A stretch of 52,874 nucleotides of DNA, taken from IMG/VR virus record IMGVR_UViG_3300023284_000636, positions 1 through 52,874 of that record, one strand, 5' to 3'. This DNA comes from a virus (taxonomy: Duplodnaviria; Caudoviricetes). Numbering within the stretch: position 1 is the stretch's first letter; every line of letters begins with the position of its first letter. The position numbers and the translations under genes are program-made. Below the pieces are notes generated by a model, which saw nothing but the letters and a program-made list of their open reading frames with translations, was not told where the DNA came from and did not search any database. This document shows, in pieces, positions 1 to 52,874 of this stretch.

Positions 1-41
1 CTGTTTTTATTGTACTTAGCGGTTGGCACATCATTTGCATA

Positions 42-2372
42 TTGAAAGTTGAACCTGCTGAGGACATGAAAATGAAAATAAAAATTGAAAAAATTGAGTA
101 CGTAATTGAAGAGGCCTTCGCGGTCAAACAAAGAGTCGGACGCCCCAGAAATCGCCAGGCGAAGTTCAGCCTAGTCCTGAGACGGCCACAAGGCTGCAAT
201 CGTTACACGTCGTTCATGTACTGGGATGGTTCATTCTGCAAACCTTTTCTTCATTAAACTAGGAGGAATCACTAAATGAAAAAATCAAGTCAAGCTGAAC
301 CGCACTATGCTTTAATTTTATTCAATGATGGTGCGTTTGGTATTGAAACGTTTGGCCAGAAAATCTTTCACAAACAGTATTATCAAAAAGGTTCTCGTCT
401 TTTTGGAGTTCCTCAGCATTTACGAGTCGATCAGATTTCTGAGTGGCTGGCTTGCGGGATGCCAAAACATCCTTTTATTGTAGAATACGCCTATGATAAT
501 TAGGGAATCGAATCATGAAAACAGACTATGAGCTTTTAAAAAGTCCTGCTTTTTGGCGTCCACTTGGATGTAAGCTTGAAGGTATAGAAAAGCAGGGTGA
601 GTTAGAAATAGCACGAGTGACAGATTTGTTTTGTGGAGATTCATTCATTTTGATTATAAAACTTCACACTGTAAACGATGTTTATAAGATGCTTCAGCAA
701 AGAAGAAAGGAGAATCTGCAATGATCAGAAATTATGAATACAAAATGTCAGGAGCTTATAGTGACATTCAGACTCGCAAGATCGTCACTCTAGAAGAACG
801 TGAGACAGACCAGGGGGACGCTCCTTGTCATAACGTGATTGATCAGATTGACTTCGATTATAAAATGGCTGCAGAGACCTGGAGTCTCTGCTAAAGTTCA
901 TCTAAAAAACAGGAGAAAGCTATGGAAAAAAGTCACATGAGAAACGATAAATTTGATTCAACCGCAATGTTACTTAAAGACATTTGGTTTGCGCAAGACG
1001 CGATTGATTTTGAAAACAAAACAATCGATTGGGATGCTATCGACTCAAAGAAGAACTCTATCGTTCCGTCTTCATCGGAAGAAATTTTAATTGACTTGGC
1101 AACTCAATTATGGACGGGTTATGGCAAAACGATGGATATGTTTTTACACTTAGATTCAAGAAATCAAGTTAAGGTCATTGAGTCCCTGCGAATAAGATTT
1201 GGATATTAATAAAACAGAATAAATGGAGGACACCATGAACAACAAAATAACCCAGGGCGATATTGAGTTCTATGTGACAGGGTTCCTGGCAAGCCCTAGG
1301 ACATGCACAGCTTGCACATCGAACACCGAGGCTCAAACCGAACTGACTCATGTCTGCCTCGAGTGCGGGAACGTCTTCCACTTGGACAACCTTCCTCCGA
1401 CACCAGAAGACGAAGCCCTGGAGGACGTCATGAATATGTTCTGCCAGGAAGATTTCTAACTTTCTATTCATTTAATGGAAGACACCATGAGCGAAACAAA
1501 AACACAAGATACCATCTCTTTCACCGGATGCATACATCTTGATTTTTCAGATAACTATAAAGCGAAAAAGAATTTAATTAATCTGGGAGAAACAAAGGTA
1601 TGTTGGGATAGGCCACACATATATGAAGCCGAGCCCCGGCTCGTTCAGTTTTGCAAATTTAGAGGTCGTCTAAATAGTCCAGAAGCATGTCATAATTTTG
1701 AAACAAAAATGTGCTACAAATATGAAGAATTTAAACACCATGTGTCGCTTGACACAATAGATAAATAATGGAGGTCAAACCATTTATGATTTGTGAAAAA
1801 TGTTGGACGGATTCGGCTTTTGCCGGAAACCATACAGCCGAATACGAGAGACTATTAAAAGAAAGGGAGGGTTCGCCCTGTACACCTGAGCAGCAAGCCG
1901 GGGAATGCGGAACAAGATGTCAAGCATGTAACAGGAGAACTCTTCACCAATATACGCGGATTTGTGTTAACCATGAATGCAAAAAATATGGAGTAGAAAT
2001 ATAATAACATAGGAGGACACCATGACACGAGATGAAATACAGGACGACGTAAAGACACGAGATCTCGATTGGCTCGAGAGCCGCTGGTCTGTTCTAAATG
2101 AGGCAATCGAGGCAATTGAGCCTCACCTGGCTGAGGTCGAGGCTGCGTTCGACTACGACTATACAGCACTGGACACCTCAGAATCTCTTGAACAATCTGT
2201 TTGTGACCAGGTTCTCAAGCTGTGCAATGTCGTCACGACTCACGACACCGAGGTAACAATGTCCTGGGGAGAGCTGCTCGAGCTTATTGATCTGGAAATC
2301 AAGAGACGGGAGAAGCTCGCCGCAGCTCGAGTATCTTCCACCACAGAATTTGAAATCTGGGAAGGCAACTAG
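42..2372 (+). other. Cluster of small hypothetical phage early ORFs (42-257, 276-503, 515-724, 721-893, 922-1209, 1235-1459, 1487-1768, 1768-2004, 2022-2372)
   Basis: Closely packed co-oriented ORFs, most with AGGAG/GGAGG-type RBS; several carry CxxC motifs; no family recognised. Confidence 0.7.
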
Positions 2373-2432
2373 TTTTAAATAGCCTGTCCACAAAAAGGAC
2401 ACGGGCAAGGTTGAATTATAAGGTACAATTGC

Positions 2433-2753
2433 ATGATAGTGGACGTGGAGCTAAGGTCAAGGCTAAAGTTGTTGCTTAAAAGTAAGCGTCTGAGAGCCGT
2501 ACAGCGCGAGGATTTCCCCTTTGCTTCTCTGGGAACTATTGCCAGAATACGAGACGGGGTGTTCCCTAAATCTGAACTTCTAAGAAAACAATTTAATTTA
2601 TCACCGATACTCATGGCGCCAGCCTGTCCTCGATGTGGTGGAGTTCATACTCGAAAGTGCAGAGAAAAAAAACCACCAAGAAAACTGCAACTCTCGAGGG
2701 ATTTGGCTAAAATGATCTGGTGGGTAAGATATTTAAAAAGGAGAGAGATATGA
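2433..2753 (+). CDS. Hypothetical basic protein with CPRCGGxH zinc-finger-like motif
   Basis: ORF with ATGA overlap into the next gene. Confidence 0.55.
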   Translation: MIVDVELRSRLKLLLKSKRLRAVQREDFPFASLGTIARIRDGVFPKSELLRKQFNLSPILMAPACPRCGGVHTRKCREKKPPRKLQLSRDLAKMIWWVRYLKRREI

Positions 2754-3118
2754 GAGAAATTAAATTCAGGGCATGGACAGGAACAAGAATGATAGAAAAT
2801 TGTGGTGGAATAAGTGAAACCCCGATGGGGTGGTTACACTTCTATGATAACAGGAAACATGGTTCAAAGGCTATCATGCAATTCACCGGCCTATTGGACA
2901 AAAACGGCAAAGAGATTTATGAGGGGGATATGTTGCGCATGGAACCCAATGTTGAAGAAACGTGCATAGGGGTTGTTGATTTTGTGGATGGGTGCTTTGA
3001 TGTTAGATTTGATGAAGAGGGAACAGATACCGAACCGTTGAGAGATTTAAGCCCAAGTGAAATCATCGGCAACATATACAAGAATCAAGAACTCAATCAA
3101 ATCAAACCGGACAAATAA
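2750..3118 (+). CDS. YopX-family phage protein (copy 1)
   Basis: MREIKFRAW...MQFTGLLDKNGKEIYEGD...EIIGNIY signature; AAGGAG RBS before ATG 2750. Confidence 0.9.
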   Translation: MREIKFRAWTGTRMIENCGGISETPMGWLHFYDNRKHGSKAIMQFTGLLDKNGKEIYEGDMLRMEPNVEETCIGVVDFVDGCFDVRFDEEGTDTEPLRDLSPSEIIGNIYKNQELNQIKPDK

Positions 3119-3166
3119 CTATAAGAAATCTAAAAGAACACTCTCCTATATATAGGGTGATAAAAA

Positions 3167-3607
3167 ATGTATGATAAGTCTTTAGATCTGGCAATTAAAA
3201 ATTTTAATAATTGTTTTGAAAAGAGTGATGGATGTTGGGAATGGACGGGATCAACAATACCGACTGGTTATGGTCGATTGTGGTATAAAGCCAATATATA
3301 TGCACATCGATTCTCTGCTTTTTTATTTTGGGAATTTGATTTAAATTCAAAAATTCATGTTTTACATCATTGTGACAATCCGCCCTGTGTAAATCCGAAT
3401 CATTTCTTTTTTGGGACACACAAATTAAATATTTTAGATTCTATTGAAAAAAAAAGACATGGTTATGGAAAACCGATTTCACTTGAAGAAAGGAATAAGA
3501 TTTTAAATTTGATTAAAACACATACTGTGCCTGAGATAGCAAGATTGGCTAATCGACGTACAACTACAATATATAGATTTTTGAAAAAAATGAGGGAGGA
3601 ATTTTAA
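3167..3607 (+). CDS. HNH endonuclease (HNH_3-like)
   Basis: GCWEWTG..GYG..YAHR..VLHHCDNPPCVNPNH motif; AT-rich. Confidence 0.88.
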   Translation: MYDKSLDLAIKNFNNCFEKSDGCWEWTGSTIPTGYGRLWYKANIYAHRFSAFLFWEFDLNSKIHVLHHCDNPPCVNPNHFFFGTHKLNILDSIEKKRHGYGKPISLEERNKILNLIKTHTVPEIARLANRRTTTIYRFLKKMREEF

Positions 3608-3820
3608 TGCCCTGGGTTCAAACTACGGATGCGCTTATTCTCTGTGGCAAGTGTGTAAACACGATGGAGAAGTATGCAATCTCGAGACGCCGTGCCGACA
3701 TCGTCTTTATGGCTGATCGCTGTACGACCTGCAGGACCCAGTTCAATTATAAACCGATGCCGACCCATGTTCCATTCGGCACCATCCCGAGGACTGGCGA
3801 CATAAAATGGGAAGTCAAAC

Positions 3821-4033
3821 ATGAGAAGGAAAACAAAAAAGACAGACGGCCCAGACGTAAAAACCACCGAGTTCTGGGACAGCATGGCATTCGAGCTCCT
3901 CGAGGTCACGCCGGCAGGGCAAATTCTGGTCAAGGACAAAGTCACCGGAAGCGATATGACATTCAAAACCAGCTGGACTCCACTCCAGATCGCAAAGGCG
4001 ATCTCTAACGCCAGAGCTCAATGGTTAAAATAA
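3821..4033 (+). CDS. Hypothetical protein (overlaps the 3' part of ORF 3607-4008)
   Basis: ORF track; which of the two overlapping frames is real is uncertain. Confidence 0.4.
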   Translation: MRRKTKKTDGPDVKTTEFWDSMAFELLEVTPAGQILVKDKVTGSDMTFKTSWTPLQIAKAISNARAQWLK

Positions 4034-4094
4034 TTCTTGCTTTAAATAATTGACTTTCTTAACTTGATTTTGTTAAAACCAACAGGAGTCCATC

Positions 4095-4910
4095 ATGATC
4101 ATAATAAGAAATTCCGTTGTGTTTCTTTTGTTTTTAGTGTTGATCTCGAATCCCCTATTTTCCCAGGTGATCATCGGAGACAAGACGCCTCAATGGATCG
4201 TCGATAGCAAACACGCCAGTTTTTCTGGGATATTCAAGTTCGGTCACAATCCTGACGTTGACATTGGAACAGATCCCGAAGATATCTGGGAAACGGGACT
4301 TAATTGGCCCGTGTTTGCGGATGATTCAACTATCACAATCGTTTCTACGAGTACAGCAGATGACACAAGCGGAACAGGAGCCTTAACTATCCTTGTTACA
4401 GGGGTTGATTCCAGTTATGTCAGGATTTCAGAAACTATTTCATTGGGAGGTACTGATGCAGTTACTCTCGTTAATTCTTACAGGGTAATCTATAAAGCTG
4501 TCGTTCAAACGGCTGGAAGTGGAAGAACTAATGCTGGAATATTGACTTTCGATAGTCCTGGGTCTGTTACTGTAATGACAATCCCGGCAGATCATGCTCA
4601 GAGTTCAATAGGCATTTATCCGATAGCAGCAAACGAAGATGCTTTTATATATTGCTGGGGATTCAGCAACCTGACCGCCTCGGCTGATGTCAATGGTATT
4701 CTTTATGTGCTTAATGTCGATGGGAATGTCTGGAATCAAATAGATATAATGCATTCTAGGGTTACGGGTACATCGGCAGCCCACAGAGGTCTTTCAATGC
4801 TTCCAATCAAGATTTCAGGTAAGGCGGTAATCAGGGTGGCCGTTGAAACCGATACTGATAACTCGGATATCGTTGGTCATTTTACAGTCCATCACAAAGT
4901 AGTAAGATAA
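4095..4910 (+). CDS. Beta-rich phage protein with predicted N-terminal signal peptide
   Basis: Hydrophobic N-terminus ending LFSQ; KFGHNPDVD and STSTADDTSGTGA segments like those in phage fibre-associated proteins; CAGGAG RBS; candidate promoter TTGCTT-17-TAACTT near 4037. Confidence 0.65.
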   Translation: MIIIRNSVVFLLFLVLISNPLFSQVIIGDKTPQWIVDSKHASFSGIFKFGHNPDVDIGTDPEDIWETGLNWPVFADDSTITIVSTSTADDTSGTGALTILVTGVDSSYVRISETISLGGTDAVTLVNSYRVIYKAVVQTAGSGRTNAGILTFDSPGSVTVMTIPADHAQSSIGIYPIAANEDAFIYCWGFSNLTASADVNGILYVLNVDGNVWNQIDIMHSRVTGTSAAHRGLSMLPIKISGKAVIRVAVETDTDNSDIVGHFTVHHKVVR

Positions 4911-4992
4911 AGATTAAAGGTCTGTGTCCATGAGGAAGTCCACTTGCTTGATCAAATCGTCGAAATAATTATAATTGAATTGTCCCATGATT

Positions 4993-5871
4993 TTACTTCC
5001 CGTTTAGAGTTTCTTCAAGTTTTGTTCTCCAGTCTTCGCCATACTTTTCATAGAGTGTTAGCATCCAATGCAATGCAACTGCTTGTTCGTCTTCTGCTTT
5101 TTTGGCAACTTTATATATTCCAAGTTCGTGTAATCTTCTTGCTATTCCAGCCACAACGAAGTTTGGCCTTCCAAGTATAAATCTAACCTCATCGTCTAAT
5201 TTTGGTGTGTTCATTTGCTTTCTTTCTCCTTTAAGGCACGCCTGATTTTACGGGCTGTTTGCACGTCTGTTAAAATTGTCTGTTCGCCCCTACCCTTTTT
5301 ATAGACCGTTATTCTAATTTGTCCATCGTCACGAAAACAGATATATAATTCACTCATTTGCTTTTTTTCTCCTCGTATTTATGTGGGTATAAAATTTTAT
5401 CGTGACACTCTCTACATTCAACCCACAATCCCCGTATTTTATTTGGTAGTCGTTTCGCCAATGTTTTAAAACATACTCCACAAACAAGCGTCATTTGCTT
5501 TCTTTATCCTTCTTGTTTTTTGTGCTATCTTGTTTGGCTGCCTCCTGGAGACCTGGAAGAGTGATCCGGCCACTGTCTGCCATGGCCAGGCGTATCGCAG
5601 TGTTTAGAATCACTGTATAATAATCGTCCTCATGGACTTTAGGGAGAAGCCGAGCTTTAACGGCATAGTTTTGTTCGGCGGCGATCAGAGCATACAGAAC
5701 AACCCGATCGAATGGAATTGCTGCCAATATTTTCTCTTGTTTAAGTCGCCGCGCCGTTCTATCTTGAAGGGCTCGCTGCATTGCTTCTTTAGTCTGGGAA
5801 TAGGTGACCACTCCCAAACACAAGAAAAGAATGAGAACCATGATCGGGGTCGCAGTGAGTAGCTTCTTCAT
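4993..5871 (-). other. Four small coupled ORFs (5871-5491, 5494-5351, 5357-5211, 5214-4993) joined by the junction repeat
   Basis: Three of the four start inside an AGGA(G/T)AAA(G/A)AAAGCAAATG repeat; 5871-5491 has a signal-peptide-like N-terminus. Confidence 0.7.
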
Positions 5872-6452
5872 GTTTCAACCTCCCGGTTAAGTGGTTTATA
5901 TAAGTGGCTATTCTCGTATATGTGCTTCCATTTTCTTGAATTGCAACTTTTACACAACGGTTGAATGTTTTCTATGTAGTCGGTTCCTCCTTCTGATAGA
6001 GGTGAAATGTGGTCTTTTGTAAGAACTGCGCTTTTTCCGCAATCGGAACACCGATAGCCATACGCTTTTTTTAATTCTTGCCATTGTTTTAATGTATGGC
6101 TACCGCTTGCTTCCTTTTCTCTTGCGTATCGTCTTGCTTTAAGATGTGCTATATTTTCCGGGTGATTTTTACAATAATTTCTATGATAAATCTGTTTTGA
6201 TTCTCCCCTTTTTCTCACACCCCTATAGGCGTTTTGATTGTAAAACGGTAGCGTTTTAACATAATCCTTATAGCATTTCATTGAGCAGAAATGAGTTTTA
6301 CTTTTTCTATAATGTGATGGGATTGTTTTTGATTCCTCGCCACAATAATCACAATAAAAATATATCGGTCTTGAATTTGCCAATCCAATTTTTCTTTTTG
6401 TTTCATCCGAATGTTTGTGTCCAGACTGAAATCCTTTTACTCCTTTAGGCAT
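5868..6452 (-). CDS. HNH endonuclease with NUMOD3 and zinc-ribbon motifs
   Basis: GHKHSDETKRKIG (NUMOD3); CSDC..LTKDHISPLSEGG..NIQPLCKSCNSRK. Confidence 0.88.
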   Translation of the reverse strand: MPKGVKGFQSGHKHSDETKRKIGLANSRPIYFYCDYCGEESKTIPSHYRKSKTHFCSMKCYKDYVKTLPFYNQNAYRGVRKRGESKQIYHRNYCKNHPENIAHLKARRYAREKEASGSHTLKQWQELKKAYGYRCSDCGKSAVLTKDHISPLSEGGTDYIENIQPLCKSCNSRKWKHIYENSHLYKPLNREVET

Positions 6453-6453
6453 T

Positions 6454-6852
6454 CTATTTTTCCTCAATAAGATTGCCATGTTCAAATATGTTGCCGATGA
6501 CTTCATAAGAGTCACACGTTTCAGTTATAGCGTGATGATGATTTTTGCTTCTTGTCCAGTATCCAGCATCCTCGTAAAAAACTTCTCCAATATATTCCCC
6601 ACAAACCACTGCGTCATCTCCACATGGTTTCCAATATTCTTTCACAAGATCCCCCTCATAAATCTCTTTGCCGTTTTTGTCCAATAGGCCGGTGAATTGC
6701 ATTAAATTGAAATCGTCTTCGTGCCATATCCACTTGTGACCTCGAACCGGTCGAGCTAATTCCTGAATTTCAAAATTCTTCAAATCTATTTGGTGAACAT
6801 CTATCATTCTCGATTCACTAACAATCCATGCCCTAAATTTAATTGGTCTCAT
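6454..6852 (-). CDS. YopX-family phage protein (copy 2)
   Basis: MRPIKFRAW...MQFTGLLDKNGKEIYEGD...EVIGNIFE. Confidence 0.9.
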   Translation of the reverse strand: MRPIKFRAWIVSESRMIDVHQIDLKNFEIQELARPVRGHKWIWHEDDFNLMQFTGLLDKNGKEIYEGDLVKEYWKPCGDDAVVCGEYIGEVFYEDAGYWTRSKNHHHAITETCDSYEVIGNIFEHGNLIEEK

Positions 6853-6878
6853 TGTTTTTATATCCTGTTTTAAATAGT

Positions 6879-7355
6879 TTAAAAAGGGAGTTTCTCTGCA
6901 TATTCTTGAACCGATACTTCTGGTGTTGGCGGATGATCGAGACTCGAATCTTTAGGATCTCGGCCTTCTTTCCCAAAAACTTCTTCATCACATTTAATTT
7001 CCACAACCCTGAGAGCTCTTATAAATTCTTTTCTTTGTTCTTTGCCGAGTATACAAGCCCAAACAATTGCATCATCGACATAAAGCGAAGCGTGCAGCCA
7101 TTCTTTTGGGTAAGTTTCCCTATCCATATTCCTATATCTTACAAATTCTTCATAGTCCTGGAGTAGATTAGGAGTATCCTGGTTTATCCAGTGCCAGCCA
7201 CACAGCCCGGATTCTGGGCCGCGGTCTACGTGTTGGGCAAGCATTTGGCAGCGCCGGCCAGCGGTTCGAAACATACACAAAGATTTCTTGAGGAAGATTG
7301 CGTATTTCTCTGCTTGGGTTGCAGGAGAGTCTGGTTTGTCTTTTTTAAGGCTCAT
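6879..7355 (-). CDS. Hypothetical protein
   Basis: 158-aa ORF in minus-strand operon. Confidence 0.6.
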   Translation of the reverse strand: MSLKKDKPDSPATQAEKYAIFLKKSLCMFRTAGRRCQMLAQHVDRGPESGLCGWHWINQDTPNLLQDYEEFVRYRNMDRETYPKEWLHASLYVDDAIVWACILGKEQRKEFIRALRVVEIKCDEEVFGKEGRDPKDSSLDHPPTPEVSVQEYAEKLPF

Positions 7356-7356
7356 T

Positions 7357-7554
7357 TTATTTGATCAAAAATTTAAGCAAATCTTCTTTTTTTATTTCTA
7401 GAGCAACTACGGTTGGATTTGGGTTGTCTGTGTCATTCACTATTTTGACCAAAGATGCCAATTTACTGCCAGAAATAGCGCCAAGCGTAAAGTGATCGTG
7501 TGGAACTTCTGGTTTAAATATAAGCCGATCTTTTTCCACTAATAGCTTCATCAT
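7357..7554 (-). CDS. Hypothetical protein
   Basis: ORF coupled to neighbours. Confidence 0.55.
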   Translation of the reverse strand: MMKLLVEKDRLIFKPEVPHDHFTLGAISGSKLASLVKIVNDTDNPNPTVVALEIKKEDLLKFLIK

Positions 7555-7928
7555 TTCACCAAAAATTTAGATACAGTTTCTAAAGTGAATTTATCGATAT
7601 ATCCGCCATTCGTTCTGAGTGCTTCACTTACTTTTTTCATAGCTTCGCTTATCTGGTCATCGTCAAAATTGGCGAGGTCTGTTGCAGGGGTTACGTTTCG
7701 TTTTAAAAATATATTCCATTGGCCACGAGTCTTGTATTCTCCATTAATTTTTAACTCGTCTGCGTAGTGTCCTATTATTTGAATGTGTCTTTGTTTGCTA
7801 GACCAGCAGCCCTCCTTAAACTGTTTCGCGGTCATGGGTTCGTTAGGGTCTTTCTTGATTAGCCTCCTGGTTGCCGGCGCTTTTTCAAGTTTTACTTTCA
7901 GGTTGTTTCCGCAATGGGGGCAGTGCAT
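7551..7928 (-). CDS. Zinc-ribbon protein, possibly replication-initiator related
   Basis: CPHCG at N-terminus; C-terminal helical segment ending FTLETV; AAGGAG RBS; function inferred only. Confidence 0.45.
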   Translation of the reverse strand: MHCPHCGNNLKVKLEKAPATRRLIKKDPNEPMTAKQFKEGCWSSKQRHIQIIGHYADELKINGEYKTRGQWNIFLKRNVTPATDLANFDDDQISEAMKKVSEALRTNGGYIDKFTLETVSKFLVK

Positions 7929-7964
7929 GGGTTTTTCTCCTTTTGTTTTATGTCATCGCATAAA

Positions 7965-8496
7965 TCAAGGTCTAAGTAGCTTTAGGTTATCAATAGCCCA
8001 ATAAACCATTCCACTTTTCCCCCAATTTTTATGACGGTGGTTCTCATTAATTCTAAGATAAGACAAACTGTTTCCAAACAGACCTCCCGGGACTATCCTG
8101 AGGACTATCCTTTGCTTGTCCACCATCATGTAAAAAAACAATCCACACCGGCCACGTCGTACTATCGTCTACTTTTAAATAATCATTATAGTGTTTAATA
8201 TCTATTCCTGTGACCCACTTTTGAGTTATTCTGTGCCAGCTAAAAGCTGTTTTGTATTTAGCTTCAATCCAAAGCGTTTTTTCACCTTTAAAGATCAACA
8301 TATCTGGTGCAATTAACATATCGTCTGGTAAAAATAATTGTGGCCCCTTACCAGTATCTATAACTTTTTCATAGATTGGTAAAATGGTGAACCCTTTATC
8401 TTTGAACCATTGTGCTATTTTACCCTCAGCAGTTTGGCCTATTTTTAATTGATCCTTAAAGGAGGTCACAACAAAAACCATATTTTTCAAACTCAT
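7965..8496 (-). pseudogene. PD-(D/E)XK-like nuclease with apparent +1 frameshift near 8086-8091
   Basis: APDMLIF...WIEAK motif; the +1 frame continues GLFGNSLSYLRINENHRHKNWGKSGMVYWAIDNL to TGA at 7965. Confidence 0.6.
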
Positions 8497-9355
8497 TTTC
8501 AAAATTTGTAGAATCACCAAAATATAAAAATGCCTGGCCTTGTAACGGAGTAGAGATTTCTTTGTTTGGAGACCAATATTTTATTCTGGTGTTCGGAAAA
8601 CAAATAGAAGATGCACATTTAGTCATAAATTGAAACCAAGCGGTTTCAGTTGCATTATTCACCAATACTATTCCTTCAGAAATGTCCCTATTATTAAAAT
8701 GCTGGGTGAATTTTTCCGTAAACAATCCAATCAGATCAGATGAATATGGTGGATTCATCCATGCTTTACCAAACCATCCTTCAGTCAACCCATTTGTTTG
8801 TGAAGTAAAATATTTACTAGCCTTGACAATTTCATTTGCTTTTTCTGATGAGGCAGGATCGAGATCGATTTCTCCCAAAACAATCCTAACGGATTCAATA
8901 TACTTTTTTGGTGTATACCATTCATTGTCACCAGAATTGTATGAAACATGCGGTTTTCCTGAAATCTCAAGCCTTAATCTGTTGCGCGACCAGTTGTTTT
9001 CTTCCGCTTTTTGTAAATATTTATCTTGTTTGTTCTCTGGTAAAGCCGCAACTTCATAATGATGACTCCAACTCAAGTTGTCACGCCGGCGTGACATTTC
9101 AATTCTTCCTGATACCCAAGCAGAATTTCTAAGTCCGCCATAACTATGATCTGTTTCGTCCAATGCTTGAGAATATTTCTCACCATATTTATTTTCGCCA
9201 AAATTTAGCCAATCGCCAAGCCACCACAAAACACATTTATTAACTTGCTTTAAGAAATTACCGATCCCCATCCATTCATCAAAATTAATATCGCTTTGTA
9301 TTACAAGAGAGGTTTCAGTTAATTTGCACTTATGCAGTTTTACAAGTTCATTCAT
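8456..9355 (-). CDS. Phage DNA N6-adenine methyltransferase with N-terminal WWLGDW domain
   Basis: NEWYTP, IDLDPAS, WMNPPYS, VLVNNATETAWFQ motifs. Confidence 0.88.
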   Translation of the reverse strand: MNELVKLHKCKLTETSLVIQSDINFDEWMGIGNFLKQVNKCVLWWLGDWLNFGENKYGEKYSQALDETDHSYGGLRNSAWVSGRIEMSRRRDNLSWSHHYEVAALPENKQDKYLQKAEENNWSRNRLRLEISGKPHVSYNSGDNEWYTPKKYIESVRIVLGEIDLDPASSEKANEIVKASKYFTSQTNGLTEGWFGKAWMNPPYSSDLIGLFTEKFTQHFNNRDISEGIVLVNNATETAWFQFMTKCASSICFPNTRIKYWSPNKEISTPLQGQAFLYFGDSTNFENEFEKYGFCCDLL

Positions 9356-9445
9356 TTAGTTCCTCACGTTGGTGAAGGTTTGAGTCGGAAAACCCCCACA
9401 AAGGAGGGTCTCACGTATGGAGCCAGGCCATCGCGTTGTAACCCG

Positions 9446-9754
9446 CTACTCACAGTTCAAACGGTTGCCAGCCAGTCGCGTTGTTTCAACCTTGCTGCTT
9501 TCGCCAACGGGGGTTCTTATGTATTTACGCTGGTATATATATGATGGATCGATTTTAATATGGACATTACCGATACCACAAAATGGACACTTCATGCTAT
9601 GATAAGAATGAATCATTTCGAGAGTTGCCCATTTAATTTCTCTTCTCTCGCAATTGGCATTTGTGCAATAAACTTCTCTTTTATTGTCAACAAAACATAA
9701 TTGCCCACCATAGGAATGATGTGCTCCACATTTCCAGCAATATCGTTTTTTCAT
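9446..9754 (-). CDS. Hypothetical Cys-rich protein
   Basis: CWKC, CTNANC and CPFC motifs. Confidence 0.5.
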   Translation of the reverse strand: MKKRYCWKCGAHHSYGGQLCFVDNKREVYCTNANCERREIKWATLEMIHSYHSMKCPFCGIGNVHIKIDPSYIYQRKYIRTPVGESSKVETTRLAGNRLNCE

Positions 9755-9850
9755 AAATAAACCATCATATTTTTAAAATGTTGCATCCTTTGTTTAGCTG
9801 ATGTGCCTCGGCTTACCGCATCCCCGTGCGTCTGAAACCGAAAACAAAAA

Positions 9851-9952
9851 ATGCCTATTGTAGGGATACTCTCGGCTTTCGGTCTACCTTGGGAGAAATC
9901 CCGAAATATCCGAAAGCACCCAACAATAGGCACTTCGTTTTTTCCCAAGGTA
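9851..9952 (-). ncRNA. Structured RNA motif, copy 1 (long hairpin plus leader-loop pseudoknot)
   Basis: tgcctattgt/acaataggca stem; gctttcgg/ccgaaagc; loop taccttggga complementary to tcccaaggta; lies downstream of a sigma70-like promoter. Confidence 0.6.
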
Positions 9953-9971
9953 TAATTTTTACTAACATAAC

Positions 9972-10000
9972 AATGTAAAATTTTATTTTTATAAAAGCAA
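9972..10000 (-). promoter_or_regulatory. Sigma70-like promoter TTGCTT-17-TACATT
   Basis: Consensus match with 17-nt spacer in AT-rich intergenic DNA. Confidence 0.55.
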
Positions 10001-10023
10001 CATAAATTTTGTAGACAACAAGC

Positions 10024-10209
10024 TTACCGCTTTTTGTTTGCGTCTGTTACCGAAGACTTTGCTTGTTGTTTGGTATTTTCGAGGCAAGTGTTTTCTATTA
10101 CTCCGTCCCAATATCCAACCAAATAATCAGTTGTGGCACTAAATCCACATTTACACTTATATCCTTTATCGGTTGATTCCATGTCTAAAAGACATTTGGG
10201 ACATTCCAT
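10024..10209 (-). CDS. Small zinc-ribbon protein
   Basis: CPKC...CKCG; GAGGTG RBS. Confidence 0.6.
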   Translation of the reverse strand: MECPKCLLDMESTDKGYKCKCGFSATTDYLVGYWDGVIENTCLENTKQQAKSSVTDANKKR

Positions 10210-10257
10210 TGTTTCACCTCACGTTTTTAGAACAACGGCAAAGAGACCGTAAAAATA

Positions 10258-10421
10258 TGGGCAAGGACAGGGATTTGACGAGAAGGAGAGTCTCATACGC
10301 CGACAAGCTCTCCATTGCGTATTCTGAGTCTTTTTTGTTACTCGTATAGTCACCCTGCATACCTGAGATTTTTTAGTCCCAAGCTCACAAGAAAGCGTCT
10401 ACCTATTCCGCCACCTTGCCC
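10258..10421 (-). tRNA. tRNA-Leu-like element with ~73-nt insertion in the T loop and a degenerate anticodon arm
   Basis: GGGCAAGG/CCTTGCCC acceptor; Leu-type D arm TGGCGGAATAGGTAGACGC; T arm GCAGGG-T[insert]TCAAAT-CCCTGT. Confidence 0.55.
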
Positions 10422-10538
10422 ATAAACTAAAAACAGGAAGTCTAAGTATCGTGCGCCTACTCAAGATAGAATCTGCTACGGCCTGTCGCACGCAATTCTG
10501 TCCAATCCCATCTTATAGACTACCCGTTTAAATTGAAA

Positions 10539-10649
10539 ATGCCCGACTTTGTTGGACACTCTCGGCCTTCGGTCGAAAGCTCCCTGGAAGAAGAAAAACC
10601 TCAAACCGAAAGCACCCAACAAAAACGGGCACTTTATATTTCCAGGGAA
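10539..10649 (-). ncRNA. Structured RNA motif, copy 2
   Basis: Same actctcggcYttcggtc and ccgaaagcacccaaca cores as copy 1; loop tccctggaa complementary to ttccaggga. Confidence 0.6.
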
Positions 10650-10673
10650 TTTTCTAATTTTAACTACATCCAT

Positions 10674-10702
10674 AATATAAAAATATTCGATTAAAATGTC
10701 AA
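10674..10702 (-). promoter_or_regulatory. Sigma70-like promoter TTGACA-17-TATATT
   Basis: Near-consensus -35/-10. Confidence 0.65.
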
Positions 10703-11112
10703 GAGAATTTACACGGATGTTTTTTGTGCTCAAAAAAATATTTATTCGCTTTCTTGAATTTTCCATTTACCCAAAAACCCCACTTCCTTTTTTGGGGACC
10801 TGTTAAGAGCAAAGTCCAGACAGGACCGCCAGCACTCACACTCACAAAATGTTTATGTTCTGCTTTTCTGAAAACAATATCACCAGCTACTAAAATTTCA
10901 CCTTTGCTTTGCTCTGTATTTGTTATGTCTGCATACCAGCCCTTTAAGACAAATATGATAAAATTCCATGGATGATCATGCAAGTGCCTATCATCATCTG
11001 AAGCTGTCCATTTATGCAATCGAATTGCGAACAACCCAAAATTAATTACCCAACGTCTCATATACGGACATTCTTGCCGCCCTAAATATTCACCCCATCG
11101 TATAAAATTCAT
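10699..11112 (-). CDS. Cupin-fold phage protein
   Basis: PYMRRW..RLHKW..SDDDRHLHDHPWNF..HKH..WTLLLTGP..WGF pattern. Confidence 0.75.
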   Translation of the reverse strand: MNFIRWGEYLGRQECPYMRRWVINFGLFAIRLHKWTASDDDRHLHDHPWNFIIFVLKGWYADITNTEQSKGEILVAGDIVFRKAEHKHFVSVSAGGPVWTLLLTGPQKRKWGFWVNGKFKKANKYFFEHKKHPCKFS

Positions 11113-11114
11113 AG

Positions 11115-11189
11115 TACGGGCGGCGGGATTCGAACCACGCGATCTCTGCTATGTAAAACAGCGCTCTTGACCAACTGAGCTACACCCGT
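11115..11189 (-). tRNA. tRNA-Val(TAC)-like, irregular anticodon arm and bulged T stem
   Basis: ACGGGTG/CGCCCGT acceptor, GCTC/GAGC D stem, CTGTT-TTACAT-AGCAG arm, GGTTCGAATCC. Confidence 0.7.
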
Positions 11190-11201
11190 GTAGTTTTTTT
11201 G

Positions 11202-11299
11202 TAGCGGTGACGGGATTCGAACCCGCAAGGCCACCAAAATGATTTAAAACAAATCAGGAGTTTTAAATCTGGTAGGTCTGCCGATTGCCTCACACCGCC
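11202..11299 (-). tRNA. tRNA-Leu(TAA) with 22-nt insertion 3' of the anticodon
   Basis: GGCGGTG/CACCGCT acceptor, CCAGA/TTTGG anticodon stem, TT-TAA-A, GCGGG-TTCGAAT-CCCGT; insert at about 11240-11261. Confidence 0.75.
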
Positions 11300-11309
11300 G
11301 ATTCATTTT

Positions 11310-11540
11310 TTAGGTTGATACCGGATCGCCCTGTCCGGCGAGTCGTTTTAAATCTGCGATTCTATAACATTTCCTTAGCCGACCATTGAATGCGGTTTTA
11401 AAACTTTTAATTACATTTCTTTTTTCCCAGCTTATTAACGTAACTTTACATATTTTCAGTATTTCAAGCGCACCATCCATGTCAGTGATCTCTATATTAT
11501 CGTCGCCGTTTTCCCAGTTTTTTATACTAAACTCACTCAT
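11310..11540 (-). CDS. MerR/excisionase-like HTH DNA-binding protein
   Basis: ALEILKICKVTLISWEKRNVI...RKCYRIADL pattern; first gene of leftward operon. Confidence 0.6.
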   Translation of the reverse strand: MSEFSIKNWENGDDNIEITDMDGALEILKICKVTLISWEKRNVIKSFKTAFNGRLRKCYRIADLKRLAGQGDPVST

Positions 11541-11549
11541 AATGAACTG

Positions 11550-11614
11550 AATATAAAACATTCTTTTCAAAAAAGCAAACTTTTTCTTGACTTTCTTAAA
11601 AATTATATTATCTT
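11550..11614. promoter_or_regulatory. Divergent sigma70-like promoter pair
   Basis: Minus: TTGCTT-17-TATATT (11578-11550); plus: TTGACT-16-TATCTT (11587-11614); at the strand switch. Confidence 0.6.
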
Positions 11615-11624
11615 AAATATTGTC

Positions 11625-12140
11625 ATGAAGAAAATAAAACTTACAAATTCTTCTATAATGGCATTGGTTGATGATTCAGATTTTGATTGTATTAATAATT
11701 TTTATGAATGGAGATTAACTTCACACGGATATGTTTTTTCTTGGCTGGGTAAAGAAAAAAAAGATTTAGGAATGCACGATCTTATTATGTCCACAGCTAG
11801 CGGTTTTATCATCGATCATAAAAACCATATAACTCATGATAATCAAAGAAAAAATCTAAGAATTTGTACTAAACAACAAAATTTATTTAATCGGAAAATA
11901 AATAAACATAGATTTTTTTCTAAATATAAAGGTGTTGTGGCTGGATATAGCAAAAAATTTAGAACACAAATCGGAGTAAATAAAAAAGTAATTTATATCG
12001 GTGAATTTGAAACAGAATTTGAGGCCGCTCTTGCTTATGATGATGCAGCATTGAAATATTATGGAGAGTTTGCCTATTTAAACTATCCAGAACAAGACTA
12101 TATTTTTGAAGTCAACGATGATTTTTTAAGAAGTTACTAA
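11625..12140 (+). CDS. HNH-AP2 homing endonuclease
   Basis: ALVDDSDF..IDHKNH..DNQRKNLRICT..N; SKYKGV..YIGEF..EAALAYDDAA..YGEFAYLN. Confidence 0.9.
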   Translation: MKKIKLTNSSIMALVDDSDFDCINNFYEWRLTSHGYVFSWLGKEKKDLGMHDLIMSTASGFIIDHKNHITHDNQRKNLRICTKQQNLFNRKINKHRFFSKYKGVVAGYSKKFRTQIGVNKKVIYIGEFETEFEAALAYDDAALKYYGEFAYLNYPEQDYIFEVNDDFLRSY

Positions 12141-12160
12141 AAAGCTGAGTAACAAATCCA

Positions 12161-12601
12161 ATGAAAAGAAAATCCTTACACATGGAAACGACCTCGATTT
12201 CTGTTATTAAGACTTGTGCAGAAATTGAAAGTGTTCTTATTAAACATAATGTAACTGCGATCATGAAAACTATTGATAACGGAAACGTTTCTGGAATGCA
12301 ATTTGTTTATAATGAGAACGGACAATCCATCCCAATTAAAATTCCCTTCCGCTGGCAATCAATTCAAAAGTTGGCTCAATCTGGTAAGACTGGTTATAAT
12401 AAAACCGCTGATGAGGCGCAAGCAAAGAGAGTGGCAGCAAGATTAGAATTGCGGTGGATTCAATCCATGCTTGCAAAAGTTGAGGTTGGCATGGCCGATA
12501 TGATCGAAATATTTATGCCTTACATAATGGTAAATGATGGCCAGTCGTTTTATGAAAAACTATCAAGTGAAAACTTTAAAGGACTTTTAACAAGTGGGTA
12601 A
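12161..12601 (+). CDS. Phage hypothetical protein
   Basis: QAKRVAARLELRWI..IFMPYI pattern seen in phage early regions. Confidence 0.65.
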   Translation: MKRKSLHMETTSISVIKTCAEIESVLIKHNVTAIMKTIDNGNVSGMQFVYNENGQSIPIKIPFRWQSIQKLAQSGKTGYNKTADEAQAKRVAARLELRWIQSMLAKVEVGMADMIEIFMPYIMVNDGQSFYEKLSSENFKGLLTSG

Positions 12602-12610
12602 AAAAACAAA

Positions 12611-12694
12611 ATCCCCCGACTTGGTCTGTTCTCCCTTCCCGGTTCATGTTACTCAGCAGTTCCATGCGATCGGAGTCGGGGATATTTTTTATTT
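12611..12694 (+). terminator. Long hairpin followed by T-tract
   Basis: ccccgactt-ggtc / gatc-ggagtcgggg stem, then tttttattt. Confidence 0.55.
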
Positions 12695-12708
12695 GATTAG
12701 GAGAAAAC

Positions 12709-12933
12709 ATGAATAATATGCCGAGATTTATTAAATTACACGATAGGAATGAACACCAATTTATTAGTGATTTGTATATTCAAGTTGATTCTATTGAACG
12801 TTTTTATCATTTAGAAGAAGAAGGTAAACACCGTAATGTTGTTCATATTAAAAATTCTTTAGATGTTCACCATGTTAACGAAACTCCATCAGAAATTAAA
12901 GAATTAATATTAAAAGTAATTCAAGCCTATTAA
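12709..12933 (+). CDS. Small hypothetical protein (FlbD-like pattern)
   Basis: FIKL..IQVDSIERF..VNETPSEIKELI. Confidence 0.55.
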   Translation: MNNMPRFIKLHDRNEHQFISDLYIQVDSIERFYHLEEEGKHRNVVHIKNSLDVHHVNETPSEIKELILKVIQAY

Positions 12934-12957
12934 ATATAAAAAGATAGGAGGTAACTC

Positions 12958-13821
12958 ATGACAAAAGACAAAAACCAAGAAGTCGCGGTCGTCGATAAGA
13001 AGACCCCGTCCAGAAGCAAAAAGACACAGCCGACGAAACCAGTGACTATGGAGCAGGTTTTATATCATGCTATCGACATGAATACCGATCCTAACGCCCT
13101 TGAGAAGTTGTTCGAACTTTATGAGCGAGATGAAGCAAGAAAAGCCGAAAAGGCATTTAATGTTGCAATGGCTGCGTTCCGGGCTGAGTGTCCTATCGTA
13201 CAGAAAAAAACGGAAGGTGCCCAAAATCAAGCAAAGACCGAGATTCTCTGGAAATATGCAGACCTCTCAGACATAGAACTCGCGATCAAGCCTCACCTAG
13301 CCAGGAACGGTCTATCTTATACCTGGGACTCCCGAGACATAACCCGCGGGGAGAAACCAGGAAAAGAGACAATTTGCTGGGTCTCTCATATCTTAGGTCA
13401 CAAGTCTTCCGGAACTTTTACCTCATCTATCGATGCCGGTACTAGTGCGATGAACGCAATTCAAAAAGAGGGATCAACGGTCGAATATGGTCGACGTTGG
13501 AGTCTCAAGCTTGCCCTAGGAATCGTGGTTGCAGGTGAAGATGATGACGCCATCTCCGCCATGGTCAAGAAAAATGGCAAAACAGTCGAGACGATCACGA
13601 ATGCCCAAACAAAGCTACTCGAAAAACAGATCGGCACCGCTGACGAAACACTCTATAAAGCAATCTTGACGGAATATAATGTCACCGAGCTCTACAAAAT
13701 CCCGGCCGACAAACTTGCAGACTGCAAGGAACGGATCGCTAATTACAAACGAGCCAAGACGGAACGCCAGAAGACCAAAGCCGCTAAGGACAATCAGACT
13801 AACATGGAGATCGCAACATGA
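12958..13821 (+). CDS. ERF-family single-strand annealing protein
   Basis: KYADLSDI..L..NGLSY..H..GH..IQKEGSTVEYGRRWSLKLALGI..EDDDA. Confidence 0.85.
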   Translation: MTKDKNQEVAVVDKKTPSRSKKTQPTKPVTMEQVLYHAIDMNTDPNALEKLFELYERDEARKAEKAFNVAMAAFRAECPIVQKKTEGAQNQAKTEILWKYADLSDIELAIKPHLARNGLSYTWDSRDITRGEKPGKETICWVSHILGHKSSGTFTSSIDAGTSAMNAIQKEGSTVEYGRRWSLKLALGIVVAGEDDDAISAMVKKNGKTVETITNAQTKLLEKQIGTADETLYKAILTEYNVTELYKIPADKLADCKERIANYKRAKTERQKTKAAKDNQTNMEIAT

Positions 13822-14045
13822 GTTTTCAACAACACCTTGACGAAGATGTGGAACACGCCATTATTCAGTTGTGTGATGCTTTGTGTCAATGGGAACGGGG
13901 CACTGGTAGGGAGTCTGTTTTGATTGTTAGGGAGCCCGGATTTGCATTTCGTGCGTTGTCTGGCAAACCCATTCCTGATAGTTGTGATGATCTTGATGAC
14001 ACACACTTTTTGAAAAATATTGATGCACAGGAGCAGGGAGAATGA
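13818..14045 (+). CDS. Hypothetical protein
   Basis: ATGA-coupled on both sides. Confidence 0.6.
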   Translation: MSFQQHLDEDVEHAIIQLCDALCQWERGTGRESVLIVREPGFAFRALSGKPIPDSCDDLDDTHFLKNIDAQEQGE

Positions 14046-14704
14046 AGCTCGAGCAAACCTTCTACAAAAAGCCGATCTTCTATGATATGGAACAGCAAAG
14101 CCCGGAGTGGTTCCTAGAACACATTGGCCTAATCACGGCATCAAAAATGGCACTAGTCAAATCGTCTGACACTGGCCGCAAGAAATATATGCTGCAGCTG
14201 ATAGGCGAACGATTGAGTGGCCTCCCAAAAAGAGAGAGATGGACTGGTGGTAAAAGTACAGATTATGGAAATGAATATGAAGGGCAAGCCCTGGCTTGCC
14301 ATGAACTCGAACAGGGTCTCTCGATCAAGCGCGTCGGGTTTATTAAGTTTTCCCCGGATTTGGGATTCAGTCCTGATGGACTGATTGACGATGATGGCAT
14401 GGTCGAGGCGAAATCCAGATATCCTCACACTCAACTTGCGACTATACTCAGCGGACAAATGCCGCCTCAAGATAGATGGCAAGTTCAGTTCAGCCTTTGG
14501 GGTCTCGGTCTCAACTGGTGCGATTATGTGAGCTTTTGTCCTGACATTAAGACAAGCGCAAGGTATTGGTATAAAAAAATCCCTCGGGATCCCATTACCA
14601 TAACTACGATCCGGAATGAGGTTACCAGGTTTCTGAACGAGATGACGTCACTCGAGGCCTCTTTAAATGGGAGTGCAATCGCCTCCCGGGAGCTGTTGAA
14701 ATGA
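14042..14704 (+). CDS. YqaJ/lambda-exonuclease-like protein
   Basis: EQQSPEW..G.ITAS..GNEYE..FSPDGL..EAK..QVQ..CDYVSF. Confidence 0.88.
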   Translation: MKLEQTFYKKPIFYDMEQQSPEWFLEHIGLITASKMALVKSSDTGRKKYMLQLIGERLSGLPKRERWTGGKSTDYGNEYEGQALACHELEQGLSIKRVGFIKFSPDLGFSPDGLIDDDGMVEAKSRYPHTQLATILSGQMPPQDRWQVQFSLWGLGLNWCDYVSFCPDIKTSARYWYKKIPRDPITITTIRNEVTRFLNEMTSLEASLNGSAIASRELLK

Positions 14705-15012
14705 TAGGACATATAAATATTGATGTAGATAGGGTTAAATGGGAGAAGATTAGGAAGCTTGTGGCGATAGAACATGAACATAGCGACGGAATGAACGAAT
14801 GTTCTATTTGTGATATGCCAATGGTTGATTCCATTATCGATCATATGTCTATAGATGCTTGTTTGATTGTTAAATATTATGAGGCATTAGTTCAAGCTGT
14901 TAAGGTAATTAAGGCGTGGCATGGCGATGAAATGTTTGACATTTATTATAAAAAATCGCCAGAAATGGAACTGATTCAGAATGCATTCGATTTTTCTAAT
15001 GTCAAAAATTAA
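14701..15012 (+). CDS. Hypothetical protein
   Basis: Coupled ORF. Confidence 0.55.
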   Translation: MIGHINIDVDRVKWEKIRKLVAIEHEHSDGMNECSICDMPMVDSIIDHMSIDACLIVKYYEALVQAVKVIKAWHGDEMFDIYYKKSPEMELIQNAFDFSNVKN

Positions 15013-15054
15013 CGTCATAGTCAGACTCGACTGGCTCATGAAGGCCAATTAGAT

Positions 15055-15477
15055 ATGATAAAACGCGGCATTGCTGTTTTAATTAAAAATGGACGAATAG
15101 AAAACTGGCAAGAAGTGAGCGGTTACATTGCTTATAAAAAAGATGGGTGGCAATTCCTCACTATAAAAAAACCGCAAACCGAAATAACCATTCAGCAGCA
15201 CAGATATTATCGCTCCATTGTTTTACAGTCCTGCCAGAAAGCTATTCACGAGTCTGGCGTTGGCATGTTTCCGATTGATGAAATTCACGACGAATTAAAA
15301 AAACGCTATGGAGTCAAAAAATTTGTTTTGGGAGGGAAATCGGAAGTAATAAAATCAATGGCGAACTATGATAAAAATGATTATTCGGTTTATTTAGAAA
15401 AAATACGTGCATGGTTGTATGATAAATTTGAGGTTGTTTTACCAAATCCAAATGAGTATGATTTAGAAAATGCTTGA
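15055..15477 (+). CDS. NinB-like protein
   Basis: QQHRYY..DEIHDELK..S..YLEKIRAW..LPNP pattern, in recombination module. Confidence 0.6.
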   Translation: MIKRGIAVLIKNGRIENWQEVSGYIAYKKDGWQFLTIKKPQTEITIQQHRYYRSIVLQSCQKAIHESGVGMFPIDEIHDELKKRYGVKKFVLGGKSEVIKSMANYDKNDYSVYLEKIRAWLYDKFEVVLPNPNEYDLENA

Positions 15478-15498
15478 AGGAGTTCTAGTAAATTGGCA

Positions 15499-16315
15499 AA
15501 GGAGAAAGAAACCAAATGAGTGAACCAAGAGTTTTTAAAAGTTTCAACATTCATAAGGCTTACGAAAAACTGTTATGCGAAAGGCGCGACCTTCAAGTTG
15601 AAAACAAAGCCCTCAAAGAAAGGGTAGAATTTGAAGGAAATGTGAATAAACGTCTATTTGTCAAAAACGAAGTCCTCCAAGAAAGCAATAATGAACTTCT
15701 TAATCTGTTGCCCGATTCGGCTACTGACGATGATTGGGACTGGTGCTGGAATGAACTTTTTGATAATAGCCAACAAGCTGTAAAATTGGGTCGGCAAAAA
15801 GCCGAAGCTCTAAAGGAGAAAGAAAGCAATGGGTGAACTAAGCATACTTGAGAAACTGAAGAGTTTTATTGCGGGGATTGCCTTTAAATTGTTTCTTTGG
15901 GGCAACGAAACGACTCAAGAAGTTTATTGGAATTTAATATATGAGCAGGAAGCCTTGTTAAAGGAGAAAGAAAGCAAATGAAAACTACAACTTGCAATAA
16001 TTGCGGAACAACTTCAAACACATTAACCCCGGGAAATGGTTGTCATGCTTGTTTGGCTGGTTGGATGGAGGAGAAAGAAACCAAATGAATTCAATGTATG
16101 GACTCGAAAGAGAAAATGCAGAGCTTAAAAAGCTTAGGGAATATCAGACTTCAATTATAATTGATTTGAACTCAGAAAACAAAGCTCTCAAAGAAAGCAG
16201 GGATGAATTATTGAGTGCTCTAAGAGTCGCAGCACAAGAAGATGATGGATATGTATTTAATGACACCATCAAAAGAGCTAAGTCCATAAAGGATAAAGAA
16301 AGCAATCACCCTTAA
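15499..16315 (+). repeat. Array of four small ORFs (15516-15836, 15829-15981, 15978-16088, 16085-16315) bounded by five copies of the junction repeat
   Basis: AGGA(G/T)AAAGAAA(G/C)CAA(A)T at 15499, 15813, 15961, 16069, 16289. Confidence 0.85.
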
Positions 16316-16330
16316 CCAAAGGAGGCAAAA

Positions 16331-16939
16331 ATGCCAAACAAAACACTTGATCTCACAAAGATCAAACTCGGCAAGAGCGTTGTTTTACTCACATATTTGG
16401 ACTTCGTTATTGCTGGCGATGATATCTATGAAAAGGAAGTGACTGAGAAATGCAAGGCGCCGCCGACGGCCGACTTCAAGGCAGCGATCAGGAAGATAAA
16501 AGACTATGTTTACAAACTGCATCCCCTCGAAGCGAAGAAGGTTGAATCTCTCGATGTCACCCAGATCATAATCAAACCAGAGGACGACGGCATGGGGATC
16601 ACCCTCTCGGTGACCGTCCAGTTTAAGGATGTCAGTCGACCATCTAATTTTAACACGCCTTACGCATCGACTCTGGATAACTCGAATCCACTCCCGGATG
16701 CTGTAGTAGAAATCATCGATGTCATAAAAGACCAGGCGAAGCAATATAGCGAAGGCCGCTATGAGCAGGCGAGTTTGGAATTGGACAACATCAAGAATCC
16801 TAACGAGGAAACGAAGACGGAGAATGCAAACGACGCCCCAGAGAAACAGAAACGCGGTCGATCTACCAACTCCATGAAGAAAGCTCGTGAGGAAGCTGAG
16901 CAAGCTGAGGCTGAGGAAGCAGAAACAGCTGAAGCCTAA
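16331..16939 (+). CDS. Hypothetical protein with acidic C-terminus
   Basis: AAGGAGG RBS; SNFNTP motif. Confidence 0.7.
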   Translation: MPNKTLDLTKIKLGKSVVLLTYLDFVIAGDDIYEKEVTEKCKAPPTADFKAAIRKIKDYVYKLHPLEAKKVESLDVTQIIIKPEDDGMGITLSVTVQFKDVSRPSNFNTPYASTLDNSNPLPDAVVEIIDVIKDQAKQYSEGRYEQASLELDNIKNPNEETKTENANDAPEKQKRGRSTNSMKKAREEAEQAEAEEAETAEA

Positions 16940-17123
16940 ATAAAATTAAAATATAAGGAGGATTTATTATGGGAACTTCAGTATCGGAAGGTAAATACAG
17001 ATCATTTGAATTAGCATCTGCAATACGCGCAAATTCTAATTGTAGAGTTGAACCTTTGATCGAAGATGCCAAAGTTATTTATCAATATATTTTTGAAAAT
17101 ACCAAAGAACCGGATCAAAATAA

Positions 17124-17612
17124 ATGAATGATCTCGACAAAGCATTGGACGAAGTCTTCAGTCTCTGGATCCGTTGCAGGGGCTCATGGCAATGTATGAC
17201 GTGTCCGAATACTTTCAATCCACCGAAAACGATGCGAGAATTTCCAAGTCCATCGAGTGGAAATTCTGTCAAGTTGCATTGTTCACATTTTTGGGGTAAA
17301 GGATCAAGTGGATTCTGGACGAGGTGGGATGATCGCTGTGCAGAGTCTCTCTGTTTTCTATGTCATCAAATTTGGGAGAAAATGAAGGCTCCGGGTCAAT
17401 CGTATTATGAATATAAGAAGAAGGATCTCGGTGATCATCTCTTTGAATATATGGATTGGCTCTCGAAGCGTATAGATCCCATGCACGCCCAAGTCAAGGA
17501 GTTTAGGCTGTTTGAGCTAATCTCTAACATAGGATCCCGGGGTTATCCGATTGACTGGCTGTTTACAAGGTATGGCTATTTAATAAAAGGACTACCAGGA
17601 GGAACAAAATGA
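17124..17612 (+). CDS. NinG-like nuclease
   Basis: LDEVFSLWIR..CMTC..LHCSHF..TRWD..LC..CH. Confidence 0.75.
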   Translation: MNDLDKALDEVFSLWIRCRGSWQCMTCPNTFNPPKTMREFPSPSSGNSVKLHCSHFWGKGSSGFWTRWDDRCAESLCFLCHQIWEKMKAPGQSYYEYKKKDLGDHLFEYMDWLSKRIDPMHAQVKEFRLFELISNIGSRGYPIDWLFTRYGYLIKGLPGGTK

Positions 17613-17823
17613 CACCACAACCGACACCTTTCGAGCTGGTCGTCGAAGCATTACTCGATGATGGCCACGATATACACTTCAAAAAGGAGGATGGGACGAT
17701 CTTCATGAAGCTGAACAGTGAGGAGATTGTCGCTGTCAGCGGCGTGACCCTTGAACAGATCGGACAGTTGGCGATCAGTTCAGCGTTATCTCTTGGGTTC
17801 AAACGAATAGACGGGGGAACATA

Positions 17824-18291
17824 GTGAGACGCGTCCTGGCTCTCGACCTGGGAACAAAATGTGGATTTGCAACCAATGCCATTGCTGTCAATAATAGCGG
17901 AACTAAAATCTTTGACGGCGAGATTTCCGGATGGCGTTATCTTGCATTCAAGCAATGGCTTGACGTGGAACTCGAGAGACTCAGAATCGATCATATCATA
18001 TATGAGGAGACCTTCAGTAAGGGTGCTTATGCTGCACGCGTGCTTCATGGATTTCTGGCTATACTACAATTCACTCACGCCCAAAGATACCCGTACGAGC
18101 ACACCAGAATCACGATATCCAAAGTCTATGCCTCCAGTTTAAAGAAGTTCGCGACTGGAAACGGTAGAGCCACAAAGGACGATATGATTCAAGAATATAT
18201 AAAACGCTTTTCATACGCGCCAGTCGACGACAATGAGGGTGATGCACTGTGGCTGTTGGAATATTCAAAACAGAACGGAAGGACAGAATGA
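17824..18291 (+). CDS. RuvC-like Holliday junction resolvase
   Basis: VLALDLGTKCGFA..IIYEE..LKKFATGNGRATKDDM..DDNEGDAL. Confidence 0.85.
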   Translation: MRRVLALDLGTKCGFATNAIAVNNSGTKIFDGEISGWRYLAFKQWLDVELERLRIDHIIYEETFSKGAYAARVLHGFLAILQFTHAQRYPYEHTRITISKVYASSLKKFATGNGRATKDDMIQEYIKRFSYAPVDDNEGDALWLLEYSKQNGRTE

Positions 18292-18566
18292 TCAAGACGA
18301 CACTAACGGTTAGGTGTGTACTGGGACACGAGCAGGAAATTGAAGACGACGACGGGGCGATCAGGCTCCAAGGATACACACGCTGTAGTGAGTCCGGATG
18401 CAAGCGGAACGCCTTTACTGTAAACGTGAGAACGGAAGATGATGGACAGCAGGATCTTAAGGCCTGGCGTGTAAAGATTCCAGATAAGACAATCGATGAT
18501 ATGAAACATCTGGATGCCCCAGCTGTCTGTCCTCACTGTGGAGAATCTCTCGAATAAGGAGGTAAT

Positions 18567-18800
18567 ATGAGTAAACCAGCATTTCCTCAGAGCGTCTCTG
18601 ATATTTCCATTGTGCCAAATGATTGTGAAGGCATGTCTCTGCTTGAATACTATGCAGGACAAGCATTAAATGGATTATGGGCTTCTTGTGCACATGAAAA
18701 ATCTGATTGTCCGACACACTGTGATTTTGATATTTTTGCAAAAGCTTGTTTCGATCAAGCCGAAGCTATGATAAAAGAAGCAGAAAAAAGGAGCATATAA
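18567..18800 (+). CDS. Small phage protein (PAFP...GMSLLEYYAGQAL type)
   Basis: Recognisable recurrent phage motif; strong RBS. Confidence 0.7.
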   Translation: MSKPAFPQSVSDISIVPNDCEGMSLLEYYAGQALNGLWASCAHEKSDCPTHCDFDIFAKACFDQAEAMIKEAEKRSI

Positions 18801-19591
18801 TGATCAAAGCATTGAGAGGCAAGAAGGTCGAGAACATTCTGTTCTTCGACATTGAGACGGTTCCACTCTGGGAGGATTGGACAGAAATGCCAGAAGAGAT
18901 TTATGAATGTTGGTGGAACCGGGTGAAGTGGAAGATGGACTCTGGCAACTGGTATAATATATATGAAGATGAAGCGGAAGAAGCGTTCAAGAATGAACAG
19001 TGGGAGAAAATCGGAACCATGGCAGAGTTCGCTCGGGTCGCCTGTATTGCGCAAGGTTACCTAAGAGGAAATAAGCCGACGATTGGCTCTAATTGTATCG
19101 TGGACGAAAAAGAGATGCTTATGAACTTTAAGGGAATCTTGGATCATAACCCAAATGGTGCTGCGGATATCCTCTGCACTCACACCGGGAACTCGTTCGA
19201 CATTCCATTCCTGGCGGCGAGAATGATAATTCATGGGATTCCGATCCCGGCACAGCTGGACGTAATTGGCGTCAAGCCCTGGTTTATTCCACACATTGAC
19301 ACAATGGAATTATGGCCGGCCAGCAAGTTCGTTTCCATGAGAACCCTCGCGCTGGCCATGGGTCTTCCGGATCCGAAGGGTGACATAAGTGGTGCTGACG
19401 TAGCTGAGGCGTTTGCAGCCAAGAAGTATGGCGAGATCGAGAGGTATGCCGAGGGAGACGTCCTGACCCTCATGAATATATTCAGAAACTTCAGAAACGA
19501 GAAGCCGGTAAAGGATCCACCAGATGAGTGTCCTGTCATGGAAGAAGTTGATTGTCCAGACGAAATCCACTCGATAGCGCCGGTCGCGTGA
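18800..19591 (+). CDS. 3'-5' exonuclease (DnaQ/PolB exonuclease-like)
   Basis: FFDIET, H.G.SFDIPFL, HIDTM, YAEGDV motifs. Confidence 0.85.
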   Translation: MIKALRGKKVENILFFDIETVPLWEDWTEMPEEIYECWWNRVKWKMDSGNWYNIYEDEAEEAFKNEQWEKIGTMAEFARVACIAQGYLRGNKPTIGSNCIVDEKEMLMNFKGILDHNPNGAADILCTHTGNSFDIPFLAARMIIHGIPIPAQLDVIGVKPWFIPHIDTMELWPASKFVSMRTLALAMGLPDPKGDISGADVAEAFAAKKYGEIERYAEGDVLTLMNIFRNFRNEKPVKDPPDECPVMEEVDCPDEIHSIAPVA

Positions 19592-19740
19592 TACATATCG
19601 ATTTGTTTAGCGGGATTGGGCTTTTCTCCTGTGCTGCGGATCACGTCTGGGACATTGAACACATATTTTGCGAAATCGAAGATTGGCCGTATAGATTTTT
19701 AAAACAGGAATATCCGAATGCGAGAATCGTTATTTATTGA
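19588..19740 (+). pseudogene. Truncated DNA cytosine-5 methyltransferase N-terminus
   Basis: HIDLFSGIG..FCEI..L..YP (motifs I-II), then stop; no PC catalytic motif. Confidence 0.75.
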
Positions 19741-19753
19741 AAAAAATATTAAA

Positions 19754-19966
19754 ATGAAAACAATTTCATTGTGGCAACCGTGGGCTTCTGCTGTTGCAGT
19801 TGGTTCAAAAACAATCGAAACAAGACATTGGCCGACTAATTATTTAATCGCCTGTGAAAAAACAAACCGCAAATGCTATAGTCTAGAGATAGATGAACAT
19901 TACGTCGATGTTAGTGTGAAGCGGTGGGAAAATTATACTGGAAATAAGGCGATATTGGATGTCTAA
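19754..19966 (+). pseudogene. Chimeric remnant: ASCH N-terminus fused to amino-MTase C-terminus
   Basis: MKTISLWQPWAS..GSKTIETR.W then LIACEKTNRKCY.LEID..YVDV..KRWENYTG. Confidence 0.75.
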
Positions 19967-20537
19967 AGCAATCACCAAAAGACCTAAACAAAAGGTCACA
20001 TTTAAAAGCTCGAATTACCAGATTGTTAAGCGGATCAGTGAAGTTATCGACTTTCTTCTTGATGGATTAACTAAGCACGAAATTGTTCGATACGCATCGG
20101 AGAAATGGCGGGTCGGTGAAAGGCAAACTGAAACCTATCTCGCCCGGGCCAATGTCAAGATTGAGGAGATTGCAACCAAAGCCCAGGAAGGGGCATTCGA
20201 CAAAATACGGGCACGCCTCGAGCGACAATATCGGAGGGCAGTTCAAGCAGGAGATGGTCAACTCGCTAGGCTTCTAATTTTGGATATGCGGAGATTATAT
20301 GCACTTGATAAGGCACCTAAAGCTCCTATTGATGAAGATGGGAACGCGGTCCCTCCAGAACTCAAACAAACGATCAATGTCCTAGCCATATTGAACCGGG
20401 AAGCACCCGAGGCCTTCAACAAGTTCGTTGAGGTGACGACAGTCCCTAGGACAAACGGCAAGACAAAGAAGAGGCGACTCCCAGCGAAAACAAAAACTAA
20501 GATTAGAAAACAAAAAAATGGTACAGAAAAACATTAA
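19959..20537 (+). CDS. Probable terminase small subunit
   Basis: HTH-like N-terminus, helical middle, RRLYALDKAPK segment; upstream of the large terminase. Confidence 0.6.
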   Translation: MSKAITKRPKQKVTFKSSNYQIVKRISEVIDFLLDGLTKHEIVRYASEKWRVGERQTETYLARANVKIEEIATKAQEGAFDKIRARLERQYRRAVQAGDGQLARLLILDMRRLYALDKAPKAPIDEDGNAVPPELKQTINVLAILNREAPEAFNKFVEVTTVPRTNGKTKKRRLPAKTKTKIRKQKNGTEKH

Positions 20538-20697
20538 TTCGTTTATAGTAAAGCGGTGTCCTAAATGTAAGCGAGCTTGGGAAAAAGGTGCTGGGGGCAA
20601 GGATCGTCATTATGGCACTGATTGGCCGATGATTTCAAAACTACAAGAGAAGGTTTGTTTAACCTGCAGGACAAAGGAGGTGATTTCAGTAAGGTGA
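20518..20697 (+). CDS. Small zinc-finger protein (59 aa, not in ORF track)
   Basis: MVQKN..RCPKCKR..VCLTCR; its TGA overlaps the GTG start of the MTase. Confidence 0.5.
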   Translation: MVQKNINSFIVKRCPKCKRAWEKGAGGKDRHYGTDWPMISKLQEKVCLTCRTKEVISVR

Positions 20698-23083
20698 TTC
20701 AAGCAAATGCGCTTAACATTCCATTAAAAGACGAATCTGTGCAAACAGTAATTACGAGTCCTCCTTACTGGTAGCGTGCGGCCTCAGAGATTACGGCACA
20801 GCAACATGGGAAGGCGGAAAGAATGGGTGTGATCATATTGATGAAGATGCTCTTGCTGAACGTATGCGGCAAAAGAAATCAATGATTGCTTGCGGTGAAC
20901 GGATAGATGGCAGCACCCGCACACGAGTACATGACGAATCTATTGGGAAGCAATGGCAGCATCGCCAAATCTGCAAAAAATGTGGAGCCAAAAGAATAGA
21001 CAATCAGCTCGGCCTTGAAAAAACACCCGAAGAATATATCGAGAATACCGTCACCTGGGCGCGAGAGGTTTGGCGAATACTGAGAAAGGATGGGACTTTT
21101 TGGTTGAATTTGGGGGATTCTTATGCAACGTCATCTCCCCACGGATCTGGATTTGGGGAAATATCAAGAACGGCTGGTGTGGGTAACTCTAAAAACGGAA
21201 TTCAGGCAAGGGCTGGGTGTCCAGATGGTTTAAAGCCTAAAGACCTTTGCGGAATACCTTGGCGTATAGCCTTCGCCCTTCAAGCCGATGGCTGGTATCT
21301 CCGCAGCGCCATGCCTTGGGTAAAGCGATGTCTTTCCGGTGGGACGATGGTTTATGCGCAAACTCAAAAAGGCATAATGCCCACTAATTTGAAAGACATT
21401 TACCGGCTAAAACCTGAAACCGTCAAATTGTGGAACGGTGAGCGATGGACTCAACTAATAGGTATGACAAAACAACCACGAAAGGGGAATGAAATCGAAT
21501 TGTTCTTGAGAAGCGGAGAAAGAATATCTTGCACCCCTGAACACAGGTGGCCGACAAAACAGGGTTTAATATTTGCAAATGATTTAAAGGTTGGTGATGA
21601 ACTTGTAAAGTATAAGCTTCCTACGACTGGATTTGGGTTGTCTGAGTTCCATAAACACCTACCAGACGATCTTATTGGTAGATTTATTGGGCTTTATATT
21701 TCCGAGGGTCACAAAGACAGTGGTATTATTCATATCACTGGCCACAAAAAAGAAATCAATAGGGTTGAATTTTTCAAGGAACTTGCAGCGAAATACGATG
21801 GAACCGCAACCATACAGGATCGCGAAGGAAATTGCCAAAATATAAATTTGTCCGGTAGGGTATTGTTCGGGATATTGGATACCTATGTTGCGGGAAACGG
21901 TTCACATGGAAAGCATCTAACAACTAAGGCATGGCAGAGGGGTTGGTGGTTTTTAAATAGTGTTTTGTTGGGATATCTCGAAGGTGATGGTAGTTATGAG
22001 GAAAAAAATGACCGATGGAGATTGGGGTTTTGTAATAACGACAACTTGGCTTCAGACCTCAGATGTCTTTGTGCTATTTTGTGTGTCTCTTTGAGATTAA
22101 AAAGAGCGACACACAAATGTAATGGCAAAAAATTTAAAGGTTATAAAGGGCAAATTAGATTTGATTTATCAGATAAAAGCGTTAACTCTGGAAATTTCAA
22201 AAAACTGAATGATAACGAAATCGTAAAAATTGGAAAAGCCAGAGCAAGATATTTCTATGATCTCGAAGTAGAGGATGTACCTCACATTTTTTCTTTGGCT
22301 TCAGGGATATTAACCCACAATTCAGCCATGCCAGAAAGTTGCACCGACCGCCCGGCCTCTGCTTTGGAATATATGTTCTTACTTACCAAGAGCCAGAAAT
22401 ATTATTTTGATATGGATGCGATAAGACAACCAAACTCAACGTACAATACAAATAAGCCTGGAAAAGGTGGAGATATAAAAGGAACAGACGGAATCAGTAA
22501 ACCAGATTATTTGAATACACCAGACCGTTATGTGCCTAGCGGCCGCAACTTCCGCAACACAGACCTATTCTATCAGAGCCTCGAAGAACCACATGGGGCA
22601 ATCTTTGCAGGCGAGGAAATGGTTGGGCTTGATGTGAATCCGCAAGCGTATAGCGAAGCCCATTTTGCCACGTTTCCGGATTGGCTCGTCACCCCACTTA
22701 TAAAAGCCGGAACCAGTGAAAAGGGTGCTTGTCCTGAGTGTGGGTCCCCGTGGGAAAGAATTGTTGAGAAAAAGAGATTAAGAAGAAACGAACTACCAAA
22801 AGACGATCCACGATACAGGCCAAATCAATATTCTGGAGCCTATGAAAATATAAACGGCAAGGGTGATGCTGGATATTCAGAATCAAAAACCATCGGCTGG
22901 CAACCAACCTGCTCACACAAAGCCGAACCCGTGCCCTGTATAGTTTTGGATCCGTTCGGAGGTTCAGGAACAACCAAAAACGTAGCTGACCGACTCGGCC
23001 GGCATGGTGTAATGTGTGAATTAAAAATGGAATACATAGAGATAGCAAAGAAACGCTGTTATCAATTACCGAGCTTATTTTAA
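20694..23083 (+). CDS. N4C/N6A DNA methyltransferase (beta class), interrupted after SPPYW and containing an intein
   Basis: GTG-IQANALNIPLKDESVQTVITSPPYW-TAG, then 8 nt later GLRDYG in frame with ORF 20864-23083; LNLGDSY, KPKDL, HFATFP, VLDPFGGSGTT. Confidence 0.85.
21329..22321 (+). mobile_element. Intein (331 aa) with LAGLIDADG homing endonuclease
   Basis: Starts CLSGGT, block B CTPEHRW, GLYISEG and GYLEGDG motifs, ends FYDLEV..ILTHN followed by Ser; flanks rejoin as WVKR|SAMPES. Confidence 0.92.
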
Positions 23084-23101
23084 AAAACAAAGGAGGTAAT
23101 T

Positions 23102-24031
23102 ATGAAGAAAAAAACAAAATCATTGTTCAGTCTGTTGCTTTGGATATCATCGCTTTTCCTGTGTGGACTTTTACTTTATAATATCCAAGGTTGCACTAAG
23201 AACCAAACAAACGAATTACCTCAATCTGGATTTATACCAGATACCATCGATGTTTATAGCGATGTTGACTCGGTGATTTACATTCCTTTGACTTTTGAGG
23301 AATCAACTTGGATTTATTTCAATTTTAAAACAGGGAAATATGAATACAGGGCTACCGTGAAGACTTGGCGCGATTATATTCCCCAAGAACCGAAGCTGCT
23401 GAACATCTACGATACGTTCATTAGAAACGGTAAGAGTCACTCCGAGGCGGCTCGTCTAGTGTTCGAGTTGTTGCTCGGAGAAAACAAAAGGAAACCTATA
23501 TGAAGAACACAGCAAAAATATTTCCTGTAATTCTGTTCTTGACATTCGGTTCAGTTCGGGCTGATGTTGCACCAGCTAGTAATCAAGTACAAGTGTATTT
23601 TGGCGAGAAGTACGAACCAATCACTCATTTTGGGATCCATTTTTTAATCGCTACCTGGCGCCCAAAATATTCCTTGATTGCGGCCATTTCAATCGAGACA
23701 GCCGACACCTTGGGAGGGCGTTTTGAGTTGAGGGACTGGACGTTTCGACTGAGTGGTTGCATGGTGGGATATCTGGTCAAGAGATTTATTTTTAAGCGGA
23801 GATAATTTAATGGTAAACATCATTCTTTTAACATCGGTTATTTTACTTGTTGTCGTTAGCATAATTTCAATAGTGTTTTTTTCACATGGCGGCAATGTTA
23901 ATGAAATCTCCGAAACTCAATATACCGGAGAAATGATACGTTGGGAAAGGGTTAATGTTTATGCAGATACTATCGTTGTTAAATTCAAGAATTGTATTGT
24001 CCTTTACGATACAACAGAACAATTTTTTTAG
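23102..24031 (+). other. Three small membrane/secreted proteins (23102-23503 lipoprotein-like, 23500-23805, 23810-24031)
   Basis: Hydrophobic N-termini; IQGC lipobox-like motif in the first. Confidence 0.55.
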
Positions 24032-24245
24032 ATGGAGGTGAAATGCCGATTCCTAAACACTTAATAAAAAACAGAACAAAGTCAAAACGCCGGCACCAAG
24101 TACGCAACCGCTGGCACATTTACAGAAACCAGAGACGGTCTTATCCGAAGTCCAACTTCAGATCCAGGGGGACGGCCGAGGCTTTCTTGCGATCTCTGAA
24201 TCTGAATCCGGCAGGCTTTGACCTGATCAAGGAACGAGTGACGGC

Positions 24246-24911
24246 GTGATGCTTGACTTTGGGTTTTATAATCTCGATTGCATGGTAGGAATGAAGGAAT
24301 TTCCTGACAAGTATTTTGATTTGGCGATTGTAGATCCTCCGTATGGCGTGGGACAACATTTTAATTTTAGGTTTGGTGTTGGTGATGCTGTATACGAAAA
24401 CAAAGCACCTAAGCAAGATTTTTTCGATGAACTGTTTAGGATTTCAAAACATTCGATTATTTGGGGTGGAAATTATTTTGAACTTCCCATTGAACGCGGA
24501 TGGATCAGTTGGTACAAGGGGCAACCAATCGATGATTACAGTGATTTTGAATTAGCTTGGACGAATTTCGATAGAACGGCAAAACAATTTAACCTTGAAA
24601 GTTATGGATTTAGGCATGCTGATAAACGGAGGGGAGAAAAGACTATTCATCCAACCCAAAAGCCTGTTCAGCTTTACCAGTGGCTTCTCCAAAACTACGC
24701 CAAGCCAGGAGACAAGATAATTGACACCCACGTAGGAAGCGCATCAAGCCTAATCGCCTTCGAGAAAGAGGGCTTCGACTATGTGGGCTTTGAACTTGAT
24801 GAAGATTATTTTAGAGACGCAAACAAGAGGCTTAAACAGGCCAGAATAACAACCATAGATATGTTCAAAGAACCGAAGATCAGAGGCCTTAAACAAGAGA
24901 ATCTATTCTGA
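24246..24911 (+). CDS. DNA N6A/N4C methyltransferase
   Basis: DLAIVDPPYG, IIWGGNYF, HPTQKPV, IIDTHVGSAS. Confidence 0.92.
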   Translation: MMLDFGFYNLDCMVGMKEFPDKYFDLAIVDPPYGVGQHFNFRFGVGDAVYENKAPKQDFFDELFRISKHSIIWGGNYFELPIERGWISWYKGQPIDDYSDFELAWTNFDRTAKQFNLESYGFRHADKRRGEKTIHPTQKPVQLYQWLLQNYAKPGDKIIDTHVGSASSLIAFEKEGFDYVGFELDEDYFRDANKRLKQARITTIDMFKEPKIRGLKQENLF

Positions 24912-24913
24912 AT

Positions 24914-26464
24914 ATGGTAGAAACGAAAACATCCCTCACCCCTCATCTGAAACACCTCAAAGAGAACTGGGACACTCATAACCCCCTCCAACAAGAGTAC
25001 GCCAGATGCGCCGCAAGTCCTCAATACTTCGCGACCCGCTACGTCTATACTTTTGACGAGACCGACAAAAGCTCGAAACTATACCCAGAATATCCATATC
25101 TCATGGAAAAGGTGATTCCCGAAATATTGCAAGAAGGGAATGCCTACTGGCCAAAGAGCCAGCGTATGGTCATCACGATCTCGTTTTGCATGGTCGACCT
25201 CTGGCTCTGGCTATTCAGTGATGGAGAGAACATTTACTGGACCAGCAAGAATGAGAGGGCTGTCGACAATGGCGGTGAGAATAGCGACTGGAATTCGGTC
25301 GCCGGCAAGATGCGTTATATGTATGACCGACTCCCAACCTGGCTCAAGGCCATGGCATTAGGGAAAGCATATCATTCGAAGTTCCTCTGGAAGAAGGGCA
25401 GCATCAGAAATTTGTCAAACAGTAATCTGATCACCCTCGAGGCACCGACTTCCTCGGCTGGAGTCGGGATCGGTGTCACCAGAGCCCGGGTCGATGAGTC
25501 CGCCAGCGTCGTCAATATGGCCACGATCCATGTCAACCTCACAATGAGCTGCAGGAATGACCGACACTATATAAGCTATCCGTTGGGAGGCAACAACTTC
25601 TTTGCGGATCTGCATTTCAAGAAAGGACATTATGATTTCAGGAAAGTCGAGGTCCACTGGCGGGAGAATCCGAACTATGATGACGTCTGGTATCAAGAGC
25701 AGCGGAAACGGTTAACCGCTTTTTTCATCTCGCAGCGACTCGACATTAGTTTCGAGGAGAGTGCGGTCGGGAAGGTCTGGAACAAGTTCAACTATAGAGA
25801 CAACGTCGGCGATGTCGAGTACCTCGAGAACATTCCGATATTCCTCTGGTGGGATTATGGATTCGTGGATTCGACGAGCGTCGGGTTCGTTCAGTTTCTG
25901 AAGGATGGGGGTGAGGATGGCGTCAAGCTTAGGGTATTTGACTGGCTTGAGCTCGATTACTCAGATTATATTGACATCTCAAACGCATTAAAAGAAATGT
26001 TGAGCAAATATGGGGTTCATGAGAAGAACACAAAGGGGATTCAGGGGTTCGGTGATCCGCAAGGAAACACGAGGATCCCAGTGTTAGGTATCACTTTTCA
26101 ACAATTTTATGAATCTGAGGGATTTATGATCGAGCACTGTGACACTCATGAGACGGCTGTGGTTCTCGAGACAATAGACACTTGGCTCGGCAATGGTTGG
26201 ATCAAGATCGATGGGAACCGCTGCGAGCCGTTTATTGATGCAATGCGTTACTGGGAATGGCCAAAGGACCGCCAAGGTCGACCGAAGCCCGGGGCAACCC
26301 AGCCACGACACGACAGATTTTCCCACGCCGGGAAGGCGGCCGAATACGGATTCACGATGACTTGTATGACATCAGACGGTAAGGAGTCTCTGAAGAAGTA
26401 CAAAGAACAGAGCCGAGATGTCAAAGCGGCCGCCAAACCATTTTTTAATCCGAGGGAGTTTTAA
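24914..26464 (+). CDS. terL: Terminase large subunit
   Basis: Divergent Walker A (KSQRM), Walker B (RVDES), RNase H-like WDYGFVD, FGDPQG and PRHD..SH motifs. Confidence 0.85.
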   Translation: MVETKTSLTPHLKHLKENWDTHNPLQQEYARCAASPQYFATRYVYTFDETDKSSKLYPEYPYLMEKVIPEILQEGNAYWPKSQRMVITISFCMVDLWLWLFSDGENIYWTSKNERAVDNGGENSDWNSVAGKMRYMYDRLPTWLKAMALGKAYHSKFLWKKGSIRNLSNSNLITLEAPTSSAGVGIGVTRARVDESASVVNMATIHVNLTMSCRNDRHYISYPLGGNNFFADLHFKKGHYDFRKVEVHWRENPNYDDVWYQEQRKRLTAFFISQRLDISFEESAVGKVWNKFNYRDNVGDVEYLENIPIFLWWDYGFVDSTSVGFVQFLKDGGEDGVKLRVFDWLELDYSDYIDISNALKEMLSKYGVHEKNTKGIQGFGDPQGNTRIPVLGITFQQFYESEGFMIEHCDTHETAVVLETIDTWLGNGWIKIDGNRCEPFIDAMRYWEWPKDRQGRPKPGATQPRHDRFSHAGKAAEYGFTMTCMTSDGKESLKKYKEQSRDVKAAAKPFFNPREF

Positions 26465-26465
26465 A

Positions 26466-27258
26466 ATGACCATCGAAATGGAAGAATGGCTGAAGACCAG
26501 GCCGAAAGTGATACAAGAGCTTGCGACAAAATATCCTCCGGGCACCAAGTTCCAGACCGGAGATGGAGATGTTTTTGTCGTAGCCTATAACGAGGACGAC
26601 AGTCTGAGCGTGAGCAGGATAGATCCGAGGGAACACTATGATGCAGCAGTCGCGACCAGGTTTAGAATTTGCATCGACTGCATTGAGAAAATTAACTAGG
26701 AGGAAACTATGTCAAATGTTGCTACTCTCAAGATACACTGCGGGACTCCAATGGTCAGGACGTATGCGTTCAGTGGTAAAGAATATTACTGTGTAAAATG
26801 TGGAGAAACTGATGGAATATTCGGGCCTGCCTCCACTGCTCAAGAAACCGACGAACTTATTAGACAGTTGGAAAGAAACTTCAAAATATTTTTTGAAGAC
26901 TCGCTCGCTTGCATACCTATAGGCGCAAGGTTCAATGTTTGTGAACTATGCAAACATGAACAGCACCTTGATCACGCCAGTCAGGAAGAAATAGAAGCGT
27001 CTAGGGAGGCTTACAAACTACTCGCCGGCGGCATACTCGAAGAGGTGACACATGCCACACATTAAAGAAAGATACGATGTATTGATCGTAATAGTGATCG
27101 TGATGACAGCATGCGGGCTTTGGTTTTTGTTTAGACCTGAGACTTATTGGCAGCGGGTCTCGACCCTGGTGTTTTGTGCACTTTTTCTTGCATTTGTCGG
27201 GGCTTTTATTGTATATTATACTCGATATTTTAAGGATAAGCCAGATGTGAGTGAATAA
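26466..27258 (+). other. Small accessory ORFs (26466-26699, 26709-27065, 27052-27258)
   Basis: RBS-preceded coupled ORFs; the last has two hydrophobic segments. Confidence 0.6.
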
Positions 27259-27384
27259 AAGAGCCAATTTATGCAAGAAGAAAGTTTATCTATCACGGTC
27301 GACGACAAATCAGATTTTTCAGGCGGTCTAATAAAAATAGAAGATGAGCTTTTTATTATAAAACCAAAACAACAGGAGGTAATC

Positions 27385-27582
27385 ATGAACAGCAATAACC
27401 CTCTTTTTTTACCCGAAGGTAGCGTCCGTGCTATACTTGCGTTCCTGCTGATCGGCGGGACTGTATACGCGACAATATCTGGAATCAATACCGGAACAGA
27501 GGTGCTCTATACTCTCACCGGCGGCGTCCTTGCTCACTATTTCAACGCACGAGGAAAGATCGGCAACAAAGGAGATGGATAA
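27385..27582 (+). CDS. Two-TM membrane protein, holin-like
   Basis: PLFLPEGSVRAILA..YF pattern; GGAGG RBS. Confidence 0.55.
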   Translation: MNSNNPLFLPEGSVRAILAFLLIGGTVYATISGINTGTEVLYTLTGGVLAHYFNARGKIGNKGDG

Positions 27583-28051
27583 TATTTTCCTGGCACTCGG
27601 CAAAGAATGCCTGAGATGGTCTTGAGACGGAAAAAATTAACTTGAAAGGACGGTGAAAATTATATGCAGGTAGATAATTTACGTAAAACAGATGTAACCG
27701 AATTAGAAAAAACGATTACTGGTCTTCAAGTAGAAAACCCGGCTATCAATTATAAAGTTTTTGATATGGAAGAAAAAAAGGCCGATGATTGGAAGGACAC
27801 CGATAAGCCGATGCGTCAACAACTTGATGAGATGGCAGAAATGATTTGTGAGATTCAAGCGACCCTGGTATCAATTTTTGGGGATCACGTTTTGATAAAA
27901 CGACAATGGCGTAATTTATCGGGGTTAGATAAAAAAATCAAAGGAGATAGATAAATGTTTACCTGGAGTTGGCATCAGTGGCCGCTTGTTTGGCCTGAGC
28001 ATGAAGACATCGCAGATTAAAAACATAATCTAACCAAAGGAGTAAAATCTT

Positions 28052-28294
28052 ATGAAAAACTTCATCATCAGAATCGCACTATCGTTTGCATTAACTGCGA
28101 GCCTAATCAACCTTTCATTTAATACATACAACCGTACTACCGACAAGCCAATACAGACACATAAAGTTGTTGAAGCACCCTGGTATCCAATCGCGTGGAT
28201 ATTTATTATGGCAAACGGGGTTTGGAAAAAAGTAAACGGTCATCCTGCGGGTCGTCCTGAAGAGAAACCACCTGTACCAAAATCAGGAAATTGA
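28052..28294 (+). CDS. Small secreted peptide-like protein
   Basis: Signal-peptide-like N-terminus, Pro-rich C-terminus; AAGGAG RBS. Confidence 0.55.
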   Translation: MKNFIIRIALSFALTASLINLSFNTYNRTTDKPIQTHKVVEAPWYPIAWIFIMANGVWKKVNGHPAGRPEEKPPVPKSGN

Positions 28295-28450
28295 TTATTA
28301 TCTACTGGACTATCTTGTTAGTATATATGATAGATGGGAATGTGGAGAAATGGCATAAGTGTGAATTTCCTCACAGTTGGGATGAGGAAACAGAACATAT
28401 CATATATACTAAACAGTTCAGAATTCACTATGGTTAAATGTGTATTGATT

Positions 28451-28636
28451 ATGAAAATTTTATCTAAACTTTTGTTATGTTTGACTTTGTCGATTGGTTT
28501 CTTTGCTTGTGGCAATCAATCGAGTCCAATGTCTATTCAGATCATAGAAAGCGATCAAGCTATTGAGGATATCTCATTGGAGAGAAGAAGGGGTTGCACT
28601 AAACCAAAGTGTAGAAAGCCACCTAAGCCTAGATGA
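28451..28636 (+). CDS. Small lipoprotein-like peptide
   Basis: MKILSKLLLCLTLSIGFFAC lipobox-like motif; basic Pro-rich tail. Confidence 0.5.
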   Translation: MKILSKLLLCLTLSIGFFACGNQSSPMSIQIIESDQAIEDISLERRRGCTKPKCRKPPKPR

Positions 28637-28844
28637 AACTAAACAATGAGGTGATGACATGATATGCCATGACTGCCAGGCCGACCTTAGCAAAGCCAGA
28701 AATCTGTCTCTAAACATAATCCTAGGGAGACTGGTAGTCAAGTGCCCACTCTGTGATTGGAATCAATATGTTAAGATCAAAGATGATGGAACAGTCGAGG
28801 AGACGAAAGAATGAGCGTCAGCTCAAACCGTTTAAAGTGGCGGC

Positions 28845-29225
28845 ATGAATAACTGTTATGGATATGAACTTATTATTGATTTAAAGGACTGTGAAGTTTC
28901 TTTTTTCACTCGCGATCATTTGAAGAATTTCTGTGTTGCACTTTGCAAACTTATTGACATGACACCAGCCGATATATATTTCTGGGATTATGGTTGCGAT
29001 GAAAAAGCTAAAGCAGATGCACCTGCACACTTAGCTGGAACGACAGTCGTTCAATTTATAGAAACAAGTGATATCAGGATTCATACTTTGGATAAACTGC
29101 GGACTGCTTATATTAATATTTTTTCGTGCAAATCGTTTAGTTATGATATTGCCGTGGAATTTTCAGTTAGATATTTCGGTGGCAAAGTAACCAATACTTC
29201 AGTTATTAAACGAGGTGTCAAGTGA
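28845..29225 (+). CDS. speD: S-adenosylmethionine decarboxylase-like proenzyme
   Basis: GYELIIDL.DC, G.T.VQFIETS.I.IHT (pyruvoyl self-cleavage region), YINIFSCK. Confidence 0.8.
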   Translation: MNNCYGYELIIDLKDCEVSFFTRDHLKNFCVALCKLIDMTPADIYFWDYGCDEKAKADAPAHLAGTTVVQFIETSDIRIHTLDKLRTAYINIFSCKSFSYDIAVEFSVRYFGGKVTNTSVIKRGVK

Positions 29226-30328
29226 ATGCCGTCTTTATTGTCCCGACTGGCTTAGGTGCTGATATCGGTGGTCACGCTGGGGATGCTGGACCCGCTGTTC
29301 GCCTGATTGCCTCTCTTGTTGATATTCTTATCACCCATCCCAATGCAGTCAACGCATCCGATATAAACGAAATGCCAGATAATGTGTGGTATGTAGAGGG
29401 AATTCTTCTCGACCGTTTTCTGTGGGGAGACGTAAAATTAAAGAGACTAGCATCCCACAACAAAATTCTGGTTGCCACCAATTCTCCGGTCGGCAACAAT
29501 CTAATCAATTCAGTATCAGCTGCGCGATCCACCCTTGGTGCCGAAATAGCAATCGTAGAACTAAAAACTCCCCTGCAATTGGTAGGAAGTATCGACAACA
29601 TGCGGGCTGGTGGGACGGTCAAGGGTTGGAAAGAATTAGTCGTACAGGTTTCTGAGATAGATTTTGATGCTCTGGCCATTGTTTCTGTGATCGAAGTACA
29701 TGAGGATGTGGCATTGGCTTACCTGAGAGGTGAAGGCGGCCCGAATCCCTGGGGTGGAGTCGAGGCCATTGCGTCTAAACTGATATCTGACAAGCTGAAC
29801 AAACCCGTGGCGCATGCTCCTATTGAAAGCGGTGTTCTTAAAACATTTCAGGATATTGTTGATCCACGTATGGCCGCGGAGATGGTTTCGATTAGTTATA
29901 TTCATTCAGTCCTGAAAGGATTACATCGCGCCCCGATTCCCTGTGATGCTGGTCTGGGATCAGACGATATCTCTGTGCTTATCAGCCCAATCGGATGTTT
30001 CGGAGAGCCTCACGAAATTTGCGACGAGTATGGCATCCCCATCATATTTGTTAAAGAGAATGTTCTGGAATCATCAGTCGACGTTCCGCAAAAGTCTACA
30101 CATTTAATAGTTGCTAACTATTGGGAGGCCGCTGGTGTGTTGGCCTGTATGAATGCCTCGGTAAATGTACGATCTGTTAGGCGGCCTTTGAATCCGACCC
30201 TAGTTATTAACTCAGAGTACTACGAGTCTCATGCCGACAGAATTTGGTTTGAGGTTGATAAGGTTTACGAAACGAGATGGGATTGCATAGGCGAACGGGT
30301 GGCGCCCGTGTGGAGGATTGCGGCATGA
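29222..30328 (+). CDS. DUF3326-family protein
   Basis: IVPTGLGADIGGHAGDA, LITHPNAVNA, YVEG..LDRF, NPWGGVEA, PVAHAP, DPRMAAE, VLKGLHRAP. Confidence 0.82.
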   Translation: MNAVFIVPTGLGADIGGHAGDAGPAVRLIASLVDILITHPNAVNASDINEMPDNVWYVEGILLDRFLWGDVKLKRLASHNKILVATNSPVGNNLINSVSAARSTLGAEIAIVELKTPLQLVGSIDNMRAGGTVKGWKELVVQVSEIDFDALAIVSVIEVHEDVALAYLRGEGGPNPWGGVEAIASKLISDKLNKPVAHAPIESGVLKTFQDIVDPRMAAEMVSISYIHSVLKGLHRAPIPCDAGLGSDDISVLISPIGCFGEPHEICDEYGIPIIFVKENVLESSVDVPQKSTHLIVANYWEAAGVLACMNASVNVRSVRRPLNPTLVINSEYYESHADRIWFEVDKVYETRWDCIGERVAPVWRIAA

Positions 30329-30919
30329 AAATAATCATCAAAATACTAAGCTATTTCCTCATATTCAGATGGGGCAGACTTAGGACACTTAGTCAGCGGC
30401 ATTGGTTGAAAAAAGATCATGCGCGCTATAATAGGCCAACCCTATGACGTGCAGATGGCATGTATATGGCACAGATGGAACCGTTCAGATGTGTCGGTGT
30501 GATATCGTCGGGGCTGGTAGTTTCTGCAACGATCACCAGATCGAGTTCGATCATAGATGGGATCACAGTGATGCGGATCCAATCGAGGATTTATATGAAG
30601 CGATGAAAGTCTTTTCACCAACCGATGAGGCGAAGAAATACTGGGAGCAGAAAATTTCACAGCATAAAAAACAGAAAACGCAATGACAGAAATTTATGTA
30701 ATCATCAATGAAAACGAACTTAGGGGAGTCGCTATTTTAGATAAAGAAACCTTGATCAAGTTTAATGAGGAAGGCTCTCTGGAGGGTAGACAAGTTTTGA
30801 TTTGTTCAACAGAAAAGTCTTTTGTTATAAAGGCTGGGCAGCTAAAAGAAAGAGAATATAAATTTGAATTAATGCCATGAGATTCTAATCTATATAGGAA
30901 GACGAAGGAGGTGGCGACA

Positions 30920-32332
30920 ATGATCATAAATGACCTTATCAATGCCGGTCGAGCCGCTGGAATCACGGATCAAATAAGGGGACGCCGGAATTTCAGGACA
31001 TTAAAGGGGACAACCGGGACCGAAAACTTCTCTGGACAGATCATAAGTGAGGACGAGAATAAAGAATGGGACGACCCATCCAAGTCTGTCGAAAATGTCG
31101 ACATAATGAGGAAGTCCTGCGTCAGAGTTCGTCAGAGCATGATGATCCTCAAAACCCCGATCCTGGGGTCGACTATTAGGATCGAGCCAGCGAGTGAAGA
31201 CAATGTTGACATAAAAATTGCTGAGTTCGTGGAAAAAAATCTATTCGACAGTCCGTTCTTCAGATGGGACGATGTACTCAGCCAGCAATTGACATATCTT
31301 GACTTTGGTCATTCTATTCTCGAAAAAGCATACAAACGGCGTGAAGGCCAAATATGGCTGTCTAATCTTGAGTTCAGAAAACAGAAAACAATCTTCGAGT
31401 GGGATGCCCCTATGGGACAACTTAAAGAAGTGCGTCAGACTGACTTTAGTGTAACCTCTGAACGTGTTCCTCAGCCAATGCCGGCTGAACAGATTGTCCT
31501 TTCTACATACGAGAGGGAAGGAAACAATTTTGCGGGGTTTCCTGCAGTGCGCCCAGCATGGATCAACTGGAAGGCCAAGATGTTTCTGATCAAGGGTGAT
31601 ATGGTTAACTATGAGAGATTTGGAATGGGGATTCCAATGATAAAAAACTTGAAATCAGGAGATATACCTGATGAAGCTATTGATGCTATAAAAGAGTTAA
31701 GATCAAATTCAGAAGGATTTGTTGCTCAGACCAAAGATTGGGAATTAAGCATCTTTGGCGGAGGAGAACAAAGAGGGAATACTGTGATTGATATGGTCAC
31801 TTGGCATGATCATCAAATTGTCTTCAACGTAATGGGGAACTTCATGACTAAGGGTGAAGGTGCGACTGGTAGTTTTGCACTGACCAAGGTCGGTGCCGAT
31901 ATGTTTTTCTGCGGCGTTGAACGAGAAGCAAACCGCATCGAGAACATCTGGAACGAGCCGTCAGGCCTTATGGCGCAAATCCCCCAGCTGGTCGAATTTA
32001 ACTTCCCTGGAGCTAAGTCTCCAAAACTTCGGATTGAGAACCTTAAATTCGACGACCTTGATGGATTCGCATCTAGGCTCGAGAAGTATGTCAGGGCTGG
32101 TGCTTTTGATTCTACCGATGATATAAAGCGGTGGATTAGGGAAAGAGAAAAGGCTCCACTGCTGGGACTCGAAGAGGAGCAGTTAGATGACATGGCCAAT
32201 ATCGCCCCGACCATAAAAAGAATCAATGGCGGCCGGCCTTATATCTTACAATATTCCCGCGGGCGGGGTGGTCGTATACTAAGACTTCAAGGAGTTAAGA
32301 AAACGACACCAAGTATCAGAGTAGCAGCTTGA
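30920..32332 (+). CDS. Portal protein (Mu gp29/DUF935-like)
   Basis: FGHSILEK, ERFGMGIP, GSFAL, LVEFNF..P motifs; position between terminase and head genes. Confidence 0.85.
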   Translation: MIINDLINAGRAAGITDQIRGRRNFRTLKGTTGTENFSGQIISEDENKEWDDPSKSVENVDIMRKSCVRVRQSMMILKTPILGSTIRIEPASEDNVDIKIAEFVEKNLFDSPFFRWDDVLSQQLTYLDFGHSILEKAYKRREGQIWLSNLEFRKQKTIFEWDAPMGQLKEVRQTDFSVTSERVPQPMPAEQIVLSTYEREGNNFAGFPAVRPAWINWKAKMFLIKGDMVNYERFGMGIPMIKNLKSGDIPDEAIDAIKELRSNSEGFVAQTKDWELSIFGGGEQRGNTVIDMVTWHDHQIVFNVMGNFMTKGEGATGSFALTKVGADMFFCGVEREANRIENIWNEPSGLMAQIPQLVEFNFPGAKSPKLRIENLKFDDLDGFASRLEKYVRAGAFDSTDDIKRWIREREKAPLLGLEEEQLDDMANIAPTIKRINGGRPYILQYSRGRGGRILRLQGVKKTTPSIRVAA

Positions 32333-32802
32333 GACAAGTTACAGACGAGATGGTTAAGACGATAACGAATGGGGGTGGCATTCACTTCGATGGATTCATT
32401 TTTAGTATAGAAGCTGGATATTTCCTTCATCCAAAGAGTCCGCAGAATTTGGAGACCATATTGCAAGCCGTTTCGAGCGACGGGAAAACAATACATACCC
32501 GGGGTGTTGTGTTAGCCAGTAATAATAAGATCAAGATAGCAATTCAGGATATTTTGCAGGACATACATTCCAGCATGCATCTCCCAGAGTCAGTATATAA
32601 TAATATAATTCGCCTCGATACCGAACACAGATGTCAAAATCAAAAGTGTAACCCAGCTGGCAAGCGTCGTCTTCTATTCGTTTCAGCAGGCCCTATGGTG
32701 CAAGCTATACAAATAAAATGCAATGGATGTGGATTGCTTAACACCTTCTGGAAGAACCGGATCGACTTCGATGAGTATGGTGCATTGAGGATGACAAAAT
32801 AA
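32329..32802 (+). CDS. Protein with C-terminal Mu Com-like zinc ribbon
   Basis: RC..C...RLLF...IQIKCNGCGLLN. Confidence 0.6.
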   Translation: MRQVTDEMVKTITNGGGIHFDGFIFSIEAGYFLHPKSPQNLETILQAVSSDGKTIHTRGVVLASNNKIKIAIQDILQDIHSSMHLPESVYNNIIRLDTEHRCQNQKCNPAGKRRLLFVSAGPMVQAIQIKCNGCGLLNTFWKNRIDFDEYGALRMTK

Positions 32803-32822
32803 AATAATTTAGAGGATTGATT

Positions 32823-32954
32823 ATGGGCATTCAATCAGAACATTTCCCTAAAGAATTTAACGAACTTTTCAAACTCTATGATGAACCGGATAGAGACAAA
32901 AAGGATGTTGCATATCGTATTTGGTGTGCTCTAAAGGAGAAAGAAAGCAAATGA
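32823..32954 (+). CDS. Small ORF ending ALKEKESK at a junction-repeat copy
   Basis: MGIQSEHF...WCALKEKESK; repeat at 32934-32953. Confidence 0.55.
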   Translation: MGIQSEHFPKEFNELFKLYDEPDRDKKDVAYRIWCALKEKESK

Positions 32955-32970
32955 AACGATGGAGGAAACT

Positions 32971-33915
32971 ATGAGAGAGAAATATTTGATAGTAAACGGC
33001 TGGGGCGGAGGACTGCGCGGCATTCCAGCGATAATGTTTTGGCAGAGGTTGATCAAGATCTTCCCTGGGCTTCGGGAACGAGTAGATCTGTTCGGAGGTG
33101 TGTCGATCGGGGCACTGACTTTCGGAGGGATTGCTCGAGGTTTAAAAATTGAGACTATTTTCGAGCTCATTCACGACCGGGCCGATGTGATATTCAAGAA
33201 AACTCTTTGGGACAAAATCAAGAGCTTAGACGGCTGGATAGCCCCAGAATATAATGTCAGAAATATGTTCTCCGCGATCCAGGATGCAGTTGGTAATACA
33301 ACTAAACTTCAGGACGTTGAGAAGTCTTTGATCGTCACGACATTCGATATGTCCAGATTCAAAATGAAGTTTTATGAAAACCTCACTGGTTTCGATGACA
33401 GCGTGTATCTGTCTCGTGCCTTGACTCAGAGCGCGGTAGCCCCGGTCAAATTCGGAACCTGGAAGGGCGGATATGACGGCGGCGTATACGGCAAGAACTC
33501 TGCCCTCTGGGCTCTGGCACAGGCGCTTGATCCTAGAAATATTGGAAACGAACGTCATCGACACGCTGGTCAAGATGGTAAGAATCCCAGATTGGAGAAT
33601 ATATGGGTTCTAGATTTTGGAACTGGCAATCCGCCAGCTAAAGATCCGGAACATGGCCGAGAGTGGAACTATGGGAAAATACAGTTCGCCGCGAATCTGA
33701 TCCCCGGGATTTTCCTAGATGGGTTGCACGGCGCAATCGAGTTTAGTTTAAAGACGATCCTCGGTGAACGCTATCACCTAGTCAATTTTGACATGGAGCG
33801 TAAGATAGAAATGGACGACCTAAAGGCACGTCCGGAGCTGGTCGAAATAGGCCAGAAGACGGTACTATTGGACACCGTGACCTGGCTCCGCAAATTCGAC
33901 CTGGATATGGAATGA
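32971..33915 (+). CDS. Patatin-like phospholipase
   Basis: GGGLRG oxyanion loop, GVSIG nucleophile, SAVAP and DGG motifs. Confidence 0.88.
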   Translation: MREKYLIVNGWGGGLRGIPAIMFWQRLIKIFPGLRERVDLFGGVSIGALTFGGIARGLKIETIFELIHDRADVIFKKTLWDKIKSLDGWIAPEYNVRNMFSAIQDAVGNTTKLQDVEKSLIVTTFDMSRFKMKFYENLTGFDDSVYLSRALTQSAVAPVKFGTWKGGYDGGVYGKNSALWALAQALDPRNIGNERHRHAGQDGKNPRLENIWVLDFGTGNPPAKDPEHGREWNYGKIQFAANLIPGIFLDGLHGAIEFSLKTILGERYHLVNFDMERKIEMDDLKARPELVEIGQKTVLLDTVTWLRKFDLDME

Positions 33916-34586
33916 AATTTAAAGTTGAAATTCGAAGAGATAGTTTTTCCGCTGTAAGACCAGAGGCTGAACAGATTGACGGTAATGTTTATAATTTCGA
34001 ACTAGGCTGGCTAATTGAAAAAAGCGATTCTTCAATATATAAAAACGAGAATGCCATGATTCCGATAGATTTGGATTACCCAAATAATGCACCGTCCTGG
34101 ATTGCTTCAGGTGATTTAATTGAAGTCAAAACAATTAACAATCATGAAATACGAAATAGAATGCAGTTTAATGTTAAGGGATGACTTTGGTTTTCCCGCA
34201 ACCATTGCACGTTCGATGGCTGAAAGATATGCTACTCAAGCGAAAGATTTAGCTGAGTTCCCAACTATGAGTACAGAAAAGTTTCTTGCTGAATTTACAA
34301 AAGACGTTAAGCCCCTTTATGGGGAATTAAATAAAAAAACTGCTAATTTTTAGCAATTCGTGATTAGGTTGACATGAATGAATTAATTGAGAAAAGAATT
34401 TTTGGGTATATCGACCCCTATCCCCCTGTTCCGGAAAGTTGGAAGGATGAAGTTTTTCGTTTTATTGAAAGGGTTGAGAAGGAATGTCCCGAAATGCTCG
34501 ATTCAGTTATTGACGGATTGTCCAAAACACAGCAAGGTATGTTGCGCGAGATTGAAAAAATGCTTTTTGGAAAAGGTAGACAATAG
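33912..34586 (+). other. Small hypothetical ORFs (33912-34184, 34144-34353, 34374-34586)
   Basis: ORF track. Confidence 0.5.
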
Positions 34587-34780
34587 GGAGTATAGCGAAA
34601 CATGAATAACGATACACAAAAACAACTTGACGAATTTCACGATGCTTGCGTTGCCCTATTTGTGGAAATCGCTAAATCGTTAAAGCTGTTTGAAATCTGT
34701 GATTGGTTGACAAAAAAACTTAATAATTTGAAATAATGCCAACCAGTAAAGAAATATAACCAGCTTAGTGTAAAAAACTC

Positions 34781-34810
34781 TTGACATTAACTGATCTTTT
34801 TTCTTATTAT
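34781..34810 (+). promoter_or_regulatory. Sigma70-like promoter TTGACA-18-TATTAT ahead of the head-tail operon
   Basis: Near-consensus hexamers. Confidence 0.65.
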
Positions 34811-34827
34811 GTGAAACATATACACAT

Positions 34828-34982
34828 CCTGTCTTATTAACTCGAGGATTTCCAGTCAGCGGCTCCCTTCCACGAGGGCCGCTGACAACCTTTTAAAAGA
34901 CAGGCATCGACAACTGCAGAGGCTTCTTGAAAGCCCGATGAGATTGAGTCAACACTCGATCCTATCGGGCTTTTTTTGTTTT
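34828..34982 (+). ncRNA. Structured leader with terminator-like hairpin
   Basis: cctgtctt/aagacagg enclosing gtcagcggctc/gggccgctgac; aaagcccgat/atcgggcttt followed by T-run. Confidence 0.55.
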
Positions 34983-35242
34983 AGGAGGTATCATGAAAAC
35001 ACCGTTTTGGCAGAGGTTTAAAGAATGGATTTGTGAACATTCAGGCCATAAGATTAAAGGTGAAACCTGGATATGGCTAGGTGTTAAATATTTTAATTGT
35101 GGAAGATGTCGCACAGTATGTGAAGCCTGTGTGACACCGATCACACCTTGGCCTAGAATATAAGAGATTCATGCAAAGCCATGATACAATTTATTGAAGT
35201 CGGAGGATTTCACTCTGCGGAATATTTAGGAGTTAAGCCGAC

Positions 35243-37549
35243 ATGCGAAGACCAGGACAGAATCTCAATTCAGTTGGTGAAGAAATCACACTCGAGGAAG
35301 CAACTGAAATCTCAAATGAGTGGATCGAAAAGTTATCGCCATTCTGCAAAGAAATAAGTGAAGCCGGCACTGTTCGGAGAAAAGACCGTGAAACTACAAA
35401 TGACATTGACATCGTTCTTATTCGGGACTCGGAGAAACAGAAAGAATTTTCCGATCTCGTTGATTCCCTGGAAAAGATAAAAGGTAAATCTGATGGCAAA
35501 TGGTGTCTGCGTAAATTGCCGAATAGTGTCTTACTCGATATTCGAATGTGTTCCGAGGATGATTGGGGTTGGAATTTATTTAGGCACACCGGGCCGACTT
35601 CATTCCATATTTTTGCAATGGAGGAGCTTGAAGGTACAGATAAAGATTTCAAAACTGAGGAAGATGTTTTTGATGCCCTGGGCATTGATTTCATTGAGCC
35701 TGGCGAACGGGCACTTTTAGAAACTAAGGAGACCGATACCATGAACTGGATTGAGCGAATGAAATCTAAAAAACATATTGGCACAGTTTCAGTCAGACAA
35801 ATTGAAGGCAAGAAACATGAAAAACATGCCGAGATTTCTATTCGGGGATCGATTGGTGCCGGATTTTTTGAAGAAGGTGTAACCGACAAAAGCATTGCCA
35901 ACGCTCTGAAGGAGGTTGGTAAAGTCGATGTTCTGGATGTTAGGATAAATTCTGGAGGAGGTAGTGTTTTTGATGCGTTTTCAATTTTCACTCAGTTCAG
36001 AAAATTTGATGCTAAAATAGTTACAATCATTGAGGGTATTGCGGCAAGCGCTGCGGCATTTATTTCGCAAGCAGGAGATGAGCGAGAAATGTCAGGCAAC
36101 GCCCTGTTTATGATTCACGAGTCCAGCGGTGGTGCGGTTGGCAACAAAAAAACAATTGGCAAGTTGCATAGTCTTTTGATGAAAATAGACAAAATTCTTG
36201 AGACCACATTTAACAAGGCTAGCAGTATTAATCTGACCGAAATAAAAAAATTGATGGACGACGAAACATTCCTCACGGCGCAGGAAGCCATTGATAAAGG
36301 ATTTATTGATACAATCACCGATGACAGCGATGTCGAGCCTCACATCTCTCCAGATGATAATCAGAATGAACTTTTTGTGGATATCTACAAACGTCACGCT
36401 AAAGATTTTGAGACGGACGAATCCAGCTTTGACAGTATTTCAAAATTAGTCGAAAACGAGATGACTCCGGATAAGTTTTCGACTGAGCCATATCGTCCAT
36501 CTGGCGATTTTGACAAACTTTCCATTTCAAATCTTCCCTGTATCGATGAAAACGGGGTTGTCAATATAAACGGTCTGAGGTATTTGAAAGCCAGACTTCC
36601 TCTCACTTCTCTGAATGGCGAATCCTATTTTGAAAAACGTGAAGTTATTGAAAATTGGATTAATCTAACAGAGAGTCGGTTTGATGCAGAGAAAAAGCTG
36701 GGCAAATATTCTGATGACAAATTACCCTTCAGGATTGTCCTGGATGTTGACATAGACGGGAAACCACAATCATTTATTCAAACTGAGGAGAATATTCAAA
36801 TGAATGCCTTAATTATGAACGCCCTGGGCGTTAACGACGAAACTGAGGTCTTGGATGCCATTTCTAAACTGAAAGAGTTAAATGCGACCACGAACATTGT
36901 CACCAATGTCACTCCTCCGGTAGCTACCTTGGAACAAACCGTAGGACCCATTCCTGTGGCAACTCTTCCTATTGCCGATCCGGGTGTTATTTCAAACCCA
37001 GATGCAGAGCGATTGGCTAAAATTGAAACTCAGGTTGCTCAAGTTCTTAGCCAAAACACCACTCTCATTGCAGAAAATCATCGTCTCCAAAAGGTGAAAG
37101 ACATTGCAATGGATAAGGTTGAGGAAGTGGTGCAATTCAAGAACACATCACTTATCAATCAGCGCCGGAAATTCATCGACGAGTTGTTCTATACCAAACG
37201 CAAGCTCAATCCAGTGCAATATAAGAAAGCAATTGAAGACTTTGTTAACATTGATCCGAAGGATGTACCGGAAACAGAGAGTCTTTACAATCTCTCGATT
37301 CAACTTTTTGAGACGAACGAGACTAATCCCAAAATGGAAGTCCTGAAAGGTGTTGACGGAGGTGTGATTGTAGCAGAGGACATAGCGGTAAGATATGAAA
37401 AAGCTTTCGATGCCATCATCAAGGAGAATGGCTTAGATCCAGATGATGAGAACGATCTGGCTAAGGCTATGGATATCCTAAACAAAAAGGATCCTAAGCT
37501 TTGCGAGGATTACAATAAAGCTGTTACCGGATCTTCCGAGAAACAGTAA
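35243..37549 (+). CDS. PolX-like nucleotidyltransferase domain fused to ClpP-type prohead protease and scaffold
   Basis: AGTVRR..DIDIV, LLDI, LFRHTGP..F, TEEDVFDALGIDFIEP.ER; then INSGGGSV, GIAASAA, FMIHE, ETFLTAQEA..GFID; coiled-coil C-terminus; internal RBS+ATG at 35741 and 36800. Confidence 0.85.
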   Translation: MRRPGQNLNSVGEEITLEEATEISNEWIEKLSPFCKEISEAGTVRRKDRETTNDIDIVLIRDSEKQKEFSDLVDSLEKIKGKSDGKWCLRKLPNSVLLDIRMCSEDDWGWNLFRHTGPTSFHIFAMEELEGTDKDFKTEEDVFDALGIDFIEPGERALLETKETDTMNWIERMKSKKHIGTVSVRQIEGKKHEKHAEISIRGSIGAGFFEEGVTDKSIANALKEVGKVDVLDVRINSGGGSVFDAFSIFTQFRKFDAKIVTIIEGIAASAAAFISQAGDEREMSGNALFMIHESSGGAVGNKKTIGKLHSLLMKIDKILETTFNKASSINLTEIKKLMDDETFLTAQEAIDKGFIDTITDDSDVEPHISPDDNQNELFVDIYKRHAKDFETDESSFDSISKLVENEMTPDKFSTEPYRPSGDFDKLSISNLPCIDENGVVNINGLRYLKARLPLTSLNGESYFEKREVIENWINLTESRFDAEKKLGKYSDDKLPFRIVLDVDIDGKPQSFIQTEENIQMNALIMNALGVNDETEVLDAISKLKELNATTNIVTNVTPPVATLEQTVGPIPVATLPIADPGVISNPDAERLAKIETQVAQVLSQNTTLIAENHRLQKVKDIAMDKVEEVVQFKNTSLINQRRKFIDELFYTKRKLNPVQYKKAIEDFVNIDPKDVPETESLYNLSIQLFETNETNPKMEVLKGVDGGVIVAEDIAVRYEKAFDAIIKENGLDPDDENDLAKAMDILNKKDPKLCEDYNKAVTGSSEKQ

Positions 37550-37619
37550 AAAGACGCAACTATTTTTTTATTAACCTATAACCTAAATTTTTAATTTCTA
37601 AACTAAGGAGAAATTTATT

Positions 37620-38006
37620 ATGGCTTTCGCAGCGTCTAGTCAAGTTCCAGACGAATCTTATCAGATCAGCGAAGACCTGTCGGCCAAACAATACCATGTG
37701 ATGAAACAAGGCACGACCTTGAAGTCTGCCCTGATTGCTGATACGGCTGGAGAAGTCGTAATCGGCATCCTTCAGGACACCGGCTTAAATGGGTCGTCAG
37801 ATGTGGAGCATGGTTTGGTTAGGATCGTAGGTGAGAGCTTGTGTAAGATTGGCGGTACGATATCCATTGATGACCCGCTTCAAGCAGATACAGATGGTAT
37901 GGCTATTGTCGGCACGACAGCCGATCATATCTTTGCCCGTGCGCTTGAGGATGGTGTTGATGGGGATTTAATCCGTTGTATTATTTCGTCTGAAGGAATC
38001 TTTTAA
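37620..38006 (+). CDS. Head decoration/cement protein
   Basis: VIGILQD..V...G..GG.I..D.L..D.DG.A..A.ALE....GD pattern; between protease and capsid genes. Confidence 0.75.
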   Translation: MAFAASSQVPDESYQISEDLSAKQYHVMKQGTTLKSALIADTAGEVVIGILQDTGLNGSSDVEHGLVRIVGESLCKIGGTISIDDPLQADTDGMAIVGTTADHIFARALEDGVDGDLIRCIISSEGIF

Positions 38007-38025
38007 CTAAGCGGAGGTATGAATT

Positions 38026-38976
38026 ATGTCTAGCAAATTTGGACGAGCGAATCCGCTTTTGACAAGGCTTTCCTTAGCAAGGCGGAATAGTGCAGATAGT
38101 TATGTCGCTGAACACGTTGCTCCATCTATCAAGGTGGGTCCGACGAGTTTTGGCGAATATTATGAGTTTAACGAAAAGAACAACATGCAACTCCCGGAGA
38201 ACCAAAAAGCTTCTGGCGGTGTTTCCCGTGAACTGACTATGGATGCGGCTCTCCTGACATTTAAAACTGTCGGATATGGTTCGCGGATGGGTTATACCCA
38301 AAAGGAACTCGATGATTTTGGCGGTCCGGAGCTGGCGCTTCAAAGAGTCAAGATGAATATCGTCACCGATTCCGACATGAACGCCCACGAGAAGCGTGTT
38401 GGAGATTTGGTCACCACGGCTGCTAGTTATGCTACGGCCAACAAGGCTACCCTTGCAGGTGCTAATCAATGGAGTGATATATCAAGCGATCCATTTGGAG
38501 ATATTGTTACTGCAAAGATTGCAATAAATAACGATTCCAATGTAGAGCCGAATGCGATGGTTGTTTCTTATTCTAACTTCTGGACGGGGTTAGCGACACA
38601 CCCGGATATTCTTTCACGAGTCCAGGCACAGCAAAAAGATTCTGGATTGAAATCTGTTACCCCTGCTCTAGTTGGTTCTCTTTTCGATCTTGATTTGAGA
38701 GTAGCAAGAGCCCGGTTTATCAGTTCGAATCCTGGTCAAGCCACTGTGACCAAAGCGAGTATTTGGGGAAACTTCGCACTTATTTTTCATAAAACACCAA
38801 CTCCTGCTAAGGAGATTATCAGTTTGGCTTACACGTTTGCATTGCAGAATTTCATCATGCGCACTTACTTTGACGAGCCGAGTAAGAAGACGTTTGTTGA
38901 CAACGACCACGATGTACAGACCAAACTGATCGCTGCAGGTGTTGGATTTTTAATAACCAACCCAACTGCAACCTAA
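38026..38976 (+). CDS. Major capsid protein
   Basis: NPLLT.LS..VAE.VAP..V, QWSD..SDP..DI, PN.MV, HPDIL, AG.GFLI.N; size and position. Confidence 0.85.
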   Translation: MSSKFGRANPLLTRLSLARRNSADSYVAEHVAPSIKVGPTSFGEYYEFNEKNNMQLPENQKASGGVSRELTMDAALLTFKTVGYGSRMGYTQKELDDFGGPELALQRVKMNIVTDSDMNAHEKRVGDLVTTAASYATANKATLAGANQWSDISSDPFGDIVTAKIAINNDSNVEPNAMVVSYSNFWTGLATHPDILSRVQAQQKDSGLKSVTPALVGSLFDLDLRVARARFISSNPGQATVTKASIWGNFALIFHKTPTPAKEIISLAYTFALQNFIMRTYFDEPSKKTFVDNDHDVQTKLIAAGVGFLITNPTAT

Positions 38977-38977
38977 A

Positions 38978-39295
38978 ATGAAACCGACTAAACAAGGCGG
39001 TGAAATCCTGGCCATCTATAAGGTGGTCAGGAATTTAAAGTTTAAGCATCTCGGTTGGATTATGAGTGGGAGATTTGTTTGGTGTCGAGCGATATTTGCT
39101 AAGAACTATGTGATCCGCCGTGAACTTGTTAGATGTTTTTCAAAAGGAACTGCGAAGCAAGACGCAGTCAAAGTAAATGCTATTTGGATTGACACAGAGC
39201 CGGAGCCGGGTAAAAAGAAGACTAACGGGAAAATCAACAAAACAAAGGGTCAAAAACAAATCCAAACTTCGAAAAATAAAGCGAGGAAATTATGA
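38978..39295 (+). CDS. Hypothetical head-region protein
   Basis: Position after capsid gene. Confidence 0.5.
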   Translation: MKPTKQGGEILAIYKVVRNLKFKHLGWIMSGRFVWCRAIFAKNYVIRRELVRCFSKGTAKQDAVKVNAIWIDTEPEPGKKKTNGKINKTKGQKQIQTSKNKARKL

Positions 39296-40419
39296 AGTCT
39301 AAACTATTAAACACTTTTATCATTCTGTGCATTTCTACTGTTGCCCTGCTTTTCGCTCATGCGAATATGGCTAAATTGACAGTGGGATTTCTACAGGTTA
39401 CAGGCATTTCGACGTTTACTGGTGCTCAGACTTTTACCGGTCTCACCACGCATGGCGGCAATGTTGTGTCAGATACCGATGGCACAGATGATATTGGAAC
39501 CTCATCGGTAAGATGGAACGCTGGATATTTTGATGAGGTTTTTTGGAATAAAGGTGCCGATGTTGCCAGTGCAGCCGATGGCATGACACTCGGTTCTGAT
39601 GGAAATTATTACGACATAACCGGAACCACAGCTATTGACTCGATTGCCGCACAGACTGTTGGCAAATATGTACTTTTGCAATTTGACGGCGTTTTGACAA
39701 TGACTGACGGCGGAAATCTGAAACTTGAAGGTAATTTTGTTTCCGCAGCCGGTGCAACTTTGACTTTGCAGAGCGATGGAGTTGATTGGTATGAAGCATC
39801 AAGAGCTGGCGCGAATTACAATGTAGCAGGCGCCTTTGATGTCGTAGGTGCAACCACCCTAGCCGCTACAACCATCTCCACTACTTTGGGAGTTACTGGC
39901 GTTTCAACTCTGACTGGGGGTGTGGCATACGCCACGAACGCGCCATTTAACTGGTCAGCTGGGGGTGCGGTTGCCCTAGCGACTGCAGGAACAAATTCAA
40001 CGCCAACAGATGGCCCGAGAATGTGGGTCGAAATATTCATTCCCAGTAACGTGACGCTCACCGGAATCGGCTATTTGGTCGGAACGGTAGGGGGCACTGA
40101 TAGCGTCGTGGTGGAACTTTTCGATTCTGCCGGTGCTGTAGTTGCCAGATCAATTGCCACTGACACTGAGGCCGCTGATTTGGTTGCCACTCTTGCAGAG
40201 TTCCAGAAGGTTAATTTTTCCAGCACCGTTAACGTCACAGCCGGCACTCATTATATATCCGTTCAGTTTAACGGTGGGACTGCTCGAGTAAGAACTTTTG
40301 GAATACCGAACAGCGGATTTGTGGCCAACACTGCGGCCGGCACGTTTAAGACCGCAGCATCGATAACACCAACGACGACCTTTGTCGCTGGTGAGGGGCC
40401 TATCAGCTGGGTCTTTTAG
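39292..40419 (+). CDS. Head/neck fibre-like protein with signal-peptide-like N-terminus
   Basis: Gly/Thr-rich beta segments (DIGTSSVRW, DVASA..GNYYDITGTT); hydrophobic N-terminus ending AHA. Confidence 0.6.
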   Translation: MKSKLLNTFIILCISTVALLFAHANMAKLTVGFLQVTGISTFTGAQTFTGLTTHGGNVVSDTDGTDDIGTSSVRWNAGYFDEVFWNKGADVASAADGMTLGSDGNYYDITGTTAIDSIAAQTVGKYVLLQFDGVLTMTDGGNLKLEGNFVSAAGATLTLQSDGVDWYEASRAGANYNVAGAFDVVGATTLAATTISTTLGVTGVSTLTGGVAYATNAPFNWSAGGAVALATAGTNSTPTDGPRMWVEIFIPSNVTLTGIGYLVGTVGGTDSVVVELFDSAGAVVARSIATDTEAADLVATLAEFQKVNFSSTVNVTAGTHYISVQFNGGTARVRTFGIPNSGFVANTAAGTFKTAASITPTTTFVAGEGPISWVF

Positions 40420-40434
40420 AGGGGAGTAAAATTA

Positions 40435-41442
40435 ATGGGAACACGCCAAGAATGGACTTTCATCGGTGTGATTCTGACCTCGGAAACCCAGATCTTCACC
40501 TGGGCTTCGTTGCAGACAACCCCTGGACCTGACGAAGGGGGCACGATCCCAACGACGTTTGCGAAGGCTCCAGATGTCGAGATCACTAGGTACTTCGGTG
40601 ATGCCAAGTTCTTCATTGAGTCGGGTGCTATAACCACCACCCAAGTCACGATCAAGAATAGTGGATTCAGTGATCCTCTCCCTCAAACATTCACCCTCAA
40701 AGTCGTCTCGAGAGAGACAACGGCACCAGCAGCTGGAGCGCCGGGGACTGCCGTCACCTGGCCATTTTACGCAACTCTCGAAGACGTTAAGGATAAATTA
40801 GTCAGCATTGACAAGTTATTTGATACAAGTGGCAAGCTAACGGACACGGTGCTTCTCAATCAGATTTCGTTAGCCTATGCTGATATCCATGCCGCCGCTG
40901 CTATTGGAGGATATAGCGTCCCTCTTGTTAATTCTGACGTGACTACGCTGAGTGCAGGATCATCGGCGAGTACAGTACCTGTAGCACTAGGAATCACTGA
41001 TATCACGAAGATCGCGGCCGGAGATATCGCGTTCATACACGGCGCAAGCGGTACGGCATACCTGGCTGAGTTCGTGGGCGTGGTCAACGTCGATACAACG
41101 GCCAAGACGGCGGTGGTTATGTTCCTGAGAAACGCCTATGATTCGGGCGTAACTATTGAAAAATGTACAGAGGCATTTAAGACTTTCAGGCAATGCAATG
41201 CGATTGCAGCTGCCATGGGTGCTCTAAACTCGACGACAGTCGGGCAGTCGATCGGGATAAATGCGAAAGTAGCCACCTTTGAGGGATTCCTTGCCAAATG
41301 CCTCAAGGGGCTCATGGAAGGAACTATAGCTATATCCGGCCTGACCAAGAAGACCGGTGCGATCAAGACGTTCCAGACTGAGAACCCGAACGAGATAGAT
41401 GTCAAAGATGGACCTGTCTGGCGTCTGGACATGGCCTCATGA
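40435..41442 (+). CDS. Probable head-tail adaptor
   Basis: YATLEDV..GYSVP pattern as in Mu gp36-like adaptors; position. Confidence 0.55.
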   Translation: MGTRQEWTFIGVILTSETQIFTWASLQTTPGPDEGGTIPTTFAKAPDVEITRYFGDAKFFIESGAITTTQVTIKNSGFSDPLPQTFTLKVVSRETTAPAAGAPGTAVTWPFYATLEDVKDKLVSIDKLFDTSGKLTDTVLLNQISLAYADIHAAAAIGGYSVPLVNSDVTTLSAGSSASTVPVALGITDITKIAAGDIAFIHGASGTAYLAEFVGVVNVDTTAKTAVVMFLRNAYDSGVTIEKCTEAFKTFRQCNAIAAAMGALNSTTVGQSIGINAKVATFEGFLAKCLKGLMEGTIAISGLTKKTGAIKTFQTENPNEIDVKDGPVWRLDMAS

Positions 41443-41611
41443 CGACTGATGGAAAAAGGATCGAATATGCCCCTGACGGACTCAATGACCCGAGAACAAC
41501 CGGAGTCATGAGTGTCGCATTGAGTGAAAATGAAGAGGTGGAATGGCATTGGACTCATGGTAATATGTGTAGTTACGTTTCAGGATATACGATTAAAATT
41601 AAGCCTTTAAG

Positions 41612-42166
41612 ATGCCAGCAGGAATAGTCATAAAATCAAATATTAAACAATGGCAGAAACAGGCCGAACAAGCCGCTGATCAGACCAGTGGTGGAGTTCT
41701 AACCAGAAGAATATCAATTAAAATTTCTAAAAGAATGAGAGATTTCTCAAAACAAGAATTTGTTCTTGGACAGACAGGTGGATGGGAACCGCTGAGTCCA
41801 GAATACGCAAAGCGGAAAGGGACAACTGGAGCCGGAATACTCAGATTGACGGATAGGCTTTTCAAGTCCGTCACGGAAAGAGGAGGAGAGAACATCGCGG
41901 CTATGAGACGCAAGGTAGCTGGTTATGTCTATCGATTCGGTACTAGGGTTCCTTACGGTGAATTTCACCAAGAAGGAGCTGGTAACTTGCCCAAAAGGGA
42001 ATTTCTTAAAGTAGATGAGGGTAGAGAGTTGGTCATTCAGAAGGACATCGGCGAGCTGACTGTTCAACATCTCGCTCGCTTGCCATTTTTTGATAAGCTT
42101 CGAGGCGCTGGGTTCCGGATCTCGGGTTCGATGCCAGGCCAGGCTGTGGGAGTTGCACGTGGCTGA
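41612..42166 (+). CDS. Virion morphogenesis/neck protein (Mu gpG-like)
   Basis: WEPLSP.Y..RK..ILRLTDRL..S..GTRVPYG.FHQ.G...LPKREFL. Confidence 0.8.
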   Translation: MPAGIVIKSNIKQWQKQAEQAADQTSGGVLTRRISIKISKRMRDFSKQEFVLGQTGGWEPLSPEYAKRKGTTGAGILRLTDRLFKSVTERGGENIAAMRRKVAGYVYRFGTRVPYGEFHQEGAGNLPKREFLKVDEGRELVIQKDIGELTVQHLARLPFFDKLRGAGFRISGSMPGQAVGVARG

Positions 42167-42650
42167 TGATTTTCTGACACCGATCATCGACGAGATTGTG
42201 ACCATATTACAGGCCAATCTTCCGGGAGAGATCGACGACCTGGACATCGCCCTCGAGGATGTGCCAAATGAATTTATGCACAAGGCTTTTATGCAAACTA
42301 GATTACAGTTTCCCTCTATGGAGATTTTCCCATCGGGTCAGAGCACATTTGATCCGAACTTCACACACGGGACGATTGACTTCGATTGGAGAATCGCAAC
42401 CGTAATAAATTTGACAGCCAAAGACGAAGAGACAGGTGAACTTGACTCGCGTAAATATATGACGGCCGTCATTAAGAGTATCGAAAAGGGAACCGTAGCA
42501 AATACTCAGACGAGGCTAAACGGAAAAGCAAGATTCGCAGGACCTATAGGAGCTGATTTCGTCAATGGAGGCGTGGCTGGAAATATTCTTTTTTCCATTA
42601 TTATTATTTGGCAAATTGTAAAATCTGAGGATACGCTGGCGGGAGTATGA
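42159..42650 (+). CDS. Probable tail terminator/completion protein
   Basis: Position before tail tube; GTG start with GGGAG RBS. Confidence 0.5.
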   Translation: MADDFLTPIIDEIVTILQANLPGEIDDLDIALEDVPNEFMHKAFMQTRLQFPSMEIFPSGQSTFDPNFTHGTIDFDWRIATVINLTAKDEETGELDSRKYMTAVIKSIEKGTVANTQTRLNGKARFAGPIGADFVNGGVAGNILFSIIIIWQIVKSEDTLAGV

Positions 42651-43330
42651 AACAGGACGACAAAAAAAATGACAAACAGATCGATCCTAAGGTTATGGAA
42701 ATGTTTATGGAGGCTAGGCGGACAGCCCTTCAGGCCCTCAATGATCGATTGAGCAAGGAGGACAACAAATGAATGAAAAGATTGACAAGACGACCGTATT
42801 CAAACCAGGTGATAAAGTTATCGCCCGGGGCACATTCGGTGTGCCGGCTTCACCGAGGCTGTTCAAACCCCTCAAGGATGCCGCTAAAGAATACGAAGAT
42901 TATGCAAAACTTGTTGAGTCTAAAGATGATGGGCTCTCTAAATTTATGTCTAATATGGTATTCTTGCCCTCAGAGGGTGCAGGTCGTTACCGGATAGTTA
43001 AGGGCGAACAGTATGGGATCCTGGTAGAGGGAAAATATGGCGAACTCTTTCATAAACCAAAATCAAAAAAGCAAAATGAGCCAACAGCAGAAACCCAGGC
43101 TGCCACTGCCTAGCTACATCGTGGTCCAGAAAATGAAGCGCAACGGGAAAAAATTCTGGCCGCCCAGGCTGAACGATCACGGTGAATTAGAATACGACAC
43201 AATCCAAATGCCGGCAGCTGAGGCGCAGATCTGGAACCATGTTGGGTGCATAACTGACGAGGAGAAGTTCCTGAATGGGACGCTCGTTCATCCAGACAGT
43301 ATTAGAATATAAAAAAAAGGAGGTAGAACG

Positions 43331-44386
43331 ATGCCGACGACAGTCGCAATTCAGCCGGACGGAGCGGGAACATGGAGAACCGGGGTCGTGTTCGGTGCGA
43401 CCGATGGGATCCTTCCTGAAACAATTTCACCTATTACCTTGCAGGGAGACAAGATACCAATAGAGTCGATTGGTATTAGCGATGTTGAGTTCATGAAGAT
43501 TCTTGCGGTAAACGCTAATCCGACTCTCACGTTTATTATGCGATGGTCTGGCATGTTCTGGGCTTTTCTAGCTCATTGGATGGGAGACGACACGCTGATC
43601 TTTGCGGGCTCGATCGCGACGCACGACATGAACTATCAGACACGAAGCACCCTGAATGCGATTACCATGGGAGCGAGAATCGACGATAACAACAGCAAGA
43701 TTCTCGAGTGGCCTTCGCTCAAACCGCAACAGATAATCATGGCACCAAACTCCGATGGGTTCTGGGAAATGCAAATCGTCTGCATGGGAAACACCATCGA
43801 GGCAAACGCCGACGCGGCAAACGGCTCGACTGAATTTGATGCAGTGACCTATATAACCAAGGCACGAGAATTGTGTGTACGAGCTAACCTCTTTAGAATT
43901 AACACTGGAGCAGGCGGACTCGCATCGCCGACTGACGACAGGAATGTCCAGGACTTAACGATCACGCTCGAGCGTCCCTTGGTGAATGACAGGCCCACCG
44001 AGGGCACTGTGGCCAAAGGCGGCGCCCAGGTACAGATTCCAGAGCCAGTCCAGGATGGGCCGACAATCGTAACGGTAGGGTTTAATGAGCCGGATTTTAT
44101 TGACTTCGCATCCCTTGTTGATGAGTTCAAGGACGATACAGAATTTAAAGCCGATCTGAAATATGCTGAGACGGTGAACTCACTCGCCTATCAGTCCCTT
44201 ATGGAGTTCGCCCTCATGGAATACATGCCACCGGAGGCGAACCTCGATCGTCAGGCTAGAGTGCCATTACAACGTGAGTTTAGATGTATCACGGCACAGG
44301 CCACTCCGACTGGGATGCAGACTGCGAACCCGATTCATGTCGAACTGAAGAATGAAGATAACCTGACTTATGAGACAGGCGTTTAA
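43331..44386 (+). CDS. Probable tail tube protein
   Basis: 351-aa beta-rich protein directly before chaperone and tape measure; strong RBS. Confidence 0.65.
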   Translation: MPTTVAIQPDGAGTWRTGVVFGATDGILPETISPITLQGDKIPIESIGISDVEFMKILAVNANPTLTFIMRWSGMFWAFLAHWMGDDTLIFAGSIATHDMNYQTRSTLNAITMGARIDDNNSKILEWPSLKPQQIIMAPNSDGFWEMQIVCMGNTIEANADAANGSTEFDAVTYITKARELCVRANLFRINTGAGGLASPTDDRNVQDLTITLERPLVNDRPTEGTVAKGGAQVQIPEPVQDGPTIVTVGFNEPDFIDFASLVDEFKDDTEFKADLKYAETVNSLAYQSLMEFALMEYMPPEANLDRQARVPLQREFRCITAQATPTGMQTANPIHVELKNEDNLTYETGV

Positions 44387-44425
44387 AACGTAAAGGAAAA
44401 CTCAAAAAAAAAAGGAGGAAACAAA

Positions 44426-44902
44426 ATGTCTTTTCAACTAGAAAAAGATATTGATTTTGCCTGGGTTTCTGCTGATTTCGGTTCAGGACTTGAAACATAC
44501 AAAATCACACATTACACCATTCCTTTTGTAATCCAACTTTTTAAAAAACATGGTCATCGGAAAAAGAGCAAAAAATATACTAAGAATCAATATGATTTGA
44601 CAGATATCAATGCCCTTGCTATGCGAAAAGAGGCGGTTTGCACAGTACTTCTGGACTGGAAGGAAGGCGTTATATTGGATAAGCACGGCAAACCAGTAAA
44701 GTGCGGGCAAAAAGAAAAAGAGCAACTCATTTTAGATTCCCCGCGTCGTGTTCATTGGATTCTTAAACAAGGTGGAAATCTTGATACATTACTTCCCAAC
44801 CTGGAGCAAGAAGCAAAAAACTCAGGGAGGCCATTGAATACAGAGAACGAAGCATCCGCAACAAAAAGCAATTCCCGAATTGCGGAGAGTGTCTCAAAGT
44901 AA
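44426..44902 (+). CDS. Tail assembly chaperone (gpG-like)
   Basis: LLDW.G motif; GCA AAA AAC slippery site near the 3' end. Confidence 0.75.
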   Translation: MSFQLEKDIDFAWVSADFGSGLETYKITHYTIPFVIQLFKKHGHRKKSKKYTKNQYDLTDINALAMRKEAVCTVLLDWKEGVILDKHGKPVKCGQKEKEQLILDSPRRVHWILKQGGNLDTLLPNLEQEAKNSGRPLNTENEASATKSNSRIAESVSK

Positions 44903-45243
44903 ACGAAAGGAGAGGCATCAAGGTGGAGAGTGTCGACCATGACATCTGCCCGATGCCCGACCTGGTTCGATGGCCACAATTTCGACAGAATTTAATATCG
45001 GAATCAGAGCAGAAAATATTCGATCTAGTCTACGTCGTCGATAGCCATTCAGTCGTCAGTCGGGGGTTACAGGAACTGGCGCTCGATGCGTTTTCCAGTT
45101 CACTCACCCAGGCGGAGGCGAGAATGCTGATCGCGATGTTAGTTCATAAGGATATACTCGCAAACAAAAACCGTCAGACGCAGGCAGATAAGAAAAGCGA
45201 TACCCTGCGCCTGGACAATGATTGGGATTTGAAAGAGGAGTAG
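44815..45243 (+). CDS. -1 frameshift extension of the chaperone (gpGT-like)
   Basis: A_AAA_AAC at 44815-44821; -1 frame open through CGEC..CP into ORF 44923-45243. Confidence 0.8.
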   Translation, partial: KKLREAIEYRERSIRNKKQFPNCGECLKVNERRGIKVESVDHDICPMPDLVRWPQFRQNLISESEQKIFDLVYVVDSHSVVSRGLQELALDAFSSSLTQAEARMLIAMLVHKDILANKNRQTQADKKSDTLRLDNDWDLKEE

Positions 45244-45250
45244 TAATACA

Positions 45251-46906
45251 ATGCCCTTAATAATGCAGCTTGATGCGGACACCAAGAAGGCCACATCAAA
45301 AATCAAAGCAGCATCCAAGTCTGCGGGGGCAAGTATTAAAAAACTCGAAAAAGATTCCGTTAATTCAACTAATAGAATGAGGCAATCATTTGGTGGATTA
45401 ACTGGAAGTATCGGAGCACTTCGAAACAAACTTCTTGTTTTTGGATTTGCAACGGCAGGAACAATAAAATTATTTAAAACTCTTATTGGGGAGAGTTCAG
45501 ATTTAGAAGAATCTATAAATGCTGTAAATGTTGTATTTAAAAATGGCGCTGGTATAATTTTAGATTTCGGGGAAAAGGCAGCTGAATCTGTTGGTCTCGC
45601 GAATTCCGAATTCAATCAACTCGCCACAGAAACGGGCGCACTCCTTGTCAATACCGGAATACCTCTTTCCGAAGTTTCCGATCTTACTATCAAATTAACA
45701 AAAAGAGCAGCAGATTTGGCGTCCGTTTTCAATACAGATGTTAAGCTTGCTTTCTCGGCTATCAATCAAGCTATACGCGGTGAAACTGAAGCAATCAGAA
45801 AATTCTCCGGCGATGTTACAGATGCATCATTGCAAACATTTTTATTTTCAAAGGGGATTAACACGTTGGTTTCTTCTCTGTCCCAAGAAGAAAAACGGCT
45901 TCTTCGTGTTGACTTGCTTTTAGAACAAACCAAAGATACATCGGGAGATTTTTTAAACACTCAAGATTCTTTAGCGAATGCGACAAGGATTCTCGGGGCA
46001 CGAATGTTGGATTTGGCTGCTGATATTGGTGATGGATTTGTTCCTGCAGCTTCTAATGCTGTTGCTATCTTTGGGAAGTTTGTTACTCTTGCTGAAAATT
46101 TTTTAAAATTACAAGAAAAACTTGACAAATTTGCCGGTGGTCCTTTATCAAGTGAAGCTATTGCAAGATTCAAGTTAGTGGAAGAAGGATTTAAGGGGAT
46201 CAGTAATGCTACTCAAGAATTTCTCGATTTAATCAAGGAAGTAGATGCAGCGCAAGCACAATCTCTGACAGAGGCAGGATTGCGTGCTGCTGCATTGAAT
46301 GATGTTACAGAAAATCTACTAAAACTTACGGAGGCGAATAAATTTACGGATTTTATTGATGGTATCGGTCGTTCGTTTGAAGATGATATTTTGCCACCAA
46401 TGGAAGAAACCGTTTCCGCCATAGACAGCATAGGAGATGCTTCTGAAAAATGGGCAAAGAATCAAGCAGCACTTGCTCAAACGATACCAGATCTTCCGGA
46501 TGATATTCAAATAGTAGATGTCGCAATGGAAGCCGCAGCGGATGCTGCTGGGCAGTTTGCACAAAACCTCGCACGCGCACTTGTCACCGGACAGAATCTA
46601 GGAGACGTGATAAAGAGTTTCATTATCAGTCTGGGATTGTCATTCCTTCCAGGTGGAAGTCTCTTTGAAAGATTTGAGCATGGCGGTATCGCGCCTGGCA
46701 ATTTTGTCCCATCAATCGCCGGAGAGGGCGGAGGCGCACCGGAGATCATACAATCGGCGAGCCCGATAAGGGTGACGCCCCTAACCACGAACAACGACAA
46801 TTCCAGGAGAATAATAAACATCAATGTCACGACCACGGATCTGAGCGACTTCGCGCTGAAGAATGACATCATTCCCAGAATAAAAAGACTCGAGCAGGAG
46901 TTCTAA
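45251..46906 (+). CDS. Tape measure protein
   Basis: SDLEES.N.VNVVF, RAADLASVFNT, AIRGETEAIR; Ala-rich helical; C-terminal FEHGG..GE.G.PE. Confidence 0.88.
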   Translation: MPLIMQLDADTKKATSKIKAASKSAGASIKKLEKDSVNSTNRMRQSFGGLTGSIGALRNKLLVFGFATAGTIKLFKTLIGESSDLEESINAVNVVFKNGAGIILDFGEKAAESVGLANSEFNQLATETGALLVNTGIPLSEVSDLTIKLTKRAADLASVFNTDVKLAFSAINQAIRGETEAIRKFSGDVTDASLQTFLFSKGINTLVSSLSQEEKRLLRVDLLLEQTKDTSGDFLNTQDSLANATRILGARMLDLAADIGDGFVPAASNAVAIFGKFVTLAENFLKLQEKLDKFAGGPLSSEAIARFKLVEEGFKGISNATQEFLDLIKEVDAAQAQSLTEAGLRAAALNDVTENLLKLTEANKFTDFIDGIGRSFEDDILPPMEETVSAIDSIGDASEKWAKNQAALAQTIPDLPDDIQIVDVAMEAAADAAGQFAQNLARALVTGQNLGDVIKSFIISLGLSFLPGGSLFERFEHGGIAPGNFVPSIAGEGGGAPEIIQSASPIRVTPLTTNNDNSRRIININVTTTDLSDFALKNDIIPRIKRLEQEF

Positions 46907-48940
46907 ATGAGGACGTTGAGCGCAAATCTTACAACCGAGAACAACAAGGATGCTAATCTGCCGGTCATTGAAGTACAGATAAATGGAGTTACAAATAGAT
47001 ATTCATCCGGGACATTCAGTTCCATAAGTGCAAACCACAAAAAATTAATAAAAGATTTTATCTATACGATGCCACCAGTAGACTTGTTGGACGGACTGCA
47101 ATCGAATCCGCAGTTTAGAGTGGATATAACAGATAAGGATAGAGATCTGACTGGGGATATAAACGCGAACAGCTTTTTCGACCGTCAGGTCACCGCCAGG
47201 TTCGGAGATCAGAATATCGTGATCGGAGACTTCTTCGACTTCCCTAGTTTTAATATCAAGGGAAAACTCGAACTCAGCGAGAAATTCCAGTCATGGATTT
47301 TGACAGGCGTATCAGCTTTTAAATTTCTCAAGCAGGATATATTCAGGGATATCCCTAAGACGACGCTCAGTGGGGACTTTCTCAAGGGCGCTGGCGGCCC
47401 TATCAGCGTGGCATCGTTCACGAGCTTTGTGGACGTTACAAATATGCCGTCGAAAATTGGTGGTATTAGTTTCCTCAAGATCGATAGTGAGATTGTCAAA
47501 TATCTTACTATGACTGGAGGCGAGGCGGATACTATCACCCGAGGCGTGTTTGGGACAGACGATACAGACCACTTTGATGGTGCAGAGGTGTTGCAGTTTT
47601 TTGCTTTTCCTGAACTTTATCCGACTGATTTTTTATTATTTTTGTTGCTTACAACTACAGACGGATCCGGGCATGCCTATTATGATTTGACATCATTCGA
47701 TACGGCGTTTGCCGGTTTCGGTCTTGGGCTTTCGTCGACGGAAGTGAACATAACCTCAATCGAGAGGCTAGGCTATCAATGGTTCTTCCAGGAGGAGGCC
47801 TGTCACTTCCTCGGTAGCTTCAGAACCGAGCAGTCGAAATCCTGGATCAAACGCGAACTCTTGGAGATCGCCAACTTGATCCTATATGTCGATTCCGGCA
47901 ACCAACTGAATGTCGGGATCGTGGACTATCACCAGATGCTCGAGTTCGACGCGACCGGGAACACACTGACGCAGGCCGATATAAAAATAACCAATTACAA
48001 TATAATCCTCGACAGGCTCATAAACGAAATCCGATATGAATATGCGATTGACCCGATCTCTGGGAAGAACGGCCGCTCTATAGAGCTAGAATACGACTCG
48101 AGTACGGCTACGCACGGCGCGGCTGATAAGAGGCATGTTGTCAAGAGCAGACTGTTGGACGATATGGATCCGGCTATAGCTACAAATCCACCCCGAATTG
48201 TCTGGAACACGGCCCGCAGGCTTTTCTTTATGTTCGGGAATCCTGTTGCGGAGATAGAGTTCGAATCTCAGCCGCCAAACTGGCTGTTCGAGCCGATTGC
48301 AGATTCAGTTACGGTAAGCAATACTAAGATCCCAGATATAGAAAACGATGGCGAAGGAATATCGAATCAATATGTGATCACCGGGCAGACTATAAAACCG
48401 ATATCCGATCCGCGTAGTTTCAAATACAATGCTCTGAGCCCAGAACCCTACAATATCGCCGTAGCTATTGCCAGAACTTTTACAGTAGTCACAGAAGGAA
48501 GCATTACTGACACATCAATTGTTTTTCGCAGTGGGGCGGATCTGCTTCAGAACGCTAGCGATGGCAACCACACCTTTGCAGGGGACGTAACGGCGCCTCT
48601 GCTTTACTATGATATCAAGGTGACGCCTCCAAACACAGGAACAACAGAACATTGGATTTCCCTAAGATTTAAACTGTTTACCTCTTTTCCTCTTTTTACG
48701 GGTGCTGTAGTTGATAAAGTAAAAATTCTTAGATACAATTCTGGTGATAGTGCAGCTTTTACAGCTAGAATTATGGCTATAAACAATGATACAACCTTTT
48801 TGGGATTAAGCATTTTTAGAAGCGCTTATGTGCAATGGTTTTTCGCAAACGCATCGGCGGGTTCGGGAGAGAGGCCATCTAGTGTTGAATTAGTAGAATT
48901 TGGATTTGTGAATATACTTGCAACTTTCAGCGAGGTTTAA
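46907..48940 (+). CDS. Tail tip/hub protein
   Basis: Position; LKIDSEIVKY..ITRGVFGT..H..GAEV motif. Confidence 0.65.
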   Translation: MRTLSANLTTENNKDANLPVIEVQINGVTNRYSSGTFSSISANHKKLIKDFIYTMPPVDLLDGLQSNPQFRVDITDKDRDLTGDINANSFFDRQVTARFGDQNIVIGDFFDFPSFNIKGKLELSEKFQSWILTGVSAFKFLKQDIFRDIPKTTLSGDFLKGAGGPISVASFTSFVDVTNMPSKIGGISFLKIDSEIVKYLTMTGGEADTITRGVFGTDDTDHFDGAEVLQFFAFPELYPTDFLLFLLLTTTDGSGHAYYDLTSFDTAFAGFGLGLSSTEVNITSIERLGYQWFFQEEACHFLGSFRTEQSKSWIKRELLEIANLILYVDSGNQLNVGIVDYHQMLEFDATGNTLTQADIKITNYNIILDRLINEIRYEYAIDPISGKNGRSIELEYDSSTATHGAADKRHVVKSRLLDDMDPAIATNPPRIVWNTARRLFFMFGNPVAEIEFESQPPNWLFEPIADSVTVSNTKIPDIENDGEGISNQYVITGQTIKPISDPRSFKYNALSPEPYNIAVAIARTFTVVTEGSITDTSIVFRSGADLLQNASDGNHTFAGDVTAPLLYYDIKVTPPNTGTTEHWISLRFKLFTSFPLFTGAVVDKVKILRYNSGDSAAFTARIMAINNDTTFLGLSIFRSAYVQWFFANASAGSGERPSSVELVEFGFVNILATFSEV

Positions 48941-48946
48941 TTTATA

Positions 48947-50527
48947 ATGGCATTCGGATTTGGTAGAATAGAGTACGACGGCAATGTGATCGACCTGCAA
49001 AGGCCATGGACATCGTTCCAGCCGAGAAAGCCCGTCAGTTCTGACACCAGACAGGCCCAATCCGGAATAGAACAGACGGCGAAGTTCTTTAGCCAGCACT
49101 TCATAGATACAAGATTGAATCTCTTATCGCCCCAGGAAAAATCTGAGTTGCTGCGTCTATTTGAATTTGCCGAAGGCGGAGATTCTTTCACATTGATTCG
49201 GGACCGGAACCTCGGTGCCTATATAAATTTTGAGGGCGGCATAAACCCGACAGCGGCGCCCAGGGGGTTAAAGACTAATGATGATGTTGATGGGACATTC
49301 ACCAGGGCACTGACGACCGATTCGGCCTGGTATTTGGATGAAGGCACAGGATTGCTGACGGTTCGCGATGTGGTAGATCAGCCCAGGTTTCCGGCAGGCA
49401 AATTCGGCGCAGGGATTCAGATGGATGGGGCAGCGGTAAACTTGATTACTAATCGGATAAGTAATGCTGCGTGGATTAAAACAACAATGACGGCAGCCAC
49501 AACAACTGAAACTCTTGACCCAGCAGGTAATAATTCTAATGTTGATAAACTAACAGCAACTGCCGCGAGTGCAACGGCCAAGTTTACCACGGGAACACCA
49601 AAAGGCAACGAAGCTGCTGGGAAATTTTGGATTAAATCTTCAAGTGGAAATGTCTCTTTAAATTTAACAATTGAAACTACAACGGTGATTACAAATGCTG
49701 TAACGGCAACTCCAGTATGGACTGAACTTAAAGTACAGGGGGATACTTCTGCCCTGGCTGCTGGAAATTTAAAACTCGGTATTGAAATTGTAACAAACGG
49801 AGAAATTGTTTATGTCTGGCACACACCACAACTTTTCGATAGTGCTGAATTTGACCTCGGAACAGTTGGACCTTTATCTACGAGCAGCATCACAAGAAAT
49901 TTAGAAAAACTTAATTTTGCCTCTTCTAATATTATGAATAGGGACAAAGGAACTATTTTAATGTGGGTTAAGCCAAGATGGGCATCAAACAAGAAACCTG
50001 CGACTGTATTTTTTGATTCCGGTGATTCTGCTGGTGCAACTGCAAATCGACACGTTGTTTTTTATCACTTGCAAGCAGACGGTTTACACTTAGAGACAAA
50101 CAAGAATAATGGCGCAACTGCGGCTTTTGCTTTTTCTGCTGCTGCATCGCTTACACAGGATTCCTACAATTTTATTGGTGGAACATGGGATGCTACGATT
50201 TCAAACGGACACAAACTTTATCTAGGTGGCTCCCTAATAGGAACGAGTATCAATAGTCCTTACAATATTAGTGAAACGGGGGACACGTTTGCTATAGGTT
50301 CAGAGATAGATGGAGATAATCCTGATTTCTGCGCAATAGATGAAGTTTTAATCACAAGAAATGTTCTAACTGCTGCCGATTTTGCTGGAATTTTTAATCT
50401 CGGTATCGGTCTTGGGGTGCCGAGAAACAGGTGGACGGTCAAACTCGCGGATCAGACTTGGAATCCTAGATGGCTGAATTCAGATGTTTATGATATACCC
50501 CTACTTCTTAAGGAGGTTTTGACATGA
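48947..50527 (+). CDS. Tail protein with LamG/concanavalin-like domain
   Basis: GTILMWVKP..FIGGTWD..KLYLGG..AIGS..IDEV.I..VLTA. Confidence 0.75.
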   Translation: MAFGFGRIEYDGNVIDLQRPWTSFQPRKPVSSDTRQAQSGIEQTAKFFSQHFIDTRLNLLSPQEKSELLRLFEFAEGGDSFTLIRDRNLGAYINFEGGINPTAAPRGLKTNDDVDGTFTRALTTDSAWYLDEGTGLLTVRDVVDQPRFPAGKFGAGIQMDGAAVNLITNRISNAAWIKTTMTAATTTETLDPAGNNSNVDKLTATAASATAKFTTGTPKGNEAAGKFWIKSSSGNVSLNLTIETTTVITNAVTATPVWTELKVQGDTSALAAGNLKLGIEIVTNGEIVYVWHTPQLFDSAEFDLGTVGPLSTSSITRNLEKLNFASSNIMNRDKGTILMWVKPRWASNKKPATVFFDSGDSAGATANRHVVFYHLQADGLHLETNKNNGATAAFAFSAAASLTQDSYNFIGGTWDATISNGHKLYLGGSLIGTSINSPYNISETGDTFAIGSEIDGDNPDFCAIDEVLITRNVLTAADFAGIFNLGIGLGVPRNRWTVKLADQTWNPRWLNSDVYDIPLLLKEVLT

Positions 50528-52874
50528 AAAAAATGACAGGGGCGTTCCTAGCCCTCCTTCTGCTCTTCTGTACTTCTGAGGCGTTCTCTCAAAGACAGAT
50601 AAAAGGGGCTAATGGTCGATTGGATATTATAGATTCAACTACGGCCGACACGGTAAAAATCGACGTTACGGGTCCCATATTTGAAATAAATACAAATTTA
50701 GAGCTTCTTGATGATAAAGATTTGGTTTGGGGAACCAATAATGATTGGCTTGCACAATACAATGAGAGTGTAGATAATCAGCTTTTATTTATTACAGCAA
50801 ACACTTCGGCGGTAGCTACAACCGATCCGATGTTTGAAATTCTTGTGGGAACCACCCCGCCCGCAGACCAGCAAATTTTTGGAATAGGTAAGGGCATACA
50901 GGCAAGCAACACGGCATTATTTACAGTTGATGAAGATGGGGACGGTGTGCTTCTAGGAACCATTACCGCAAGTAATTTGAGTGGAACCAATACAGGCGAC
51001 GTAACTCTTTCTGGAACCCCGGATTATATTACAATATCAGGTCAGATAATTACTCGAAATAGGCTTGATATTGCAGATGACTTAAACACTTTTACATCCG
51101 CACAATTATCTGGAAGGCTAACGAATGAAACCGGAAGCGTATCGGGAAGCCCGCTTGCGGTGTTTAATGTCAACCCTGTTTTGACGGGTGCGACTTTAGC
51201 GGGTATCTTGGCTGATAACGACGATATGGTTTTTGAGATAGATGTCAATAATGACGGTTCAAATAAATACAGTTTCACGGATGGGTTAAGTGCAGAGATA
51301 TTCAGCATTACCGAAGCTGGGGTGGTTGCTGCAAGCTCGACTATTACGGCTGTCGGTTCTTTCATTATCGGCTCAGCCGACATGAATGAGACAGATTTGG
51401 AGAAGCTCGATGGAATTACAAATGGTGCAGGTGCTGCCAATAAAGCTCTCGTTCTTGATGGAAGCACGAACATAGCATCGGGTGTTGGTAGCTTCACAGC
51501 AACCACTTTTGTCGGAGCTTTAACAGGCGAAGCAAGTGGAAACTTAGTCAACAATGCTGCCGACGAAATGTTGTTAGCGGACGCAACTACTAACGTCGTA
51601 ACAGATATTCTCGACTTGAGCCATACGGGTGGAACTGTAGCAGCCGGATTTGGAACTGGTCTCCGTTTCGACATAGAAGATGCAGGAGGGATTGAGGAAC
51701 AGGCCAGCATCGACGTTTCGCTTGACGTGGTGACAGATTTGGCCGAGGAAGCGAGTATTATTTTCCGCCACAACGTAGCTGGAACTATGCAGGAGAGCAT
51801 GAGAATTGACGGAACTGCCGGTTTTGTTGCTATTGGTGGAACAACCACCCCAAGCGTACCCTTGCACGTAGTTGGAACAGTCAATGAGGGTGATGTAATG
51901 AGGGTTGAGGATGAAGATGGAAATTTCTTTTTGGTGGGAAATAATGGAGAGGTTACCTTTCAAGGCAATGCGTCCAATATCTTCGAGCTTGTTGGCACAG
52001 CCGGAAGCAGCAACGTAAGATTTAGAATTAATAATAATACCGGAACCGACGACACTCAAGTCACTTTTGCAAACAATAACTCATCAAGATGGACACTGGG
52101 AAACGATGCTGGCACCAATAATTTTATCATACGTGAAGGTAGCGGTGTGTTTGGTACAAATGACCGTGTAGCCATAATACAGGGCGGCAATTTTGGCATA
52201 GGCACCATCACCCCAGACCAAATTCTTCAAGTAGAGAACTTAACAGGTGATTCAAAAATAGCCATAACATCAGATAACGCGAGCATATCTGAAATCGAGT
52301 TAGGGAATGAGGACGACCCTAATATATTCTCGATAAAGGCTCATCAAGGTGGAGACTCGCTTGAGGTAATAGTCAATAATGCGACAGCCATGATGTTTGA
52401 TAGTGGTGGTAATGTATTTATACCAGCTGGCACCTTAGACATTACTCAAGGCACAAACAGTTCCTTTTTCAGACGAGACAGTGATCAATTTCTGCAAATC
52501 GAAGTGAACGCATCAGCAACCTTTCTGCGGTCATTTTCTAACGATGCCGCACCGAAGGATATGCAGTTCCAATCCGATGAGGGATTTTTTATGGTTGGGA
52601 ATACGGGTGTAACAGTAGATTTGGATAATGATAACGATGGTACTACAGACGTTTTTGTAGTTCGTGATGGAATAAATAATGTTTTATTTCAAGTAAATGA
52701 GAACGATGGCAATGTAACCATAGGCAACGATATTCTATTGGCTGATGGCTCGGTAATAGGGATAACGGGGAACGAGGTTATTACGTTTGCAGCCGCGGGA
52801 ACAATAAATATTACGGGTGCATCGCATGATGTAGATGGAGCGTTTACGGCTTCAACCATTACAAGTGACGGAGA
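50524..52874 (+). CDS. Tail fibre-like protein, 3'-truncated by window, with signal-peptide-like N-terminus
   Basis: AAGGAGG RBS; MKKMTGAFLALLLLFCTSEAFSQ; frame appears open to window end; GFVAIGGTTTP..LHV and GNFGIGTITP..LQV repeats. Confidence 0.75.
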   Translation, partial: MKKMTGAFLALLLLFCTSEAFSQRQIKGANGRLDIIDSTTADTVKIDVTGPIFEINTNLELLDDKDLVWGTNNDWLAQYNESVDNQLLFITANTSAVATTDPMFEILVGTTPPADQQIFGIGKGIQASNTALFTVDEDGDGVLLGTITASNLSGTNTGDVTLSGTPDYITISGQIITRNRLDIADDLNTFTSAQLSGRLTNETGSVSGSPLAVFNVNPVLTGATLAGILADNDDMVFEIDVNNDGSNKYSFTDGLSAEIFSITEAGVVAASSTITAVGSFIIGSADMNETDLEKLDGITNGAGAANKALVLDGSTNIASGVGSFTATTFVGALTGEASGNLVNNAADEMLLADATTNVVTDILDLSHTGGTVAAGFGTGLRFDIEDAGGIEEQASIDVSLDVVTDLAEEASIIFRHNVAGTMQESMRIDGTAGFVAIGGTTTPSVPLHVVGTVNEGDVMRVEDEDGNFFLVGNNGEVTFQGNASNIFELVGTAGSSNVRFRINNNTGTDDTQVTFANNNSSRWTLGNDAGTNNFIIREGSGVFGTNDRVAIIQGGNFGIGTITPDQILQVENLTGDSKIAITSDNASISEIELGNEDDPNIFSIKAHQGGDSLEVIVNNATAMMFDSGGNVFIPAGTLDITQGTNSSFFRRDSDQFLQIEVNASATFLRSFSNDAAPKDMQFQSDEGFFMVGNTGVTVDLDNDNDGTTDVFVVRDGINNVLFQVNENDGNVTIGNDILLADGSVIGITGNEVITFAAAGTINITGASHDVDGAFTASTITSDG

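Follow-up and report, generated by a model that had tools for sequence, protein, structure and literature searches.

A short repeat carrying a ribosome binding site at the junctions of mostly unrelated small genes in a Caudoviricetes phage

Small-gene arrays and the sequence at their junctions

The DNA analysed here, referred to as the window, is the whole stretch of 52,874 nt at positions 1 to 52,874 of IMGVR_UViG_3300023284_000636 (Duplodnaviria; Caudoviricetes), a record that is 75% complete. Small ORFs at three of its loci are bordered by copies of one 20-nt sequence (Table 1). When both strands were searched with up to three mismatches allowed, AAGGAGAAAGAAAGCAAATG gave eight matches, all with two mismatches or fewer, and a ninth copy, at 16289, reads AAGGATAAAGAAAGCAATCA, with three of its four mismatches at its 3' end and no ATG. 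The copies form a discrete family: 3, 2, 3, 0 and 1 of them have 0, 1, 2, 3 and 4 mismatches, and background matches in the window begin at five. No match at up to three mismatches occurred in 100 dinucleotide shuffles, and 30 shuffles gave mean counts of 0.03 at three, 0.03 at four and 0.67 at five mismatches. An earlier note on this DNA had listed nine copies at three loci and proposed an enrichment test against shuffled ribosome binding site (RBS) regions; all nine were recovered, eight at the positions it gave (its '16069' is 16068), and enrichment over the shuffles is clear. The motif is also the largest direct-repeat family that a repeat search found in the window. As the note had claimed, identity extends beyond an RBS, over 23 nt at 15807 and 32928; moreover, 15959-15983 matches 32932-32956 at all 25 nt, and 24 nt are common to three window copies.

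Table 1. Genes and motif copies at the three loci, with the recombination genes of the window
Feature	Position	Strand	Remarks
Locus 1	4993..5871	-	chain of four translationally overlapping ORFs
73-aa ORF	4993-5214	-	locus 1
Motif copy, exact	5212..5231	-	KEKESK tail of 48-aa ORF, start of 73-aa ORF, ATGA overlap
48-aa ORF	5211-5357	-	locus 1
Motif copy, 2 mismatches	5355..5374	-	EEKKSK tail of 46-aa ORF, start of 48-aa ORF, ATGA overlap
46-aa ORF, Cys-rich	5354-5494	-	locus 1
Motif copy, 1 mismatch	5492..5511	-	KDKESK tail and stop of 126-aa ORF; SD-like GGAT and ATG of 46-aa ORF, ATGA overlap
126-aa ORF, membrane-type N-terminus	5491-5871	-	locus 1
HNH/NUMOD3 endonuclease gene	5868-6515	-	precedes locus 1, joined by another ATGA overlap
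ERF-family single-strand annealing protein, candidate recombinase	12958..13821	+	PF04404, 46.6 bits (cut-off 25)
YqaJ-like exonuclease, putative Erf partner	14042..14704	+	PF09588, 34.3 bits (cut-off 22)
Weakly NinB-like ORF	15055-15477	+	stop 21 nt before 15499 copy
Locus 2	15516..16315	+	array of 106-, 50-, 36- and 76-aa ORFs
Motif copy, 1 mismatch, intergenic	15499..15518	+	SD and ATG of 106-aa ORF
Motif copy, 2 mismatches	15813..15832	+	KEKESNG tail of 106-aa ORF; ATG moved one base, begins 50-aa ORF; ORF overlap 8 nt
Motif copy, exact	15961..15980	+	KEKESK tail of 50-aa ORF, start of 36-aa Cys-rich ORF
Motif copy, 2 mismatches	16068..16087	+	EEKETK tail of 36-aa ORF, start of 76-aa ORF
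Degenerate motif copy, 4 mismatches, no ATG	16289..16308	+	KDKESNHP tail of 76-aa ORF
43-aa ORF (locus 3)	32823-32954	+	
Motif copy, exact	32934..32953	+	KEKESK tail of 43-aa ORF; ATG opens 7-codon ORF
7-codon ORF	32951-32974	+	stop overlaps ATG (32971) of patatin-like gene

All nine copies share the sense of their own local operon, and eight lie in early or accessory regions. Eight form the last codons of a small ORF, and seven provide the start of an ORF of 36-106 aa. The description in the earlier note of an element that ends one ORF and starts the next holds for these tails and starts, but not for the intergenic copy at 15499 or for the copy at 16289, which starts nothing; the gene that follows the latter (16331) uses an AAGGAGG site of its own.

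In the public collections scanned, stretches with the exact 20-mer numbered 2 among viruses, 17 among metagenomes and 9 among genomes, and in unrelated bacteria and contigs it occurs singly as an RBS. At up to three mismatches, 27 of the 28 loci have one copy and only the viral contig L010, with four, has more; a 24-fold degenerate pattern matched 24 viral contigs, again with L010 as the only one matched more than once. Judging by a portal gene with 61% amino acid and 67% DNA identity and by methylase segments with 72-92% DNA identity, L010 is a true relative of the window phage. Its four copies are 0-2 bases off the consensus and lie between mostly unrelated minigenes, so that relatives, as far as these contigs indicate, have the same sequence adjoining different genes. 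If a strong generic RBS had merely recurred by chance, the phage being rich in AT and purines, this would account for the 20-mer serving singly as an RBS elsewhere, including the 27 single-copy loci, but such an explanation is refuted by the empty shuffles, the discrete mismatch spectrum and the restriction of multiple copies, across three collections, to the true relative L010; its probability is negligible.

A nucleotide-level signal with a translation-type layout

Conservation was compared over 13 copies, nine from the window and four from L010. Twelve of the 20 positions are invariant, information drops sharply beyond the motif, and none of the 13 changed codons is synonymous. Given this and the non-coding copy at 15499, the motif is conserved as nucleotides rather than as a peptide. 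We nevertheless considered a functional C-terminal peptide, (A-L)-K-E-K-E-S-K, acting as a degradation, localisation or interaction tag with the RBS as a secondary feature. Translation of eight of the nine copies as a tail agrees with such a tag, as do the two codons before the motif, which read A-L or L-L in 4/9 window and 3/4 L010 copies and differ synonymously (GCC/GCT, TTA/CTA/CTT). Within the motif, however, substitutions change the encoded residues (K to E, E to D, S to T or I, K to N); in addition, the copy at 15499 lies between genes, homologues function although they have no such tail, and one homologue of the 126-aa protein, P0002, has the motif letters apparently read in another frame, all of which make a peptide tag very improbable.

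The cassette proteins themselves have little in common beyond the tail. An all-versus-all comparison of 22 ORFs gave a clear relationship only within a coiled-coil family, comprising the paralogous 106- and 76-aa ORFs of locus 2 (31% identity over 80 aa, E value 2e-8) and the 70-aa ORF of L010 (5e-5 against the 76-aa ORF). A borderline pair, the L010 70-aa ORF and the 50-aa ORF (5e-4), has an alignment that takes in the shared tail, and every remaining pair shares just the tail; the unrelated small proteins that the earlier note had seen at the junctions are thus borne out, with the coiled-coil family as the exception. Among the 12 members of the 126-aa family, three end in (D/E)KE(S/T)K and seven stop directly after a conserved K(N)K, while P0002 ends in RKKANE. 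The tail occurs in one of three members of the 50-aa family, is absent from P0020, a homologue of the 48-aa ORF, and is present in both known members of the 106-aa coiled-coil family. Of the four families checked, three (126-aa, 50-aa and 48-aa) thus include members that lack the tail, which is not intrinsic to them.

These relationships also bear on whether the arrays are relics of tandem duplication, in which one gene with its tail and RBS was duplicated and the bodies diverged while the doubly constrained junction stayed. The paralogy of the 106- and 76-aa ORFs, which an internal repeat (D3) mirrors, the membership of the L010 70-aa ORF in the same family and the clustering of copies in arrays would fit this origin. 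Yet the remaining cassette ORFs, among them a membrane protein and Cys-rich mini-proteins, belong to unrelated types with only the tail in common, their homologues elsewhere lack the tail, which points to its acquisition rather than inheritance, and the copies lie at three loci and on both strands. We therefore regard duplication as improbable.

The position of the motif is that of a translation signal, although not of the usual kind in this phage. GGAG lies 10-11 nt from the start in six of the seven motif-led genes, compared with 1-10 nt (median 8) at the other starts with GGAG (36 of the 85 listed), and because of this longer spacing the motif is not the ordinary RBS of the phage. Of the 38 ATGA overlaps listed, five carry the motif and 33 have other sequence upstream; the 7-codon ORF at 32934 likewise begins in an ATGA overlap. 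At the motif junctions this stop-start overlap is combined with an SD sequence inside the upstream coding sequence, which is the layout of translationally coupled genes, and coupling is predicted. The 11-nt spacer is nearly invariant over the 13 copies. The junction 60-mers fold weakly in all nine cases (-0.7 to -8.1 kcal/mol, z -1.15 to +1.70), and the motif, nearly all purine, remains unpaired. No promoter-like site overlaps any copy, in a region with 47 such sites against 35.9 +/- 5.7 expected, and no terminator-like site was found at a copy.

Such features could mean that the motif is a purely translational, start-associated signal kept by selection because it sets or regulates the translation of a group of accessory genes. 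It might do so by way of coupling efficiency, as an unstructured leader of purines or by attracting an RNA-binding factor of the phage or its host, and gene turnover would then be ordinary gene-boundary mosaicism, with recombination independent of the motif. All copies are in the operon sense at a start or stop-start overlap, the spacer is conserved though an SD does not need it, the junction RNAs are unstructured (9/9), and the L010 copies keep to 0-2 mismatches despite a portal gene only 67% identical in DNA. On the other hand, the copies at 16289 (no ATG) and 32934 (a 7-codon ORF) lead no real gene, a 10-11-nt spacing is long for this phage and not obviously optimal, and no candidate regulator was found. 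We consider this explanation possible, but on the doubtful side.

Gene turnover and recombination genes

Relatives do not share one set of genes across the repeats. In a comparison at 80% likeness with metagenome contigs from other samples, relatives had loose ends at 5223, 15498 and 15824, among the 24 of 285 loose ends listed, and one joint, 5373 to 5516, among the 15 of 42 listed, drops the 46-aa ORF between two copies; three of the joints that touch the motif have sides of only 22-26 nt and may be spurious. At locus 3, the late-region relatives L039 and L040 lack both the 43-aa ORF and the motif, and the similarity of L040 to the window ends at 32804 and restarts at 32961. The coincidence of breakpoints with the repeat that the earlier note had expected is therefore present at these positions. 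Its resolution is low, however, and the same lists contain many breakpoints at motif-free gene boundaries, such as 12136, 12167, 12610, 14042 and 14704, so the coincidence is confounded with ordinary gene-boundary mosaicism. L039, L040 and L041 carry no copy of the motif and yet are highly mosaic; the motif is thus not needed for mosaicism here. The frequency of motif-free breakpoints favours a purely translational signal, which on its own, however, leaves the gain and loss of the junction by unrelated ORF families unexplained. No crossover inside the motif was resolved at base level in the relatives or in the metagenome contigs compared at 80% likeness. Molecules that join non-adjacent copies were not seen either; among the sequencing runs screened for the window, the best share of words was 0.08. 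The earlier note had also supposed that minigenes relocate, which is not supported, since none of the ORFs was seen at more than one locus.

The phage does encode the ERF/YqaJ pair to which that note had attributed the exchanges: PHROG matches agree with both assignments, and the gene for the annealing protein lies near that for the YqaJ-type exonuclease, as in Erf/YqaJ (SynExo) modules. The absence of an integrase that it had assumed also stands for the 75%-complete record, where a six-frame search matched neither PF00589 nor PF00239 (tyrosine and serine recombinases). In the part of PMC3945230 available, an Erf/Exo pair equals Red in activity on diverged repeats, and Redbeta has a minimal pairing segment of 23-27 bp. 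The 20-nt identity is below this segment, so that only the 24-25-nt identities found here reach it. Two further points count against exchange at the motif: direct repeats 107-314 bp apart would be expected to be unstable if recombination were efficient, and conservation between diverged phages is equally explained by selection on translational function alone.

Comparable systems and a proposed mechanism

Integron cassettes form arrays of small, promoterless, unrelated ORFs with a recurring site, attC, recognised by the integrase IntI. The motif arrays resemble them in this make-up; however, the 75%-complete record has no tyrosine or serine recombinase match, and the motif has no imperfect inverted repeat, does not fold and, unlike attC, sits within coding sequence and carries an RBS.

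The start-associated sequences (SAS) of Cluster K mycobacteriophages have a 13-bp consensus, 5'-GGGATAGGAGCCC, with up to two deviations allowed (PMC3203893, available in part). On that partial description, both are short asymmetric repeats in which an SD core is accompanied by further conserved positions, which in SAS, and perhaps in the motif, go beyond an SD able to pair with 16S rRNA; each is present many times per genome, always oriented the same way to the genes, and is rare outside its phage group. Both lie at starts of non-structural genes of varied families, sometimes with the upstream stop, and a given gene family may have the repeat in one genome and lack it in another. With nine copies in operon sense, seven of them leading ORFs of unrelated families, the motif resembles SAS in copy number, orientation and placement, and the translation-initiation role that the authors propose follows the same logic as a purely translational signal here (PMC3203893). 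The sequences and host groups differ, however, and the motif does not match the SAS consensus beyond an SD-type core. As far as the available text goes, SAS lie 3-7 bp before the start, are spread over half the genome and can bear an inverted-repeat extension (ESAS); the motif is 20-25 nt long with the start codon and ATGA overlap, has no such extension, is clustered in minigene arrays and, being mostly coding, gives unrelated proteins a common tail.

The PeSLs (promoter-early stem-loops) of T4-type phages are likewise repeated expression signals bordering small non-essential ORFs in variable regions (PMC2839356), and recombination between their copies accounts for the insertions, deletions and replacements that distinguish close relatives (PMC2839356, PMC4122927; both available in part). 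The notion that one element serves both regulation and crossing over would be the same, although PeSLs have experimental support, including mini-circles (PMC2839356), and the motif is known here from sequence. In the part of PMC2839356 at hand, PeSLs are transcriptional and intergenic, with a sigma-70-type promoter and a terminator hairpin, whereas the motif lacks a promoter or terminator match and a hairpin, overlaps coding sequence and is a candidate for translational action.

The motif may also belong with the short boundary sequences through which phages have long been proposed to exchange genes. In the modular theory of lambdoid phages, as partly summarised in PMC3029335, short conserved linker sequences are, like the motif, homologous border patches proposed as homologous-recombination sites that reassort modules. 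A lambdoid-style recombination module is present here too, with ERF, the YqaJ-like exonuclease and weak matches, in PHROG only, to the NinB/Orf and NinG/Rap families. In contrast to lambdoid linkers, the motif is one explicit sequence repeated nine times, confined to minigene junctions and absent from the borders of large modules.

Our favoured reading, to which we give about half our confidence, is that the motif is a lineage-specific portable junction for expression and coupling, whose 20-25 nt of homology are also available for minigene turnover. The module would span about 21-25 nt, with (T)A, AAGGAG, the 11-nt purine spacer AAAGAAAGCAA and then ATGA, and would carry both the final six codons and stop of the upstream minigene and the SD core, spacer and start codon of the next, so that the small accessory genes may be read as a translationally coupled chain, with a probable role of the spacer in translation. 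From the cassette system proposed in the earlier note, a motif reaching beyond the RBS and variable genes at its copies can be retained, and recombination at the motif is what we infer from them. Copies in one genome, or in relatives that infect the same cell, could recombine and so add, delete or exchange minigenes, with crossovers within the motif possibly catalysed by Erf/YqaJ, and every recombinant junction would be expression-ready from the outset. The copies probably arose by copying rather than convergence, and they are likely to derive from the 3' end of a gene of the small coiled-coil family together with the start region that follows it, because all four of its known members have the tail.

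Anatomy and conservation of the junction repeat

All nine copies of the junction repeat of about 20 nt described in the earlier note were recovered, eight at two mismatches or fewer and the copy at 16289 at four. They comprise minus-strand copies at 5212, 5355 and 5492 (locus 1), plus-strand copies at 15499, 15813, 15961, 16068 and 16289 (locus 2) and one at 32934, at the end of a 43-aa ORF (locus 3). The enrichment check that had been proposed was run with AAGGAGAAAGAAAGCAAATG, which gave eight matches in the window at up to three mismatches and none in 100 dinucleotide shuffles. There are 3, 2, 3, 0 and 1 copies at 0, 1, 2, 3 and 4 mismatches, and background begins at 5; 30 shuffles averaged 0.03 matches at 3 mismatches, 0.03 at 4 and 0.67 at 5. 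The copies are a discrete family, the largest direct-repeat family of the window. Most of the divergence of the 16289 copy, which lacks an ATG, is towards its 3′ end. The longest identity, of 25 nt, joins 15959–15983 to 32932–32956, and 24 nt of it are common to the 5212 copy.

Every copy is oriented sense to its local operon (9/9); no antisense copy was found in the window, so a base-pairing antisense partner within it is unsupported. Eight copies supply the final codons of an ORF, the exception being the 15499 copy, located in a 21-nt intergenic gap past the stop of the NinB-like ORF, and seven provide the start of an ORF of 36–106 aa. The 32934 copy starts an ORF of 7 codons, and the stop of this ORF overlaps the patatin-like gene's ATG at 32971, so that the chain of overlaps goes on at locus 3. 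The spacer of the motif is a tandem AAAG-AAAG; a contig of metagenome run X2 carrying a relative of the 73-aa ORF apparently has only one AAAG unit at 5223, which would give a 7-nt spacer.

We aligned the nine copies with four from a related viral contig (L010). Twelve of the 20 positions are invariant, and information falls to near zero by two bases outside either edge. Each of the 13 codon changes alters the amino acid (K to E, E to D, E to K, S to T or I, K to N). Given that random change would yield about one synonymous change in nine, the lack of any among 13 is no proof of nucleotide selection; it does exclude strong selection at the peptide level, against which the intergenic position of the 15499 copy also counts. 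In 7 of the 13 copies, the two codons ahead of the motif encode A-L or L-L with synonymous differences, so a bit of an ancestral protein tail may have moved along with the motif.

The motif also differs from the other start sites of the window. In six of the seven motif-led genes the distance from the end of GGAG to the start is 10–11 nt (the seventh carries GGAT), whereas among 85 hand-listed non-motif starts GGAG lies within 22 nt in 36, at spacings of 1–10 nt (median 8, none at 11). Where open frames of the coding strand overlap by ATGA, only five of 38 cases are motif junctions, and the other 33 have unrelated upstream sequence. This atypical spacing and the 33 dissimilar overlaps make convergence on an optimal site unlikely, and the sequences indicate that the copies are related by copying.

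None of the promoter-like or terminator-like sites falls on a copy, which rules out a transcriptional cassette of the kind formed by the promoter-early stem-loops (PeSLs) of T4-type phages. The 60-nt junction RNAs are all weakly folded (9/9; z from −1.15 to +1.70) with the motif unpaired, which rules out an attC-kind hairpin recombination site. Rfam returned two tRNAs across the window and nothing at the motif. For a frameshift site, we know of no slippery pattern common to the copies; an RNA-cleavage site was considered as well.

Occurrence of the motif and breakpoints in relatives

The exact 20-mer was found at 28 loci (2 viral contigs, 17 metagenome stretches, 9 genome stretches). In 27 of them there is a single copy at up to three mismatches, and these are ordinary ribosome-binding sites (RBSs) of unrelated organisms; more than one was present only in L010, which has four. 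A 24-fold degenerate pattern likewise matched 24 viral contigs, more than once only in L010. This 11.9-kb contig has its copies, at 0–2 mismatches, at its end and at intervals of about 200 bp, where they part ORFs of 27, 64, about 38, 70 and 68 aa. Its methylase segments share 72–92% DNA identity with the window and its portal 67% (61% in protein), by which we judge it a genuine relative of the window phage. At such divergence a neutral 20-mer should have accumulated several changes; thus, the motif is either selected or still exchanged between lineages. No copy was found in the 95.6-kb record that contains another of the contigs compared (L037), nor, at up to three mismatches, in three closer relatives (portal 77–81% identical in amino acids) that span 18.8–39.4 kb of the window.

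Mosaicism is typical of phage genomes, and gene content around the copies varies. At locus 3, similarity to the viral contig L040 stops at 32804, two bases past the stop of a 157-aa ORF, and is back at 32961, eight bases past the motif, with 356 bp of other sequence between in L040. The 43-aa ORF is absent from L040 and from a further contig, L039. The patatin-like gene is present in L040 (80% amino acid identity) and absent from L039, where other ORFs occupy 7400–8600. At the analogous place L040 has an RBS-like stretch matching 16 of 21 letters, followed by a 24-codon ORF with first codons like those of the 7-codon ORF of the window. That this stretch is an old shared motif, with a deletion on the window side, was rejected, as its alignment score of 20 was reached in 113 of 500 shuffles; we thus make no claim on how old the copy at locus 3 is. 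Another viral contig, L041, matches at 4097–5511 window positions 30899–31854 on one strand and 30899–31338 on the other, back to back, and several further segments in both orientations; it resembles a fold-back assembly artefact.

None of the metagenome runs contained the window or its array (best share of words 0.08), and diverged relatives occur in four marine or sediment runs, whose contigs were compared with 4500–17700 at 80% likeness, uncovered parts being uninformative. Three of the 24 loose ends listed (285 in all) fall inside a copy or on its border, at 5223, 15498 and 15824. Two of the seven listed joints with inserted letters are at copies: one, from 5373 to 5516, has 8 letters in place of precisely the 46-aa ORF that lies between two copies, and the other, from 15477 to 16072, has one end inside a copy. 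Among the 15 plain joints listed, three touch a copy at one end (15961, 15523 and 15982), with sides of 22–26 nt that may be spurious; there are 27 joints beyond those listed. Since the copies with a 5-nt margin make up only about 1.8% of 4500–17700, the listed breakpoints at copies exceed uniform expectation, in counts from runs picked using the array itself. Breakpoints also occur at ordinary gene boundaries (12136, 12167, 12610, 14042 and 14704). Conserved gene order across the repeats, or breakpoints away from them, had been named as evidence against the proposal; gene order is not kept and breakpoints do coincide with copies, but crossover in the motif is not separable from general gene-boundary breakpoints.

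Minigene proteins and their tails

Thirteen window ORFs and nine from L010 were compared all against all by blastp, the E-values being generous for a 22-sequence database. One clear family emerged, joining the 106-aa and 76-aa proteins (2e-8) and the 70-aa L010 protein to the latter (5e-5). The 70-aa protein and the 50-aa protein of the window are borderline (5e-4), with the shared tail within the alignment. In the remaining pairs, alignment is confined to the 7–8 tail residues.

The 126-aa membrane-type protein has 11 database homologues, with a conserved D-S-T-K-N-K near the end. Three of the 12 members (the window protein, P0005 and P0009) carry the tail (D/E)KE(S/T)K, and seven end within three residues of D-S-T-K-N-K. 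P0006 ends in QEKKE and P0002 in RKKANE, which would correspond to the motif letters read one frame over. Both homologues of the 50-aa protein depart from it directly ahead of the tail. The end of the homologue P0017 is, letter for letter, the translation of the unrelated sequence after 15944 in a metagenome contig. P0020, a homologue of the 48-aa protein, has no tail; a further match of the same ORF, P0019 (662 aa with low-complexity repeats), was set aside as spurious.

In the coiled-coil family, all four known members have the tail (the 106-aa and 76-aa proteins, the 70-aa L010 protein and P0014), and the junction probably arose as the 3′ end of this family plus a downstream start, then spread. 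P0014 (154 aa, a relative of 15516–15836) continues from its tail, IKEKTTK, for 38 residues in frame into a Cys-rich segment, which looks as if a junction stop had been lost, fusing two minigenes.

Possible roles, known systems and genome setting

At the RNA level, the anatomy suggests that the motif, lying within the end of the upstream gene, would act as an open, purine-rich region for initiation, and a ribosome ending at the TGA of ATGA would be placed to begin the next minigene. A purely translational motif is possible but rather unlikely. At the DNA level, the copies offer one another 20 nt of identity, up to 24–25 nt for three of them. De Paepe and colleagues cite a minimal efficient pairing segment of 23–27 bp for Redβ versus 31–34 bp for RecA, and the Erf/Exo pair of another phage is there equal to Red in activity on diverged repeats (PMC3945230). 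By this measure, recombination at the longer identities is plausible for a phage that encodes an Erf/YqaJ pair itself. A crossover within the motif would leave tail, stop, RBS and start all intact, and such junctions would account for unrelated genes sharing the motif and for families with and without it. We favour, with moderate confidence, this dual use as translational junction and as homology for minigene turnover. Chance, set against the empty shuffles, a peptide tag, against which the codon changes and the 15499 copy count, and duplication relics share whatever these two readings leave.

The cassette interpretation in the earlier note is partly supported: the junction copies, the variable neighbours and the lack of a detected integrase stand, and exchange driven by Erf/YqaJ at the copies is plausible. 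An integrase-free minigene cassette system in which the junction is both the preferred Erf/YqaJ annealing site and a common RNA operator appears doubtful. In such a system, co-infecting relatives would capture, lose and exchange minigenes, every recombinant junction being in frame and coupled from the outset, and a single factor would control the translation of all the accessory genes together, as a regulon.

The finding belongs with start-associated and boundary repeats. The closest known system in anatomy is the start-associated sequence (SAS) of Cluster K mycobacteriophages, a 13-bp repeat of 11–19 copies with a Shine-Dalgarno core and unexplained conserved positions; it lies where non-structural genes of different families begin, sometimes includes the upstream stop, and its function is unknown (PMC3203893). 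In proposed dynamics, the closest are the PeSLs, expression signals bordering ORFans, among which recombination shuffles genes (PMC2839356). The motif differs from both in sequence, in including the stop–start overlap, in probably acting on translation rather than transcription, and in being translated, which gives unrelated proteins one tail. It agrees with a long-standing proposal, that of short conserved boundary sequences, to which the usual objection is that they are reportedly unidentifiable at most mosaic boundaries (PMC3029335). Here one explicit sequence of 20–25 nt lies at nine minigene junctions, nearly unchanged in a diverged relative beside differing genes, and with Erf/YqaJ in the same phage it is a natural substrate for measuring the shortest boundary sequence that drives gene exchange. 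The small class of start-associated repeats is thereby widened to an uncultivated phage group, with a repeat that is read as protein and stamps one tail on unrelated proteins. Beyond SAS and PeSL, a literature search, with most subscription journals and supplements outside its scope, returned no account of the motif or of a similar coding junction repeat.

The record is a linear IMG/VR entry of 52,874 bases with an estimated completeness of 75%, in which searches for tyrosine and serine recombinases found none. No close cultured phage was found: portal identity to cultured phages is at most 27%, and neither the array DNA (blastn) nor the 126-aa and NinB-like proteins (tblastn) matched any. Relatives among viral contigs sought with the NinB-like ORF, a 202-aa ORF and the 126-aa family alignment yielded none, and Erf relatives there reach only 32–34%.

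Gene blocks and annotated features of the viral record
Feature	Position	Strand or direction	Setting or evidence
Small-ORF block	1-4910	rightward	
Leftward block	about 4993-11570	leftward	
Long block	11625 to end	rightward	
Free-standing HNH endonuclease gene with NUMOD3 motif	5868-6515	minus	
tRNA gene	11115-11189	minus	Rfam 53.3 bits; called by ARAGORN, anticodon not named
tRNA gene	11202-11299	minus	Rfam 35.9 bits; no ARAGORN call; 98 nt
Free-standing HNH endonuclease gene, HNH_3 and AP2 domains	11625-12140	plus	
ERF-family annealing protein	12958-13821		early rightward region
YqaJ-like exonuclease	14042-14704		early rightward region
Weakly NinB-like ORF	15055-15477		early rightward region; PHROG matches only
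NinG/Rap-like ORF	17124-17612		early rightward region; PHROG matches only
DNA methylase, 739 aa, N6/N4 type	20864-23083	plus	
Portal	30911-32332		rightward block
Patatin-like protein/phospholipase gene	32959-33915	plus	just past portal region
Clp-type protease fusion, 768 aa	35243-37549	plus	

The Clp-protease domain of the 768-aa protein is probably the prohead protease, and its N-terminal stretch is a weak match to a DNA polymerase beta thumb domain. A weak intein-splicing match lies in the middle of the methylase (29.6 bits against a cut-off of 35.8); in L010, the homologous gene lacks segment 21327–22321 and holds a different insert at that place. The HNH/NUMOD3 gene and the gene that opens the locus 1 chain overlap at an ATGA. 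Both tRNA genes are placed where the leftward block ends, and the length of the second may reflect an insertion or a long-arm type.
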